The notes below the pieces were generated by a model. That model had not been told where the DNA came from and ran no database searches. It saw nothing but the letters and a program-made list of their open reading frames with translations. A stretch of 64,000 bases of DNA from Pseudovirgaria hyperparasitica. Its lineage: Eukaryota. This document shows positions 1 through 64,000 of this stretch, in pieces. How positions within the stretch are numbered: position 1 is the stretch's first letter; every line of letters starts with the position of its first letter. The stretch lies in assembly GCA_010093815.1 (NCBI GenBank), contig ML996573.1, one strand, 5' to 3'. The translations under genes were made by a program, and so were the position numbers.

Positions 1-1447
1 TTGAGAACTTTCAAATGGTACGCCAGCCGCAGACACGCCTCCACCTTGTCCAAAGACCCAAGCACCCGGCCCAGTATTGCAATGATTCATTCCCGAGATT
101 CGAAAGAAGCGGTAGAAAGAGTCAAGGTCACCGGACATGCCTATGTTCAGACGGTCCCACAAACGGTTTGAATTGAAGCTCGAAATTTGGTTGTCCTGCT
201 GGCCGTGGAATGTCAAGATCTTTCCACCACGTGCCTTGAATTCATGTAATTGCCTTGGGAAAGTGCGAATGTTTGACGGATTCCTAGACTCTGCTGCCTG
301 GATATCCCGAGGGGTCATTCGGCTACCGTTCCAAGAGGGGTCATACACGACATAGCGGTACCAGTCTAAGGAGTAAGGCCAGGGAGCTCCGTTGTAAAGG
401 CCTTCTGATGCCTTATCTTCGCTGCCAGGCTGCATTGCCGGATATAGTATCTCGCCATGAGCGCCTGTCATGGGTTTGAAGATACGGCGAACAGCTTCAA
501 CTTGAGCAGTGCCCAAGCAGGTCGTGGAGCCGGCATGGACTGCATCAGACCCACAAAGTAGTGCACCTGGATCGAAATTACAACGGGTAGGATCTTCGAT
601 GATACCATCCTTTGCACCATCAAGGGTGTCGCATTGCCGAAGGACTTCTTCGTGCACCAGACCTTTCCACAACGCCTGGTCAACATATCGAGCATCCCCA
701 GATCCTCCCGTCATAGGATAAAAACTACCTCTCCAAGATATCATATGATTGAAGTCGACAGCGGGTGAACCCGCAACAACTCCATCGTAGTCAGACGGAA
801 ACTTCATGGTAGCCTTGATACCTTGTCGGCCACCTAGGGAACATCCCAAGTAATAAGACTTGCTATGGTGTTTCTCATAGAAAACGTGCAAAATTTTCTT
901 ACCGAACCCGGTAATAGTGTGTAAAGAACGCCAGGCAAAATCAGTGACTATATCGTCGTTCTCGTCAAAGGAAACGCCGGTGGTCCCGTTATGACCGTTG
1001 TTGCTACCGACGGCGGCGAAACCGTTGGACGTCGCATAAGCCATATCTTCGTACCTGATACCTGCAGGAACAGTCAGGCAGCGGCACATAATATCGCCAA
1101 TGCGTCGACCTACATCCATCTATTCCTCCATTTCCAGTGGCGAGAAATCTACCAGACCAATTGCTAGGAAACCATGCTTCGAATATAATACTTGAACGAT
1201 GTGATGTGGGCAGACTCATCGCGATGCGACATATATCCTGTGGTATCAGTTGGCTCGGACGCTTACACGACTGATCATTGTCCGGAAACTGTAGGGTGGT
1301 CTTGGCTGGAATGAATGCGAGAGCCGTTACAGTTGAGTTTGAGTAGTATCGCCCGGGATCGAAGCGCAGACAGCGTGCTTCAAAGAGGGACAGAGTATAC
1401 ACCTTGCAAATTATGACAGTCCACAGTAACGATAAAGTAAGAATCAT
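1..1447 (-). CDS. Tannase/feruloyl esterase family secreted hydrolase (3' end runs off window)
   Basis: Signal-peptide-like start MILTLSLLW; EAWFPSNWSGRFLATGNGG; intron ~1061-1112 (GTAGGT..CTGAC..CAG); then DFAWRSLH, YYLGCSLGGRQG (nucleophile motif), CDTLDGAKDGII, FFRISGMNHCNTGPG. Confidence 0.9.
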
Positions 1448-1704
1448 GGTAATTGAATACGGTGTTGAAAATGAATCAAAATTTGTCGACCTTGCCAGCA
1501 TGTACTTGGGACGATGCTACACGATAAATCGACTCGAGGCGCGGAGATGTAGACAGCAGAATCGGCACTTGACCCGTTGACCATATAATTTTATTACCAG
1601 GCCCCCCTTGTTGAAGAGTATGCGAGATGTATTGGTGCTTACCAGCTCTGTAGTTTCACTAAGATGTTACTGGTAAGAGGGATGGATGGATAAGAGGGCC
1701 CACC

Positions 1705-2190
1705 AATCCGTATATACATAGTTACATGGGAAAGCTTGGCGCCCGATGTTCGCCCATGTCACCAACACACACGATCAAGTATAATTAATATTCTTATATA
1801 CTACTACTATACTACTCTTATATAGTATTTAAGAGATAGTATAACTAATATATAATACTATAGATCCTTAATATTCTCTCTATATCCTTCTAGAGCGCTT
1901 TTAAATATAGGGGTATATAGCTAGCTAGACCTAAGAGTATCTTTATATAACTTACTCTTTTTACTCTTTTTCTTTAGTTTTAGAGGTATTATAGATAGTA
2001 TAAAGTAATAAAAAGGGTATAGATATATAATTAGGATTATATAGAACTAATATATAGTAATTTTTATAGCTATATAGGTATTATATAGTAGTAATAGATA
2101 AAAATATTAATTATACTAAATCGTGTGTGTTAGTAACATGGGCGAACATCGGGCGCTAAGCTTTCCCATGTAACTATGGATATACGGATT
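1705..2190. mobile_element. MITE-like element / ~88-bp inverted repeat pair enclosing an AT-rich RIP-like core
   Basis: 1705-1792 (aatccgtatatacatagttacatgggaaagcttggcgcccgatgttcgcccatg...) is the near-exact reverse complement of ~2103-2190; differences mostly G>A/C>T; no TSD found. Confidence 0.6.
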
Positions 2191-2627
2191 ATAACCGAAC
2201 ATCAATTACTTATTTAAAACCTATTTCTTTGTACTATCTTTCCAAGTAGAGCTATATATATCTAAGTAGATATATAAGAACATCAAGGGTATAATATAAT
2301 TAAAAGTAGAATTGTTTTAATTTCTAAGAGTCGCGTGAAGCAGGGTATAGATGGATACATCTAGAGTATCAAAGTAGGCTCGATGCGGACGACAAATTAG
2401 GCATAGTTAAACGATTCAACTAACGTCCTACATACTCTAGAATCAAGACCATTGAATAAAGGGTACATCTGACACTGATATAAGGTCATCGTTTTTCCAG
2501 TCTTGACCCAGGTGTGAGGCATTATGCATCATCCTAGCTAGACCAGTTAACGCATTCAATTCCCACGCAACAGAGTATTGTCTACTATGCCTTCATCAGA
2601 ACCCCTACAGGCTAGATATATGAAAAC

Positions 2628-3752
2628 TCAAGCCTTCATAGGACTCAGAAAGAAGTGGTCATTCACCGTGTCGAGTACTTCCAATTGCATCCCAACTTCA
2701 ACCCTACCCTCATTTCTCGGACAACACAACATGCCAAATGCCGGCTTGTGCTTATTGCCCCCATCAATATTTCTATACTTGATGAGCGTATTCCACGGCT
2801 GTTCCTTGTTCTTCTGAGCCGTATTCGGGTCGACATTTGGGACCTGGCATCGCAGGCATCGAGAGGGGACGTCCAATATGAACGATCGTCCAGTGGCGGC
2901 TGGATCTACCTCCCTGGACTTCGCGTCTGTTTCCGTATGAGCCTTGCTGTATATACGGAGCATCTTCCATGTGTCCTCTTCCCATGGTATATTCCCTTGA
3001 AGGATGATGTTGGGTCTGAATCGCTCAATAGTCCAGTCATCACCAATGTTTCCGGTGACTTTAAGCCGTGAATGTAATTCAGACCAGCTAGCTAGAGTGG
3101 TCACAAGAATGGGCATCATATCGGCAAACCCGAGACTTTGTTGTCGCCCGAGAAACTGAGGAGCTCCGTTTCCACGAAGGAACCGAGGTGCTGTGTGCGT
3201 CCCTTTGTAGGCCAATCTCACATCTTTGCCCAAAAATAACGAGATCTCCTCTGTAAGCTTCTCGGAGAACATGCGGGTCTCAGTACTCCTGCCCCAGATC
3301 TCGGCTTCGACGCGCTCTGTATTCCTTCGAAGCCACTCCTCTGTCGGGTATGCTGGCACTGCAATGCGGATAGCGGGGTCGTCCACAGTAAGTACGAGTT
3401 CATCTGTTTTATCGTCTAACGAAGTGTTAATTAAGGTCATCTTGCTATCGCCCCTAATGGTAATGAACTTGTATTTGCTCTGTTTCATATCCCAAGACAC
3501 GAACATCCACTGTCGATCAAGCTCGAGACCGGACTGGAGAAGGTTCGTTGATTTGACTGAGAACCCACGGCATGACTTAACGGGATACACACGAAGATCC
3601 ACAATGGTTGTTGGGCGTATATTAGGTCGCTGAACAGGAATAGGTCGATACGTAGACTTCGAAGTCGTCAAGGCGCGGCGCAAATAAATGATAGAGAGTA
3701 CAAAAATCAATAAGGCTGCCACAAGAAGCTGGAGAGATATCTCTACGTCCAT
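2628..3752 (-). CDS. MOSC domain protein (mARC-like) with N-terminal membrane anchor
   Basis: VYPVKSCRG, DRQWM, FAD, ERFRPNI, RCLRCQVPNVDP motifs; first plausible ATG at 3752 (MDVEISLQLLVAALLIF). Confidence 0.9.
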   Translation of the reverse strand: MDVEISLQLLVAALLIFVLSIIYLRRALTTSKSTYRPIPVQRPNIRPTTIVDLRVYPVKSCRGFSVKSTNLLQSGLELDRQWMFVSWDMKQSKYKFITIRGDSKMTLINTSLDDKTDELVLTVDDPAIRIAVPAYPTEEWLRRNTERVEAEIWGRSTETRMFSEKLTEEISLFLGKDVRLAYKGTHTAPRFLRGNGAPQFLGRQQSLGFADMMPILVTTLASWSELHSRLKVTGNIGDDWTIERFRPNIILQGNIPWEEDTWKMLRIYSKAHTETDAKSREVDPAATGRSFILDVPSRCLRCQVPNVDPNTAQKNKEQPWNTLIKYRNIDGGNKHKPAFGMLCCPRNEGRVEVGMQLEVLDTVNDHFFLSPMKA

Positions 3753-4325
3753 CTTGAGTTGTATGCTGCTTGAGGCAGCCAGTTCTGAACGCCTACGGGC
3801 TTTGGTGTGCAACAAATGCAAGCTAATTCGAACAGTATGCGACGTCTAGTATGAGGCCCTAGAGTATATCGATGAAGACTACGAGGTTTGGCAAAGAGTT
3901 GGTGGAGTGCAACGATTTGAAGCGGTAGTCGAGATTTATAAGGTTGGCATCCCGGCTGGAGAGTAGTCTTGGAGCCAATGATATCATATTAAATTGATAT
4001 TAGTTGCGAAAGTGGGCCTAACCCTACTAGTGCTCGGTCTGCCATATCCGCGGCTATAGCACACAGCACACCATGCCCTAAATATACACATTAGAGTAAC
4101 ACTTTAGTTCCAGTGTGCAACGATATTTGCAAATAGGTATGCCTACCATATGTTGTTTGATAGCAGACAGTCAGTACTGCTTTCTGGCCATGGCCATAAC
4201 ACGAAACGTACAATCAGTTTTATGTAGAATTCAACCTCGAGGTCGACACCCATCCTGACCAAACGCCTCAGCTATACCAGAAGAAATGCTATAGCTTCGT
4301 CAATCGCCTCCGGAGATGCGACATA

Positions 4326-6153
4326 CTACTGCGCATGTCTCATGAATCTACCCAGAGATGGTGGGGTTTCGTCCATTTGTCCTTCAGCTCTTTGTCGCTG
4401 CTCACGGGCCCTAAGCTCAGATATCATGGCTCGTTCGTCTGCCTCGAAGGAGTTTTCCTGTTCTTCCTGCCATCTCGAAAGTACCCGGGATCTTTGAGTC
4501 CCGACCGTCTCAGGACGTGTATGTGGTCCTTGAGGTCTTATGGCTGGCGCAGGGCGACGATGGTAGCGGCGTGTTCGCTCGCGGGGTGGAGTCCAGCGGA
4601 AATTCGGAATATCTACCGGAGGTGACGAGCTATTGAAGGAGCGACTCGGTGGAGAAGACTTATAAGCGCGGCCAGCCTGGCCTGAATTGAAGTGTGACTC
4701 GCTCTGCAGAGAGCCACACCTTTGGCGTCCGTGAGGTCGTCTGGGCTCACTGCCTTTGGATTAGATATATGCTGCCGTGAACCAACTATTGGGAGAAAGT
4801 CTTACTTTGCGCCCAGCCTTATAGCAGCTGGCCCTTTGCGACTAGGACACTCATATCGGGTGTTCTGGCCGTTAATGAGATGCCTATCCTGCTCGTGAAA
4901 ATCATGAATGAAACCTGTGATCGAGTTGACGTCATTCATCTGGGCTCCTACAGGACTATACTCTCGGGAAGTCGAAGCCATTCGTGGGTTCTCAGTGAGC
5001 GACATGTTGGCTATGGCCAATGTCGGAGAGGACTGTCCGAGCAGCGGGTGAGGACTGCTGCCAAATTGAGATGCAGCGGCATCACTTGGTGGACTGTAAG
5101 TAACATGACACGCTGTTCCAGAAAACTCTGTCGCGGATGCGCTTCTTCCTACGTGTGCACGGGCAAGTCCAGAGCGAGGTGGGCGACGTCGAGGTAGACT
5201 GTTGAATGGTGATGATCCGAAAGTAGACTCCAATAAAGATGGTGCTCTAGACATTGCTAAGCTCGCTCTTTGCTCTACCATGTCCAGTGGCGACAACATG
5301 TTGTATATTGCAGCCTCCATAGCAGACTCTGGCACGGGTATGGGCCCCAAGATTTGTACAGGGTAAGTTTCATCCGAGTAGCTCGCAGTTGTCACAATGT
5401 TGGTCGAGAGCTTTTCGTCTTCACAAGTGAGTGCTCCGGGACGAGGCAGAGAGGAGCGAATGAAGGGCAATTCCGGAAAATCGTGCAATGACACCGAAGC
5501 ATTAGACAGACTAGAGCGTTTCCATTTGGCACACGAAGTAGACTGTCGCAAGTTTTGTTAATCAAAGACTGAAGGCACAGGAAAATTATAGGACCTCCAG
5601 TCGCACTGACCTGCGCAGCCGCAAGGCCATTTTGGTCGTCATAATCAGAGTCAGGCGTGTGGTTGTCACAAGTACCGTTATATTCTTTTGGTCCGATCCC
5701 AGTCTCTTGTGATGCACCAACACCACGCCCGGAAAAGCCCGACTCGACCGCCTCGGTGAGATCACAGATCTTTTTGATAGCTGGGATTCCTCTCTTGGTT
5801 CCGGCACTCGATGAAAGTAGAGTAGGAGACGAAGCATGATGTATCGGTGAGCAAGTACTTAAGTCGACTTGTGCCAGGCGTGCTGTCAACGCGCTAGAGT
5901 CATCAGAGAACTCTGCAGACGAAGGGGTAGCGTACTGCCATCGCAACTCGGAAAGATTTGCTGTTGTGATGGCGTCGTTTCGGGAGCGCTGCGGTCCTTG
6001 TCTGGATTTTGGACCACTGGTCTGTGCTGGTCGACGAGGCGGCACTTTATCGACCTTATTCGTATCAACAGCACGCCTTTTGCTTGCACGACTGAGAGCC
6101 TGCTCTATATCTGCTGCAGTCAAGGCGATCTCAGAGGGCTTGGTCCTGATCAT
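4326..6153 (-). CDS. Hypothetical Ser/Pro-rich multi-exon protein
   Basis: Starts MIRTKPSEIALTAADI (weakly CDC26-like N-terminus); ORFs 5392-6285 and 4802-5551; donor GTAAGA at ~4805; last exon ends WQEEQEN...ETPPSLGRFMRHAQ* at 4326; internal exon borders approximate. Confidence 0.6.
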
Positions 6154-7357
6154 GTCGAATAGCGAATGAAAGCGACGCAGGGTATATCCAAAACAACACC
6201 GAATAAGAAAAGCAAACGTAGTGGCAAGTCGAGAGTCGAGAGAAGAGTAAGACAACAGGAGTGTATGTGAATACAGATATCTCACTGTTGCAAGCGCTGG
6301 CCATCGAAGCTTCCTGCTGCGAGCATTGTGGCTCCTGAATCAAGCCTAACAGCCTACAACGTACCTATATCTCTGAGATGTCTGGAGATCCGGGTGGTTC
6401 TTCCTGTGAAGCTGGAATAGGAAATTTGGACGACATGCCGCATGTTTCGAAAATGAAACTGCTGATATGGTTGAGTAGGCTGCACTACAGCCATATGGGA
6501 CCCTGATGCCATGAACGAAGGTTCCAGCGTTAATTAGTCTGTCTTAGTAACTTTAAGTCGAGAAGGGTGTAGGGTGGTGGTGGTGGTTCACGGTAATTAC
6601 CTACTTATTACAATACCTACAGTATAAAAAACGTACAGTATTTAGTGGTGGCATTTGCCGGGGGTGTGGCGCAGTACCGACTCGCCCAGCAGCAGGCACC
6701 AACACCAACAACACTAATTACCACTGCACCACCTAAAGCACCATCAGGGCTGCTTGACCTCCCCCCCTGCGCATCCGCCCGCCCGCCGAGCCAGGTAGAA
6801 TACTGCCCAAACAGCAGCCCCAAGAGCCCCAACAGCCCCCAGAGTAGCCTAAATCTAGGTAGGTTAGGTACCTTGTCAGTCTCAGGCAGCTTAGTCCTAT
6901 CCCCCAAATTACAGCCCTTCAGCCACCTGCACCACCACAACACACAACTTTGAGATAATAATTGATACCCTTAGAAATAAGGCACCACTTGCTGTCTGTC
7001 TATCGTGACCTGCCCATCGACCTACTACCTCCCCAGTCGCCTTTTCCATCCCTTTCACTCTTGTCACACTCCATAACCCTCGGTGGCAGGCCTGCTTATT
7101 GTCCAGTTCGATATAAACGTCGTCTTCGTTGGCTACCTCACCTCTCTTGCAATATCACCAGTGCTTTCCAGCCTTCAGTCTCCAGTCTTCAGTTCCCCAA
7201 CTCCCCCTACTCCGGCTACATCCACGCCTCGCGACTTCTATACCATCCTCCCACGCTGTCCCATGCACCACCTGCATCGTGTCCAACTGTATACAATTGT
7301 GACAGAGAGTCTCCTCCGACTTCTGAGACTGCCTCACTAGCTGAGTGAATTTTCGCC

Positions 7358-10033
7358 ATGAATGGTGATCTCAGTCTTTCCCAGTCTCTGGGCGGCCTGC
7401 GCATTGCGAATCCCGATCACGACACATCGTCTCCCTCACCACCACCAGCACCACCACCAGCACCACCACCAGCCACTCCTGCTATGCACTCTCCGTCCTC
7501 TCACGCAAATCCACAGACCTTGGACTCTTCCACAAGGTCAGTAATTGATCAACGCAGGTCACAGGGTGTACTACCGTCCCTGGACTCCGACGATACCTCC
7601 GCGCTCGGCTCTCTAGGCTTCAATCCGGAATCCTTCGTACCATCGACTTCCGATTCATACCCTTTATCCCAATCGTCTAGCCCTGAGCAATCAATGGCAG
7701 ACTCACGATTATCACACCGGCAATCATTGCCTCTCGCCCACCAAGCTGCAACACAAGCACTCTATGGCGCTTCCTCAACCTCGACCCGCTACCACCCATC
7801 CTCCAATCCAGCCTCTCGTCCAATGTCCAGCATCTACAACCATCCGAACATTTCCACAGGTTCAGGCATCAACTCTGGTGGTACCTACAGATATAGAGAC
7901 GATTCAATTGGTCAGACCTCTGCAGTTGGAGTCAACCGGAGCAGCTCAAGAGCGGCTGCAGTTGCACTGCAGGCTGGTATGCCGACCCGGGTGACAAGTC
8001 AAAGCTACAGGGCACCGCAATCGAACTCTATTGCTAGCGGAGCAGTTCCTCCACGAAGACCATCGAGACGGGTCCCGGAAGGTCAGCTGCCACTATCAGG
8101 TTCATCCTACGGCCTCGAGGGTGGGACTATCTCGAGCACCGAGGACTGGAAAGATAGGGGGGCTGCAATCAGAGTACAACAAGATGTTGACGCAAATGGC
8201 AAGCCGATCTCAAGAGTAGTGAAAAAGGGCATCCAAGATTTCCAACTCGGTAGAACGTTAGGAGAGGGCTCATACAGCACAGTGTTTGCTGCAACAGATC
8301 GATCTTCTGGGCGAGAATTTGCTATCAAGGTTCTAGACAAGCGACATATCATAAAAGAGAAAAAAGTGAAATATGTTAATATCGAGAGGGACACCTTGAA
8401 TCGACTGACAGAGCACCCTGGTGTCGTTCGACTCTACTTCACATTTCAAGATGAACGATCGCTTTACTTTGTACTCGGCATGGCAAATGGTGGCGAACTA
8501 CTTGGATTTCTGAAGAAGACCGGAACGTTTAATGAAGAGTGTACAAGGTTTTATGGTGCGCAAATTTTGGATACGATCGATTATATACACACAAGAGGCG
8601 TCATACATCGAGATTTGAAGCCGGAGAATGTCCTCCTGGACGAGCAAATGCACGTCAAGATCACAGATTTTGGTACTGCGAAACTTCTTGATATGAAGAA
8701 ACCCTATGGAGGCACTGGGGTGACCTCTGGCGATCCCCTAGATGGCGCGGATATCGATCGAGCGGTGTCCTTTGTTGGAACGGCGGAATATGTAAGCCCT
8801 GAGCTACTGACGGAGAAGAATGCTTGCAAGGCTAGCGACTTGTGGGCGTTTGGGTGCATGATATATCAGCTATTGACGGGTCGGCCGCCATTCAAGGCAG
8901 CGAACGAATATTTGACTTTCCAAAAAATAGTAGGCCTGGATTACACGTTCCCGGAGGGATTCCCTCCGTTAGCGCGCGACCTGGTAGAAAGACTTCTCGT
9001 CCTTGATCCGGCTCGAAGGTTACCCATTGAGCACATCAAGAACCACCAATTCTTCGATGGCATCAACTGGGGTATCGGTCTTTGGAAGGAACGCGCTCCT
9101 CAACTCAAGCCATATAACCCATCTGCACCAGACGTCTTCCAAACCCAATCTGGTATTATCTCTGGTGGCCTATTCTCTCGAGCTTCAGCTGTACAGCCTC
9201 ATGCTACAGCAGGCCCTTCCACGATCAGCCCAGCCGTCAGTAGTGCTCCTTTACGACCCCACGCCCCAGCAAGACTGATCACAGAACTGCCACCGCCGAG
9301 TCAGTTGGACATCGAATGGTCGCCAGTACTCACCAAAACGAATGAAAGGATTTTGAAGCTTGGAAATCTCACTGTAACATCAAGTGCTGGACCTCATTCT
9401 CCAACTGGAAAGACAGCCGAATCCGAAACGCCGAAAAAGTTCTCTAGATTCTTTGGGGGCAGCTCACAAAAGAAAAGACAAAGACTGGTCATGGTGACAT
9501 CTAGTGCAAGAGTCGTTCTGGTCCCAGCTGGCGGAGAGGAAAAGAAAATGAAGCAGGAGGTCTCACTCTTGACACCGGGTACCACTTACAAAAAATACCA
9601 AGATGCTCGAGGTTTGACCTGTTGGTGTGTTGAAACAGTAAGTCCAATTAAATCATGTTTTCAGCAGATGTATGCGGGATTAACGTTCGTTCAGCGTGAC
9701 AAACACATCGTTTTTGAAGATCCTAAAGCCACTACAAGCGATCCCGACGGCAGTGCATTCTCGTGCCAGGAATGGATGGATGTCATAGAACGAGCCAAGG
9801 AATTCGCAATGCAACAACATAATGCCAACTCTTATTCTGTGGAATCGTTCAACGATATGGGCTCAGTAATTTCCAGTCCGTCTGGCAGTTTAGGAGCGGA
9901 TGCCGCTCTGGAAGGCGTAGATGTCCCCCGAAATCGATATCTTTTGAAGGATCACGGAGACAACGATTCTGTCAAGAAGAAGAACCGTTTCAGCAAACGA
10001 GTCTCTAAGAATGGACTAGCAGCTGTCTTCTGA
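7358..10033 (+). CDS. ksg1: PDK1-family Ser/Thr protein kinase (Ksg1/Pkh1-like) with C-terminal PH-like domain
   Basis: GEGSYSTV, AIKVLDKRHIIKEKKVKYV, HRDLKPEN, DFGTAK, SFVGTAEYVSPE; probable intron 9638-9694. Confidence 0.93.
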   Translation: MNGDLSLSQSLGGLRIANPDHDTSSPSPPPAPPPAPPPATPAMHSPSSHANPQTLDSSTRSVIDQRRSQGVLPSLDSDDTSALGSLGFNPESFVPSTSDSYPLSQSSSPEQSMADSRLSHRQSLPLAHQAATQALYGASSTSTRYHPSSNPASRPMSSIYNHPNISTGSGINSGGTYRYRDDSIGQTSAVGVNRSSSRAAAVALQAGMPTRVTSQSYRAPQSNSIASGAVPPRRPSRRVPEGQLPLSGSSYGLEGGTISSTEDWKDRGAAIRVQQDVDANGKPISRVVKKGIQDFQLGRTLGEGSYSTVFAATDRSSGREFAIKVLDKRHIIKEKKVKYVNIERDTLNRLTEHPGVVRLYFTFQDERSLYFVLGMANGGELLGFLKKTGTFNEECTRFYGAQILDTIDYIHTRGVIHRDLKPENVLLDEQMHVKITDFGTAKLLDMKKPYGGTGVTSGDPLDGADIDRAVSFVGTAEYVSPELLTEKNACKASDLWAFGCMIYQLLTGRPPFKAANEYLTFQKIVGLDYTFPEGFPPLARDLVERLLVLDPARRLPIEHIKNHQFFDGINWGIGLWKERAPQLKPYNPSAPDVFQTQSGIISGGLFSRASAVQPHATAGPSTISPAVSSAPLRPHAPARLITELPPPSQLDIEWSPVLTKTNERILKLGNLTVTSSAGPHSPTGKTAESETPKKFSRFFGGSSQKKRQRLVMVTSSARVVLVPAGGEEKKMKQEVSLLTPGTTYKKYQDARGLTCWCVETVSPIKSCFQQMYAGLTFVQRDKHIVFEDPKATTSDPDGSAFSCQEWMDVIERAKEFAMQQHNANSYSVESFNDMGSVISSPSGSLGADAALEGVDVPRNRYLLKDHGDNDSVKKKNRFSKRVSKNGLAAVF

Positions 10034-10816
10034 CAGGCATACCTCTCCCGGCACCCTCAATGACTTTTTTGCGTTTTCTTTTCGCACACATACCCTCCTT
10101 AAACTGTTTCCACTTTGCATGGACTCGCCAAATAGCATTTGCACACACACCTCATCGGTGATAGCGACTGGCGTTTCGGCGTTCTTATTAAATTCCAGCC
10201 TAGCTTCTCACCCCATTCATCACGACCTGTTCGATTTTCCCCTACTACTACTCGAAGACATAAATGCCGTGTGCGGTGTGGTAGTCATCATGCTGTAGCC
10301 GTATTTGTGTACAGCTGTTGCAGATTGAAAAAATCTGCTGTAATAGTATCGGTCATTGCATGCACCACACGCCCCATTCTCTGTTTCATTTCGTCTATTT
10401 GAAATGAAACAAGTAGCATCACATCCCTCATCCATTATAAACGACAATCTGTCTACTTTCGGTGCTCAAACGGTTTCATCTACCTTTTAAATCAATTTGC
10501 GCCTTTTGGATGCGGCATTACACCTGGGTCAGAGTCAATCCTTCTCGCTGGGCGACTGTTCACCATTGGGGTCATATATATCAGCACAAGCTACGATATT
10601 GTAGAGCACATATTTTGATGTAGGCTTCCAAGCCTGCTTGCTATTAGAAAATAAGACCGGATCGATATCTTGACACAAAGCCAACCATGTGCGTCTTGCG
10701 AGTGTCAAGTATCGGGATCGTACGCCTTTTCAACTAGCATCCACACAAATTTTCCAGAGTAGCCTTGTGCCTTTCTACCCAGAGTACAATCCTGATGTAG
10801 ACTGAACCTGGCCTCC

Positions 10817-12565
10817 TCAATGCGTCGTCTTCGGTCGCGCCAACCACAGTCCCACACTCTCCCTTGCCTTCTCACCACCCCAAATACCCTCAACCCCTCC
10901 TCTCCGCCACTCTTCGCCCTCACCACTTTCCCCTCCGCCCCTCGTCGCCTCGCCCATGATGACCTCCAGATCTCGCGTCTGGCTGCTTGTCCAGCGCTTC
11001 ACAAACCCAACTGGATCGCGGCTCATGCTAGTGAAGAAAGCATGTTTCGCCTTGGCATGGCCAATGGCCTGCACTGTACTCGCAATGTGCTCATCGTGCG
11101 CTTGGATGACGCGCAGGGTGGATGCGACCAGCGGTGAGCGGATCGTGCTGTTGATGGTCTCGCGGAAGGGGTCTGGGACTGGTACAAGGATGTCATAAAT
11201 GGTAGGTGAGGAGGCTGTCGGTGTCGCGCATGAGCCTGGGGACGTCGAGGAAGCGGAGATGTAGGCTTGGTCAACACGGATGGTATATGGAAGTTGTAGA
11301 GCCGGGACGGGGGAGAGATGATGAGTTATGTATTGTGGAAGGTGGGGAAAGAATATGGATTCAGTGCTGAAAACCTGGAAAATGTTAATATTGGGAGTGT
11401 GACGGCGCGCATGGAGACGCGAGGTCAACATACTGCTTTCAGACGAGCATCGCATTGCACACGTCGCGTGTCTTCGTCTTCTTGGAGGTTTTGCGCTTTG
11501 ATGTAGTTCCAGATGCCCATCATGACATTAGCGCGTTCGTCTTCCTCGGTGTCGAGTAATTCCGCAAGCGGTTTGCTGAGTCGAAAGCGCTCTGGTTGAT
11601 CATCACGCACGAGATTGACCGTGACATTGATGTTCTCGTCGCTCTTTCGCTCAAATTCGAGGCTGTCGAAGTTGGCCTCTTGCGAAGCGGGATCGGTGGG
11701 TCTTTTCCATTCTATTTGCGTAAAGCCGTCCGGTTGGAGATGTTTCGAGCGATCGAAGTCGATAATGATTGACTTGAAAAAGTGCGAGAGTTTCGTGCGT
11801 TGAGAAGTCGAGGCTGGTTTCGTAGCCGTTCTTTTGGTCGTATTGTCGCCGTCTTGATCAACTGCATCTTGGTCTTCGTCTGCCTCTCCGTTAGTTCCCT
11901 TGTCCCATTCTTTCCCTGGTAGTCCATCATCATCGTCGTCTAACAGTCGCCCTTCTATTCTGACTTTATACGTGGCGTTGTTTTCGCTAGTGAAATCGAA
12001 TACATCAGTCTCCATGCTTCCTTGCTGCCATGGCTGGTTTTCCGCGGTGTTTGAGATCCATATGCGCATAGTACGATATCTAGTCATACTGCGGTTCATA
12101 GAATCCGTGATATCAAGCCGCTTGCGCATCATGACAGAGTCTAGCCTCTTTTCCACGTCCCGCAGCTTGCGATATTCCTGCACACTGTCGCCGATCATAA
12201 TATCCTCAACGCCATCTGGTAAGTTCTTGTCTGTCGGCTTCCGCGCAATACGTTTCCCCAATTCGCGTCGGTGCGCGTCGGCGGCTTGTTGCATCTGCAA
12301 CTGCTGCTGCGCTGCTGCGTTCACAGTATGCGGTGGAGGGACGCCAGTAAGAGGACCTGCATTGCGGAATGTACGCATCAAGTCAGCCTTAGTGATCATC
12401 GAAGAGTTCACGGTATATGTGGCAGCTTCAGTTGAAGGTAGAATGTGTCGTGTGATTAGTGAGTACGTCAGGAAGGGTATACGTACCAGGCCCTCGCCGA
12501 TTAGCAGAGCCATGCGGCGAGCGAGTTGTCGCCTGCGGGTAATTTCGGTACTGGGTAGTTTGCAT
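10817..12565 (-). CDS. ssr3: SWI/SNF and RSC complex subunit Ssr3 (Snf12/Rsc6/BAF60, SWIB domain)
   Basis: MQTTQYRNYPQ..RSPH..RRGPG exon 1; introns ~12357-12487 and ~11375-11433; ARKPTDKNLP, EKRLDSVMMRKRLD, SWIB IWNYIKAQNLQ, KAKHAFFTSMSRDPVGFVKRW. Confidence 0.9.
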
Positions 12566-13084
12566 TATGACTCTTCAATGATTGCTGAGACCCCTTTGAA
12601 GCAACACGATGATGTGAAAGCAGAAGTTTGCCTGACAATGACCGGACCCGTTGATGGAGCTGATGGAGAGACGCGTTTAGCTACTTGTGGTGCACGTTGA
12701 AGTCAAAATTGGGGCGTGAAACGCCCCCCTTTTTACTGCGGGGCCGGGGTGGGGGGCCACATCGACAACCTTTATCATCACATGTCCTCCGTCTATTACC
12801 CTCTTCGTGCTTGTCGTTCAGGAAACTCCTCCGCTTCTTGATCGAAGAAGACTGCTGGGTTTGACTTTCTTATCGCGCTGTTCACTCATATTAGTTGGTG
12901 TTGCACTCGAATTTGCTTTAGCCTGGGCTGCTATTCTTCATTCCACACTCAGTGGTTGCATCGACCCATAATCATAATGTACGATCGCACTTGAGGCCAC
13001 CATGCAGATCTGAAATACACCTCACTTGTTATCATTTTCGCCTATATTCCAATCCTCTCACACCATACTTTACTTCTTGTCATA

Positions 13085-14498
13085 ATGGGTACGAGAGCCT
13101 CAACCGATCGAAGCGTCAGCTTTGATGCAGACGTCACCAAAGCAGCTCCCGTACATAAGATACTCGGCGTTCGATTGCCTCAACGGTCCGTATCCAGATT
13201 TTGGGATATAACAATCTCTAATGGCCTAATATATTCGATTGAACCTCATACGGCGGAATCCCTGGCCACTCGAGACTGTCCTGGTGTCCTAGACGCGTCT
13301 GGGCGACTACTGGCTCCCTCTTTGTGCCATGCTCACATTCATTTAGACAAATGCTTTCTCCTGCAAGATTCAAAGTATGCGGATCTTGAAATCATCTCGG
13401 GTGATTTCAGCGAAGCAATGAGATTAACAGGCCAGGCCAAAGCTAGGTTTAGAGAAGACGATCTATTGCGAAGAGGGAGACAGCTCATCGAGGAGAGCAT
13501 ATCGTTTGGTGTAACGTCGATGCGCGCTTTTGTCGAGGTCGATGGCCAGGTCAACTTCAGATGTCTGCATGCTGGACTTCAACTCAAGAGCGAGTTTGTT
13601 GAGCGGTGCAGCATCCAGATCTGTGCCTTTGCACAGTTACCCCTATTTTCCGGCGAAGATGGAGGGGAGGAGATCAGGGTGCTGATGATAGAAGCAGCAC
13701 AAACAGAGGGTGTGGACGTAGTTGGAAGCACTCCCTACGTCGAAACTGAAGTCAGCAAGTGTAAGCAGAACATGCGCTGGATCAGTAGCCTGGCCATTGC
13801 CAATGACAAGATGCTCGATCTGCATATGGACTACCACTTGGACGACCAGAAAGAACCTATGATTTGGTCAGCGTTGCAAACCATAAAAGAACGTGGTTGG
13901 AACGAGCGCGGTGGAAAAGGCATTTGCATGGGCCATTGCACTCGTTTCACACTGTTCGAGAGTGATGAATGGGAAAGACTAAGAGACGAATGCCGCAGTC
14001 TACCTGTTTCATTCGTGGGCCTCCCTACATCAGATCTGTTCATAATAAGACCTGCGCCGGGAGCAAGAGGAACGCTGCCTATTACAGCGCTGATTCGAGA
14101 TTTTGATTTGAACGCTGCCATTGCAGTCAATAATGTTGGGAATGCGTTCACTCCTCATGGATCTTGTGACCCCCTAGCCGTTGCATGTCTTGGTGTTGGT
14201 GTTTATCATGCCGTTACGAAAGCCGACGCAGAACTATTATATGTAAGTACGACTCTAGCGCACGATGGTTATGGCTAATCAAACATAGGAATGTGTATCG
14301 ATTCGAGCGAAAACGCTGATCGGCGAGGAACAAACTGCTAGTGGTTCTCTCGAGCTTAGCGTCGGTGATCCAGCAGACTTTGTGATATTTGATCGGGATG
14401 ATCACGGCTGGCGAAACAGGAAAAGCATTGCAGAGGCTGTCTACGACGCCGGAAATAGCAGGCAGACTATTAGGAGAGGAAAAATAACAAACCCGTGA
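13085..14498 (+). CDS. Metal-dependent amidohydrolase (bacterial-type cytosine deaminase-like)
   Basis: PSLCHAHIHLDK, DLHMD, MGHCTR, NNVGNAFTP; intron ~14242-14288; last exon GDPADFVIF..RQTIRRGK. Confidence 0.88.
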
Positions 14499-15402
14499 TG
14501 CGCACGCCACGTGTGTCACGAGAGGTCACTCGCTACGCATATCTGCCTTCGCCACCATGTTCAAAATCATCTAGTTAGGTAAAATTCGAAATAGTTGCGT
14601 TATAAATGATGATTAGTAAGAACCTGTAAGACCTGTACGATAATCTATACCTTTATAGAGACTTCACTCCAGACTCTGAGTACTGTAGTAAAGTCGTGAC
14701 CTCTTTCAATATATTATATCTTTGAGAGTCTAGCAAATCTATAGACATGGTACGTATTCTAACATACAGCAAATTATACTCCTAATACATGGGATGGTAA
14801 ATAATACTTTACAGAGAAACTTCGGAATACTGTACTAGCTGACCTCATATATAGCGCTCTACCAAACGAGTTACTTCATTTCATAGAAGATTAGGTACAC
14901 ATAGTCCGTGTATACTACCATAATGAGATATGACTGGTATAGATAGAGTTATAGTACTTGTGGTAATTCTACTATACTTTGTCGAGGGACTATTCTCATG
15001 ATAGCACCATGCATGTAATCAATTTATCAAGGCAGCGGTCGGTCCGGCCTCTCCACCTTTGTCGGGAAAGCTGTGGCCAACACGCCCTATCCAGTTGGGC
15101 ACAAGGTAAGCCTTCGGCCTGTTTAGGTCTTTTATGTGGTTCTCGCCAACAAGGGCTTTGGTGGTATCTTGTGTGCCAATATCTGATCGAAAACCATGTT
15201 TGGAGACTCGACTTATACAAGGTAATATGATCTCTTCACGGAAGATCATCAATAAGTAATGAAGGGTATGGGGCTACTGAAACCCTGCAATATGTATGAT
15301 CTGGTCCAGCTCACTAGGAACTAGCCCATACGATCACATGATGCATTCTGAAGAGGAAGTCGTACCACTCAGCAGCGATCCATTGTAGGTGTCTGTAGGT
15401 GC

Positions 15403-15853
15403 TTAGTGGTAGCCGTAAATGCTCGCCGGGGGTTGTGGTGCCACCGGTGGTGCTCGGGGGTGTCCCGTTACAACATACGACTGTTCACCAGGCGCCCTGG
15501 GAACGCGTGCATGAGGTGACATAATATTCAATTCCCTTCTGTGTTTCTTCTTACGCTGCGGTGGACTGCCAAAGTCGGGTGCTCCGAAAGGCGGTGGCTC
15601 CATAGACCCAAGGGGGTGATTAGGTAGTCTCAGTTCAACAAGGCTGAAAAAGTAGTCAAGTACCTGTCCATCGTTAATATGATATGCCCAACTAGCCGTT
15701 TTAACCTTCGTCGTGTACCTCTGGATATCGCTGGATCGATGCTCTCCAGTCGGCATCGATACCTCGTTTGAGCTCGGCGTGAGCTTCACGGATCTGATGT
15801 TGTAGTTGTTGGACTGCGACTGGATGGAGAGGTGGGTTACCCGAGTATTGCAT
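15403..15853 (-). CDS. Small hypothetical protein
   Basis: MQYSGNPPLHP...WRASIQRYPE spliced over an intron (~15665-15718) to VLDYFFSLVELRLP...; start could be further upstream (15919). Confidence 0.55.
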
Positions 15854-17142
15854 GTATATGCTATAGTATGGCAGAGATGAGAGATATGTGGTATGTGCTG
15901 TATTTCGGACTTTTGTCATTTGTTGATGTCTGATAAGAACAGCCTCTCGTGCGTGATCAATAACCCAACTTCTTGGACTTGTGTCAGCTAATCTCTTTTA
16001 TATGAAGTATAGGAAGCCCAGCTTGTTTACCGTATCTCCGCCAAGCGAGGATCCAAAGCTCGCCTCTGTGCTTGTTCGACTGCAATCTTCAATCTATCTG
16101 CTTCACATGGACATTCGGGGGTGCCCGGTGCATTGCAAATGGCACAATTTGGCGTTTCCATGCTATGCTAAGCTATGATGCCGACTGTATCAGAGACAAG
16201 GCACTGGTTCAGGGATAACGGAAGAGGACAAGAGATGATCCCTCTTTCTCATGAAAGTAAAGTAGCCCAAAGCAGCATCACGAGACTGGAGGCTGAGAGG
16301 CGGGGGGCTGAGAGGTGGAAGTGATGAGTGAGAAGGAGGATGAAAAGACGATCATGGGCTATAGCGCGGCACTAGAGCGATATTTGCAGCTTGCAGGGCA
16401 ATGACGCGGGCAGAGAGCCTGGAGAGAGAGGTCCACCTTATAATTCGTCTCAGAGTGAAGCGGGATCTTATGCGTGAGTGAGTTGGCAGACCATATCGCC
16501 GCATCAAACCCCGACTACCTAGCCCATATAGCCGAGCTAACGGTCCGTAGGTGCTAGCAGAGGGGACACTATTGCTGGAGACAACTCAACATCCATATAT
16601 CATGGACGAATCGCCATCCTCAACGCTATGGAAATGGTTACTGAAACACGCAGTTATTTTCGCTTATGCATGCGGCTCAATGTCGATCGTACGCCTTACT
16701 ATTTTAACTTACATCACGTAAAGTAGGGCCGTATGTTTCTATGGACGAGATCTTGCTACGTGTCTCAGTGCCCCACTCTAGGGATGCTGTCTCTGTCCAT
16801 AAGCCTCGTCTCTAGGTCAATATATCACTTGTCACGAAACGCACTGAAATTTGAAACACGTGAAATACCAGGTTAAGCGTCATGCCACCACGTCATTATA
16901 AGTTTAAGTTCTGGCTCCAGTCAGGAGAGGTGAGGAATGAGAGTTAGACACAGCGGACTAGATAAGTCGTTCGCTCGGATCGGGAGTACATGTTGAACCA
17001 AATAATGCTTACGTGCAGTTACTGTAGCGCATTAGATGTTTTTCTTCCAGATAAATAGCGCTGATAGAGAAAGTGCCGTCGTTGATTCCTAGCTGTGAGC
17101 TTGGCTTGTGGACCCAGTCTTATGCAATGTGAGTTGCTGGTA

Positions 17143-18141
17143 TCATGATCTTCCGAACTGATCATTGAGATATTCGACAAAGATAGCCTTGATACGTGCC
17201 TTGTCCAGACTATGTTGCCTATTAAGCTGTATGAATTGTCTCCGTAGCCTTTGTAATTGTGGTAGCGAGAGTGGCGAAGCAGGTAGCCCGATCTGCAGTT
17301 GCGCATCGGGTAGACTTACGGAGCCGCCAATCTCTCCTGGATGGTCCGATTGATACGCCTGGATACGAGTCAATATTCCAGAGGTAATGTGATCCATTTC
17401 GTAGAGGTAGTTCTCCGGAGCGGCAGGTTTCAACACAGTGGCGGGATTTTGGCGAATCACTTTTGTTTTACCATCGCTACCGATTATAGCCTCCCATATA
17501 GACTCCAGGGGAGGGCTATCGTCCTCGAAAGGGACAATGAAGCAAGGCGAATCCCATCGAGTCATACCGTTTGGCTCTTCGTAGCGAAAGAGAAGGTTTT
17601 CAAAATCTTCATCACTATAACGTAGCTCTGGGGGTCGCCTGGCGTGTAGGTCGCGACACTTGTCTATACTGATACCAATATGAACCTCTGGGATTGTCAG
17701 TCGAAGTGTAACGAGTAGTGGAGAAGAAACGCACCACGCAGCTCGGTGTCTGCAGAGCTTTGGCCTCGCAATAGAGCTGGTATCGAAAACCCTTGATGTA
17801 GTTCATGCTGTCTGCGATAACGATAACGTCTCTTCCAAGCACTCTCTTGACGGCAGAATATTCTGCGGCTCTTGCATCTTTCTCGGTCCGTGCAGTATGG
17901 TAAACATGGCGCGATAGGCCTAACGATTCGTCGTTGATGTGGTGAACCGTAAGACGAGATACTCTGGGATCATTTGAGGTCAAGATCTTATCTTGGAAGA
18001 AGTTACGCAGCTGAAGCGAGCGGTAAGTTTTTCCAGAGGATGGATAACCGGATAATAAGATGAGCTAAGATGGTATAAATGAATATTAGGCGGCCGATTT
18101 AGTAGAGATAGAATTTAGAGAAATATTAAACTTACCGGCAT
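17143..18141 (-). CDS. KTI12: Elongator-associated protein KTI12
   Basis: ATG CCG|GTAAGT micro-exon; LILLSGYPSSGKT P-loop; NYIKGFRYQLYCEAK; FRYEEPNGMTRWDSP; LQRLRRQFI. Confidence 0.95.
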
Positions 18142-18199
18142 TACTATAGCAAGGCCGAAGTAAATCTACTATTTAGATTCTATAAACGCGAAGACACGT

Positions 18200-19240
18200 A
18201 GTTAATTAGATATAATAATCTTGTTTAGCTATATACTACTCTAATACTAATATTATTTTATAGAAGGGATATAGTATTAGAAAGACTCTATATAGCTATA
18301 TTATATAACTTTATACTACTATCTAGTAGAATAAGTAATTATATATTATCTTAATTATTATTAGAGATTTTATTATTATAAGTCTTTCTATATTATATTA
18401 TTATCTATCTATATAATTAGAATTCTTTTTCTAAGCTTAGTAATATTCTTCTTAGTTTTTACTAATAGCTTCTTATATCTTTTAAGAACTTTAGTATTTA
18501 TATACTATATATAATAGAAGAGATATAATAAAATACTATTTTATTTTCTATCTAGATCTCTTTCTCTAATACTAGAAACTAATATATATTATAGAAATAT
18601 TAAATATTATATAATAGCTCTATAAATACTTTATAAGTATAATATAGTTAATATTTAAGAATTCTCTACTATTCTAATATAGATAGATCTAGATATATAT
18701 ACTAGAAATACTTTAGAATAATCTATAGAATTAGTTAAGAGATTTAATATCTATATCTAGATCTCTACTTTTAAAAACTACTATATTTATTTAGATATAT
18801 CTAAGATACTATAGTAGTAATAGTCTAGCTTTTTAAAGAGTCTATATAATATTTTATTCTATTTTCTTATAGTAACTATAATACTATAAGAGAGCTATAT
18901 AATATAATAGATTAGACTTATATTATATATAAATAGATATATTAGTTAGAATAAGAATTATAATAATTAAGCTTTAATTACTTAAATTTTAAGTTTAAGT
19001 TTAAGTATACTAGTAATTTTAAATTTAAATTTAATTTTAACTTTAAGTTTAGATTAAGTAATCTCTTATACTATTAGATTAATATTTCTATAGATTATAT
19101 CTAATAAAAAATTTAATAAAATAGAATAATTAAATTAATCTTTAATACTAAGTAGCTTTTAGATAGAAATACTAGAGAGATATATACTTCCTTTATCTTA
19201 CTTATATACTTTATTATTATAGAATTTATTACTATATCAG
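18200..19240 (-). pseudogene. ~1-kb RIP-destroyed island, probably a former protein-coding sequence
   Basis: Extreme TpA enrichment between normal genes; one minus frame (~18840-18375) reads LFKKLDYYYYSILD...KVLKRYKKLLVKTKKNITKLRKRI with only TAA/TAG (RIP-type) stops. Confidence 0.45.
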
Positions 19241-19460
19241 CTAATCTAACCTACGCGTGTGAATCTTCGCGTAGCTGCTCTATTACGGAAAATACTCAAA
19301 ACTTATCGAATTTCAATGATAACGACTTCTTTTAGGACTCAATGAACCCTACACCGGACTCGTACATGTGCTGTTTATGCTATGTGGTATAGCCAAAACT
19401 GCACAGATAGTCCTCGAACGGCCCAGCAGATTCGCTGTCGGGACGCATCTTAGAGACACG

Positions 19461-20662
19461 ATGCTAAAACCACTACCTCCACCAGCTCCTTTCAGACCTA
19501 TACGACGTCGCCGTCATGGAATTCTCAGATCGAGGAATGTTGTTTTGACTCTCTTGATAGTCCTAGTGCTAGCTACCTACCTCAAATTTCGTTCAGGTCC
19601 GACGGATCCTCTACACGATGACTTCAGCGATCTGATTGCCCAAGAGAAAGAGCCAGGAGCTGTTTTCAAAGACCTAGCTGTGGATCTCGACACCGGAGTC
19701 AGAGGATCCCAACGAATTACATCGAGCGAGCCAGGGCTAATCGTTAGGAGAAGTGCATTTGTAGTTGCCAGCCGCAAAACGGAGGACACTGCCTGGCTCA
19801 AGAGATTTTTTCCACAATGGGAGAGGTGGATATATTATGTTGATGAGCCGACAGCTGAGCTTTCTATACCCAAGAACAAAGGCAGAGAGAGCATGGTGTA
19901 TCTCACGTAAGTACATGGTGCCACATGCAATGCAACTGTTTATCAAGATTGTAACCTGCATAGATTTATCATTGACAACTACGATAACCTTCCAGATGAC
20001 GTTGTTTTCATACATCCAACGAGATTTCAATGGCATAACGACGACCCCGACTATGACGGGCTACGGATGCTAAGACTGTTCCGACTATCATATTTGCGAA
20101 AGGAAGGATACGTGAACATGCGATGCGTCTGGGTACTGGGTTGCCCTAACGAAATAAAGCCCCTTCAACAAGAAGGCCATCATCGCGACGCAGTCCATGC
20201 AGGAGAAGTATATAAGAAAGCATTCGAAGATCTATTTCCTCAGAAGCCAGTCCCGGCGGCAATCGGGGTTTCGTGCTGTGCTCAGTTCGCTGCTACTAAA
20301 GAAAAGATTTTGGAAAATCCGAAGAGAGAGTACCAGCGATACAGGCAATGGATTCTTGATACTGACCACGCCGATGATATTTCTGGCCGAATTTTTGAGT
20401 ATTCGTGGCATAGTAAGTCAATAATCAGATCGAGTCTACGTCAGACTAATGGTATATAGTCATTTTTGGGAAGGATCCGGTACATTGCCCGAAGGCATCA
20501 GAGTGCTATTGTAACGTGTTTGGCCTCTGTGATCTTGAGTGCTATAAAGACGACTCCTGTGAAGGCCGCTATGCACTCCCGCCATATTCAACATTACCGA
20601 AGGGATGGCCCCGGCTCGACTGGAATGGTAAACCGCGAGAAGTATCTACGAACGATTATTAA
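19461..20662 (+). CDS. DUF3431-family type II membrane protein
   Basis: N-terminal TM; PKNKGRESMVYLT|FIIDNYDNLPD..FIH..RFQWHNDDPDYD; SCCAQFA; GRIFEYSWH; introns ~19907-19963 and ~20413-20459. Confidence 0.85.
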
Positions 20663-20854
20663 TATTACATTAATCTAGTCTTTAGATCTAACACTTCTAT
20701 TCTAAGTAGAGTATCAATAGAGTCAATACTAGTAGTTTTGAACCCCTATCACTAGACTAGATAGAACTGTTAATTGAATTTATTACGTCTAATCCTATGG
20801 AGATTCCTATATAAACTCGATTTGCTGGACTCTGGCCCTAGGCACTATTATATA

Positions 20855-22411
20855 CTATGCTTGGCGTAGTAGAGCTTCGAAGCCTCTTCGAAGGAGGTCA
20901 ATAGACCTCTCCTCAAGGGTGCCATCTACAAGGCTAGACGATATATCAAACACGTTGAAGTTTTCCGCGAGCTTCTCCCTTTCCTCGACCTTAGCTAGAC
21001 TAAGTGATAATGGTAAGATTTCTTCCATAAACTTATTAACAATTTCATATCGACAGATAATGTCTTCAGCAGCAATAACCAAGTTCTGCACATATAGCGA
21101 GAGCTTTGTCATGGAGGGGTCAGTGTCTAATGTAGAAGAAGATTGAGCTTTGAATAGCTCTTGATAAGTCCGACGATACCGTTGCAAGGTGTCTGGTGAA
21201 TCTTCCCACAGTCCAGTGGGCTCGATACCGCGCTCCATGTCTTCGTTCCATGCGTACATGGCCGGATCCCAATCCCGAGTAAGGAATGAAGGTAGTGTTT
21301 CATTTCCAATGCTGCGAGGCACAACTGTAACACCATCCCAGTCAATTAGGCTTTGCAGTCGGCCTTGTGGGGAAACAAGGATATTTTGAAAGTTAAAGTC
21401 CGGATGCGTAAGGACGAATGGTGTCTCGGCTTGGAGATCAGGAATCCAGTCGATAAATAGCTCAAGTAGCTTCCGGATACCTTGGTGCACAGGACTGGAG
21501 GGTGGCTCTTCCCTGTCAATAGCATGCCGGTAGAATGCACGGGGGGAGATAAAGGGGCCAGCAGTGTAGTACAATGGCGTTTCATCGTCGTCATTTGTAT
21601 CCAATCGTTCGAGCATGCGCTGATGGTCAGTACATCTCATAGGACCAATTTCTGTGATGTCGCCATCTTCACCAAAAACTGGTGCACCTCCAGTTTTGAA
21701 AGCAAACCGATCTAGCTGGATCATGGCTGCTGCCAGATCTTCCAAAAGCTGCGTTCTACGAGCCTGTAGCTCATTCGTGGCGATGGACTTGTCAAACCAG
21801 ACCTCATACGCTGAAGCCCCGTCTGCGAAACTCATAAGGATAAAGGGAACTCCTAGATCATTATCGAGGGAGGAGTTGAAAGAAAAGATTTCTGGGACGG
21901 GTATTGACGTGCTTCTTCGAATAAGACGCATGGTCAAGGCCTCCGATCTGAGGGCAGCGGCGGATGTAGAATTGAAATGTTCTTTTGTTCCAACGGCAGG
22001 AACCTTAAGAATCCAGCGAACATTGTCTTGAAATTTGATTAGAAAAAGAGTATGATAAGATCCAAAAAGGTTTGGCTCGAGAGTAACGTTTAGCCTCTGA
22101 GATGGAATGAATTGTTTGCCGAATGACGGCTCGATGCGCTCACGAATTTTTATACAAAAAGGGACAATATTCTCTTGCCGTATCGAAGCCAGAACTTCGG
22201 AGAATGACTGCCTATCTTCTTCACCGCTGTCTTCTGCATTGCTGTCTTCTGCATTGCTGTCTTCTGCATTGCTGTCTTCTGCATTGCTGTCTTCTGCATT
22301 GCTGTCTTCTGCATTGCTGTCTTCTGCATTGCTGGCGGCTTCATTACTGGCGGCTTCATTGCTTAAAAGTTCAGATGGCTTGATTGTCTCGAGAGGCGAA
22401 TTTGTCTGCAT
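20855..22411 (-). CDS. Aminoglycoside-phosphotransferase (APH)/kinase-like protein
   Basis: GSYH..IKFQDNVRWILKVP, SEALTMRLIR..TSIPVPEI, FVLTHPDFNFQNILV, LIDWDG; intronless. Confidence 0.88.
   Translation of the reverse strand: MQTNSPLETIKPSELLSNEAASNEAASNAEDSNAEDSNAEDSNAEDSNAEDSNAEDSNAEDSGEEDRQSFSEVLASIRQENIVPFCIKIRERIEPSFGKQFIPSQRLNVTLEPNLFGSYHTLFLIKFQDNVRWILKVPAVGTKEHFNSTSAAALRSEALTMRLIRRSTSIPVPEIFSFNSSLDNDLGVPFILMSFADGASAYEVWFDKSIATNELQARRTQLLEDLAAAMIQLDRFAFKTGGAPVFGEDGDITEIGPMRCTDHQRMLERLDTNDDDETPLYYTAGPFISPRAFYRHAIDREEPPSSPVHQGIRKLLELFIDWIPDLQAETPFVLTHPDFNFQNILVSPQGRLQSLIDWDGVTVVPRSIGNETLPSFLTRDWDPAMYAWNEDMERGIEPTGLWEDSPDTLQRYRRTYQELFKAQSSSTLDTDPSMTKLSLYVQNLVIAAEDIICRYEIVNKFMEEILPLSLSLAKVEEREKLAENFNVFDISSSLVDGTLEERSIDLLRRGFEALLRQA
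22226..22360 (-). repeat. 15-bp coding tandem repeat, (NAEDS)x7 plus 2 degenerate units
   Basis: gctgtcttctgcatt x7 at 22226-22330, then gctggcggcttcatt-type units. Confidence 0.95.
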
Positions 22412-24108
22412 TGCGATGGGCTGCCTTTTACAGAAATACGAACCAAGCGGAAGATTTGTATCTCTATGTGGTTCGTAACAACTTCTCAAGGCTGGCCGTA
22501 AGTATCTGGATGATAAATACTCCGTGGTTGTCCGAGAATCCCGCCGGCAACAGATTGTGAACCTTTCTCGCCATTCGAACAGACTGACGCATAGAAATGC
22601 AAGTTATTAATAGAGTCACTTATTTGAACTGTCATTATCAGCTGTACCATAGATGATCGTACTTCTAGCACCCCAAGACGGTCCATTTCTGTTCCTTTAC
22701 CGCCCGGCTAGATCTGTTACCAATCGCATTGAACCGCCGACAGGTAAGCGCTGAGAGCTTTACAACGAGCCCAAGCGTTACGATTTGGAAGAGCATTTAC
22801 CAATAAAAGCAGTACGAACGTTTCTATGGGAAAATGCACATCTCGGCACGGCGAAATCGATAGGTTGTGATGTCGTCTAGGCGAAACATAACAGCCACGA
22901 TGCGCCGGGTAGCCTTGTGCCTCCCGAAGTCGACTGCAGAAAGATAGAAAGTTACAGGGCCATTACTCTGGTAGTGACGTGTATAAAGTATCGAGTTAAT
23001 GCTACTAATCTACATATTCATATATCAGACATATTCAAAGGATCGATCTAGCATTACTCTAAGTCTCTTAGCTAGGCTCTATTATAGATCTAACGGAGCC
23101 GAGAAAGAACGTTAGGTACTATATACTCTTTACCTAGTCTATATTTAAGCTCTAGGTTAAACTATAATAGATACTATAAGACCTATACTAGTTAGAAATT
23201 TAGCTTATTAACTAATAAGCTTATAAGTACTATCTACTAAATAATATTTAGTATAGCTATATAGTTAGTAATAATAATTATTAGTTAGTCTAAACTATTA
23301 ACTATATAGTATATTTAATATATAGTCTATATAACTACTACTACTTCTAGCTCTATTAGCTAGTAATATAACTTAGCTAAAGAGAGTTCTTTACTAAGGT
23401 ATAGAATAGACTTAATATCTAATTATCTAATCTTTATAATATAATCTACTTCTTCTTTAATATAATAAGTAAAGACTCTAAAGCTATACTTTAATATATT
23501 AATATCTATATAAAGCTATTATTTTAGATTATAATAGATAAGCTTAGTTTTATCTATAAAGATAGTCTAAATACCCTTCTATAATACTAGTAGCTAGTCT
23601 ATTTAAGTAATCTTTATTTATTTATAGTATACTATATATATATAGTCTACTAAAGGTACTTTCTTAAGAAGATATATTTTCTCTATCTATAGATTCTAGA
23701 TAAGTTAAATATAATATAGTATATATTACTATAACTAACTAGTTAGTCTAAGGTAGTACTTAAGCTTATTAAGTATATTAGAATACTAGAGATTATATAT
23801 AGCTACTAATTTCTTAGCTATAGTAGAGAGTCTATAAGTATTAACCTTTTAGCTAAGAAGAATAATAGATAGATATTCTAAGTAATACTTTTTATCTTTA
23901 AGTATTAGGTTTCTTATCTATAGAGTAGAGAATATCTACTAAAGATAGTTAAGATACTTATTAAGTTTCTTACTAAATATAGAAATATTATTAATATATA
24001 CTATAGTAAACGCCTTATATCTAGCTTTATATAAGATCTTATTAATCTATCTCTATATATATAATAGAGAGTTATAGAAATCTATTAGAATAATATTTAA
24101 CTACTTCT

Positions 24109-24336
24109 TATTAGAACTTAGTCTTAGGTATAACCCGATCCGTATATACCTTAGCTAACCTAGTTAGAAGATAGCGTGAAGGGTAGTAAATAGTTATATA
24201 TTAGATAGATTAGTATCCCTTTATATATATACTCTTAGATTTCTACTAATAGAGTTTAGTAGTAATTTATTCTATAATAGAATATACTCTATTATTCTAT
24301 TTAACTATATTACTATCTAATAACCCTATTCTTATA
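24109..24336 (+). repeat. 5' LTR of element B (228 bp)
   Basis: tattagaact...cttata (RIP of TG..CA), direct repeat of 31321-31548. Confidence 0.92.
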
Positions 24337-27300
24337 TTTAAATTACTCTCTATATAGTACTATAGTTAAGATAGTCTAACTAGAACTAAGAAGGTTAATA
24401 TAATCTACTATAGAGATAAGTAATACTATATTAAATAATAGAGATTCTCTATAATTAGTATTAATTCTAGCTATTCCTAACTAAGAAGTAGAGATATTAG
24501 ACTAAATTATAGAGCTTTCTAATAAAGAAATAGTAGATATACTAAGTAACTTCTAATAATAAGAAGCTAGATAATAAGTTATAGCGGAGCTATATAAGAT
24601 ATTATAATAAACTATTACTAAACTATAGAAGTATATTACTAATTAAGTCTAAGAGATCTAGATTCTTAAAGAATAGACTAAATATATAAAACTCCTTATA
24701 AAGAGATAAGAACTTAAAAAGTCTCTTAATAAACTACGCTAAATAATAGTAGATAAATAACTTTCTATACTAATTTAGGTAGAATTAGTTTACCTACTAC
24801 TAGAGTTATAATAATCTACTATACTCCTAGCTACTTTATTACTAATTTATTCTACTTCTTCTCTAGATATACTAAAATCTAAAGATCTAACTATATTTAT
24901 AGAGAAGAACTAAAAGAAGTAGAAAGACTAGAAGAGAGACTATAAAAAGTACTTCCTTAATAACTCTCTACTCTTTTCTACTAAAGTATAATATATTTTA
25001 TTTAGAGAATAATATCTAGACTTATAATTCTATAATTAATAGAATAGATAGAAGGAAGTATAGCTATTATCTATAATAACCTAGAAATATTTAGCTATAT
25101 TTATACTAAATACCCTTAGAATAGATAGAGAATATAAAAGAAAGATACTATCTAAGTTAAGAAGTATAGTATAATAACTAAACTAGATATCTACTTAACT
25201 ACTATAATACCTTTAAAACCTATAGAATAATATCTCTATACTATAGAAAAATATTTATATATTCTAGTTTTATAAAGTACTACTTCTATTAATCTATAAA
25301 AGACTAGAAATAGTATTATTAAGTTTTAACTATCTATATAAATTAGAGAAGAAAGCTAATAAATACTACTATATTCTTAAGAAATATAGCTCTCTAGATA
25401 AAACCAACAAACCCTATATAGATTAGAAATAAGATTAATTAAATATATTTAATTAAGAGTAATCTTACTATAATTAGTACTAGAAGAGTATAAATTAGAG
25501 TAGAAATATATTAAGAAGATACTAAAATAATTAAGGTAGTACTTCTTAATATAGAAAAGAATAAAATATAGACTTAAATATAATATCTATTATAAAATAG
25601 TAGAATTATAGTATACTTTATTACTATAAGTATAGAGAAATAGAATATATTTTATCTAACTATAAGAATCTAAAAAAAGAATAGACTAATATATAAGATC
25701 TAACTATATTCTTAGCTAAATTATATATAATTAGAAGAAGCTATAGTATCTTCTAGTAAGTAAAGACCTAATATTACTAAAAGTATTATTATCTATAGTA
25801 AATAGTAATAAAACTATATAGGCCCTTATAGATACTAGTATAGAAGATAATTATAATATTTTATTAATTCTTATAAAGGAGTATAGATTATTATATAATC
25901 CTAGTAAAGTTAGCTAAACTATTATAGTTAATAGATATAAAGTTAGAACTTTAGATAAAGCTATAATAAATTATAAAGTTTATAACTTAAAGATAATAAA
26001 ATAGTAGATATCTAATAAATTTATTATAGCTAATATTAGGTAATAGAATATGATTCTAGAGATACCTTAGCTTAAATATCTAAACTCTATTCTTAATTTT
26101 TAGAAGAAGATATTAATATTCTATTAATATTATAATAAATTATACTAGTAAGTTATAACTATTAGTAAGAAGATATAGAACCTTACTATATAGACTTAAT
26201 TATTACTAATCTATCTTATATCTCTATTAATTATTAATAAAGATAAGAATAATAGTAATAATTAGAGCAAAGACACGCTATCTAATATATATTTATAGTA
26301 TATAGATATATTTTTAGTAGAAGATATATTACTTCTCTCTAATTATAGACTATATAAGCTAAAGATTAAGCTTAAAGAGAGAGTAGACATCTCTTATAGT
26401 CTACTTCATCTACTTATAAGACTAGAACTTAAAGTTCTTTATAAATATATTAAAGAATACCTTAGAAGAGACTAGATATATTATAGTATATTATTAGCTA
26501 GTATATCTATTCTCTTTATAAAGAAGAAAGATAGAAGTTTATATCTATATATTAACTATTAGATACTAAATATAGTAACTAAGAAGAATTATTATCTATT
26601 ACTACTAGTTAGTAAATCTTTAGACTAATTAATAAAGATAAAGTACTTTATAAAGCTAAATTTATAAGATATATATTACTAGCTTTAAATTTATTATAGA
26701 GATAAGTAGAAAACTATATTTCAGACTAGATATAGTTATTTTAAGTATACTATTATACTATTTAGACTAATAAATATACTAGAAGTATTTTAAGAATATA
26801 ATAATACTATACTTATAGAATTACTTAATATAATTTATATAGTTTATCTTAATAATATACTAATTTACTCTAATAGTATATAAAATTATAAAGAATATAT
26901 AAAATTAGTACTAAATTATCTAAGATAGTATAAACTCTATATAAAATTATCTAAATATAAGTTTTACTAATAAGAAGTTAGATTTCTTAGCTTTATTATA
27001 ATATATAGCGGTCTAAAAATAGAGCTAGAGTATATAAAGACTATTATAGAATAGCTAGAATCTACTACTATATATTAAATTAGAATATTTATAGGTTTTA
27101 TAAACTATTATTATAAATTTATTATAGACTTCTTATAAATTATAGTACTACTTAATAAACTTATAGAGAATAGTAGTAAAATCTCTATAGATAGGCGAGT
27201 ATAGTATAAAGCTAAGTTAGTTAAGATATAGTTAATACTAGAAGTATAAGATATATTCTAATTATTAAAGAATTACTTTATAACTATACTAATTCTTAGG

Positions 27301-29474
27301 TATTTTAATTCTAAGAAGTATATTTAGGTTAAAACTAATATATTAGAATTTATAATTACTAGAATTATTAGTTAACTATATAAGGATATAAAAGATAAGG
27401 TATAATAGTATCTAGTTACCTTCTTTTTCTATAAAATAGTAGATATAGAAACGTATTATAATATATATAACTAGAAACTACTTATAATTATTAAGAGTTT
27501 TAAGTAATAGTAATATTATTTAGAAGGTTCTATATATTAGATTAAATTATTATTAGATTATATAAATCTATATTACTTTCTATTAACTAAGGTCCTTAAT
27601 TACTAATAAGTATATTAGGCTAAGTAGATATTAATATTTAATTTTAAAATCTTATATAAAGCTAGAAGAGAGAATAAAGCTAATCCTCTATTACGGCGTA
27701 AAGATTATAAGAAATTATTATAGAATAATATAGATAGTTAGTATAATTTAGACTATACTATACTATAGATACTATAAGACTAGTTATCTAATAGAATACT
27801 AGAAGCTAGAATACTTTTAGCGATTCTCCGTAGGAATTAGAGTAGATATTAAGTAATCTAAATAAATATCTAAGAAACTAAGAAAACTCTTAAAGACTTA
27901 ATTAAATCTATCTAGAATTCTAATATATTAGTAAAGAAAGTTATAAGTATAAAAGAAAGTGCTATAGATCTACTATAGTTATTAAGATAGAAATAATAAT
28001 TAGATATAATCTACTTCTAAGACTAACTCTATATACTAGAAGACGGCTTATAAATTAATATTTTAAGGAAATAGTATAATTATATATTAGTAGAATACTT
28101 TAGTATTATAAGAATAGTTAATTTAATCTAAAGAATATATAACTAGCTAGGTCTTTATAAATATATAAAGAACTATATAAAAATATATAACGTCTACTAG
28201 TATATAAAAGTATATAGATACTTACTATATAGTAAATTAAGACTATTATCTATACTAAAGAAGATATAGAAGGAATTATTAATAGATTTTATTATAGATC
28301 TACCCCTAAGTAAGTATTTTAGATATATTTATAATAGTTTACTTATAGTTCTAGATAGATTTATAAAGATATTATACTATATCTCTATAAGAAAGATAAT
28401 CTAAGTACTAGATCTTATAGATATACTACTCTATAATATAGTTTAGCTCTATAGTATACTAAATAGTATAGTTTTAGATAGAGATCTATAGATAATATCT
28501 AAATTTTAGAAGAATTTCTACTATATACTAGGAATTAAGTAGAAACTTAGTACTATATTCTATCTATAAATAGATAGATAGATAGAACGATAGAATTAGA
28601 TAGTTAAGGTATATTTATATATATATTATAACTATAAGTAGAGTAACTAGATAAGGTTAGTCTATATTATAGAATTTATATATAATAATAGCTAATATAT
28701 ATTAACCTACATAAGTCCGTTTAAAGTAAACTTTAGCTAGAACTATAATATATAGTTCTTAGAAACTTAGTTTAAAGTAGAATAACCTAATATTAAAGTA
28801 ATAGAAATTACTATAGAACTATTCTAAATATAAAGAAGTATTATAAAGTTACTATAAGATACTATAGATTATAGTAAATTATACTATAATAAGGGTAGAA
28901 AACCTATAATCTTTAATATTAGAGATAAAGTTTTACTAAATAATAAGAATATTTATAGTATTAGACTAAAGAAGAAGCTTAAGTATATAATAATAGATCT
29001 ATATAAGATTACTTATATAATTAATAACTAGACATACGAGTTAAAACTCCCTCCTATATTAAAGATATATAATATATTCTATATTATACTTCTTAAGCTA
29101 TTTTATATCTTATTATTACTAGATTATTCTAAATAGATACTATATAAAGTAGTTATATAAGAAGGTATAGATATCTATAAAGTTAAATAGATACTTAGCT
29201 AATAACGCGCTAAAGATAGTATATAGCTATATAAAATTTATTAGAAAGGATATAATTCTAATAAAGATACTTAGAAACCTATAATAAATATTAGTAAAGT
29301 AGTAATATTAGTATATAAGGAGCGATTAGTAAAGGAAGCCGTAGAATTATAGAGAATTATACTAAAGTATAGTAATTTAACGTTTTTTAGTATAGTTTAG
29401 TACTAAGAATAGCTATCTAAAAGGAAGAAGGTAAAAGAAATATAGATCTTTAAAATATTCTAAGGAATTAAGAA

Positions 29475-29552
29475 AACTTCCTTAGAAAGTTTAAACTTAG
29501 AACTCCCTTAGAAAGTTTAAACTTAGAACTCCCTTAGAAAGTTTAAACTTAG
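29475..29552 (+). repeat. 26-bp tandem repeat x3 downstream of pol in element B
   Basis: aactcccttagaaagtttaaacttag x3 (first copy has one mismatch). Confidence 0.9.
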
Positions 29553-29879
29553 AACTTTAAAATTTAACTAAAAAATAGACTTAGAAAAAATAATTTACTA
29601 AGAGAAATAGATATTAAAAATTAGTACTAATTAGTATAGATTAGTATAGATTACTAAAGAAATTAAAGAAGTTATTATTAAAGAAAGATAAAATTAAGAA
29701 AACTAGAAGAAAATATAAAGATCTATATAGATCTATATAAACCTATACTAATCTATCTAGAAGAAGTAAGATTACTTTAAAATTAAAACTAAAAACTAAA
29801 AATACTAGATAAAAGAAATATATTAGTACTAATTAGTATAGATCTAAACTAATTAAGATAGAGTAGAAGTAGAAGTACT

Positions 29880-31100
29880 AATTACTATAATAATTATATC
29901 TAATTTCTTCTACTAGTTCTTATTTAGTATAGTATAGAGCTTTATAATATAAGTCTCTAGCCTTTTATTCTAATACTATAAACCCTATATAACGCGTCTT
30001 ATAGCTATAAACTCCTCTATAGAAATCTATAAAGTAGTAGAAACTAGGGTAGAGAGAGATAGACTAGTATAGATATACTAAGAATTATATAAATTAGTAA
30101 AAAGATTTAATAATTAGTATAGAACTATATATCTTTAGTATAGAAACTTCTAGATTAGAGCTATCTTCTCTAAATTTATAGCTCTTAGATATATATAAGA
30201 AAGAAACCTTAGCCTTTTTACTAGAATCTTTTCTAGGAATTTTAATATTACTAGTATATAGAAAGAAGTCTAAAGTAGTAGAGATTTTAGTACTATTATA
30301 GAGATTAATATATATTAGTAAGAATCTATAATAATTTAAGAAAAATAATATTACCTAGTAATCGCGGTAATAATAGCTATAGTAGATTCCGCTAAATCTT
30401 TATAGATTATATTAGAATTATACTTCTAGATATACTTCTTACTATATTTATATAAATTATAGAAAGCCTTTTCTAAGGTATTATAATTAGTAGTATTATA
30501 CTTCTTATTAGTAGGGGTTACTAGAGGTCTAGTAGTAATCTATACTAATATAAGTAAATCTATATAAAGTCCTTTAAACTTATTTAAATACCTATAAATA
30601 ATAATACTTCTTAGTTATATAAGTACTATATATTATAGATTTAGTACTACTATAAGTAAGGTATAATAGAAAGTAATAACTATAATAATATATAGCTAGA
30701 TTATTAGAGTCTAATCTAGATTAGAGTAGATTAATAGCTTTTAATATATTAGTAATATATACTAGATAAGAATTATTTAAAGGCGTTTATTTCTATACTA
30801 ATTACTTCTAAGTATTAAGATTCTAAGAAACTATATTATAATTATTATTAGTTTATATAGATTTTAGTAAATTATTATTACTATTAGCTATATATACTAT
30901 AAAAATTAGTAAACTATATAAAATTATAGTAAATTATAGTAAATCTATATAAATCTATATCTATAAGAATTAGATAATATATCTAATAATCTAAAAAACT
31001 CTATAATAAGTTATAAAGTTTTTTAAGAAAAGGAATATTTCTAAGAAAAGATTTTAATATAGATAGTACCTAGACTTACCTAATTATATTACGTAATATA
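29880..31100 (-). pseudogene. Antisense multi-exon accessory gene inside Gypsy B (Cys-rich motif plus C-terminal coiled-coil-like segment)
   Basis: Three phase-preserving minus-strand introns (30540-30591, 30293-30354, 30078-30132) and another acceptor at 30897; outer boundaries approximate. Confidence 0.7.
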
Positions 31101-31320
31101 CTAGGCCTAATTAGATAATTCCACCTATATAAGAATTAAGAATAGATAAAATCTAGTTTACTAGAAAAACACTTATATAAGTCTTAGATTAGTAAGTATC
31201 TATATATATCTAAGATAAAGTATAGAGAACGACTAAGGTCTTATAAGACTTAGAATAGAAATATAGAGATAGATAATAATCTAGATTACTAAGAGTAGCT
31301 TTCTAAAGAAAGGGGATAAT

Positions 31321-31548
31321 TATTAGAACTTAGCCTTAAATATAATCTAATCTATATATATCTTAGCTAACCTAGTTAGAAGGTAGCGTAAAGGGTAGTA
31401 AATAGTTATATACTAGATAGATTAGCGTCCCTTTATATATATACTCTTAGATTTCTATTAATAGAGTTTAGTAGTAATTTATTCTATAATAGAATATACT
31501 CTATTATTCTATCTAACTATACTACTATCTAATAACTCTATTCTTATA
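31321..31548 (+). repeat. 3' LTR of element B (228 bp)
   Basis: Follows PPT, followed by TSD cttct. Confidence 0.92.
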
Positions 31549-32640
31549 CTTCTAGTCTTAGTATAATATAAATATTAATTTATAATAGTCTTTCTTAGTA
31601 ACTAGCTACTAGTAGAAGAAGCTAGCTATATTAATAATAGATATAAACTTCTTTCTAGCTATATATTAGATAATATTACCCTAAAGTAATAATAGATAGA
31701 AGTCCTTAATACTAATTTTATTTAGGTTTCTTATATCTCTAATTATCTAACTAGTATTCTTATATAATATTTAGATAAGTAACTTTACTATAGAGTATAT
31801 AATAAATATTAGAAAACTAAATAGTATTAACTATATTAGATATTCTATATACCCTTATATATAGAGCTTATTATATATCTTATTAATAATAGTCTTACTA
31901 CTTACCCCTAATAGATAGATATAGTAGCTTAGCTTTATACTAGTTATTTTCTAGTTACTTACTAGAGAAATATATATCTAGTTTTTCTCTAGAATATTTA
32001 TAAGTCTAGTATTATAAAATAAGCTAGTATAACTTTAGATAATATTATTAAACTTCTAGATAGTTACTTTATCTTTAGTATAAATTTTTATACTAAATAT
32101 ATCTATCTATTAAATCTTATTAAGCTAAGTAAGCTTTATAGATAATCCCTCTATATTATCTAAAGAAACTACTTTAGTCTAAAATATATAGAGAGTATCT
32201 ATTTTATCTATTAATATACTAAGTCTTATATTTTTATTTATATACTAATCTAAATCTATAGTTTATAATAAATATATATACTATATTTTAGTTAGTAAGA
32301 TATATATAGATACCTCTATCTTAACTAAGCCTTATACTTATATATATTAGAATAAATATATAATCTTCTATAGTAAACTTATACTAGTAATAGATTATAA
32401 TTAGAACTAGTATAAGTATTTATAGATAGAGAATAGTATACTATAAAATAGTTACTCTCTAGTATACTACTAGTTAAATAATAGTAGTAAAGGTTAGTAT
32501 AGTAATTCTACTATATATACTAATAGTTATTATATATATACTTATATAGATATCTATCTTCTAAGATACTATAATATCTATTCTAAGAAGGAGATCTCCT
32601 TATAGATAGTTAAGAATATATATCTTATATATTACTTTTA

Positions 32641-35600
32641 AAAAAAAACTTCTTATACTCTAAGGGACCAAAACTAGTTAATTTAGAGTAATATAGTAAT
32701 CTATAGATATTAATTAATAGAGTATACTAAGTATAATAACTTCTAATATATATATATATAATATATATATAATAGTACTAATATATAGAGATACTATATA
32801 TATATACTTAAAAACTCTTTAGAGTAGTAAGTATAGACTAATACTAATAAATACCAATATACTAACCTTTCTTTTTATTAGTTAAGGGTAGCCCTTAACT
32901 AATAATTATAGCGGCCTTAGATACTAATATACCCTAGCTTCCGCTAGATATATCTCTACTACTAGTATAATAGAAATAGCTATATAATAGTATATTCTAG
33001 AATAACTAAACTACTATCTAGAAAATAAAAAATAACTAAAGATATAAAATACTATAGATAACTAAGATAGAGAGAACTCCGCTAGGGGATACCCTTATAG
33101 ATAAGATTAAATACTAGATAGTATATATAGAAAGAGAGGTTAAGAAGAGAGAGACTACCCTTCTTAATATCTTCTAGAGCCTAGTCTAGAATATTTAAGA
33201 ACTTACTATAGAAGTAAAGTAGATACTAGAGTTAAACCTAGAGTCTAGACTAGACTAGATTAAGACTAGTCTATTAAAGATCTAGATAGATCTTATCTAG
33301 GAAAAATACTCTAGTATATAGATATAGATTACTATACTAATAGATAGTATAACTAGAATAGCTTAAATACTAAGAATATCTAAGAGAGAAGTATATAATA
33401 TATAAGTTACTATCTAGAAGAAGAAAGTACTTATATAATAATAATAATAATAATATTATATAACTAGGTAGAGTAGTACTCTATGCCTAGGCCTATGCCT
33501 CCTCTAGTCTAAGCTACTATATAAGAAGAAACCTAAGAGGGAAAAACTTCCTTATGTCTATAACTACATCTCGTTAAACCTCTGTTTCGTCTTAAGTATA
33601 TAGCTATAGGGTACACCTATTAGCCTATAGCCTATATTACCGTTATTTTACCCTTAGGTAGCACGTGTAGATACGGAGGTTATTAGTTAAGGGGTTCTTC
33701 CGGCATATACCGGGTTTCCTCTAATATATACCGGGTTTCTTCCGGTATATATTTCCGGGTCTACTAGAATTAGAGGAGTAGTAGGTATATAATTATCTAC
33801 CGGGCGACGTCCTTAGGGTACTTATTAAGCTATCGTACGATATCGGAGGTTCTTATCGTATAGATAAGCTTCTACCTTTACGTGTAAAGATCGGGGCATA
33901 TTACGAGATAGTAGCGTATTATATCTCTCCGGCCGTACGCCTTATACCATAGAGATATATTAGGGACGCCTCTCTTATAGAGGTAGTATAGAAGTTCTAT
34001 AGCGCCCGTTTAGGCTTAGAGGAGTATAGATGCCTAGGCCTTTATAAGCCCTTTATATATCCATTTACTTAGCTCCTTCTATGGTCCTTAGATCTACTCT
34101 AGATACCTATTCTACTAGGAGGCCTACTAGGCCCGGAGTGTCTCTTTCTACTTATCTTAGATCCATAACCGTATACTTCGTCCAAGCTCTCGAAGGCTCT
34201 ATTAGTCTAGAAGGGTATCTAGGTTATTCTTAATCTCTTATACTACTTAGTTTAAGTCTATTTCTATCGGGTACTTATACCGTAGTCGAGTCCGGCCTAT
34301 ATATAAGAGTACTTAATAGTATACGCTAACTCACGCGCGTAGCGCGGCGAAGGTATATTCTACATTTTCTATACGTTCCTATGCTTATTATTTAGTAAAG
34401 TATACCACCCTCTATATCTAGTAGAAGTTCTATATACTTATTATATTTATCTCGCGTCGTAGTAGCGCTATAGTAGTAGCTTTATATACACTAGAGATAA
34501 GACGGAGTATGCGGTTTTATATGGATTCGAGCTTCGTTTGCCTAGCCTATGTAAGGGCCGTATACTAGTACTCGTGTCCGTATATAAAGACTAGTCGTAC
34601 TATAGAGCCTCTAGTTCGAAGTCGGATGACTCCTATAGGTTTAACGTGCCCTATACTATTAGACCCTACTCCTGTTTTCGCCTTATCTTATCCCCTTTAG
34701 GCTTATACCTCTAGCTCTACTAGAAGAGGGGTATAACGCCTTATCTAGCTAGGAAACTACGAGGTTTACTCCTTAAACTTATATTACTAGCGTACGTACC
34801 TAGCGACACGTTCTATCTCTTTATAAATCGATACACGCATCCGTTCTCTCGGGCTATATAGTAGTCTCCCTAGCTAGGACGTAATCCCGCCTACTTCTAG
34901 ATATACTAAAGGTTAGAGCCTATTAAAGGGGTAAGGTCCTTAGAGCTAGTAGTTACTACTATATACCACGCCCCACCTTTAAGTATAGCTACTATCTAGT
35001 TTCGTGTTACCTATAAGGATCTCTCTATAATAGACCGACCGTGTCTTATAGGCGAGTATCCTTTGAATTCTATACGTGTATACTCGCGTGACGCGCCTAG
35101 GTAACTTAAGTATTCTCTACCTACTAACCCGACTTATTTCTACTACTTTTTAATGGGTCCCTATAGCCGTCTCTTATCTATATCCGTATACTATTATCTA
35201 TATATACTAGCGCTCTACCTCCTATAGTAGACTATAACATCTCTCGTACGCGGGAGCTACTCTATCTATTCTAGACCTAAGCGGTATCCTATATTAAGCG
35301 AAAGGTCTTAATAGAGTCGCGCTACTAGTGGTCGCGCTAGGCGTCTTAATAAACGTAGTTTAATACTATAGAAGAGTTAGCCTTAATAAGTTCATCCGTA
35401 GTAGTTTATAGTTACCCTTAACGTGATTTCTCGCTAATCCTTATATATCTAGAGCCATTTAAGCCTCGAGGTGTTCTATTACGCTACTAGGACTTCCGCT
35501 TTCTCTACCTATATGGTAAGGTAGATTCAGGCCTGCTTTTAATATAGTAGTAGCGCGTTAGATGGTTTTCTTATCCCGGTATTCTCGTGGACTCCTCTTA

Positions 35601-38450
35601 ACGCGTTAATTAAGAATAGGATAGAAGTATATACTATTCTAGCTGGTTTATTACGGTGTGGTCCCTATAGAGTGATACGTCGCGAAAACTCTATAACTAC
35701 CTACCTAGCGACGACGAGGTTACCATTAACGCCGCTCTAAACCTCTTACTACCTCCGAAGAGGCATTGCCTAGCTATAATAACGTGGACGCGGTTCGTAA
35801 GACTTCGTAGCCGAAAGTACTTATATAAGTCTAGTAGATATCTCTAAAGAATATTATTAATAAAATTAATAAATAGAAAGAAATATAGTTAAATATAGTT
35901 ATAGCTAAACTTACCCTAGAAGGTATAGTACTAATAACTATTACTAATATAGTCTAGTAGACTATCTTCTATAATCTAAATATAATAAATAATATCTTCT
36001 CTAGTATATCTATCTATATAAATATATATCTAATATAGATATATACTATCTCTATCTAGAGCTATATTATTAGAAATAATAATATTAAGTAAATAGAGAG
36101 ATCTAATAATTAGAAATACCCTAGAATTAAGATTATAAAGATATAATAGAAAAATATATAGAGAATTAAAGTAAAATTAAAAAAGTACTCTACTATAATA
36201 GTAGAGCTTAGAAACTCTACTCTTATCTATAGAATTATATAAGAAGACTTTATAGCTAAAGAAGAACTACTTATAATAGAACTATAGAACTAGATATAGA
36301 TAATAATCTAATACTTTAACTATTAGAGATATAGATATACTAGATAGAAGTACTCTTAAAAGACTATATATAGCTAGTATTATTAGAGCTATAGTACCTA
36401 GAAATACTCTTATAGAATCTAGAGTAATAGTATATATAATAGAGATACTACTAAGTACTCTAACTATAATAGGAAATACCTATTCTAGTTAGTAATATAT
36501 ATAAAATATAAATAAGTTACTAAGTATATTAACGCTATAAAGGTAAGAGGAGTAAGATAGATATACTAGACTATAAGGCCTCTACTATCTACTCTAACTC
36601 TATCTATAACTATACTAACTAATCTATAAGGGAGTAAGAATAATATATAATAGTATACTATATAGAGAAAGATAGATTAACTCTAGGGTATCCTTAAGAT
36701 AGCTATAGTATAGAGATAGTTACGCCTTAACGCTACTAGTATATAGACTTAAGTATTTCTTAGTATCTAATAAAGAGCTAAGATATACTTATTATTATAT
36801 AGATAAATATATAATATAAATAAGAAAACTAGGCTACGCTTCTTAAGAAGATAGATACTATAATAATAGCTATCTAGAAGCTATATAAATACTACTAAAC
36901 TAATAAATAAATAATATACCTAGGGTACTATACTATCTACTCTCTAAGCCTAGATAGAAGAGTTCTATTCTATATATATAAATTAATCCCACTCTCTAAG
37001 TAGTTCTATATAGAATAAGATAACCTCTAAATAGTACTATATCTCTAGATAAATATAGAATCTCTTTATATCTATAATATCTATAACTAGAGAGAATTAC
37101 TTATACTAGATACTATACTAGAGAGTATTATAGTACTAGAATAATATATTCTTTTAGACGACTTTAACCTCTACTATAGATAGTAGAAAGACCTAATAGT
37201 TATTAGAGAAGAGCTTAGAGTAAGAGAACTATATATAAGATACTATAACCTTCTATACCTCCTTATACTAGTTAGATAAATTATATAAAGAAAATATAAA
37301 TAGAATAAGAAGAGATCTATACTTAACCTTACCCTCGCTATAGAATATATAAGCTATAGAGTATAATACTACTATCTAAGTAAGATATAGATAGACTCTA
37401 ACTATAAGTATATAGAGACTATAATAGATATATCTATATCTAATAAATAATAGAGGAGATAGCTCTAGAAAGATACTAACTAGAAGAAATATAGAGAGAA
37501 TCTAGAATTAATAATTCTAGATCTCTCTATAGTTAATATATCTAATAGTCTAGCTATAGATAGAGCTATATAAGTTCTTCTTTAAGCCTTCTAAGACTTA
37601 AGAGATAAATATTTACTATACTAAATATATAAGTCTCTAGATATAAGGAGTATATCTTAAATATATAAAAGTAGATAGAAAGTTTAGAGACTATATATAT
37701 ATATATATACTATATCTAGATAACTAAGGTATAGAAGAAATAGAAAGAGATAATCTAATCTTATAATAGAACTCTCTATAATAAATAATATAAATACTAG
37801 TATAAGATTACTAATAAATGTATATAATAGACTATAGAGCTATAGTATATAGTAAAGTAGACTAAGAGCGTAGATATACTAACGCTACTACTACTAATAC
37901 CTCCTCTAATATACTAGAAAAGAATATATACTATAAATCTAGAAAAGGTAGAGATTCTCTATAAAGTTATATTTCTCTCTCTAGAGCTAGTAGATCTATC
38001 TAATATTAATAATACTATATATCTAGACGCGGTTAATATCTCTATAGAGATTATAGAAGAGGATATACTTAGAGTTATTAAAATACTCCCGAATAATAAA
38101 GCGTCTAGACTAGATAGAATACTAAATAGATACCTTAAATATACTATATAGATAACTCTACTACTTATTAGTCTTATCTTCTAGATATATACTAAGAATA
38201 GATACTATCTCTAAAGTTTCTAGACTATCTATACTATTATACTTCTAAAGCTAGAGAAGAATTCTAACTCTCTAAAAGGATAGAGACTAATTACTCTTCT
38301 CTTCTATCTAGATAAGATACTTAAGACTATAATCGCGAAGAAGATAAGTATTATAGTATAGAAATATAATCTTCTTCTAGTAAACTAGAAGGTAAAGACT
38401 AGAAGCTCTCTAATTACTACTATTTAATATATTCTTAAAGTTATCTATAT
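32641..38450 (+). mobile_element. Older, heavily RIPed Tad-like LINE 'C', split by an insertion (33438-35812) and cut off at ~38450 within RT
   Basis: Colinear with LINE 43311-48600: 5' aaaacttctta, palindrome 32875-32905, ORF1, endonuclease (LLDDFNL ~37150), RT N-terminal part. Confidence 0.85.
33438..35812 (-). mobile_element. Chimeric non-autonomous retroposon copy 1: 1207-bp module (34606-35812) + ~1.17-kb LINE 3' end with (TAT)n tail
   Basis: 15-bp TSD gaaagtacttatata (33423-33437, 35813-35827); module near-identical to 60954-62160. Confidence 0.88.
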
Positions 38451-38464
38451 TAGGAAAGATACGG

Positions 38465-38880
38465 CGCTTCTAGTACTTCTAGGTCTTCCGGTACTTCTAA
38501 AGTTATCCTAAATGGGTCCCGGTACTTCTAGAGTTATTCTATTCCTTCCGGAGTTGTCCCGGTACTTCTTAAGTTATTCTAGTCCTTCTAGAGTTATTCT
38601 AGTTCTCCTAGAGCTATTCTAGTTCTTCTAGAATTATTCTATTAAATATTAAGAAAATGTTTAATTCTATTATATACTAGTGCATATCGGAATATCCTAT
38701 TATATACCGGTATATATAGTAACGTTCTACTATATACCGGTATATAATAGCGATACTACTTTATATTATAACTATATTTTAAGTATCTAGGAATATCCTA
38801 TAATATACCGGCGTATATTAGAATATCCTATTATATACTAGTATATATAGTAATATTCTACTATATACCGGCATAGAATA
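38465..38880. repeat. Two degenerate tandem arrays at the left edge of unit D
   Basis: ccggtacttc..gagttattct-type units 38465-38640; ctattatataccggtatata..-type ~30-bp units 38665-38880. Confidence 0.75.
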
Positions 38881-38949
38881 AATATCTTATTTCTCTTTAT
38901 ATATAGATATATATAGATATATAATTACGAGTAAATAGCGGTTTATATT

Positions 38950-41900
38950 TATACTACTATACTATCTAGTCTCTTAGAAGCTACTTAACTAACTACCTTA
39001 CTTACTTCTATATCTCTATAGGATTACTAAAGTATACGCCTAATACTAGTATATCGGGTATAGTTATTACTACTATAGATATATCTCCTTTTTCTAGATC
39101 TAAGACTTATTTCCTTATACTTTCGATTATCTAGTCTAATATAGTAAATCTACTCTTAACCCCTAAATAGTCTAAAACTAAAGTATATATATATACTATA
39201 GGCTAATATTATCTATAGTAATAATATCTTATACTTATTTACGGCCACGTCTTTTTACATAGATATTAGTCTACTAATATAATATAACCGGTAACTATTA
39301 GGTCTTATCCCTTATAGACTTACGAAGCTAAGGCTAGTAAAATATATAGAGAATCTAACTTATTTAATCTAAAATCTTTATATACCTTATTTATACTAGA
39401 CGTACTTAGGCCGGCCGGTAAATATACTAATATTTTTAATTTTACGTATAAATATAGTACCTATATATATATTAGTAAATTATATTACTAGTAAGTACTA
39501 ATATAAATACTTACTATATATAGGAATATTACGGTTACTAGTATAGTAGATATAATTATAATTTTCTCTAGTTAGTTAGCGAATATTTAACGCACGTGTT
39601 TAGTATTTTTATTATAAACCTTTTTATTAATAAGCTTATAGAGCTAGTTTACCTTCGAAGCGACTCCTTTTAAAGCTAGTAAGATTATATTCTTTTATAT
39701 ACTATTATCTAGCTAGAGGAGTAATTCGCGTATAGAATTAACGTTTACTCTATCTAGTATACTATTATTATCTATTAACGGACGTATAAGTCTAATTTTA
39801 ATATATTCCTTACTTATCCTTTTATTAGTAAGGTATATAAGTAGTATATATATAGTAGCTAGCCTAGCCTTATAGTAGTACGTGTTATATCTAAGCCCGT
39901 TTAATTTACCCTAGGCGATAGCTTATTTAAGGAGCCTTCGGCCTTTATCCTTGTATAACTATATAATCTACTTCTCTATATCTATAGCGGCGATATATAT
40001 AATATCTACTACTAGGGTTACTATTATAGATAGATAGTTCTTTCTATTAAACTACTTACTTAGTTATCTCCTTTATAGAATAAATAGTAAATATTAATTA
40101 GCTACTATATATAGTATATACTTACTATCCGTAGTTTCTAATACTATACTAACTATACTAGCTATTATCTCTACCGGCTTATTTTTTATTTAAGAGAGGA
40201 GTTTATTTAACTACGTTATAACTATCTTTCTTATAGATCCCTTCTATATACTCTTAAATACTAATTTAGTAGTATTATTATTAACGTAGTTAAGTAACTA
40301 ATCTAGAATATCTATTTTAATAGCTAATAGAATATCTAATAGACTATTCGAGAGGGGCGTTATACTAATCTATATACTAAATATAAAGGGATTAAGTCGT
40401 GTATATCTATACTATTTTATTATAGGTTTTTTTAAGGTATGGAACTTATCTACTATAAATATACCGATAAATACTATGTTATAGGTTTAAATAATATTAG
40501 CGCTAAATTTTTTCGTCTTCTTCTCTTTTAGAACTACGCGTCTAGTAAAGTTTATAATATATTAGATCTCTATACTTTAGATAGTAGTATAGACTATATT
40601 ATTCTTTGTATATTATAATAGAAATTTAATAGTAGCGGTCTTATTAACGTAAATTAACTACTCCTTAGTAATATACTCCTTACTAGTCTTATATTTTATA
40701 GAATTACTAATATTATTATAATATTTCTATTTAGGGTTAGAGTACCTCTTAGCTAGATAGTATATGTCTATAGATAAGAGTTATTAGATATTAGAGGCGT
40801 TAAGAAGGGTTTTCGAGTATACTAACCGTACTACTATCTTTATCGGGTTCTATTTATTAATTTTATTAGTAAACATACTATCTATATTATAGTATATCTA
40901 GTTAAAGCGCTATAGCTAATATAATACTAGAAGGTTCCTTAGATAGTATAGTATAAATAGTCCTTAGAGGCGGGGTATCTTACTAAATTTATTAGTCTAG
41001 CTACACGGATATTTAATCGGATATAGAGATTATATTAGGTACTTTCTATCTATACCTAGGTCTTAAGTTAGTAGTAGGTGCTTTTCTAGATATAGTTCTA
41101 TATTATTATATAGAAAGTTCTAATAGAATATAAGGTAGATAAACGTTATAAGCACGATAGTCTTCCCTAGCCCTAGACTATCTACTAAGATCTAGTAGTT
41201 CTACGGACCTACCTACTACTTAAATATAGTAACTACTATAAGTAATTAGCCGGTCTATAGTCTATATAATCTACTTATACTAAAGACTAGATATAGAATA
41301 GGTATATAGCTAAAGTCCTTTATTAGATTATCTAGTATAAGCCTAAATATACTTATAGTAAGTAACTATATCTCTTCTATATAATAAGAGATAGCTTAGA
41401 TTACTTTATTAGAGTTATTAACGGCGAATACTCTATAGATATATTAGTATAGTAGTATATATTTCTACTCGCTACTTAGTATAACTTACGCTTCCTAAAG
41501 TTTTATACTAAGGTTATTATCTACTAGAAGATTATTATCCGTATCTAGTTTTACTTTATCTTTATTAGACTTATTATCTAGGGGATAGATAATAAAGGTA
41601 ATATTATCTATTAATATATTATCTAATATATCTAATATATTTCTACTATATAAATCGTCTATTAACCCGATTAGATTCTAGTACTTAAGTATCTACCGGT
41701 TAATATCTAGTAGTATACTATATTCTAGTTTTAAGCGTTTAGAAGAATCTATAGGGTTTACTATATTATTCGAGAGTATCCTCTTTATTACTAGTAACTA
41801 TAGATAAGCTTTACTAGTATCTAGAGGTATAATAGTATCCGTTATATAATTATCTAAGTTAGTAATTATAGCTATATCTATCTTTAATACTACTCTAATG

Positions 41901-42650
41901 TTAGTATCTAGTACTAAGTATATATATATATCTAAGTATACTTATTATGTTATCTTCTATTTTAGTATCTTCTATAACTACTTTCTCTTTATATTCTAAC
42001 GGTAACTATAACTATATATCTATAGCTAGTATATTTACGCGTATATAAGCTTCGCTAGATACGATAGTACTTATAGAGGGATTATCTAAGTTAGCGAGTA
42101 TAGCCGCATCTATCTTTAATACTACTCTAATATTAGTATCTAGTACTAAGTATATATATATGTCTAAGTATACTTATTACGTCGTCTTCTATTTTAGTAT
42201 CTTCTATATTCTCTTTCTCTTTATATTCTAATAGCGACTATAACTATATATCTATAGCTAGTATATCTATATCTAGTTTAGCCTCCGTTATATCTATAGC
42301 TATAACTATTAGTATTAACTTACTATCTATAGCCGCGATATACTAATTAAATTCTTTAGTAATAGTTTCCTCGACTATTCTAATAAGTATAGTAGTATCT
42401 ATACTACTATTTTTAAGCTCTTATAATACTTTTCCGCGTACTATCTTAATAATAGTATCTCTATATATACTATAACTTATTTTAGATAGTTAGTATAGGC
42501 CTTAGAGATACTAGATATATAGTAGAAAGGCGCTAACGCTTAAGGCCTCTATACGTCGTATATATATATTATAGTTAGCTATTCTATAGCTAGTAGTTAA
42601 GCTAGAACGGTCGTAACTCTTACTATACTTATATATTTCTATATATAACT
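38950..42650 (-). pseudogene. RIP-inactivated SNF2-family (SF2) helicase/ATPase
   Basis: Motif I ILVDSLGLGKT (41159-41192), II FIVDKFH (de-RIP DEFH, ~40440-40460), III SITPLSN (~40345-40366), IV IFAN (~39580), VI de-RIP QERIHRIG (~39135-39160) in correct order; ends approximate. Confidence 0.8.
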
Positions 42651-43310
42651 TAGGTTATAGGTAATAAGACGGAGTTAGTAGCGATAAGAGTTAAAAACTA
42701 TATTTAGGCGGTAGAGGTTAAGTTACCGCGTTTACTAATTATAATATAATTTCGTAAAGTACGGAGGAAGTAAAGTATATAAGTAAATATTTAATTATTA
42801 GTATAGATCTTATACGAATATAATCATAGTAATAATATAGCTAGTAGAACCGGGCGTATACTAATATAAAATAGGTAGACGCTAGCTTATACTAGTATAT
42901 TAATGTCTTAATTAAATATACGTACTACGGTTATATAGCTAGTAGAATCGGGTATATACTAATATACTATAGGTAGAACCCGTCTTATATTAGTATTATA
43001 TTACCTTAGCTAAACACGCGTACTACTCTTACTACCCCTAGTATCCTTTTTATTATTCTATTACTCTTTATAATTAAGATCTATATCCTCTATATCTAAG
43101 ATACTTCTAAGGCTTTTAAAGTTACTATCTTTAGAGTTTATAGATTAGTCTTATAGCTTTCTAGGTACTAATAGTAGTATATATAGTATTACTAGAGGAA
43201 GGGTTAAGTCGTTTAGGTAATACTATCTACTATCTATAATACTATCTCTATAGGTATCTCTACTATTATAGGCGGTAGCTTTCTATTACTATTATTATAC
43301 TAGTTATAGT

Positions 43311-46300
43311 AAAACTTCTTACACCCTAACGGACTAAACTAGTTAATTTGGGGTAAAACAGCGATTTACATACATCAAACAATAGAGTATACTAAGTATA
43401 ACAACCTCCGACACACGTGCGTACGTATAGTATATAATACGCGATAATACTAATGTATAGAGATACTATATATATACGCTCGAAGACTCTTCGATAACAC
43501 GAGTATAGACTATATCTAATAAACGCCGACACGCCGACCCCCTTTTATTAGTTAAGGGCTACCCTTAACTAATAACCATGGCGGCCTTAGGTATTGTAAT
43601 ACCCCGGTAGACGCCGGATATACCCCTACTAGTATAGTAGAAACGGCTATATAGCGATATTAATATAGATAGCTAGACACCTATCTAAAATATAGGAACT
43701 AACTAAGGGTGCGAAGCGCTATAGATAATCTAGACTAAGAGGACCCTAAGAGGGGAGACCCTCCTAGATAAAATTAAATACTAGGTAATACGTGTAGAGA
43801 GGGACGCCGAGAAGAGAAAGAAGACCCTTCTTTATATATTCTAGGACCTTATCCGGAACCTAAGAGGAATTATAGAGGAAGAAAGGAAGTCGCTACGAGA
43901 GGAACCTAGTAGTAGACTTAACCGAATAGAAGCTAGCCTACGGAGAATCTAGAAAGAGCTATCCTAAGGTAAGCGCCCTAACACGTAGGCTTAGATTATA
44001 GTAACACCTAGAGCCACCGTACTAAGGACTACTAGAACTATAGATAGAGTATATAGTATACATGTCGTAATCTAGAATAAGAACACGCTAGCGTAGATCT
44101 AATAGATATCTCTAAAGGAAATTATAAATAAGATTAACGAATAGAAAGGAATGTAGTTAAGCGTCGTAGCTACTAAAGTTACGCTAGGTAGGGTAGTACT
44201 TACTACTATAACGAATACTACGTAGTAAAACATCTCGCGAGATTCGAATATAATAGATAGTATCTTCCCCGGCGCGTCTATTAGAGTAGCTATATACCCG
44301 ATTATAGTATATATAGTACCTATACGGGGATAGGCTATCGGAGCGGAGGATATTACGTGTATAGAATAATCTAACACGCGAAAATACCTAGAGATTAAGA
44401 TCGTAAAAGCGTGGTAGAAGAACCTATAGGCGATTAAGACGACGGCGAAAAAACACTCTACTATAATTATAGAGCTCTAAGACCCCGCCCTCGTATAATA
44501 TATTATATAGAAGGGATTCCTAGTAGAAGGAGAGCTCCTTATAGCCGAGCCATGGGATAGGGTATAGGTAATAATATAGTGCTTTAACTATTAAGGGTAT
44601 AGATATACTATATAAAGGTACTTATAGAAGACTAAGTGCGGATAGTGCCGTAGGGACCACGCTACCTAGGAGTGCCCTTATAAACCGTGAGGAGACGGAC
44701 TAAGAAACAGGGATATAGTATAGTATTTAAACTACGACGGGAAATACCCGTCGTGGTCGTTAACGTATATAAAATATAAATAGATCATAGAATATATTCG
44801 TACGATAAAAGCGAGAGGCGTAAGATAGTTATAGAATATAACATCTACCACGGGCCCTTCCTTTATAATACCCCTAACCTCCTCTCTAGAAGATAGTTAG
44901 ATAGGATAGTAGACTATCCCGAAGACGATAGGACGACTAAAAGGTATAGTTAAAGCCGCTGCCGCGCGAGGATAGTCGCGCCTCCAAGGAATAAGTATAT
45001 AGATATATATACTCTCTAGTACCTAATAAGGGACTAGAATATACTCTAAATTATATAGATAAATATATAATATAAAAGAGAGAACTAGGCGACGCTTCTT
45101 AAAGAGACCGGGGCCATAATACTCGCCATCTAGGAACCCTATAAATACTACTAGACGAGTAAACTAACCACACACCCCGGATACCATACTATATACCCTC
45201 TAGGACTAGAAAGACGAGTCCTCTTCTATATTCATAGGTTAATACTACTCTTATTATAGTCGTATACCGAGCGCGATAACCTTAGGATAATACTATACCT
45301 ATAAATAGATATAGGCCCCCTATATATATATAACATATATAACTAATAATATATACTTATACTAGACGAGATACTTAAGGGTACCACGGAACTAGGGTAA
45401 TATATCCTCCTAGAAGACTTTAACCTCTACTACTAATAGTAGGGAGGCCTAGCCATAGTAAGGGAAGAACTTAGAGTAAGGGAACTACGCACCCGCTACC
45501 ACGACTTTCTATACCTACTTATACCTATAGAATAAGTTATATAGAAAAAATATAAATAGGACGAAGACGGGTCTATACTTAACCTTACCTTCGCCACGGA
45601 GTATATTAGTTACCGGATCTAATACTACCGCCTAAGCTAGGTATAGACGGATTCCAACTATAAATATATAGAAACCGTAATAAATATATATACCCCGAAT
45701 AAATAACGGGGACAATAGATATAGAAGGATACTAACTAGAAAAAGTACCTAAAGGACCTAGAATCGGCGATCCTAGATCCCTCTATAGTTAATATATCTA
45801 ATAATCTAGCCATAGACTAGGCCGTATAGATACTCCTATAAATATACTAGAATACGAGAAATAAACACGTACTATACTAAATATACCGGCCCCCGGAAGT
45901 AAAGGGGATTCCTTAAGTATAGGAAAGTAGATAAGACGCCCAAAGGCTATATATACGCGTATACCGTACGAGAATACCCGAGTCGTAGAAAGAATAGAAG
46001 GAAGTAATATAATAACGCGATAAAGTCCTCCGTAACGAAAGGCGTAAATAGTAGTATATAATTACTAGTTAATAGACATGATACGTAATAGGGCTATGGT
46101 ATATAGCGAAATAGGCCAAGGGCGTAGACACTCCGACACCCCCGCTACTTATACCTCCCCTAATATATTAGGGGAGAATATACTCTACGAGCCTTAAGAA
46201 AACTAAGGCCCTACGGGAGGCTATATTCCCTCTCCCGGAACTAGTAGACCTATTAGATATTCACGGCGCTAAATATCTATATACGGTAGATATCCCTAAA

Positions 46301-48572
46301 GAAGTTACGGAGGAGGATATACTTAATATTATTAAGATACTCCTAAATAATAAAGTACCCGGACTAGATAGAATTCTAAATCGATGCCTAAAAAGTACTA
46401 TAAAAGTGACCCTACCGCTTATTACTTATATATTCTAAGTATACGTCACGTAGGGGTACCACCCCTAGAGCTTCTAAGTCGCCTATACTATTATACTCCC
46501 GAAACTAGGAAAGAGCCCTAACTCCCTAAAGGGATAGAGACTAATCGCCCTTCTCTTCTACCTAGGTAAGATACTAGAGGCTATGGTAGCGAAGAAGATG
46601 AGTACCGCGGTATAGAAATATAATCTCCTCCCTCCGAACTAGAAGGTAAAGGTAGATAGCTCTCTAATAATAGCTATCTAATATATTATTAAAGTCGTCT
46701 AGGCCGTATGGAAATAGGAACGGGTAGTATCGCTTCTCTCCCTCGATATAGCCGGAGCGTTTAATAAGGTAAACTATATAAGACTTATTTATAACCTCCG
46801 GATAAGACGAATACTAGAATGGATTATACGCTTTATATAGTTATTCCTTATAGGAAGAATAACTTAGATATATATCCCTAGGTACTAGAGCGAATATAAA
46901 GAGACGGTATATAGCATCCTATAAGGGAGCACTATCTCTCTAATTCTATTCCTCTTCTTTACGGTAGACCTTCTTTAAGGAATAAAGTATATAGAGGTAG
47001 TTAGATACGCCGATAATATATACCTTCTAGCTATTAATAATAATACTAACCGAACGTATAGACGACTAGAATAGGACTACGAGAGGTGCCTCTAGTAGGT
47101 AAAACGCCATAGAGTAAAGTTCGCCCTAGAGAAATACTAGCTTATGTACTTTATTAACCGTTAAGGGAAATAGATAACTAGGGAAGATAAATAACGCCCC
47201 TAAATCAACGTATTTAACGAACTACTAGTATAAAGTATACGCGCGCTCGGAGTTATACTAGATAGTAAGCTTAAATAGGGACTATAAGTAGTATACGCCG
47301 TCTCTAGGGCCCTCCGGGTAGAAGCCGCTATATAATAGATTATAGCCTCTATATAGGGAACCGCCCGGGATAAGGTACGCTAGCTATATATATCTATAGT
47401 ACGACCCGCCTTCACGTACGGACACGAGTGCTAGTATATAGCCCTTATATAGACTAGGCGAATAAAGCTCGAATCCATATAGAACCGTATACTCCGTCTT
47501 ATATTAGGCGTATATAAAGCTACTAATACGGTACTACTACGACGCGAGATAGACGTTATAAGTATATATAACTTCTACTAGATATAGAGGGTAGTATACT
47601 TTACTAAATAATAAGTATAGGAACGTATAGAAAACGTAGAATATACTTTCGCCACGCTACGTGTATAAATTAGTATATATTACCGCGTACTCCTATATAT
47701 AGACCGGAATTAAATACGGTATAGATGCTTAATAGAAGCTAACTCTAGCTAAGTAGTATAAGAAGTCCGAGATAACCCGGACGCTCTTCTAGACTAGTAG
47801 AGCCTTTAAGAACTTATAAAAAATATACGGTCGTGGACTTAAGATAAGTAGAAAGAGGCACTCTATGCCCACTAGACCTCCTAGTAGAATAGGTACCTAG
47901 AGTAGATTTAAGGGCCATAGAAGGAACTAAGTAAATAGATATATAAAGGGCTAATAAAAGTCTAAGTATCTATACTTATCTAAGCCCGAACGGGCGCTAT
48001 AGAACTTCTATACTATATCTATAAGAGAGGCGTTCCTAATACCTCCCTATAGTATAAGGCACACAGCCAGAGAGGTATAATACACCACTATCTAGCTATA
48101 TACCCTAACCTCTATATATAACAGTAATAGCTTATCTACATTATAAAGACTTTAGATATCGTATAATAGCTTAATAAGTACCCTAAGAATATCTCCTAAT
48201 AGATACTTATATATCTACTACTCCTCTAGTACTAGTAGACCCGGAAATATATACCGGAAGAGACCCGGTATACGCCGGTAGTAACCTAATATATACCGGA
48301 AGAACCCTAGGAGAACCCCGATTATTAGTTAAGGGCAGCCCTTAACTAATAACCTCCGCATCTACACGTGCTACCTAAGGGCGAAATAATAGTAATATAG
48401 ACTATAGGCTAATAGGCGTACCCTATAGCTATATACTTAAGACGAAACAGAGGTTTAACGAGATATAGTTATAGATATAAGGAAGTTTTTCCCTATAGGG
48501 TTTCTTCTTATATAGTGGCTTAGACTAGAGGAGGCATAGGCCTATAGAGTACTACTCTACCTAGTTATATAA

Positions 48573-48600
<28 letters not shown>
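43311..48600 (+). mobile_element. Full-length Tad-clade-like LINE, RIP-mutated (copy A)
   Basis: TSD atactagttatag(t/c) 43297-43310 / 48601-48614; ORF1 ATG 43578 with CCHC knuckles ~44575-44770; ORF2 with APE endonuclease (LLEDFNL ~45410), RT (PGLDRI ~46360, QGS ~46922, YADN ~47006), C-terminal Cys/His motif; (TAT)n tail. Confidence 0.93.
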
Positions 48601-48603
<3 letters not shown>

Positions 48604-48614
48604 CTAGTTATAGC

Positions 48615-49540
48615 GAGTATAGTATTAGAGATAGAGAGGCGGATTTATTTAAGTATAATCTATATATAGCCGTCTATGCTATTATATATTAGTTACTAGT
48701 TTATATTTTATTTTACTTCTAGTATACTATCTATATTCTATCTAAGGCCGAGGAGTATTATACTATTACTATATTCTAGAATACGTTTAATTACTAACTA
48801 TAGAAGCTATCTAATATCTATCTCTAGTTCCGTTTTACTTATTATATACTTAACTAGTAGTATAATAGAATATATGGTAGTATAGCTCTAGTTAAGTACT
48901 CTTCTAGTCTTTATTATATATTAGACTCTAATTCGCTATATAAATACTACTAAATTAATATATAAAGCGTCGCTATAATCTTTCTACTAGTTAGACATAG
49001 ATACTAGTATTTTAAGAAATGTATTATCGTTAAACCTAATCGTAAATTTAATTTTTCTTATAGTATATACGTTAGTAGACTATAGAACTACTATAAGTAT
49101 AGGCTATAAGGTCGTAGTATATAAGAGCTATAAGATTATAATAGACGGGGGTTATAAGGTCGTAATAGGCGGAGGTTATAAGGTTATAATAGGCGGGGAT
49201 TATAAGGTTATAGGATATAGGGCTATAATTACGCGCCTCTTCTTATACTTAGAGATAGTTTTTCTATAATATATAGTTTTCTATACTATAGTACATACCT
49301 AGTCGTAGATATAGTATAGCGCCTTTATCTCTATATACTCTACTACTCTTTTCTATACTACTAGAAATTTACCCGCTATCTTATTAATAATCTTATATAC
49401 TCTTTTTATACTAAGCTTATTCTTAGTTTAATACCTATAGTCTATAAGTAGAGTAGCTATATATACTTCTATATATAGCTACCTTATATACGCCTCTATA
49501 GCTTTACGCTTTACTTATATATCTAGACTTAAGATATAAA
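48615..49540 (-). pseudogene. Degenerate unknown gene of unit D with 24-bp coding repeat (PPITTLQP-like)
   Basis: Long minus frame with only RIP-type stops; ggttataaggtcgtaataggcgga-type units ~49100-49215; probably continues left of LINE A (43000-43310). Confidence 0.4.
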
Positions 49541-50615
49541 GTAGTACTATAGTAATTACTATATTCGGACGGTTACTTTATTATAGAATTAGATTTAATA
49601 TATTAATTGTATATAGTTAACGTGCGTAGTTAATATTTGTATTTATAATTTATAGACTAATTATATAGTATATATATAGTATATTATAGGCGTAAGGAAG
49701 ACGGAGGTATAGATTAAATAATAGAGATAGAAGCTAGAATAACGAGGTATCTACTAGGTAAAACTTATTTATATCCTTATTATTCCTCGAATACGCGTTT
49801 ATAATATATATATAACTCAGCGTGGCGTAGTTAGGTGTATAGTTATTTACTTTATATCGTCTAATACCCTTAATAGAATTAGATAGCTATAATTCTTATC
49901 TTATAATATTATATTATAGGCGACTACGTCTAGGACGGTATATAGCTATATATATATAAGGTACCGCGTTAGTCTTATCCTATTTTATATTTATATACTT
50001 ATCCCTAGGTACTCTCCGAGTATTATACGCCTATATTTTATTATATTCGAGTATTATATTCTTCTATGCTTTTAAAGTACGCGATATTTAGGTTTACTAT
50101 ATTCTATATATATTATAGTTAAAGTCTAAAGGTAGAGGCTTTGATTAGGGCGTATGTTTTTTTATATTTTCTCTTTAGATAGTAATATCTCCTAATATAA
50201 AGGCTAGAAGTAGTTTTAAAAGTATAAAGGGGATAACTAAAGGAAGTCTACGTTATTAGACCGGGGCTTATAGTAGATATAGAATTATATTTATTTCTTA
50301 ATTAGTAGATACTAGTTAACGTACCTAGTGGCGCCGTATTATCTAATAGCGCGTCTATACTAGAGTAGATATAATAGAAATACCCTTAATAGGTCTTTAA
50401 TAGAGCTAAACTATCTATCTAGTAGAATATTATAACTATATCTAAAATAGATATAGAGGTATACTTACTAAGAAGCTATAACTAAGTAGCCCTAATATAT
50501 AAGTCTAATTATATACTATTACTAATTAACTTCTATATCTTTATATATCGTAATACCGCTATCTTAGTCGGTATTCTTATAGTCTCTATCGTTCTAGCCA
50601 CTAGTAGTTACTTTA

Positions 50616-50705
50616 TTAGTAGTATTAGCTCTAATAGTATTAGTTCTAGTAGTATTAGTTCTAGTAGTATTAGCTCTAGTAGTATTAGCTCTAGTAGTAT
50701 TAACT
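50616..50705 (+). repeat. 15-bp tandem repeat, ~6 copies
   Basis: ctagtagtattag(c/t)t units; de-RIP compatible with ccagcagcaccagct (PAAPA). Confidence 0.85.
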
Positions 50706-51442
50706 AGATTATTACTATTTATATATACTAGTAATTTAGTATAGCTAGGATAATAACGCTAAGTATAACTAGTAGTCTTATAATTATAATAAAACGTATC
50801 CGTAAGCGTCTTAGGTTTAGGGTAAATATTAGCTTTATAGCTAATATTCTAATAGTTATTATATATAAGCGTTAACCCTCTTAGATACTTAATAGACTTA
50901 TATCCTTTAATATTATATTTATAGTAGACTAGCGGCTTACGGGGCTTAGTACTATCGGTAGTTTATTAATTGCTTTATTCTTCCCTCTCTCTAATACTAA
51001 GTATAGAGTAACTATATTAGAGATTAGATATATTAGAGAGTAGAGAGAGACTATCTAGGTTAGGGGTCGTATACGTATATATCGTATAAATCTTAGAATA
51101 CTTATTCCATATCTTACTAAGCACGCTATCTAGGACTTTCTACCTCTTAAGAGATATAAAGTTAGTAATAATAACTATTATCTATTTAGCGCGTGTAATA
51201 GTAATAATATTATAGTTTACTTCCGAGAGGAAGCTAAAGTAATTAGTTTAGACCGGGTTAATAAGAACTATATTATTATTATAACTCTAAGAACCGTCCT
51301 ATAAACGCTATTAGATAAGCTTCTATACCGGCTTAGATAGAGTATTAAATCGAGCTTTATCCGCTACGGTAAGTATAGTTAGAAGTAAGTTTCTAACTAT
51401 CCCTTTAAATAGATTACGTTAGACGGCGTATATAGAAATATA

Positions 51443-54400
51443 ATAATAATAATAATAATAATATTATATAACTAGGTAGAGTAGTACTCTATAGGCCTAT
51501 GCCTCCTCTAGTCTAAGCTACTATATAAGAAGAAACCCTATAGGGAAAAACTTCCTTATATCTATAACTATATCTCGTTAAACCTCTATTTCGTCTTAAG
51601 TATATAGCTATAGGGTACGCCTATTAGCCTATAGTCTATATTACTATTATTTTGCCCTTAGGTAGCACGTATAGGTGCGGAGGTTATTAGTTAAGGGCTG
51701 CCCTTAACTAATAATCGGGGTTCTCCCGGGGTTCTTCCGGTATATATCGGGTTACTACTAGCGTATACTAGGTCTCTTCCGGTATATATTTCTAGGTCTA
51801 CTAGTACTAGAGGAGTAGTAGATATATAAGTATCTATTAGGAGACGTCCTTAGGGTACTTATTAAGCTATTATATAATATCTAAAGTCTTCGTAACGTAG
51901 ATAAGCTATTACCGTTATATATAGAGGTTTAGATATATAGCTAGATAGTAGCGTATTATACCTCTCCGGCCGTACGCCTTATACTATAGGGAGATATTAG
52001 GAACGCCTCTCTTATAGATATAGTATAGGAGTTCTATAGCGCCTGTTCGGGCTTAGATAAGTATAGATACTTAGGCTTTCGTTAGCCCTTTATATATCTA
52101 TTTACTTGGTTCCTTCTATGGCCCTTAAATCTACTCTAGGTATCTATTCTACTAGGAGGTCTAGTAGGCACGGAGTACCTCTTTCTACTTATCTTAAGTC
52201 CACGACCGTATATTTTTTACGAGTTCTTAAAGGCTCTACTAGTCTAGGAGAGCGTCCGGGTTATCTCGGACTTCTTATACTACTTAGCTAGAGTCGGCTT
52301 CTATTAAGTACCTATACTATATTTAATTCCGGCCTATATATAGAAGTACGCGGTAATATATACTAATTTATATATATAGCGCGGCGAAAGTATATTCTAT
52401 ATTTTCTATACGTTTCTATACTTATTATTTAGTAAAGTATACTACTCTCTATATCTAGTAGAAGTTATATATACTTATAACGTCTATCTCGCGTTATAGT
52501 AGTACTATATTAGTAGCTTTATATACGCCTAATATAAGACGGAGTATACGGTTCTATATAGATTCGAGCTTTATTCGCCTAGTCTATATAAGGGCCGTAT
52601 ACTAGCACTCGTGTCTATACGTGAAGGCGGGTCGTACTATAGATATATATAGCTGGCGTGCCTTATCCCGGGCGGTTCTCTACGTAGAGACTATAATCTA
52701 TTATATAGTGGCTTCTACCTAGAGGGCCCTAGAGACGGCGTATACTACTTATGGTCTCTATTTAAGCTTACTATCTAGTATAACTCTAAGCACGCGCATG
52801 CTTTATACTAGTAGTTTATTAAATACGTCGATTCGGGGGCGTCGTTCGCCTTCTCTAGTTATCTATTTCCCTTAACGGTTAATGAAGTATATAAGCTAGT
52901 ATTTCTCCGGGGCGAACTTTACTCTATAGCGTTTTACCTACTAGAGGTACCTCTTATAGTTCTATTCTAGTTATCTATATATTCGGTTGGTATTATTATC
53001 GATAGCTAGGAGGTATATATTATTAGTATATCCGACTATCTCTATATACTTTATTTCTTAAAGAAGGTCTACCGTAAAGAAGAGGAATAGAATTAGAGAG
53101 ATGGTACTCTCTTATAGGATGCCGTATACCGTCTCTTTATATTCGCTCTAGTACCTAGAGATATATATCTAAGTTATTCTTCCTATAAGGAATAACTATA
53201 TAAAGCGTATAATCTATTCTAGTATTCGTCTTATCCGGAGGTTATAAATAAGTCTTATATGGTTTATCTTATTAAACGCTCCGGCCATATCGAGGGAGAG
53301 AAGTAATACTACCCGTCCCTATTTCTATATAGTCTAGACGACTTTAATAATATATTAGATAGCTATTATTAGGGAGCTATCTACCTTTACCTTCTAGTTC
53401 GGAGGGAGGAGATTATATTCCTATACCGTGGTGCTTATCTTCTTCGCTACCGTAGCCTCTAGTATCTTACCTAGGTAGGAGAGAAGGGCGATTAGTCTCT
53501 ATCCCTTTAGGGAGTTAGGGCTCTTTCCTAGTTTCGGGAGTATAATAGTATAGGCGACTCGGAAGCTCTAGGGGTGGTACCCCTACGTAACGCATGCTTA
53601 GAATATACAAGTAATAAGCGGTAGGGTTACTTTTATAGTACTTTTTAGGCATCGATTTAGAATTCCATCTAGTCCGGGTGCTTTATTATTTAGGAGTGTC
53701 TTAATAATATTAAGTATATCCTTCTCCGTAACTTCTTTAGGGATATCTACTACGTATAGGTATTCGGCGCCGTGAACGTCTAATAGGTCTACTAGTTCCG
53801 GGAGAGGGAATATAGCCTTCTATAGGGCCTTAGTTTTCTTAAGACTCGTGGAGTATATTCTCCCCTAATATATTAGGGGAGGTATAAGTGGCGGGGGTGT
53901 CGGAGTATCTACGCCCTTAGCCTATTTTACTATGCGCTATAGCCCTATTATATATCGTGTCTATTAACTAGTAATTATATACTACTATTTACGCCTTTCG
54001 TTACGGAGAACTTTATCGTGTTATTATATTACTTCCTTCTATTCTTTCTACGACTCGGGTGTTCTCGTATAGTATATACGTGTATATAGCCTTTAGGCGT
54101 CTTATCTACTTTCCTATACTTAAGGAATCCCCTTTACTTCCGGGGGCCGGTATATTTAGTATAGTACGTGTTTATTTCTCGTATTCTAGTATATTTATAG
54201 GAGTATCTATACGGCCTAGTCTATGGCTAGGTTATTAGATATATCGACTATAGAGAGATCTAGGATCGCCGATTCTAGGTCCTTTAGGTACTTTTCCTAG
54301 TTAGTATCCTTCTATATCTATCGTCCCCGTTATTTATTCGGGGTATATACGTTTATTACGGTTTCTATATATTTATAGTCGGAATCCGTCTATACCTGGC

Positions 54401-56727
54401 TTAGGCGGTAGTATTAGATCTAGTAACTAATATACTCCGTAGCGAAGGTAAGGTTAAGCGTAGACCCGTCTTTATCCTATTTATGTTTTTTCTATATAAC
54501 TTATCCTATAGATATAAGTAGATATAGAAAGTCGTGGTAGCGGGTACGTAGTTCCCTTACTCTAAGTTCTTCCCTTACTATGGCTAGGCCTCCCTACTAT
54601 TAGTAGTAGAGGTTAAAGTCTCCTAGGAGGATGTGTTACCCTAGTTCCGTAGTACCCTCGAGCATCTTGTCTAGTGTAAGTATACGTTATTAGTTATATA
54701 TATTATATATATATAGGGGGCCTATATCTATTTATAGGTGTAGTATTATCCTAAGGTTATCGCGCTCGGTATACGACTATAATAAGAGTAGTATTAACCT
54801 ATAAATATGGAAGAGGACTCGTCTTTCTAGTCCTAGAGGGTGTATAGTATGGTATCCGGGGTGTGTGGTTAGTTTACTCGTCTAGTAGTATTTATAGGGT
54901 TCCTAGATAGTAAGTATTATAGCCCCGGTCTCTTCGAGGAGCGTCGCCTAGTTCTCTCTTTTATATTATATGTTTATCTATATAATTTAGAGTATATTCT
55001 AGTCCCTTATTAGGTACTAGGGAGTATATATACCTATATACTTATTCCTTGGAGGCGCGACTATCCTTACGCGGTAGCGGCTTTAACTATGCCTTTTAGT
55101 CGTCCTATCGTCTTTAGGATAGTCTACTATCCCGCCTAACTACCTTCTAGAGGGGAGGTTAGGAGTATTATAAAGGAAGGGCCCGTAGTAGGTATTATAT
55201 TCTATAACTATCTTACGCCTCTCGCTTTTATCGTACGAATGTATTCTATAACCTATTTACGTTTTATATACGTTAACGACCACGACGGGTGTTTCCTATC
55301 ATAGTTTAAATACTATACTATATCCCTATTTCTTAGTCTATCTCCTTGCGGTTTATAAGGGTACTTCTAGGTGGCGTGGTCCCTACGGTACTATCCGCAC
55401 TTAGTCTTCTATAAGTACCTTTATATAGTATATCTATACCCTTAATAGTTAAAGCACTATATTATTACCTATGCCCTATTCTATAGCTCGGCTATAAGGA
55501 GCTCTCCTTCTACTAGGAATCCCTTCTATATAATATATTATACGAGGGCGGGGTCTTAGAGCTCTATAATTATAGTAGAGTGTTTTTTCGCCGTCATCTT
55601 AATCGTCTATAGGTTCTTCTACCACGCTTTTATAATCTTAATCCCTAGGTATTTTCGCGTGTTAGATTATTCTATGCGCGTAATATTCTCCGCTCCGATA
55701 GTCTATCCTAGTATAGGTACTATGTATACTATAATCGGGTATATAGCTACCCTAATAGACGCGCTAGGGAAGATACTACCTATCGCGTTCGGATCTCGCG
55801 AGATGTTTTACTACGTAGTATTTATTATAGTAGTAAGTACTACCCTATCTAGTGTAACTTTAGTAGCCACGACGCTTAACTATATTCCTTTCTATTTATT
55901 AATCTTATTTATAATTTCCTTTAGGGATGCCTGTTGGACCTACGCTAGCGTGTCCTTATCCTAGATTACGATATATATACTATATGCTCTATCTATAGTC
56001 CTAGTAGTCCTTAGTGTGGTAGCTCCGGGTATTACTATAATCTAAGCCTACGTGTTAGGGCGCTTATCTTAGAATAGCTCTTCCTAGATTCTCCGTAGGC
56101 TAGCTTCTATTTAGTTAAGTCTACTACTAGGTTCCTCTCGTAGTAACTTCCTTTCTTCCTCCGTAATTTCTCTTAGATTCTAGATAAGGTCCCGGAATAT
56201 ATAAAGGAGGGTCTTCTTTCCCTTCTCGGCGTCCCTCTCTATATGTATTACCTAGTATTTAATTTTATCTAGGAGGGTCTCCCCTCTCGGGGTCCCCTCG
56301 GTCTAGATTATCTATAGCGCTTTACACCCTTAGTTAGTACCTATATTTTAGATAGGTGTCTAGCTATCTATATTAATGTCGCTATATGGCCGTTTCTACC
56401 GTACTAGTGGGGGTATATCCGGCGTCTACTAGGGTATTACGATGCCTAAGGCCGCTATGGTTATTAGTTAAGGGTAGCCCTTAACTAATAAAAGGGGGTC
56501 GGCGTGTCGGCGTTTATTAGATGTAGTCTATACTCGTATTATCGAAGAGTCTTTAAGCGTATATATATAGTATCTCTATACGTCGGTATCGTCGTGTATT
56601 ATATACTATACGTACGTATATATGTCGGAGGTTGTTATACTCGGTGTACTCTATCGTTTAATGTATGTAAATCGCTGTTTTACCCCAAATTGACTAGTTT
56701 AGTCCGTTGGGGTGTAAGAAGTTTTTT
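51443..56727 (-). mobile_element. Full-length Tad-clade-like LINE, RIP-mutated (copy B)
   Basis: Reverse complement of 43311-48600, differing mainly by transitions; 15-bp TSD gtatatagaaatata (51428-51442, 56728-56742). Confidence 0.93.
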
Positions 56728-59700
56728 GTATATAGAAATATAGAGTACGTAATTAAGTATAATACTATAATAGAAGAGCTTAGTAATAATCTACTAAGTG
56801 AAACGTAATAAGTCTATATTATATATTAAGTTATTTACCGTGTACGCGTAATCTCTATTAATATTAGTATATATAATATATTAATAGCCGCGGATTCTAA
56901 ATATTTATTAAACGGTCTCTATAAGTAGTATATTAATATTATTTATTATATAGGGTAAGGTTATTAGCTCGTCTAAGTAAGTAATTAGTAATATAACGTT
57001 TATTATTCTAGGAACTAAGCGTTCTAACTTAGTAAGGTAAGTAGTTAGAAAACTATATTATATCTAGTACTTTATAAAGGAGATTCTCTAGTTCGCGGCC
57101 TATATATTAGTACTATTATACTAGTAGATATTAAGCTAGCGTAGGTTACTAACGTAAATAAATGTCGGTTACTATTCTATAGTAGTATAATTAATAATAA
57201 TCCTAAGTATATTACTTTTAAGGATATACGTAGCCTCTTCTATTATAACTAAAATTAGATATATATTATAGACTACCTTAGTAATATTTATAATATATAG
57301 GGTCCCTATATAAATCTAGGCGTAGATAGTAACTAGGTTCTAGGTAGTAAGGTATAGCTTATTCATTCTATTATACTTCTTCTTAGGCATGTTCTTATTA
57401 TAAGTATAATATTTATAGATAGTATATAATAGCTAAGCCGTTTCTTTCTCGAAATTCTTAGAGATCTATTTATATTAGTATTAAGATTTAATAAGTCTAA
57501 TAACCTTAAGTATAATATAACTAGTATATAGTTCCTATAGATAAGTATAGGGATCCGTACTATATTCTAATAGTTATTTACTATGGTCGGCCTAAGCTTA
57601 CATAAGGATAGTACTATCTATTATATTATTCTAGGTTAGTCTAATAAGAGGGTCGCTATAACGAGATAGTCTAGCTATAGTAAAGAAAATCTCTTAATTA
57701 ATAGCTTTAGAGTATCTTTAAAGAACGACCGGTATCTTTAGAGACTTATAGTAAGTAAATATATTACTTATATATTTATATACTTTTCTTATAGCATTAT
57801 TATAGGTTTTATTAGTTAGGCCGATAATAATATATATATATATTCTATATATTTAGATGGAACCTAGTATAGAGAGGTACGCTATTACATCGCTAGATAG
57901 AATAACTACCTTAGTAGTATAAGTAATAATGGAAGTACTATTTATTTTATTAATTAGAAGTATAGCTAGTAGTAGACGAAGCTATAAATGGCTCTTTCTA
58001 GCTCCTCTATAGCTATAAAGTAGAAACTAAGCCCTAAGTACGTCCGTTATCTATATATAGATATACTATTATTAGAGAGATAGTTCTAAATATATAATAT
58101 TCTAGAGATCGTAGAATCTTTTATAATCTTTAATATAGTAGTTATAGTTAACGGGTTAAAGATTTAGATAGTTATTACTAAGTATTAGATTCTATACGGA
58201 GGGTAGTAAAGGGGATAGAATACTAGAGTAGACTTTAGATAATATTAGGAGTATATATATATTAGTAATAGGGCTAGTAATAGAACCTTCGTCACTAATA
58301 ACATCATAACTATATTCTATATTCATATCCTTATTATTATCTAGGGATATAGATAATTTAGAAAGAGTAATAAGGGTATCCTAAGGCTCTATACTATAAT
58401 CTAGAATCTCGTTATTAGAGTTAGAGGACCTATATATTAGAGATATAGATACTAAGTCTATAATAATATTAAGGACTATTATATTAAACGTATTCTAAGC
58501 GACATAGTTATCTACGTCGCTATCTCTAGAAGCTTATATAGCGTGGTAGATTAGTTTCTAGTATATATTAATGTATTACTTAGTAAGCTTATCGTAGATT
58601 TATATACTAACTAAAGCCGGAATATCCGTGAACCCTATAAGCGTAGTAAGAAATAATCTAATTATACTTAAACTAGTATTACTAGTCTAAATAAAATATT
58701 TAGGACGAGCTTAAGTTATATTAGTAACTATATCTATTAATATAATTAGTATCTTAGGTACTTTAGAAGGACGTCTAACCTTATTAAAGACTTTTAGAGT
58801 AAGGCATTTAAATAGAAGGACGTCTAGGCGAAATTAAAGAACTTTAAAGCGGTACGTATTATTATTATAATCCTTTAAATCTACTTTAAGGTATCTATAA
58901 CTACCTAGTTCTATATAATAGAATCCTTTTATATTAATAGGATAGATAATAGCTAAGAGCGCCCGAGTAATATCTAAGAGCTAGATATATCTAATAGTAA
59001 TATCTTAGAATTAGAATAATAGAAGATCTATCTATTCGTCTTATAAGGTACTTATAGTAATATATATTAGATAGTTGAATTTCTTATTAAATAACTCGCG
59101 GTAGGGAATAGAGATCTAGAGCTAAGTGTCCGGCCTACTTATTATACTATATTATATATAGAGAGTAGTAACTTCTATATACCATGAATTAATTAGATTA
59201 CTCTCTAGTTTAAGCTTATTATCAAAGCTAGTAAGATCTATAGAGTTACGTAGCGGTAGTAAGATATAAACTATAGTATAAGTATCTAGATCTTCGAAGA
59301 ATTACTTTACTTATTTATATATTATATTAGGTCTAATATATAATAGAATAGTAAAACCTATACTAAGAAGCTCGCTAGCTATAAGTTTAATAATCTAAAA
59401 GTCGTAAGGGTCTTTATAGAGGCCGGTATTAGTATATAGTATATTAGCTTTATCCGCTTCGCTTATAATAAGATTAGAAAGTTTAGAAAAATACTTAATA
59501 AAGTTATCTACTTACTTAACCTTAAAGATCTATACTATAGGATAGTCGGATAATAGAAGAATATTAGTATAATTAAAGCGGAGTAAGCTTATTAAGGATA
59601 CTAATTTCCCTTTATTAATCTATTAGAAGCGAGTACGTAACTTAATCTAAGAGTAGTACTTAGGGAATTTAAGGAATCTATATATATAACTAATTAACTC

Positions 59701-59994
59701 TTTAAAGCCGTGACCTTTACTATAAGCCTTAAATACTACTAGCTTAAGCTTAGCTTAAGTTTTCGCTTATTTCTACTTAAGTCTATCTATTTCTCTACTA
59801 ATACTATAGATATTCCTAAAGATTAACTATAGATTACTCTATATAAGAGAGATCTAATAGATAGTATAAGTAGAAACGGAAGCCTTACTACTTTAGACCT
59901 TCTTAAGTTTATATTTATCGTTAGAATAGTAGTTACTAGTAAGTATACTAAAGATAAGTGGTTTATTATTAGTTAAGATAGTAGTTATATTATA

Positions 59995-60240
59995 AGCTTC
60001 GACTTAAGCGTAAGACTTAGCTTAAATATAAGGATTAGCTTAAATATAAGGCTCGGCTTAAACGTAAGGATCGGCTTAAGTATAAGGCTCGACTTAAATA
60101 TAAGGCTTAGCTTAAATATAAGGCTTAGCTTAAACATAAGAATTAGCTTAAGCGTAAGGCTTAACTTAAACGTAAGGCTTAGCTTAAATATAAGGATCGA
60201 CTTAAACGTAAGACTCGGCTTAAACATAAGACTTAATTAT
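59995..60240 (-). repeat. 18-bp degenerate tandem repeat (~13 units), probably N-terminal coding repeat of the SF1 helicase relic
   Basis: gcttaaatataaggctta-type units; translates as (KPSLTF)-like hexapeptides in ORF 59985..60227. Confidence 0.8.
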
Positions 60241-60383
60241 ATTAAGCGTAGACTAGTCCTAAATATTACTAAATATAACGAGTTCTTAATCTATATTATA
60301 AACTATAAATATAACCTTATTAACTATTATATAGAATGGACCTTAAGAGTTAATAGAGTTAAGTTCGACGTAGTATTTATATA

Positions 60384-62160
60384 ATAATAATAATAATAAT
60401 ATTATATAACTAGGTAGAGTAGTACTCTACAGGCCTATGCCTCCTCTAGTCTAAGCCACTATATAAGAAGAAACCCCATAGGGAAAAACTTCCTTATATC
60501 TATAACTACATCTCGTTAAACCTCTATTTCGTCTTAAGTATATAGCTATAGAGTACGCCTATTAGCCTATAGCCTATATTACCGTTATTTTACCCTTAGG
60601 TAGCACGTATAGATACGGAGGTTATTAGTTAAGGGCTGCCCCCGACTAATAATTAGGGTTCTCCTAGGGTTCTTCCGGTATATATTAGATTACTACCGGC
60701 GTATACCGGGTCTCTTCTAGTATATATTTCCGGGTCTACTAGTACTAGAGGAGTAGTAGATATATAAGTATCTATCGGGAGACGTCCTTAGGGTACTTAT
60801 TAAGCTATTATATGATATCTAAAGTCTTTATAACGTGGATAAGCCATTGCCGTTATATATGGAGGTTAGGGTATATAGCTAGATAGTGGCGTATTATACC
60901 TCTCCGGCCGCACGCCTTATACTATAGGGAGGTGTCGGGAATACCTCTCTTATAGCCTCTAGTTCGAAGTCGGATAACTCCTATAGGTTCGACGTGCCCT
61001 ATACCATTAGGCTCTACTCCTATTTTCGCCTTATCTTATCCCCTTTAGGCTTATACCTCCGGCTCTACTAGAAGAGGGGTACGACGCCTTATCTAGCTAG
61101 GAAACTACGAGGTTTACTCCTTAAACTTATATTACTAGCGTATATACCTAGCGACACGTTCTATCTCTTTATAAATTAACACGTGTATCCGTTCTCTCGG
61201 GCTATATAGTAGTCTCTCTAGCTAGGACGTGATCCCGCCTACTTCTAGGTATACTAAAGGTTAGAGCCTATTAAAGGGGTAAGGTTCTTAGAGCTAGTAG
61301 TTACTACTATATACCACGCCCCGCCTTTAAGTATAGCTACTATCTAGTTTCGCGTTATCTATAAGGATCTCTCTATAATAGGCCGACCGTGTCTTATAGA
61401 CGAGCATCCTTTAAATCCTATACGTATATACTTGCGTGACGCGCCTAGGCGACTTAAGTATTCTCTACCTACTAACCCGACTTATTTCTACTACTTTTTA
61501 ATAGGTCTCTATAGCCGCCTCTTATCTATATCCGTGTACTATTATCTATATATACTAGCGCCCTACCTCCTATGGTAGACTATAATATCTCTTATACGCG
61601 GGAGCCACTCTATCTATCCTAGACCTAAGCGGTATCCCGTATCGAGCGAAAGGTCTTAATAGAGTCGCGCTACTAGTAGTCGCGCTAGGCGTCTTAATAA
61701 ACGTAGTTTAATACTATAGGAGAGTTAGCCTTAATAAGTTCATCCGTAGTAGTTTATAGTTGCCCTTAACGTGATTTCTCGCTAATCCTTACGTACCTAG
61801 AGCCATTTAAGCCTCGAGGTGTCCTATTGCGCTACTAGGACTTCCGCTTTCTCTACCCACATGGTAAGGTAGATTTAGGCCTACTTTTAATATAGTAGTA
61901 GCGTGTTAGGTGGTTTTCTTATCCCGGTATCCTCGTGGACTCCTCTTAACACGTTAATTAAGAATAGGATAGAAGTGTATACTATCCTAGCTGGTTTATT
62001 ACGGTGTGGTCCCTGTAGAGTAACGCGTCGCGAAAACTCTATAACTATCTACCTAGCGACGACGAGGTCGCTATTAACGCCGCTCCGAACCTCTTACTAC
62101 CTCTAAAGAGGCATTGCCTAGCTACGACAACGTGGACGCGGTTCGTAAGACTTCGCAGCC
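60384..62160 (-). mobile_element. Chimeric non-autonomous retroposon copy 2: 1207-bp module (60954-62160) + ~0.57-kb LINE 3' end
   Basis: 14-bp TSD gtagtatttatata (60370-60383, 62161-62174); (TAT)n tail; same module termini as copy 1. Confidence 0.88.
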
Positions 62161-62199
62161 GTAGTATTTATATATAGTTATAATTAATATAGAATAAAG

Positions 62200-63200
62200 T
62201 ATAGAAGGTAAGATTTAGATTTAAAAACTAAGATAAGTAGAGGAAAGGTTTATAGAAGTTTTCTTTTATAATATAGAGATAACTAAAGGAAGCTAAGATT
62301 AATATAGGCTAAAGTAATAGTAGCTTAAGTAGTATATAAAGTAGGGTAGTATACTACTATTATATAAGTCTAGTAGCTTGCTAACTAAGTATATAGTATA
62401 TTATAGAAGGCTATTAAATCGGGACTTAGATAAATATAGATATAAGTAAATAGTATTATATAAAAGTTTAGCCGTCCGATATACTAACGCTATAGATACC
62501 GAGTCTATCTTCTAAATTCTATAGTAACTATCTCTTCTAGATAGTAAGATATTACTAGCTATATCTTACCTATTCTATTTATAGTAGAGATACTATATAT
62601 CTATTAGTATACTAGCGTATGTATCTAACTACTACTTAAATATAACTTACTTTATACTATAATATGTACTATCGAGCTAATATTATACTAATATTTATAG
62701 GTTCGTGTCTATAAACTTCTCTTCTATAATATTAAAACTAGTAATATTATCTAGTAATAGGACTATATAAGAAGGAGGCGGACTTAGTATATCTAGTTAT
62801 ATATAGACTTCTACTATTATCTTAATAACTACTACGCCGGTAGACGCTTCCTCCCTAGCTCTAAATAGTATATAATATTAGACTTTTATATGTTTACTTA
62901 AACTCTTAAGTGTACTAGTATTATATATTAATTTATAAGGCGATTAGATTATAATCGCTAGTATATTAATATTAACGGATAGAGTAGACGGGATAGTAGC
63001 GCTCGACTCTTCTAATATAATATTAGCTAGCTAATAATATAATAGATAAATATACTAGTCGCGTCGTTATTAACGTCTATTATTTAAGTAGATAAAGTAT
63101 TAACTACGTCTATATTAAGTAGACTAGGGCGTACCTATATACTATTAATAAAAGACCTAAATCTAGTAAGATATCTACTATATATATAACTCTATATATA
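62200..63200 (-). pseudogene. Degenerate intron-containing unknown gene of unit D
   Basis: Minus frame ~63000-62651 with only RIP-type stops, ending at a GTAAGT donor (~62650). Confidence 0.35.
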
Positions 63201-64000
63201 ACCGATAACTAAAAACCTAAGATATATAAATAGTATTAGATCTACGGAAGAGCGACGGTATTATACCGGTATATACTAGATATACTAGTATATATTAGTA
63301 TATACCGCTTAGTAGTTATAATATATTAATATATACTAATATCTATTAGTATATATATATCTTAAGCTTATCTACGCGCGCTAGACGGAGGAATTCTACT
63401 ACTATACTTATAGCGCGACATTTCTATATAGTTAGATTATAGTTAATATATTATAGTAGACTTCTAAATATACCGTTTATATCGCCTACACGGAAAACCA
63501 CCTAATCTAGTCCTAAGTCTAGTACCTATTTAATAGCCTACTATAATAAATTACTAGCTAGAGCCATAGAAGAATACATAGACTCTAGTATAAGTAGTAT
63601 AAGAAATAGTATAATACGTAGAAGAGGTGCCTATAATACGATAGATAACCTTAGATAATAACCTAAGGCCGAGATAGACATCTATAGAGAGAGCTAATTA
63701 TAGATACTTAGAATAGATATTCTAAGTAGTCTACCTAGTAATTAGAAATAGAATATTAGTATTCTAAGTAACGTACTAAATACTTAGAATAAGTATTCTA
63801 ATTAGAGGACCTTAGTAGAACTATATAGACTCTTTAGACCTAACCTCTAGAGATAGTTCTATGATAATTAATTTAAACTTATACTAATATAATTACTACT
63901 TTACTCGTCTACTAGCTAGTTACTATTTATACTCTATTAATACTTACTATAAACCTACTTATATCTCTCGGAGCCTTCTAAGTATCTTTATCTTTAGAAA

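Follow-up and report, generated by a model that had tools for sequence, protein, structure and literature searches.

A family-wide spacer between pol and the 3' LTR of a RIP-mutated, chromovirus-like Ty3/Gypsy family in Pseudovirgaria hyperparasitica, and the possible remains of an antisense gene within it

Extra genes running antisense to gag-pol are known in several LTR retrotransposons. The accessible part of one account (PMC7264820) lists antisense ORFs between pol and the 3' LTR in maize Grande, rice RIRE2, Silene Retand and Phaseolus PvRetro13 and, outside the plants, in Boty of Botrytis cinerea and Sclerotinia sclerotiorum. The gene in Boty is brtn (Zhao et al. 2011, Virology 417:248), which is cited in extracts of other papers as the additional ORF of BcGypsy1 (PMC8365987) and in connection with an element that has a chromodomain at the end of its gag-pol (PMC4227169); a Monilinia transcript is said there to resemble BRTN (PMC5987419). 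Some extra ORFs are described as arising by a process like retroviral gene transduction (PMC11963269), and extra ORFs on the sense strand also occur in some plant elements (PMC7264820, PMC11963269). Within the accessible portions of these sources, no antisense gene has a known function and the only fungal case is brtn of Boty. A literature search for antisense extra ORFs in fungal LTR elements found none beyond Boty.

The element considered here lies in a stretch of 64,000 nt of Pseudovirgaria hyperparasitica DNA (the window), and a first-pass annotation of its letters had described it as a chromovirus whose region between pol and the 3' LTR carries a spliced accessory gene in antisense. That annotation named plant precedents and missed the fungal one, the brtn of Boty-like elements in Botrytis and Sclerotinia (extracts of PMC7264820 and PMC8365987). 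To judge from those extracts, Boty is the nearest in layout: an ascomycete Gypsy element, with a gag-pol that ends in a chromodomain and an antisense gene between pol and the 3' LTR. The element examined here differs in having LTRs of 228 nt and in being destroyed by repeat-induced point mutation (RIP), and the two are likened by layout. Grande, RIRE2, Retand and PvRetro13 have their antisense extra ORF in the same position as that proposed here, but the plant cases named for Retand belong, in what is accessible of the sources, to lineages other than chromoviruses, with spacers of 2.9–6.6 kb and mostly with a TRP28 domain (PMC7264820; PMC11963269). Here the host is a fungus, the spacer measures about 2 kb, and neither TRP28 nor any other Pfam family was matched by the antisense readings, a weak test in view of the RIP damage. 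A further likeness, to the extent that the source describes it, is to HBZ of HTLV-1, where again a reverse-transcribing element has an antisense gene at its 3' end (PMC11963269). Such a gene can be spliced, since its intron runs opposite to the genomic RNA. HBZ, which begins in the 3' LTR, is itself spliced. HTLV-1 is, however, a vertebrate retrovirus with no sequence relation to the present element, and the likeness is one of layout, not of promoter or transcript. Most likely the element is a dead member of an already-known kind, that with an antisense extra gene of the Boty brtn type.

The element is complete and occupies positions 24109–31548. It is heavily mutated by RIP, at about 20% GC, and blastn found no second copy of this Ty3/Gypsy element in the window. 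The LTR pair was found as 232-nt direct repeats of 92% identity, and alignment then refined each member to 228 nt, the 5' LTR at 24109–24336 (+) and the 3' LTR at 31321–31548 (+), with an aligned core 92% identical. Their ends, TA...TA, are read as TG...CA altered by RIP. The pentamer CTTCT forms a 5-bp target-site duplication (24104–24108 on the left, 31549–31553 on the right), and a polypurine tract (PPT), AAAGAAAGGGGA at 31305–31316 (+), lies 4 nt before the 3' LTR. The borders are confirmed by a paralogous empty site, seen in two runs of one sample, each with a single contig in which 24090 is followed by 30 other letters and then by 31566; these letters match both flanks, with a single target pentamer, when C>T and G>A changes are allowed.

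Pol domains were sought with Pfam in plus frame 1 from 24340, stops being read as X. Reverse transcriptase (RVT_1, RIP-damaged, 26614–27000 (+), residues 759–887, E 2.4e-05), an RNase H-like domain (RT_RNaseH_2, 27256–27531 (+), E 0.00022) and the C-terminal SH3 domain of integrase (SH3_Tf2-1, 28924–29100 (+), E 1e-05) were met in that order, the last being the final pol domain that Pfam detects. Because of RIP, all of these matches, at E 1e-05 to 2e-04, fall below the curated cut-offs of Pfam. The other five frames of the internal region gave no Pfam match. By eye, the translation ends in a chromodomain-like motif at 29176–29328 (+), Y.V..IL ... WKGY ... DTWEP with X at two Trp positions, which I take to follow the chromodomain consensus; Pfam did not detect Chromo at the end of pol even at E 10. 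Used as a protein query, the ruined pol retrieved only two distant Gypsy proteins among 8,000 candidates, neither of them with a chromodomain. Those two proteins were used to fetch 80 Gypsy loci from metagenomes, and in these the ruined pol recovers intact Gypsy pol (74 alignments, best E 9e-38, 22% identity), so RIP damage of this degree does not erase strong homology.

The element lies in a 10-kb block of about 20% GC (23–33 kb), flanked by regions of 44–50% GC. TpA/ApT stands at 1.52 within the element, as against 0.87 for the adjoining 19–23 kb. Contigs of the same organism (run X1) differ from the block by A>G at 276 places and T>C at 232, as compared to C>T at 45 and G>A at 41, which is the signature of RIP. 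RIP produces transitions, not indels, and its canonical context is TpG to TpA. The element sits inside another RIPed repeat (23000–24103 and 31554–33000), with a summed contig depth of 3,430–9,041 on the left and 6,144–8,482 on the right. The contig across the empty site comes from a paralogous copy of this surrounding repeat without the insertion, and the part of it that crosses the site reads as unmutated. In a second sample of the same organism (runs X3 and X4), contigs match the single-copy flank at 22500–23040 without differences; those runs contain only short pieces of the element, most below 90% identity.

Between the end of pol at about 29328 and the PPT are 1,975 nt (29330–31304, 20.9% GC), in agreement with the roughly 1.9 kb of extra DNA noted after the chromodomain. 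One way for the proposed gene to fail was for this region to be unique to the present copy, and it is not. The summed contig depth in run X1 is 150,378–215,578 over 29180–31183 and 103,745–248,315 over pol; the depth is 5,507–9,041 (left) and 6,144–8,482 (right) in the RIPed flanks beside the element and 187 in the single-copy flank, so that the spacer is about a thousand times as deep as the single-copy flank, although contig depth is not a copy number. The spacer matches pol in depth, and is therefore shared across a very abundant family rather than being a private insertion. It is thus confirmed as a family-wide part of a very high-copy, chromovirus-like Ty3/Gypsy family. Part of it, 29400–29880, is made of short tandem repeats, a 26-nt unit present 3.2 times with 98% matches (29475–29556) and several shorter ones. 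Other copies vary slightly here, with one base missing at 29473 in most contigs (depth 32,969 of 37,471, run X1) and two extra A after 29558 in about a quarter of them.

The minus strand of the spacer is poor in stop codons along a path that changes frame twice. Stop maps show frame a open from 30720 to 30600, frame c from 30600 to 30360, and frame a again from 30360 down. In terms of the exons proposed earlier, the 3' part of exon 1 (30592–30720 (-), frame a) has one TAG in 43 codons, exon 2 (30355–30539 (-), frame c) has one TAG in 61 codons, and exon 3 with 12 further codons (30097–30292 (-), frame a) has no stop in 65. The core of the path, 30720–30097 (-), therefore contains two stops, both TAG, in 169 codons. 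For comparison, stops make up 8.3% of codons in the ruined pol frame and 9.5–16.0% in the other five frames of pol. Farther on, 29681–30096 (-), a possible 3' continuation in frame a or an untranslated tail, has 8 stops in 138 codons and a codon score that is not coding-like. Exon 3 (30292–30133) had been described as lacking stops, and so it does, but the open stretch is really longer, from 30354 to 30097. At 86 codons this is the longest in the whole RIP block, the next longest being 58, and the spacer holds no intact antisense ORF. When dinucleotide-preserving shuffles were made, 500 of the spacer and 500 of the 10-kb block, an open stretch of at least 86 codons appeared in 4 of the former and 21 of the latter.

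A further scan sought, over 360 codons and with no more than two frame switches, the path that meets the fewest stops. The best in the block, 29681–30760 (-), has 12 stops, while the best rival paths have 18 (pol, sense), 19 (pol, antisense), 28 (spacer, plus strand) and 22–25 (right flank). When the spacer was shuffled globally or in 300-nt blocks, the latter preserving local dinucleotide content, and the minimum was taken over both strands, none of 200 shuffles of either type reached 12 stops (means 21.8 and 22.6). Over 210 codons the observed minimum is 4 stops, reached by one of 300 block shuffles. The statistics support the conclusion that the minus strand carries an unusually stop-poor path with two frame switches, on a frame-path model that was chosen after the sequence had been inspected and that was read in a single copy.

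Such a path is consistent with a decayed antisense gene that perhaps had one or two short introns. The minus strand of the spacer may well be what RIP has left of a protein-coding gene, with a core at about 30720–30097 and a possible extension to about 29680; I hold this reading tentatively, my confidence in it being a little short of even. By analogy with brtn of Boty and the antisense ORFs of plants, transcription of the intact ancestor would have run opposite to gag-pol and started from a promoter within the spacer or in the 3' LTR. Its one or two short introns would have survived retrotransposition only because they are antisense to the genomic RNA, and its protein, again by analogy, might have acted on the element's own cycle. 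If this is true, a second fungal family, and a highly amplified one, would be available as a comparison in asking what these genes do, and if the gene has introns, they would be a natural example of how antisense orientation lets introns persist through reverse transcription.

All three of the intron sequences proposed by the first-pass annotation are present, with the lengths (52, 62 and 55 nt) and phases (0, 2 and 0) it gave. They differ in how well they join exons in frame. Candidate intron 1 (30540–30591 (-), GTATTT...TAG, 52 nt) and candidate intron 2 (30293–30354 (-), GTAATA...ACTAAT...TAG, 62 nt) are placed exactly at the two frame switches, a to c and c to a, and their lengths give the shifts needed. 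Neither is a unique solution. Intron 1 is one of five frame-compatible GT-AG options, two of which leave no stop, and intron 2 is one of three; intron 2 is itself free of stops in frame a, which an intron need not be. In both donors, moreover, position +5 is not the G that fungal introns usually have. Over 1,991 nt, the minus strand of the spacer region holds 75 GT and 146 AG, which make 448 GT..AG pairs 40–120 nt apart, 106 of them with CTAA[CT] in the branch window. Given this abundance, the alternative fits, the donors without G at +5 and the stop-free intron 2, the splice sites carry little weight.

In contigs from other copies, none of 12 indels listed (out of 14) falls at either switch. 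Since RIP makes no indels and these 12 lie elsewhere, the switches are taken to belong to the family, and introns or separate ORFs are favoured as their source over a private frameshift. Intron 3 (30078–30132 (-), AT...ACTAAT...TAG, 55 nt) is not supported. Its AT donor follows a G, a GpA context unexplained by canonical RIP, and splicing leads into frame c, with 6 stops in 66 codons as against 3 in 65 for unspliced frame a; the codon score mildly prefers frame c downstream. What survives of the proposed accessory gene is the family-wide spacer and the stop-poor path; the exact exon-intron model stays a candidate, and the regulatory or anti-silencing role first suggested, like transcription from the 3' LTR, is unsupported.

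The readings of the protein that had been offered fared less well. A zinc-binding pattern (CxxC and further Cys) had been obtained by reversing RIP in the translation, and it depends on Tyr codons, of which every frame here has many. In this copy the integrase positions that I presume to be zinc-binding His and Cys read, by eye, as Tyr, so a de-RIPed Cys reading is possible. A TAT codon may, however, derive from TGT or from CAT or be original, and with Tyr everywhere the Cys pattern is indistinguishable from RIP noise and is not evidence. The coiled-coil-like segment, which falls in the doubtful exon 4, is likewise not to be told apart from such noise. From this copy, destroyed as it is by RIP, nothing is expressible as protein.

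Searches for relatives of the antisense readings were negative in several forms. The frame-a reading of 29401–30720 found no match with phmmer among 1.84 billion representatives. In word-indexed searches the 86-codon ORF gave 11 candidates, and the frame-c reading of 30355–30614, compared with longer proteins, gave 65, none in either case at E <= 10. Pfam, run on four pieces of the minus strand, returned one row of 12 bits (E 0.075) that I take as chance, Rfam returned no match, and the best score in an Atlas search, 0.82 (recognition 896), is within the range of noise. Against the 80 metagenome Gypsy loci the spacer gave a single row at E 9.9, of little weight since those loci are distant relatives, and a degenerate pattern from 30354–30392 that tolerates reversal of RIP had no match in metagenome contigs. 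Although the ruined pol still finds its relatives, an accessory protein is shorter and less conserved than pol.

If the spacer is of coding origin, the gene need not have served the retrotransposon. A piece of a host gene or of a mobile element might have been captured in antisense orientation before the family amplified and then carried along passively, with no role in the element's life, as happens in outline with those extra ORFs attributed to a process like retroviral transduction (the available part of PMC11963269). A coding origin of this sort would account for the stop-poor path, host introns would persist in antisense orientation and account for the frame switches, and the lack of any retroelement domain in the Pfam search fits as well. 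I nevertheless consider capture rather unlikely, though a serious competitor, for in the contigs the spacer reaches the depth of pol, and the Pfam search met no domain of a host gene or of a transposase. A DNA transposon nested in the spacer was looked for separately and rejected: the best inverted repeat there scores 17, a score equalled in 12 of 100 shuffles, and so no terminal inverted repeat stands above chance.

It may instead be that nothing was ever encoded here, and that the spacer belongs with the repeat-bearing, non-coding 3' untranslated regions of many LTR elements, its stop-poor path being due to chance or composition. The tandem repeats at 29400–29880, with a 26-nt period that is no multiple of three, the lack of a homologue in the protein searches, the abundance of splice-like sites and the choice of the path after the fact all agree with this. 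So does codon usage, which is not clearly coding. On a score trained on the ruined pol, the core pieces rate +0.03, 0.00 and +0.07 bits per codon and the upstream piece of exon 1 rates -0.09; cross-validated pol itself rates +0.04 to +0.10, and the core is thus only borderline. The score is also confounded by strand composition, since it comes out positive for every one of the three plus frames in the repeat-rich part. Low-stop antisense frames can, furthermore, arise without a gene, as one frame antisense to the gag region likewise has few stops, 5–9 per 100 codons. Against a non-coding origin are the shuffles that kept local dinucleotides, which matched the path in 0 of 200 and 1 of 300 cases, the lower stop content of the core compared with the element's real pol frame, and a three-base periodicity at 29440–30339 (chi-square 17.0, p 0.009, where segments of pol give 10–21). 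Weighing these, I regard a non-coding spacer as improbable, if still a serious competitor to the remains of an antisense gene. That the spacer once held a third ORF on the sense strand, env-like or other, is disfavoured and very improbable, for despite the plant elements that have such ORFs (in the accessible parts of PMC7264820 and PMC11963269), all three plus frames of the spacer stand at 12.3–13.5% stops and the 28 stops of its best plus-strand path are within the range of the shuffles.

The remains of an antisense gene, the reading I prefer, could be given a more specific form: a spliced accessory gene unrelated to brtn or to known domains, whose product, perhaps a small Cys-rich nucleic-acid binder, helped a family of roughly a thousand copy-equivalents to amplify or to evade silencing before RIP. 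I think this version quite doubtful.

A few other features of the window deserve mention. In DNA of normal GC just left of the RIP block, 22182–22376 holds a 15-nt tandem repeat (unit CTGTCTTCTGCATTG, reported as nine overlapping copies of 75 nt), whose unit length keeps the frame and which probably lies inside a gene. At 18001–19000 a short, isolated stretch falls to 21% GC in DNA of 48–49% GC and may be a small fragment altered by RIP. The sequence at 32628–33305, on the right edge of the RIP block, recurs over 530–690 nt, at 70–72% identity, at 43311–43844 and 56064–56742, which are the outer ends of two LINE-like copies. RVT_1 matches lie between them at 46526–47227 (+; E 1.2e-10) and 52890–53510 (-; E 2.3e-06), both in blocks of 36–38% GC with mirrored AT skew, and these look like inverted non-LTR copies arranged around an AT-rich centre at 48–52 kb.

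Follow-up and report, generated by a model that had tools for sequence, protein, structure and literature searches.

A constant 1.2-kb module joined to variable LINE 3' ends in Pseudovirgaria hyperparasitica, with the architecture of the Magnaporthe MINE chimeras

Known LINE-made chimeras and the present locus

The MINE elements of Magnaporthe grisea/oryzae are WEIRD-MGL chimeric retroelements (PMC2104539), and their first description is by Fudal et al. 2005, as referenced in that article. Chimeras that LINEs make by template switching have several features in common, namely a 5' part that represents a cellular RNA in full length, a 3' part consisting of a 5'-truncated LINE 3' end, truncation sites that vary, a direct joint in the same orientation, and short direct repeats on both sides (PMC2104539). 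The U6/L1-type chimeras have been explained by template switching during target-primed reverse transcription, and the nature of WEIRD and the reason why it is a favored jump target were left open (PMC2104539).

We analyzed a 64,000-nt stretch of P. hyperparasitica DNA (contig ML996573.1; hereafter the window) that contains two composite insertions. The initial annotation had compared their architecture with those of MINE and of the U6/L1 chimeras, and the resemblance is real (PMC2104539): the LINE tails are 5'-truncated at differing sites (two in the window and two suggested by public contigs), the joints are direct and in the same orientation, and repeats flank the elements. As in MINE, a non-coding 5' part of ~1.1-1.2 kb with constant ends, putatively full-length here, is joined directly and in the same orientation to a variably 5'-truncated resident LINE. 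Target-site duplications (TSDs) within the range of 10-20 bp, apparent multiplicity of copies, several chimerization sites and a filamentous ascomycete host are likewise common to both systems, and in neither has a solo 5' part been seen so far (here, in the window and the contigs). The likeness described here is one of architecture. WEIRD is 1113 nt and our module ~1206 nt long. Unlike that of MINE, the present genome has large RIP-mutated AT-rich blocks, in which the copies contain about 30-48 stops in each frame. The LINE here is a 5286-bp element with a (TTA)n tail, in which RVT_1 was the one domain detected; the LINE of MINE is MGL. The junctions described below contain 1-3 nt compatible with either partner, in contrast to the absence of microhomology noted by the MINE authors, and the GCC*A/T motif of the MINE chimerization sites in the LINE cannot be seen at these junctions. 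WEIRD has been shown to be expressed, and GenBank EF585235-EF585237 are given for transcribed MINEs (PMC2104539); the module is described here from DNA.

The U6 snRNA/L1 and other mammalian chimeras also combine a full-length copy of a cellular RNA at the 5' side (predicted in our case) with a LINE that is 5'-truncated and lies at the 3' side, the two being directly fused, co-oriented and flanked by TSDs; here, however, the 5' partner is about 1.2 kb long, is no known snRNA and has no Rfam match, and the tail is (TTA)n, not poly(A). Composite SVA elements are non-autonomous, depend on a LINE 3' end and are flanked by TSDs. The same three properties are found in Mg-SINE-type SINEs with a LINE-derived tail (PMC2104539). 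In those families the junction is fixed and the whole element spreads as one, whereas the copies described here combine a constant 5' module with LINE parts of differing length and subfamily.

Anatomy of the two insertions

Two insertions with their own TSDs and tails had been annotated, and both were located, on the minus strand, as follows.

33438-35812, minus strand: copy 1 composite, 2375 bp, LINE 3' end plus 5' module
33423-33437: left TSD of copy 1, GAAAGTACTTATATA, an exact 15-bp match to 35813-35827
35813-35827: right TSD of copy 1, 15 bp, or 16 bp if the next, ambiguous A is counted
33438-34606, minus strand: 3' part of copy 1, 1169 bp of the 3' end of a diverged LINE subfamily, with the (TTA)n tail at 33438-~33467
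34607-35812, minus strand: 5' module of copy 1, ~1206 bp, starting on the element strand with GGCTACGAAG and ending with ...CGAACTAGAGGC(T)
60384-62160, minus strand: copy 2 composite, 1777 bp, LINE 3' end plus 5' module
60370-60383: left TSD of copy 2, GTAGTATTTATATA, an exact 14-bp match to 62161-62174
62161-62174: right TSD of copy 2, an exact 14-bp repeat
60384-60955, minus strand: 3' part of copy 2, 572 bp of LINE 3' end plus (TTA)n tail, of the LINE_A/B subfamily
60956-62160, minus strand: 5' module of copy 2, ~1205-1206 bp, counterpart of the copy 1 module

Each composite is bracketed as a whole by exact repeats, of 15(16) bp in copy 1 and 14 bp in copy 2. The LINE parts, which had been given as ~1.17 and ~0.57 kb, measure 1169 and 572 bp. 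Of the common module of 1207 bp with identical termini that had been proposed, the sharing and the identical ends hold, but the length is ~1205-1206 bp; the termini in the two window copies are GGCT(A/G)CGAAG at the 5' side and ...AGAGGC(T) at the 3' side. Module and LINE part are co-oriented in both copies, as judged from the module against the RT frame and the tail of the LINE, and both window junctions are direct, without filler, with 1-2 nt fitting both partners. Splicing was rejected as the source of the junctions, there being no AG before either LINE breakpoint and no GT after the module end.

The window also contains three longer LINE copies.

43311-48596, plus strand: LINE_A, full-length 5286-bp non-LTR retrotransposon, heavily RIP-mutated, with TSD TATACTAGTTATAG and a (TTA)n tail
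About 46526-47249: RVT_1 of LINE_A, E=3.4e-11, scoring 43.7 bits (cut-off 29.6)
51440-56725, minus strand: LINE_B, another full-length copy, in the opposite orientation to LINE_A, with the 15-bp TSD GTATATAGAAATATA and RVT_1 at 29.6 bits
32645-38447, plus strand: older diverged LINE, 69-72% identical to LINE_A, with copy 1 inserted within it at 33437/35813

LINE_B is 92.7% identical to LINE_A over 5286 bp without gaps, and the older LINE corresponds to LINE_A 43311-43844 at 32645-33177 and to LINE_A 44098-46701 at 35830-38447. All three LINE 5' ends, that of the older copy included, start with AAAACTTCTTA... The tails of copies 1 and 2 align to the last 1169 and 572 bp of the RVT_1-bearing 5286-bp LINE, and the chimera breakpoints map to ~47393 and ~48019 of LINE_A. 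On the element strand, the 3' terminus ...CCTAGTTATATAATA(TTA)n is common to both chimeras and both full-length LINEs, and the TSDs of these four tailed elements are all 14-18 bp long and begin with T(T)ATA. Pfam rows for TRIM_CC and NitrOD1 on the LINE frames (12.5-14.8 bits against cut-offs of 25-30) were dismissed as chance.

Divergence of module and tail, and further junctions

The two modules are 93% identical and differ by 84 transitions, with 0 transversions and 0 indels over 1206 bp, such that in a purine/pyrimidine alphabet they are 100% identical across 1206 bp, which is far beyond chance. These transitions are of the RIP type, and the copies were heavily RIP-mutated after insertion. 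A transition-blind search of the window revealed no further match to the module, the best others being 29-43 nt as in the genic part, and the module is unlike all three LINE 5' ends of the window. Rfam gave 0 matches at E≤1 for the modules of both copies and 0 at gathering score for the whole window, and two RIP-tolerant IUPAC pattern scans of metagenome contigs, one with the module interior and one with its 5' end, gave 0 matches. A coding test based on shared stops had no power, since the RT frame of the LINE, used as control, also has 153 stops common to both copies, implying that RIP struck identical sites in both.

The tails differ in another manner. The shared tail, about 540 bp long, has 61 transitions, 14 transversions and 3 indels between copies 1 and 2. 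When compared with copy 2 and with LINE_A and LINE_B, the last ~540 bp of the copy 1 tail show 14-16 transversions and 3 indels, in agreement with the earlier assignment of its LINE part to a diverged subfamily. The 624 bp upstream in the same tail have 18 transversions against LINE_A/B. Overall, the copy 1 tail is 81.4% identical to LINE_A 47393-48593, and its subfamily is about 3% in transversions away from LINE_A. The copy 2 tail is 92.5% identical to LINE_A 48019-48593, with 43 transitions and 0 transversions; LINE_A represents its donor type. A module as diverged as the tail would carry about 32 transversions, but 0 were observed (0 in 1206 bp vs 14 in ~540 bp, Fisher p = 6.7e-7). Because the module has no transversions while the tail has 14, and the copy 2 tail belongs to the subfamily of the window LINEs, copy 2 is not a deleted copy 1 and the two tails were acquired separately. 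The proposal that the fusion arose at least twice is thus borne out, by tails of different subfamilies on modules that differ by transitions only.

Public contigs came from four runs with the same species label (X1-X4), none of them recorded as RNA, and two samples, X1 and X2 being one sample; the evidence is that of the rows listed, which were 24 of the 317 loose ends and 40 of the 349 variant rows, and summed contig depths were not taken as copy numbers. A third junction, 33904->34605, is present in one contig each of X1 and X2 (one sample) at 80% likeness, with 3 nt fitting both sides. A fourth is suggested by a 962-nt contig in all four runs (two samples) that reads module 34918-34607, then 194 other letters, then LINE 34124-34021; this alignment is patchy and the 194 unmatched letters could be non-LINE. 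The LINE stretches at these contig junctions are about 467 and about 880 bp, and both use the same module 3' end as the window copies. Two junctions, both in the window, are readable base by base. Among the joints listed, X1 and X2 have some at the module 5' base (35811/35812), each continuing into a different flank, and that of copy 2 itself is absent; in contigs of X3 and X4 the match ends at 35812 and further unlike letters follow. The 5' and 3' ends of the module are constant, in the two window copies as well as in additional contigs. Module site 35475 is covered by at least 17 distinct contigs, with up to 17 X1 contigs carrying one variant there, which indicates a multi-copy module. An X4 LINE contig continues past the copy 1 junction into LINE, where 28 of 30 letters match, by eye, the reverse complement of LINE_A 47386-47415.

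Each of the two readable LINE breakpoints follows one and the same TATAT|CTATA context, LINE_A/B reading ...TATATA*TCTATAG and ...CTATAT*CTATAAG at the two sites. This context would also fit deletion or recombination at short repeats in RIP-simplified DNA. As for GCC*A/T, which is not visible at these two LINE_A/B breakpoints, an earlier motif may be masked by the C-to-T mutations of RIP; a contig with fewer mutations has kept ...TATATATCTATGG.

Origin and meaning of the chimeras

We consider it probable that the chimeras are LINE-made, with the reverse transcriptase repeatedly leaving the LINE RNA and taking the 3' end of a discrete ~1.2-kb RNA as its new template, as has been proposed for MINE and the U6/L1 chimeras. 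In this pathway, target-primed reverse transcription on LINE RNA is started by the LINE endonuclease and reverse transcriptase at a TA-rich target next to the (UUA)n tail, as is evident from a tail, terminal ~45 nt and TSD type identical to those of the full-length LINEs. As the anatomy suggests, a variable stretch of the LINE 3' end would then be copied before a jump to the 3' terminus ...CUAGAGGC(U) of a separate ~1.2-kb RNA, which would be copied to its own 5' end, GGCUACGAAG... The product is integrated with the target-site duplication of 14-16 bp that the copies display, and the RIP mutations follow. Such fusions have occurred repeatedly, the first template coming from at least two LINE subfamilies and the module source being the same, as seen in the window copies and, for two more fusions, as suggested by contigs. 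We infer a free RNA as this source, which may itself be a transposable element or a composite master.

An alternative that we regard as rather unlikely is a composite non-autonomous retrotransposon of SINE/SVA type, in which the module supplies the promoter, whole copies are transcribed, the LINE mobilizes them through the tail, and tails are sometimes renewed or shortened by template switching. The module is multi-copy to judge from the contigs, a trans-mobilized element needs a LINE tail, and some Magnaporthe MINE copies are transcribed with no solo WEIRD gene found (PMC2104539), all of which agree with a composite element; this reading is also compatible with the template-switch explanation. 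Module and tail of such an element should, however, diverge together, while 0 vs 14 transversions were observed, and recombination in the homologous tail would swap the subfamily but leave the junction in place. Instead of a fixed junction with co-inherited body and tail, we found differing junctions and two tail subfamilies on the same module. Since four different junctions share one module end, new fusions at the module 3' terminus would be needed even for a composite element.

LINEs can exchange 5' regions. The module could on that account be the 5' region of another LINE subfamily or transposable element, and the copies internally deleted elements that kept both ends, all the more as the window has no full-length copy of the copy 1 tail subfamily and hence leaves its 5' end unseen there. 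We judge this improbable. All three window LINE 5' ends are alike, even that of the 69-72% copy, and none is like the module; the copy 1 subfamily is only about 3% in transversions away from LINE_A; copy 2 joins the module to a tail of the LINE_A subfamily; and four deletions must all have stopped at the same module base. In addition, no RT, ORF1 or other Pfam family was found in 12 module frames (six frames in each of the two copies, stops read as X), while RVT_1 survives RIP in both full-length LINEs. The initial annotation also raised the possibility of a module internal to a longer LINE or other element, which is similarly unsupported: the LINE 5' ends of the window are unlike the module, the window has no other match to it, and several contig matches stop at the module 5' base next to different flanks. 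A single founder fusion, from which copy 2 arose by loss of 626 bp between short TATAG repeats, would account for the one clean 626-bp gap with CTATA(G/A) at both sides in the alignment of the copies, but it is very improbable and is already contradicted by tails of different subfamilies (14 transversions plus 3 indels over about 540 bp) on modules differing by transitions only, by a copy 2 tail of LINE_A/B type with 0 transversions against LINE_A, by the separate TSD of each copy and by the further junction types in the contigs.

Template switching by the LINE reverse transcriptase, our preferred explanation, is a mechanism already described; what is added here is a second, independent fungal system of the rare MINE-type chimeras. 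In the literature searched, such chimeras with one recurrent long non-coding 5' partner were found for Magnaporthe alone, and a second system shows that partners of this sort occur beyond a single LINE and a single species. WEIRD can now be compared with the module for sequence, structure and the features of its ends, and the short-overlap junctions bear on the choice of the second template by the LINE enzyme. The finding also matters to annotators, whose repeat libraries would otherwise list these copies as an 'unknown repeat' and a separate 'LINE fragment'. We tentatively suggest, as one possibility, that the module represents, as DNA, a dedicated ~1.2-kb non-coding RNA that has no LINE recognition signal of its own and propagates solely by capturing the LINE reverse transcriptase during synthesis, an obligate template-switch parasite and either a homologue or an independent analogue of WEIRD. 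If this is true, WEIRD-like RNAs would be a recurrent class in filamentous ascomycetes and not a one-species oddity, and 0 transversions in 1206 bp across fusions with two LINE subfamilies would speak for a source gene that is conserved and may be functional.

Structure and setting of the two chimeras

The window self-BLAST confirmed the division proposed in the initial annotation of both chimeric insertions, copy 1 and copy 2, into a 5' module and a LINE 3' end. By this search, the module is ~1206 bp long and 93% identical between the copies, and the LINE-derived 3' part, which aligns with the end of a longer repeat, is longer in copy 1 (1169 bp) than in copy 2 (572 bp). The insertion signatures are separate, with a different direct repeat flanking each chimera, and on the element strand both start with GGCT(A/G)CGAAGTCTTACGAACC... 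and finish with ...CCTAGTTATATAATA(TTA)n.

Chimeras, LINEs and target-site duplications (TSDs) in the window
33438-35812, minus: copy 1, 2375 bp
34607-35812, minus: module of copy 1
33423-33437 (left): TSD of copy 1, 15 bp exact, GAAAGTACTTATATA; 16 bp counting an ambiguous A
60384-62160, minus: copy 2, 1777 bp
60956-62160, minus: module of copy 2
60370-60383 (left): TSD of copy 2, 14 bp exact, GTAGTATTTATATA
43311-48596, plus: LINE_A, full-length
43293-43310: LINE_A-side TSD
51440-56725, minus: LINE_B, full-length
56726-56740: LINE_B-side TSD
32645-38447: third LINE copy, much older, 69-72% identical to LINE_A

This longer repeat is present full-length twice, as LINE_A and LINE_B, two non-LTR retrotransposons that align without gaps across 5286 bp at 92.7% identity (385 differences) and lie inverted about a 2.8-kb spacer. 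With stops read as X, Pfam RVT_1 was detected in one frame of LINE_A (43.7 bits, E=3.4e-11) and one frame of LINE_B (29.6 bits, right at the cut-off of 29.6 bits). RIP-type stops in the RT frame number 165 and 174 in the two copies, and 153 are common to both, reflecting either independent RIP saturation of the same sites or trans mobilisation of already mutated copies. Copy 1 is nested inside the third LINE copy, which has the same 5' start as LINE_A and LINE_B (AAAACTTCTTA...); BLAST found no 3' part of it past 38447. The LINE 3' untranslated region (33690-33760, 60640-60740) contains short repeated units with CCGG, in which two LINE subfamilies are a 33-bp indel apart.

LINE_A and LINE_B each have their own TSD (14-18 bp) and the same (TTA)n tail as the chimeras. 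In all four tailed elements, the element-strand TSD begins with T(T)ATA right after the tail, which fits a single endonuclease/priming system for LINEs and chimeras and suggests that the tail primes by base-pairing to a nick in TA-rich target DNA.

The gene-bearing DNA switches sharply at ~22600 to an AT-rich, RIP-mutated block reaching the window end (GC ~46-52% at 1-17 kb vs 19-21% at 24001-32000). RIP is commonly judged by two indices with customary thresholds, TpA/ApT and (CpA+TpG)/(ApC+GpT); they are 2.1 and 0.22 in the module and 0.75 and 1.22 in the genic part of the window, and the entire AT-rich block is RIP-mutated. The genic part includes an 894-codon open frame for an AGC/PDK1-type protein kinase (7349-10033, plus); the Atlas clusters closest to it come mostly from Ascomycota. 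Upstream of LINE_A, the AT-rich block holds two short direct duplications, 41849-42037/42081-42269 (189 bp, 89% identity) and 38664-38749/38795-38880 (86 bp, 84% identity).

The tails were acquired separately

In a pairwise alignment, copy 2 resembles copy 1 with a clean 626-bp deletion, but the substitution pattern contradicts this.

Differences between aligned parts
Module, copy 1 vs copy 2 (1206 bp): 84 transitions, 0 transversions, 0 indels
Shared tail, copy 1 vs copy 2 (~540 bp): 61 transitions, 14 transversions, 3 indels (39 columns)
Tail, copy 2 vs LINE_A (~575 bp): 43 transitions, 0 transversions, 2 indels (8 columns)
Tail, copy 2 vs LINE_B (~575 bp): 48 transitions, 1 transversion, 2 indels (8 columns)
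Upstream tail, copy 1 vs LINE_A/B (624 bp): 96-104 transitions, 18 transversions, 2 indels (4 columns)

In a purine/pyrimidine alphabet the module copies are 100% identical, and the transversion surplus in the tail is significant (Fisher p = 6.7e-7). The single transversion counted alongside the module falls in the junction bases just past it. Since RIP yields transitions only, the modules were identical before RIP and the tails come from two LINE subfamilies. A greater age of copy 1 as the sole cause is rejected, because ~32 module transversions would be expected at the tail rate and none was seen. Origin from a single junction by deletion, named beforehand in the initial annotation as the outcome that would speak against repeated fusion, is ruled out by the 14 transversions and 3 indels of the tail vs none in the module; the tails of copy 1 and copy 2 were separately acquired.

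Junctions in the window and in public runs

On the element strand, the junctions read ...CGAACTAGAGGC|TCTATAGTACGAC in copy 1 and ...CGAACTAGAGG|CTATAAGAGAGG in copy 2. The module 3' end is constant (...AGAGGC(T)), and the LINE resumes at ~47393 and ~48019 (LINE_A coordinates), with 1 nt and 2 nt, respectively, fitting both partners. Both LINE breakpoints have TATAT before and CTATA after, which may reflect a preferred site or the mere monotony of RIP-mutated DNA. Splicing was discarded as a junction source, because AG precedes neither breakpoint.

We also compared copy 1 with assembled contigs from four public sequencing runs, X1 and X2 from one sample, which contain 0.52 and 0.39 of the window's sampled words and are possibly the source of its assembly, and X3 and X4 from a second sample of the same species label. 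At ≥80% likeness, 4770 (X1), 2074 (X2), 22 (X3) and 16 (X4) contigs aligned to 33300-35950; the loose ends and variant rows in view, 24 of 317 and 40 of 349, do not amount to a junction census. One contig in X1 and one in X2 join 33904 to 34605 (52 letters on the shorter side, 3 fitting both sides), apparently a third junction with a tail of ~467 bp at the same module end. A 962-nt contig found in all four runs, with module 34918-34607, 194 unmatched letters, LINE 34124-34021 and further collinear patches, looks like a fourth arrangement at this end; the 194 letters could be diverged LINE, giving a tail of ~880 bp, or a third component.

At the other end, X1 and X2 contigs lead from 35811/35812 into different sequence, and in X3/X4 contigs the match breaks off at 35812 with unlike letters beyond, implying that other copies share the 5' end base. 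Among the rows in view, one variant at module site 35475 occurs in up to 17 distinct X1 contigs, indicating that the module is multi-copy, and one X1/X2 copy has an internal skip of 122 bp (35359 to 35482). One X4 contig tracks the copy 1 tail to 34582 and then runs on as LINE (by eye, LINE_A 47386-47415, reverse-complemented, agrees with it at 28 of 30 letters), so that the chimera junction is a true break relative to the LINE. X3/X4 contigs have G/C where copy 1 has A/T at 159 places and the reverse at 48, indicating that less mutated copies exist.

Nature of the module and proposed route of fusion

The module gave no Rfam family at E≤1 in either copy and no Pfam family in 12 frames, although RVT_1 remains detectable in LINE_A and LINE_B, which are equally RIP-mutated. 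The module does not resemble the 5' end common to all three LINE copies, and a transition-blind search of the window found no other similarity, the best other matches (29-43 nt) being no better than those falling in genes. Metagenome contigs were also scanned with two RIP-tolerant patterns, which matched none of them. A test for an ancestral frame by stops common to both module copies was non-discriminating, as the LINE control gave the same result.

The simplest account is the template-switch model put forward for MINE, the Magnaporthe chimeras of WEIRD and a truncated MGL LINE, and for mammalian U6/L1-type chimeras (PMC2104539), because the 5' partner is constant and discrete with fixed ends, the LINE breakpoints vary, two subfamilies served as donors, the parts are joined directly in the same orientation, and TSDs surround the composite. 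Reverse transcription would start on the LINE RNA at the target nick, the reverse transcriptase would stall or dissociate after a variable distance, and synthesis would pick up again at the 3' end of another RNA, which would be copied through to its 5' end before the product is integrated. We infer the template jump itself and a free RNA of ~1.2 kb. The main rival, a composite family moving as a unit with its tail sometimes renewed, may also apply and is compatible with the template-switch model, but still requires repeated new fusions at the module 3' end for the four junctions.

The chimeras show four of the five features defining LINE-made chimeras (PMC2104539); the fifth, a 5' part that is a full-length cellular RNA, may hold as well, the module ends being constant in both window copies and in further contigs. 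The chimeras may be members of the MINE family itself or an independent analogue. The GCC*A/T motif of MINE sites is not visible at the junctions of the two window copies, where RIP may have erased it, and no overlaps were found at MINE junctions (PMC2104539), in contrast to the short overlaps here. In the literature searched, only the Magnaporthe chimeras have one recurrent long non-coding 5' partner. The template-switch reading thus describes not a new mechanism but a second system of chimeras like MINE, useful to transposon biologists for asking what makes an RNA a favoured jump target.

What the first reader, a model, noticed from the sequence alone, without database searches (positions are those of the whole stretch)
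38455..64000. Candidate undescribed giant element encoding both a SNF2 remodeller-type ATPase and a Upf1-like SF1 helicase
Seen: removing three TSD-bounded inserts leaves >=13 kb of uniformly RIPed DNA that starts abruptly inside LINE C with repeat arrays. It contains co-oriented SNF2 and SF1 helicase relics plus several unknown genes and runs off the window. Established: RIP marks duplicated DNA; helicase-bearing fungal elements I know use Pif1-like (Helitron) or RecQ-like (AcademH, telomere-linked) helicases, not this pair. Inference: a multi-copy giant transposon, Starship-like cargo or virus-derived unit whose mobilising gene lies right of 64 kb. Host silencing factors SAD-6 and SAD-3 belong to the same two families, so an anti-silencing role is a speculative possibility.
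Basis: partly seen in the sequence, partly recalled or inferred. Interest (0 to 1): 0.85.

Follow-up and report, generated by a model that had tools for sequence, protein, structure and literature searches.

The report
RIP-killed multicopy repeat with two helicases
This is a dead, heavily mutated copy of a large repeated DNA unit in a fungus that once encoded two different DNA/RNA motor proteins; such a gene pair is not known from fungal mobile elements, but how the unit spread cannot be seen from this window.

Summary
From 23 kb onwards the window is saturated with RIP-type mutation. Taking out two full-length LINEs with target duplications, and one short LINE-derived insert, leaves 13,178 bp with uniform G+C of 0.268-0.278. 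This DNA begins where an older LINE breaks off, about 1.9 kb short of its 3' end.

The minus strand carries two relics:
- **Upf1-like SF1B helicase:** about 1,330 codons, split by LINE B. My RIP-aware profile test gives z=10.8, 0 of 200 shuffles; a Pif1 profile gives z=1.2. NCBIfam's only hit is the IGHMBP2 family, E=0.0066.
- **SNF2-family ATPase:** about 960 codons, with weaker support. Pfam gives E=0.01; motifs I, II and VI lie in order in one frame.

The unit is multi-copy. Contigs of two runs of one sample place up to 15 distinct variants on single sites, differing mostly by transitions.

No recombinase, right end or intact relative was found. "Giant transposon" is therefore plausible but unproven, and I could not show that the two genes belong to one element. 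The closest precedent found is the 26-kb X3X3R8 helicase-cluster repeat of Stagonospora nodorum (PMC3017866).

The parts
32628..33425 (+). LINE C, 5' part (context: the older LINE that the unit interrupts)
   Evidence: 72% raw and 87.7% purine/pyrimidine-collapsed identity to the 5' end of LINE A. G+C 0.244.
35830..38447 (+). LINE C, middle part. It stops at LINE A position 46701-46706, about 1.9 kb short of the LINE's 3' end.
   Evidence: 68.9% raw and 90.3% collapsed identity to LINE A 44085-46706. Alignment of the break. No resumption found in 38453-64000.
38448..38925 (.). Left end of the unit (3' end relative to its genes), made of repeat arrays: 20-bp unit x about 6 (38525-38644), 30-bp unit with TATATACCGGTATATA core x about 5 (38664-38891), 10-bp unit (38898-38923).
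   Evidence: Tandem Repeats Finder. Motif counts: 5 against 0.06 expected, and 9 in the window (7 of them here) against 0.31 expected.
39011..41900 (-). SNF2-family ATPase relic in one frame, about 960 codons. Motif I at 41191-41138, motif II at 40462-40397, motif VI at 39241-39191.
   Evidence: Pfam SNF2-rel_dom is the only family hit: E=0.37 for 765 aa, E=0.01 for the motif I segment. PADLOC's only hit is ZorD, an SNF2 helicase, E=0.081. Best PDB hit is fft3, E=0.35. Collinear profile test 55.5 against 36.2+-4.8, 0 of 200 shuffles; the other five frames look like the null. 53 stops in 765 codons against 86-117 in four other frames.
41825..42272 (.). 232-bp tandem repeat, 1.8 copies, upstream of the SNF2 relic
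42815..43026 (.). 98-bp tandem repeat, 2 copies
43311..48596 (+). LINE A: a later insertion of a full-length non-LTR retrotransposon with an (ATT)n tail and a 17-bp target duplication
   Evidence: RVT_1 E=1.2e-16. G+C 0.377.
48597..50400 (.). Unassigned part of the unit with 24/48-bp arrays (49077-49228). Only a weak coding-like signal.
   Evidence: No family hit in the three minus-strand frames of 48595-51440; the plus strand was not scanned.
50400..51439 (-). C-terminal part of the Upf1-like SF1B helicase relic. Motifs V-VI at 51439-51137, then a 15-bp (5-codon) repeat at 50601-50702.
   Evidence: Local RIP-aware hit of 37.2 bits to nodes 621-713 of the Upf1-like profile; noise is 20 bits or less. 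NCBIfam's only hit is TIGR00376, IGHMBP2 family helicase, E=0.0066.
51440..56725 (-). LINE B: a later insertion that splits the SF1 relic. Target duplication of 13-16 bp.
   Evidence: G+C 0.378.
56726..59700 (-). N-terminal part of the SF1 relic: about 560 unassigned codons, then helicase motifs I to IV (58005-56977).
   Evidence: Joined to the C-terminal part in one frame: 73.6 against 29.4+-4.1, z=10.8, 0 of 200. Motif alignments. 61 stops in 987 codons against 85-174 in the other frames. Coding-like purine/pyrimidine codon pattern.
59991..60238 (.). 18-bp tandem array, about 13 copies, upstream of the SF1 relic
60372..62174 (-). Third later insert: a 1.8-kb element with a LINE 3' end (575 bp) joined to a 1.2-kb body. 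Paralogue of 33426-35829.
   Evidence: G+C 0.413.
62175..64000 (.). Unassigned RIPed DNA with the same G+C (0.270) as the rest of the unit. It runs off the window, and its membership of the unit is assumed.

Best explanation
Window 38448-64000 is one RIP-inactivated copy of a large repeated DNA unit, at least 13.2 kb before later insertions.

Gene order on the minus strand, 5' to 3':
- a minisatellite;
- an ORF of about 1,330 codons whose C-terminal two thirds are a Upf1-like (SF1B; AAA_11/AAA_12, IGHMBP2-type) helicase;
- 2-3 kb of unassigned DNA with further minisatellites;
- an SNF2-family ATPase ORF of about 960 codons;
- a terminal block of 20-bp and 30-bp repeats.

History, shown or inferred:
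- The unit, or a longer element containing it, landed in or was joined to an older LINE (shown: the LINE breaks off).
- It multiplied to a dozen or more copies (shown: many variants in the runs).
- It was riddled with C-to-T and G-to-A changes by RIP without frameshifts (shown: single frames carry the motifs).
- It then received three younger non-LTR insertions (shown).

How it spread is inferred. Most likely it moved as DNA, through a recombinase or transposase that is not in this window. The two motor proteins would be element-encoded helpers: a 5'-3' helicase for unwinding or processing, and an SNF2 motor for access to or remodelling of chromatin. They would not be the mobilising enzyme. 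Nothing here is functional today.
For: RIP and nesting.

SF1 relic:
- Profile built from 29 bacterial Upf1-like loci.
- One minus frame scores 73.6 against null 29.4+-4.1, 0 of 200. In the other five frames 16 to 166 of 200 shuffles reach the score.
- Block version: z=10.2, 0 of 300.
- Same frame against other profiles: Pif1 z=1.2, UvrD z=1.1, SNF2 z=-1.1, RecD z=4.7.
- Independent library hit: IGHMBP2 family, E=0.0066.

SNF2 relic.

Multi-copy:
- At the 32 listed places inside the unit, 1-15 distinct X1 contigs (median 4) carry another letter.
- Pieces of 163-193 nt with 5-23 differences lie on 40611-40869, 41578-41770, 42786-42948 and 49891-50058.
- About 951 of 999 kinds of change in X1 are transitions.
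- Summed depth is 4,200-28,800 against 127-478 for single contigs.

Same unit: uniform G+C of the four pieces, both relics on the same strand, and similar numbers of variants on the SNF2 relic (15 at 40094) and the SF1 relic (12 at 50982).
Against: - No terminus pair, target duplication or recombinase is seen. The right side lies outside the window.
- Linkage of the two relics in other copies is not shown, because the contigs are only 150-350 nt long.
- Summed depth over the SNF2 core (4,200-6,600 in X1) is three to five times lower than over its flanks and piece 2 (11,000-28,800). The parts may therefore differ in copy number or in divergence.
- The SNF2 assignment is weak. All library hits are below curated cut-offs. 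My bacterial SNF2 profile does no better on it than the Upf1-like profile: z=4.2 against 3.7, and z=2.6 against 3.6. Motif IV is not detected.
- The 14-bp duplication removed to keep the SF1 frame was chosen among 13-16 bp so that the frame fits, a one-in-three chance.
- Standard searches found no relative at all. phmmer against 1.84 billion representatives gave 0 hits. Two word-indexed searches gave none.
- The runs hold only 0.49-0.53 of the stretch's words. They are one sample, and summed contig depth is not a copy number.
Confidence: 0.5

Rival explanations
1. Mosaic: the 13 kb is a patchwork of two or more unrelated old repeat families, one carrying an SNF2 gene and one carrying an SF1 helicase. 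They look like one unit only because saturating RIP has levelled their composition.
For: Summed depth differs three- to five-fold between the SNF2 core and the other parts. 2-3 kb between the relics has no assignable gene. Several minisatellites could mark old element borders. The whole region is a pile of nested repeats.
Against: G+C of all four pieces lies within 0.268-0.278, while neighbouring repeats of other ages have 0.24 or 0.38-0.41. Both relics share a strand. Similar numbers of distinct variants lie on both. No target duplication or internal border was found inside the unit.
Confidence: 0.2
2. Amplified host gene cluster: ordinary fungal SNF2 and Upf1-like genes were duplicated many times by segmental duplication or carried along by other elements, and then destroyed by RIP. 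Hane and Oliver read the X3X3R8 repeat of S. nodorum this way. The unit has no mobility of its own.
For: There is a precedent for a multi-copy RIPed 'endogenous gene cluster' with SNF2-like helicases (PMC3017866; passages read). No transposase-like domain was seen in the 13 kb (minus strand only).
Against: The edge is abrupt and lies inside a LINE, followed by blocks of short terminal repeats. A dozen or more diverged copies exist. A negative domain search means little on DNA this mutated: even the helicases were missed by Pfam.
Confidence: 0.2
3. Cargo or body of a Starship-type giant element, or a virus-derived block, whose recombinase or viral core genes lie beyond 64 kb.
For: The element runs off the window. 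The genes point away from the unseen right end, where a Starship's recombinase gene would lie (recalled, not checked). The size of at least 25 kb including inserts is compatible.
Against: No such gene was seen. Copy number appears to be a dozen or more, which is unusual for Starships (recalled). No viral hallmark was found. Nothing like it turned up in the literature searches on Starships with SNF2 or helicase.
Confidence: 0.07
4. Helitron: the SF1 ORF is a Rep-helicase, and the SNF2 sequence is a captured gene.
For: A long ORF with the helicase in its C-terminal part. Helitrons capture genes (general knowledge; also stated in bioRxiv 10.1101/2025.11.13.688278, passages read).
Against: The helicase scores z=1.2 (17 of 150 shuffles reach it) against a Pif1 profile, but z=10.7 against the Upf1-like profile. 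The motif V-VI pattern is of the Upf1/IGHMBP2 kind. No Rep domain was detected, but this could not be tested sensitively.
Confidence: 0.03

Closest known systems
X3X3R8 repeat family of Stagonospora (Parastagonospora) nodorum SN15 (Hane & Oliver 2010, PMC3017866; passages read)
   Same: A large (26 kb), multi-copy, RIP-affected repeat in a filamentous ascomycete. It carries helicase genes of the SNF2 kind plus unassigned ORFs, has no recognised transposase, and its mode of spread is unknown.
   Different: X3X3R8 has three Rad5/SNF2-like helicase genes and a Rad6-type ubiquitin-conjugating enzyme, and some copies are still annotated as genes. Here there is one SNF2 relic and a Upf1-like SF1B helicase, no UBC could be tested, and this copy is dead. 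Sequence relatedness could not be tested because no X3X3R8 sequence was at hand. The supplementary tables of that paper are old .xls files and were not seen.
Starship giant transposons of Pezizomycotina
   Same: A large DNA element of filamentous ascomycetes with cargo genes. It can be hit by RIP and by nested transposons.
   Different: The defining DUF3435 tyrosine recombinase and the element ends were not seen. Copy number here seems much higher than is usual for Starships (recalled). SNF2 or Upf1-like genes are not among the accessory families I recall for Starships. 'snf2' occurs 0 times in the 14 listed papers that mention Starships at least 9 times. It occurs 4 times in one listed paper that mentions Starships 3 times (PMC10799480).
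Helitrons (Rep/Pif1-like helicase rolling-circle transposons)
   Same: A eukaryotic DNA element that encodes its own SF1B helicase within a long ORF.
   Different: The helicase here is Upf1-like, not Pif1-like. No Rep was found.
Telomere-linked helicase repeats (fungal TLH/RecQ families, yeast Y') and AcademH transposons
   Same: Multi-copy fungal repeats or transposons that encode a helicase. The RecQ families are also heavily RIPed or AT-rich (PMC4522978 and PMC3017866; passages read).
   Different: Those helicases are reported as RecQ-type SF2. For AcademH this is recalled only, as the paper is not in the library. Here the pair is SF1B Upf1-like plus SNF2. No telomere repeat is nearby, and a RecQ profile was not tested.

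Membership tests
SNF2 family ATPases (Pfam SNF2-rel_dom + Helicase_C) | N-terminal lobe with motif I (xxDxMGLGKT) and motifs II-III (DExH..KN ... TGTP..N) in order | tested here: met
   Motif I segment: Pfam SNF2-rel_dom is the only hit, E=0.01, 15.4 bits, below the 24.9 cut-off. PADLOC ZorD E=0.081. PDB fft3 aligns motif I and motifs II-III. RIP-aware motif I 22.1 bits, 0 of 200; motif II 12.6 bits, 12 of 200.
SNF2 family ATPases (Pfam SNF2-rel_dom + Helicase_C) | C-terminal lobe (motifs IV-VI) and better fit to SNF2 than to other P-loop helicases | tested here: inconclusive
   Motif VI 14.6 bits, 8 of 200. Motif IV not detected, 176 of 200. No Helicase_C hit. The whole relic scores z=4.2 with the SNF2 profile and z=3.7 with the Upf1-like profile. 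Block test: 2.6 against 3.6.
Upf1-like SF1B helicases (Pfam AAA_11/AAA_12; IGHMBP2, Upf1, Sen1, DNA2 kind) | Motifs I, II, III, IV, V and VI collinear in one frame, with the AAA_12-type motif V-VI block | tested here: met
   z=10.8, 0 of 200. Local hit of 37.2 bits on motifs V-VI. NCBIfam TIGR00376 is the only hit, E=0.0066, far below its whole-protein cut-off. Pfam and PDB by ordinary search gave nothing.
Upf1-like SF1B helicases (Pfam AAA_11/AAA_12; IGHMBP2, Upf1, Sen1, DNA2 kind) | Better fit than to the other SF1 families | tested here: met
   Upf1-like z=10.7; RecD-like 4.7; Pif1 1.2; UvrD 1.1. All profiles were built from bacterial loci only.
Helitron | Pif1-like helicase fused to an HUH Rep domain | tested here: not met
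   Pif1 profile z=1.2, 17 of 150. Rep was not testable, as no reference was at hand.
Starship | DUF3435 tyrosine recombinase ('captain') at the 5' end; defined ends with a target-site repeat | not testable with these tools
   The 5' side of the unit lies beyond 64000. No genome is held. No eukaryotic DUF3435 reference could be brought into the RIP-aware test.
Transposable element in general | Multiple dispersed copies | tested here: met
   Up to 15 distinct contigs on one site; divergent pieces of 163-193 nt; differences mostly transitions. Dispersal to different loci is not shown directly. One contig joins 41444 to a LINE end, which suggests a copy with a different insertion (table 5c).
Transposable element in general | Two defined ends with a target-site duplication or an empty site | not testable with these tools
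   Only the left edge is in the window. Exact-match scans of metagenome contigs with a stretch of the right end and of the left end found nothing.
X3X3R8-type helicase-cluster repeat | Rad5-type SNF2 helicase (with RING) and Rad6-type UBC gene in the unit | not tested
   No reference sequences available. The 265 codons between SNF2 motifs III and IV look short for a RING insertion (by eye; the typical spacing is recalled).

The most novel reading that the evidence does not exclude
This is a relic of an undescribed family of large fungal DNA elements that carry their own Upf1-like helicase and SNF2 remodeller as a linked pair. Both families also supply host silencing factors. The element would use the pair either to mobilise or replicate itself, or to blunt chromatin- or RNA-based silencing. 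Intact relatives would then be waiting in less RIP-prone fungi.
Probability: 0.25. Interest if true: 0.8.

Novelty: new variant of a known kind. Interest (0 to 1): 0.55.

Why it matters
Large multi-copy repeats that carry helicase genes have been seen in RIP-active fungi since at least 2010, but were filed as 'endogenous gene clusters' without a mechanism. This window gives a second, different case: Upf1-like plus SNF2, and not Pif1 (RecQ was not tested). Such units may be a neglected class of fungal mobile or amplifying DNA.

If the pair is truly linked and intact relatives exist, two open questions become testable. How do very large elements without a classical transposase spread? Do elements carry motor proteins of the kinds that hosts use for meiotic and chromatin silencing?

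There is also a practical result. Ordinary searches failed on this DNA: Pfam (apart from sub-threshold hits), PDB and 1.84 billion proteins. A RIP-aware profile score and purine/pyrimidine-collapsed alignment recovered the SF1 signal, and this approach can be reused on other RIPed genomes.

Tried and rejected
- **Whole genome:** not held, so copies, ends and synteny could not be examined.
- **Pfam on read-through translations:** the three minus-strand frames of each unit piece gave no credible family (plus-strand frames were not scanned). The hits RNase_E_G_Thio E=0.21 and Dbr1_C E=3.7e-4, below cut-off, were judged chance.
- **PDB by sequence:** nothing for the SF1 pieces, or chance hits only (ebulin, Scc2).
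- **Large protein collections:** The search for homologous proteins found nothing with the SNF2 relic or with the SF1 C-terminal part against longer proteins. phmmer of the SNF2 relic against 1.84 billion representatives gave 0 hits.
- **Earlier findings of the scan:** nothing on this genome or on look-alikes.
- **Metagenome contigs:** exact 32-mer and 24-mer from the right and left ends gave 0 matches.
- **RNA genes:** none by Rfam or tRNA scan.
- **Inverted terminal repeat:** a search for a partner of the left end, in plain and in collapsed alphabet, gave only noise-level matches, plus a short TATATACCGGTATATA-like array at 63262-63356.
- **Contig joint 48960 to 38944 in run X1:** it could mean tandem units elsewhere. 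The flanks show no clear basis and the side lengths are not given, so it is left unexplained.
- **Depth of laid contigs as a copy number:** used only as an order of magnitude.
- **SNF2 sub-family (Rad5/16, Rad54, ATRX and so on) and SF1 sub-family (Hrr1/SAD-3, MOV10, ZNFX1 and so on):** not resolvable without eukaryotic references.
- **RIP-aware tests for transposase or recombinase domains:** not attempted. Only bacterial references could be fetched, and they are too distant for a negative result to mean anything.

Full report
**Setting.** The first 23 kb of the window hold ordinary, unmutated fungal genes: tannase/feruloyl esterase, MOSC, a protein kinase, SWIB and APH-type phosphotransferase. 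From 23 kb to the end, every 1-kb bin has TA/AT 1.42-2.10 and (CA+TG)/(AC+GT) 0.00-0.24. CpA stands at 5% of its frequency in the intact ORFs. This is saturating RIP. No whole genome is held for the window.

**Nested inserts.**
- A self-comparison finds two full-length copies of one non-LTR retrotransposon: LINE A at 43311-48596 on the plus strand and LINE B at 51440-56725 on the minus strand. They are 92.7% identical. Once A/G and C/T are collapsed they are 99.94% identical, so nearly all their differences are transitions.
- LINE A carries a reverse transcriptase (RVT_1, E=1.2e-16), ends in (ATT)n and is flanked by the 17-bp TATTATACTAGTTATAG. LINE B is flanked by YGTATATAGAAAT, readable as 13 to 16 bp because it overlaps the tail.
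- A third insert, 60372-62174, joins 575 bp of the LINE 3' end to a 1.2-kb body. It has a paralogue at 33426-35829 inside LINE C. Both copies carry almost the same 12-mer (AGTAYTTATATA) at both ends although their outer flanks differ. I doubt that this repeat is an ordinary target duplication.
- Removing the three inserts leaves 13,178 bp in four pieces, with G+C of 0.268, 0.278, 0.270 and 0.270. The inserts have 0.377-0.413 and LINE C 0.238-0.244.

**Left edge.** LINE C (32628-33425 and 35830-38447) starts at the LINE's 5' end and is collinear with LINE A up to 38447-38452, which is LINE A position 46701-46706. There it stops. The missing 1.9 kb does not reappear anywhere up to 64000, even in the collapsed alphabet that finds LINE C at 90% identity. 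A LINE that keeps its 5' end and lacks its 3' end was interrupted or broken, not truncated at insertion. Directly after the break come a 20-bp array (5 matches against 0.06 expected) and a 30-bp array with a palindromic TATATACCGGTATATA core (9 matches in the window, 7 of them here, against 0.31 expected).

**The SNF2 relic.**
- On the minus strand one frame runs from about 41900 to 39011. It has 53 stops in 765 codons, against 86-117 in four other frames; only its antisense partner is similar, at 48.
- Read with RIP-made stops as Q/W, it shows ILVDSLGLGKT, then IVDKFHTLKK, then ISITPLSN, then a C-terminal lobe.
- Library support is consistent but sub-threshold. Pfam's only family is SNF2-rel_dom: E=0.37 for 765 aa, and E=0.01 with 15.4 bits for the 100-aa motif I segment against a cut-off of 24.9. 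PADLOC's only hit is the SNF2 helicase ZorD, E=0.081. The best of two PDB hits is the SNF2 enzyme fft3, E=0.35, aligned over motif I and motifs II-III.
- With a profile built from 30 bacterial SNF2 loci, a collinear chain score gives 55.5 against 36.2+-4.8 for codon shuffles, 0 of 200. In the other five frames 61-170 of 200 shuffles reach the score.
- At the expected places, motif I scores 22.1 bits (0 of 200), motif II 12.6 (12 of 200) and motif VI 14.6 (8 of 200). Motif IV is not found (176 of 200).
- Against this reading, the same relic scores almost as well with my Upf1-like profile: z=3.7 against 4.2, and 3.6 against 2.6 with conserved blocks only. My profiles do not discriminate here, so the SNF2 call rests on the motif wording and the three library hits.

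**The SF1 relic.**
- A second stop-poor minus frame runs from about 59700 to 56726 (61 stops in 987 codons against 85-174) and goes on below LINE B from 51439 to about 50400. A purine/pyrimidine codon-class score, which RIP cannot change, is positive in that frame over the same range.
- Ordinary searches saw nothing.
- I therefore scored each codon by its posterior over pre-RIP codons: T may have been C, with more weight before A; A may have been G, with more weight after T. The scores were run against profiles built from bacterial loci found with Pfam families, using codon shuffles as the null.
- The stretch 51439-51137 gives a 37.2-bit local match to the motif V-VI block of the Upf1-like profile (..D.FQG.E.D.VILS.VR.N ... 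RLNVA.TRAK..L.IVG), while noise stays at or below about 20 bits.
- I joined the two sides of LINE B in one frame by dropping 14 bp of duplication. That length was chosen among 13-16 bp because it keeps the frame. The helicase core then scores 73.6 against 29.4+-4.1 (z=10.8, 0 of 200). In the other five frames 16-166 of 200 shuffles reach the score. Plain translation gives z=6.8.
- The same frame gives z=1.2 with a Pif1 profile, 1.1 with UvrD, -1.1 with SNF2 and 4.7 with RecD-like. The block test gives z=10.2, 0 of 300.
- Independently, NCBIfam's only hit for the C-terminal 180 codons is TIGR00376, the IGHMBP2 family helicase, at E=0.0066 on profile positions 562-624 of 639.
- The relic is therefore a Upf1-like SF1B helicase, not a Helitron-type Pif1 helicase. 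About 560 codons precede motif I. A 15-bp (five-codon) repeat lies near the ORF's end.

**What lies between and beyond.** Minisatellites sit at 59991-60238, 50601-50702, 49077-49228, 42815-43026 and 41825-42272. This places them upstream of the SF1 relic, near its end, in the spacer, and upstream of the SNF2 relic. The stretches 50.2-48.6 kb and 43.3-42.1 kb have stop-poor frames but little coding-like signal. The three minus-strand frames gave no family (the plus strand was not scanned), so the 'several unknown genes' remain unshown. No RNA family or tRNA is present.

**Copy number.**
- One sample of one study (two runs, 'organism A') holds 0.53 and 0.49 of the sampled words of 38455-43310.
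- I laid the contigs on 38000-51600 at 80% likeness. At the 32 listed places inside the unit, 1-15 distinct contigs (median 4, run X1) carry a letter other than the window's. Examples are 15 at 40094 inside the SNF2 relic, 14 at 42315 and 12 at 50982 inside the SF1 relic. Six listed places in LINE A carry 18-52.
- Pieces of 163-193 nt with 5-23 differences lie on the SNF2 relic and elsewhere in the unit.
- About 951 of 999 kinds of change are transitions, counted over the whole laid stretch, LINE A included.
- Summed depth is 4,200-28,800 over the unit and 120,000-313,000 over LINE A, against 127-478 for single listed contigs.
- I read this as a dozen or more diverged copies. The depth ratio hints at tens, but summed contig depth is not a copy number, and AT-rich short contigs may cross-match.
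- The SNF2 core has three to five times less summed depth than its flanks and piece 2. This could reflect internally deleted copies, greater divergence, inflation by the arrays, or separate families.

**Interpretation.** The nesting gives an order of events: LINE C first, then the unit, then LINEs A, B and the short insert. The composition agrees with this order. The best reading is a dead copy of a large, multi-copy DNA unit that encoded a Upf1-like helicase and an SNF2 ATPase in the same orientation. I put this at 0.5. How it multiplied is inferred only. The sharp edge with terminal short repeats suggests a DNA element moved by a recombinase that is not in view, with the two motors as helpers. 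Rivals are a mosaic of separate old repeats (0.2), an amplified host gene cluster without mobility of its own (0.2), Starship cargo or a viral block (0.07), and a Helitron (0.03, contradicted).

**Comparison with what is known.**
- Full-text searches for fungal repeats or transposons with SNF2 and helicase genes gave one close precedent. This is the X3X3R8 family of S. nodorum: 26 kb, at least nine copies with gene models, three Rad5/SNF2-like helicase genes, a Rad6-type UBC and two unknown ORFs. It is RIP-affected and was read as an endogenous gene cluster (PMC3017866; passages read). It is the only paper using that name. Its supplementary tables are old .xls files and could not be seen.
- The co-option screen PMC10799480 (passages) and the M. 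graminicola repeat survey PMC4522978 (passages) mention helicases only for Helitron, Academ/Kolobok or RecQ families.
- The paper that defines AcademH is not in the library. What I say about its helicase is recalled.
- I found no description of a fungal repeat with a Upf1-like plus SNF2 pair in these searches. That is not proof of absence.
- No relative was found in any sequence collection, which is expected for DNA this mutated.

**Verdict.** Its multi-copy nature and the helicase types are supported. The 'giant transposon' label, the unity of the unit and any anti-silencing role remain open. I rate it a new variant of a known kind, the helicase-bearing multi-copy RIPed repeats, with interest 0.55.

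Noticed in passing
33426-35829 and 60372-62174: Two copies of a short element (LINE 3' end plus a 1.2-kb body, 99.8% alike over the body in collapsed alphabet) both carry nearly the same 12-mer AGTAYTTATATA at both ends, although their outer flanks differ. This points to site-specific insertion or a terminal repeat of the element itself, rather than a random target duplication. The LINE-derived part is 1172 bp in one copy and 575 bp in the other.
   Followed up: partly
24108-24339 and 31320-31551: A 232-bp direct repeat pair (91.8% identical) lies 7.2 kb apart. The read-through translation between them shows a Ty3/gypsy-type reverse transcriptase pattern by eye (printed). This is probably a RIPed LTR retrotransposon.
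   Followed up: no
18507-18708: A 202-bp stretch inside the otherwise unmutated gene region matches the LINE 3' region (48059-48260) at 86.6% in collapsed alphabet. It explains the isolated RIPed, G+C 0.21 bin at 18-19 kb.
   Followed up: no
63262-63356: A short palindromic array of TATAC(C/T)(G/A)GTATA-like units resembles the 30-bp array at the unit's left end (87.8% over 82 nt in collapsed alphabet, E=9e-10, close to noise). A similar TATATACCGG unit also occurs in the LINE 3' region (48246-48307). Its meaning is unknown.
   Followed up: partly
38944 / 48960 and 41444 / 51506: Contigs of run X1 join 48960 to 38944 (one extra letter) and 41444 to 51506 (five extra letters). The first could mean tandem units in another copy. 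The second could mean another copy with a LINE inserted at a different place. Side lengths are not given, so neither is secure.
   Followed up: partly
38455-43310 against runs X1, X2: The best-holding runs contain only about half of the window's 31-letter words. At many listed places every laid contig differs from the window by a transition. The sequenced sample is therefore not identical to the assembled strain over this repeat. This would fit continuing RIP between strains, or assembly error.
   Followed up: no
method: Scoring codons by their possible pre-RIP states raised the SF1 signal from z=6.8 to z=10.8. Collapsing purines and pyrimidines raised LINE C / LINE A identity from 69% to 90%. 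Both tricks recover signal that ordinary searches lose in RIPed DNA. For the SNF2 relic the codon model gave no gain (z=4.0 both ways).
   Followed up: yes
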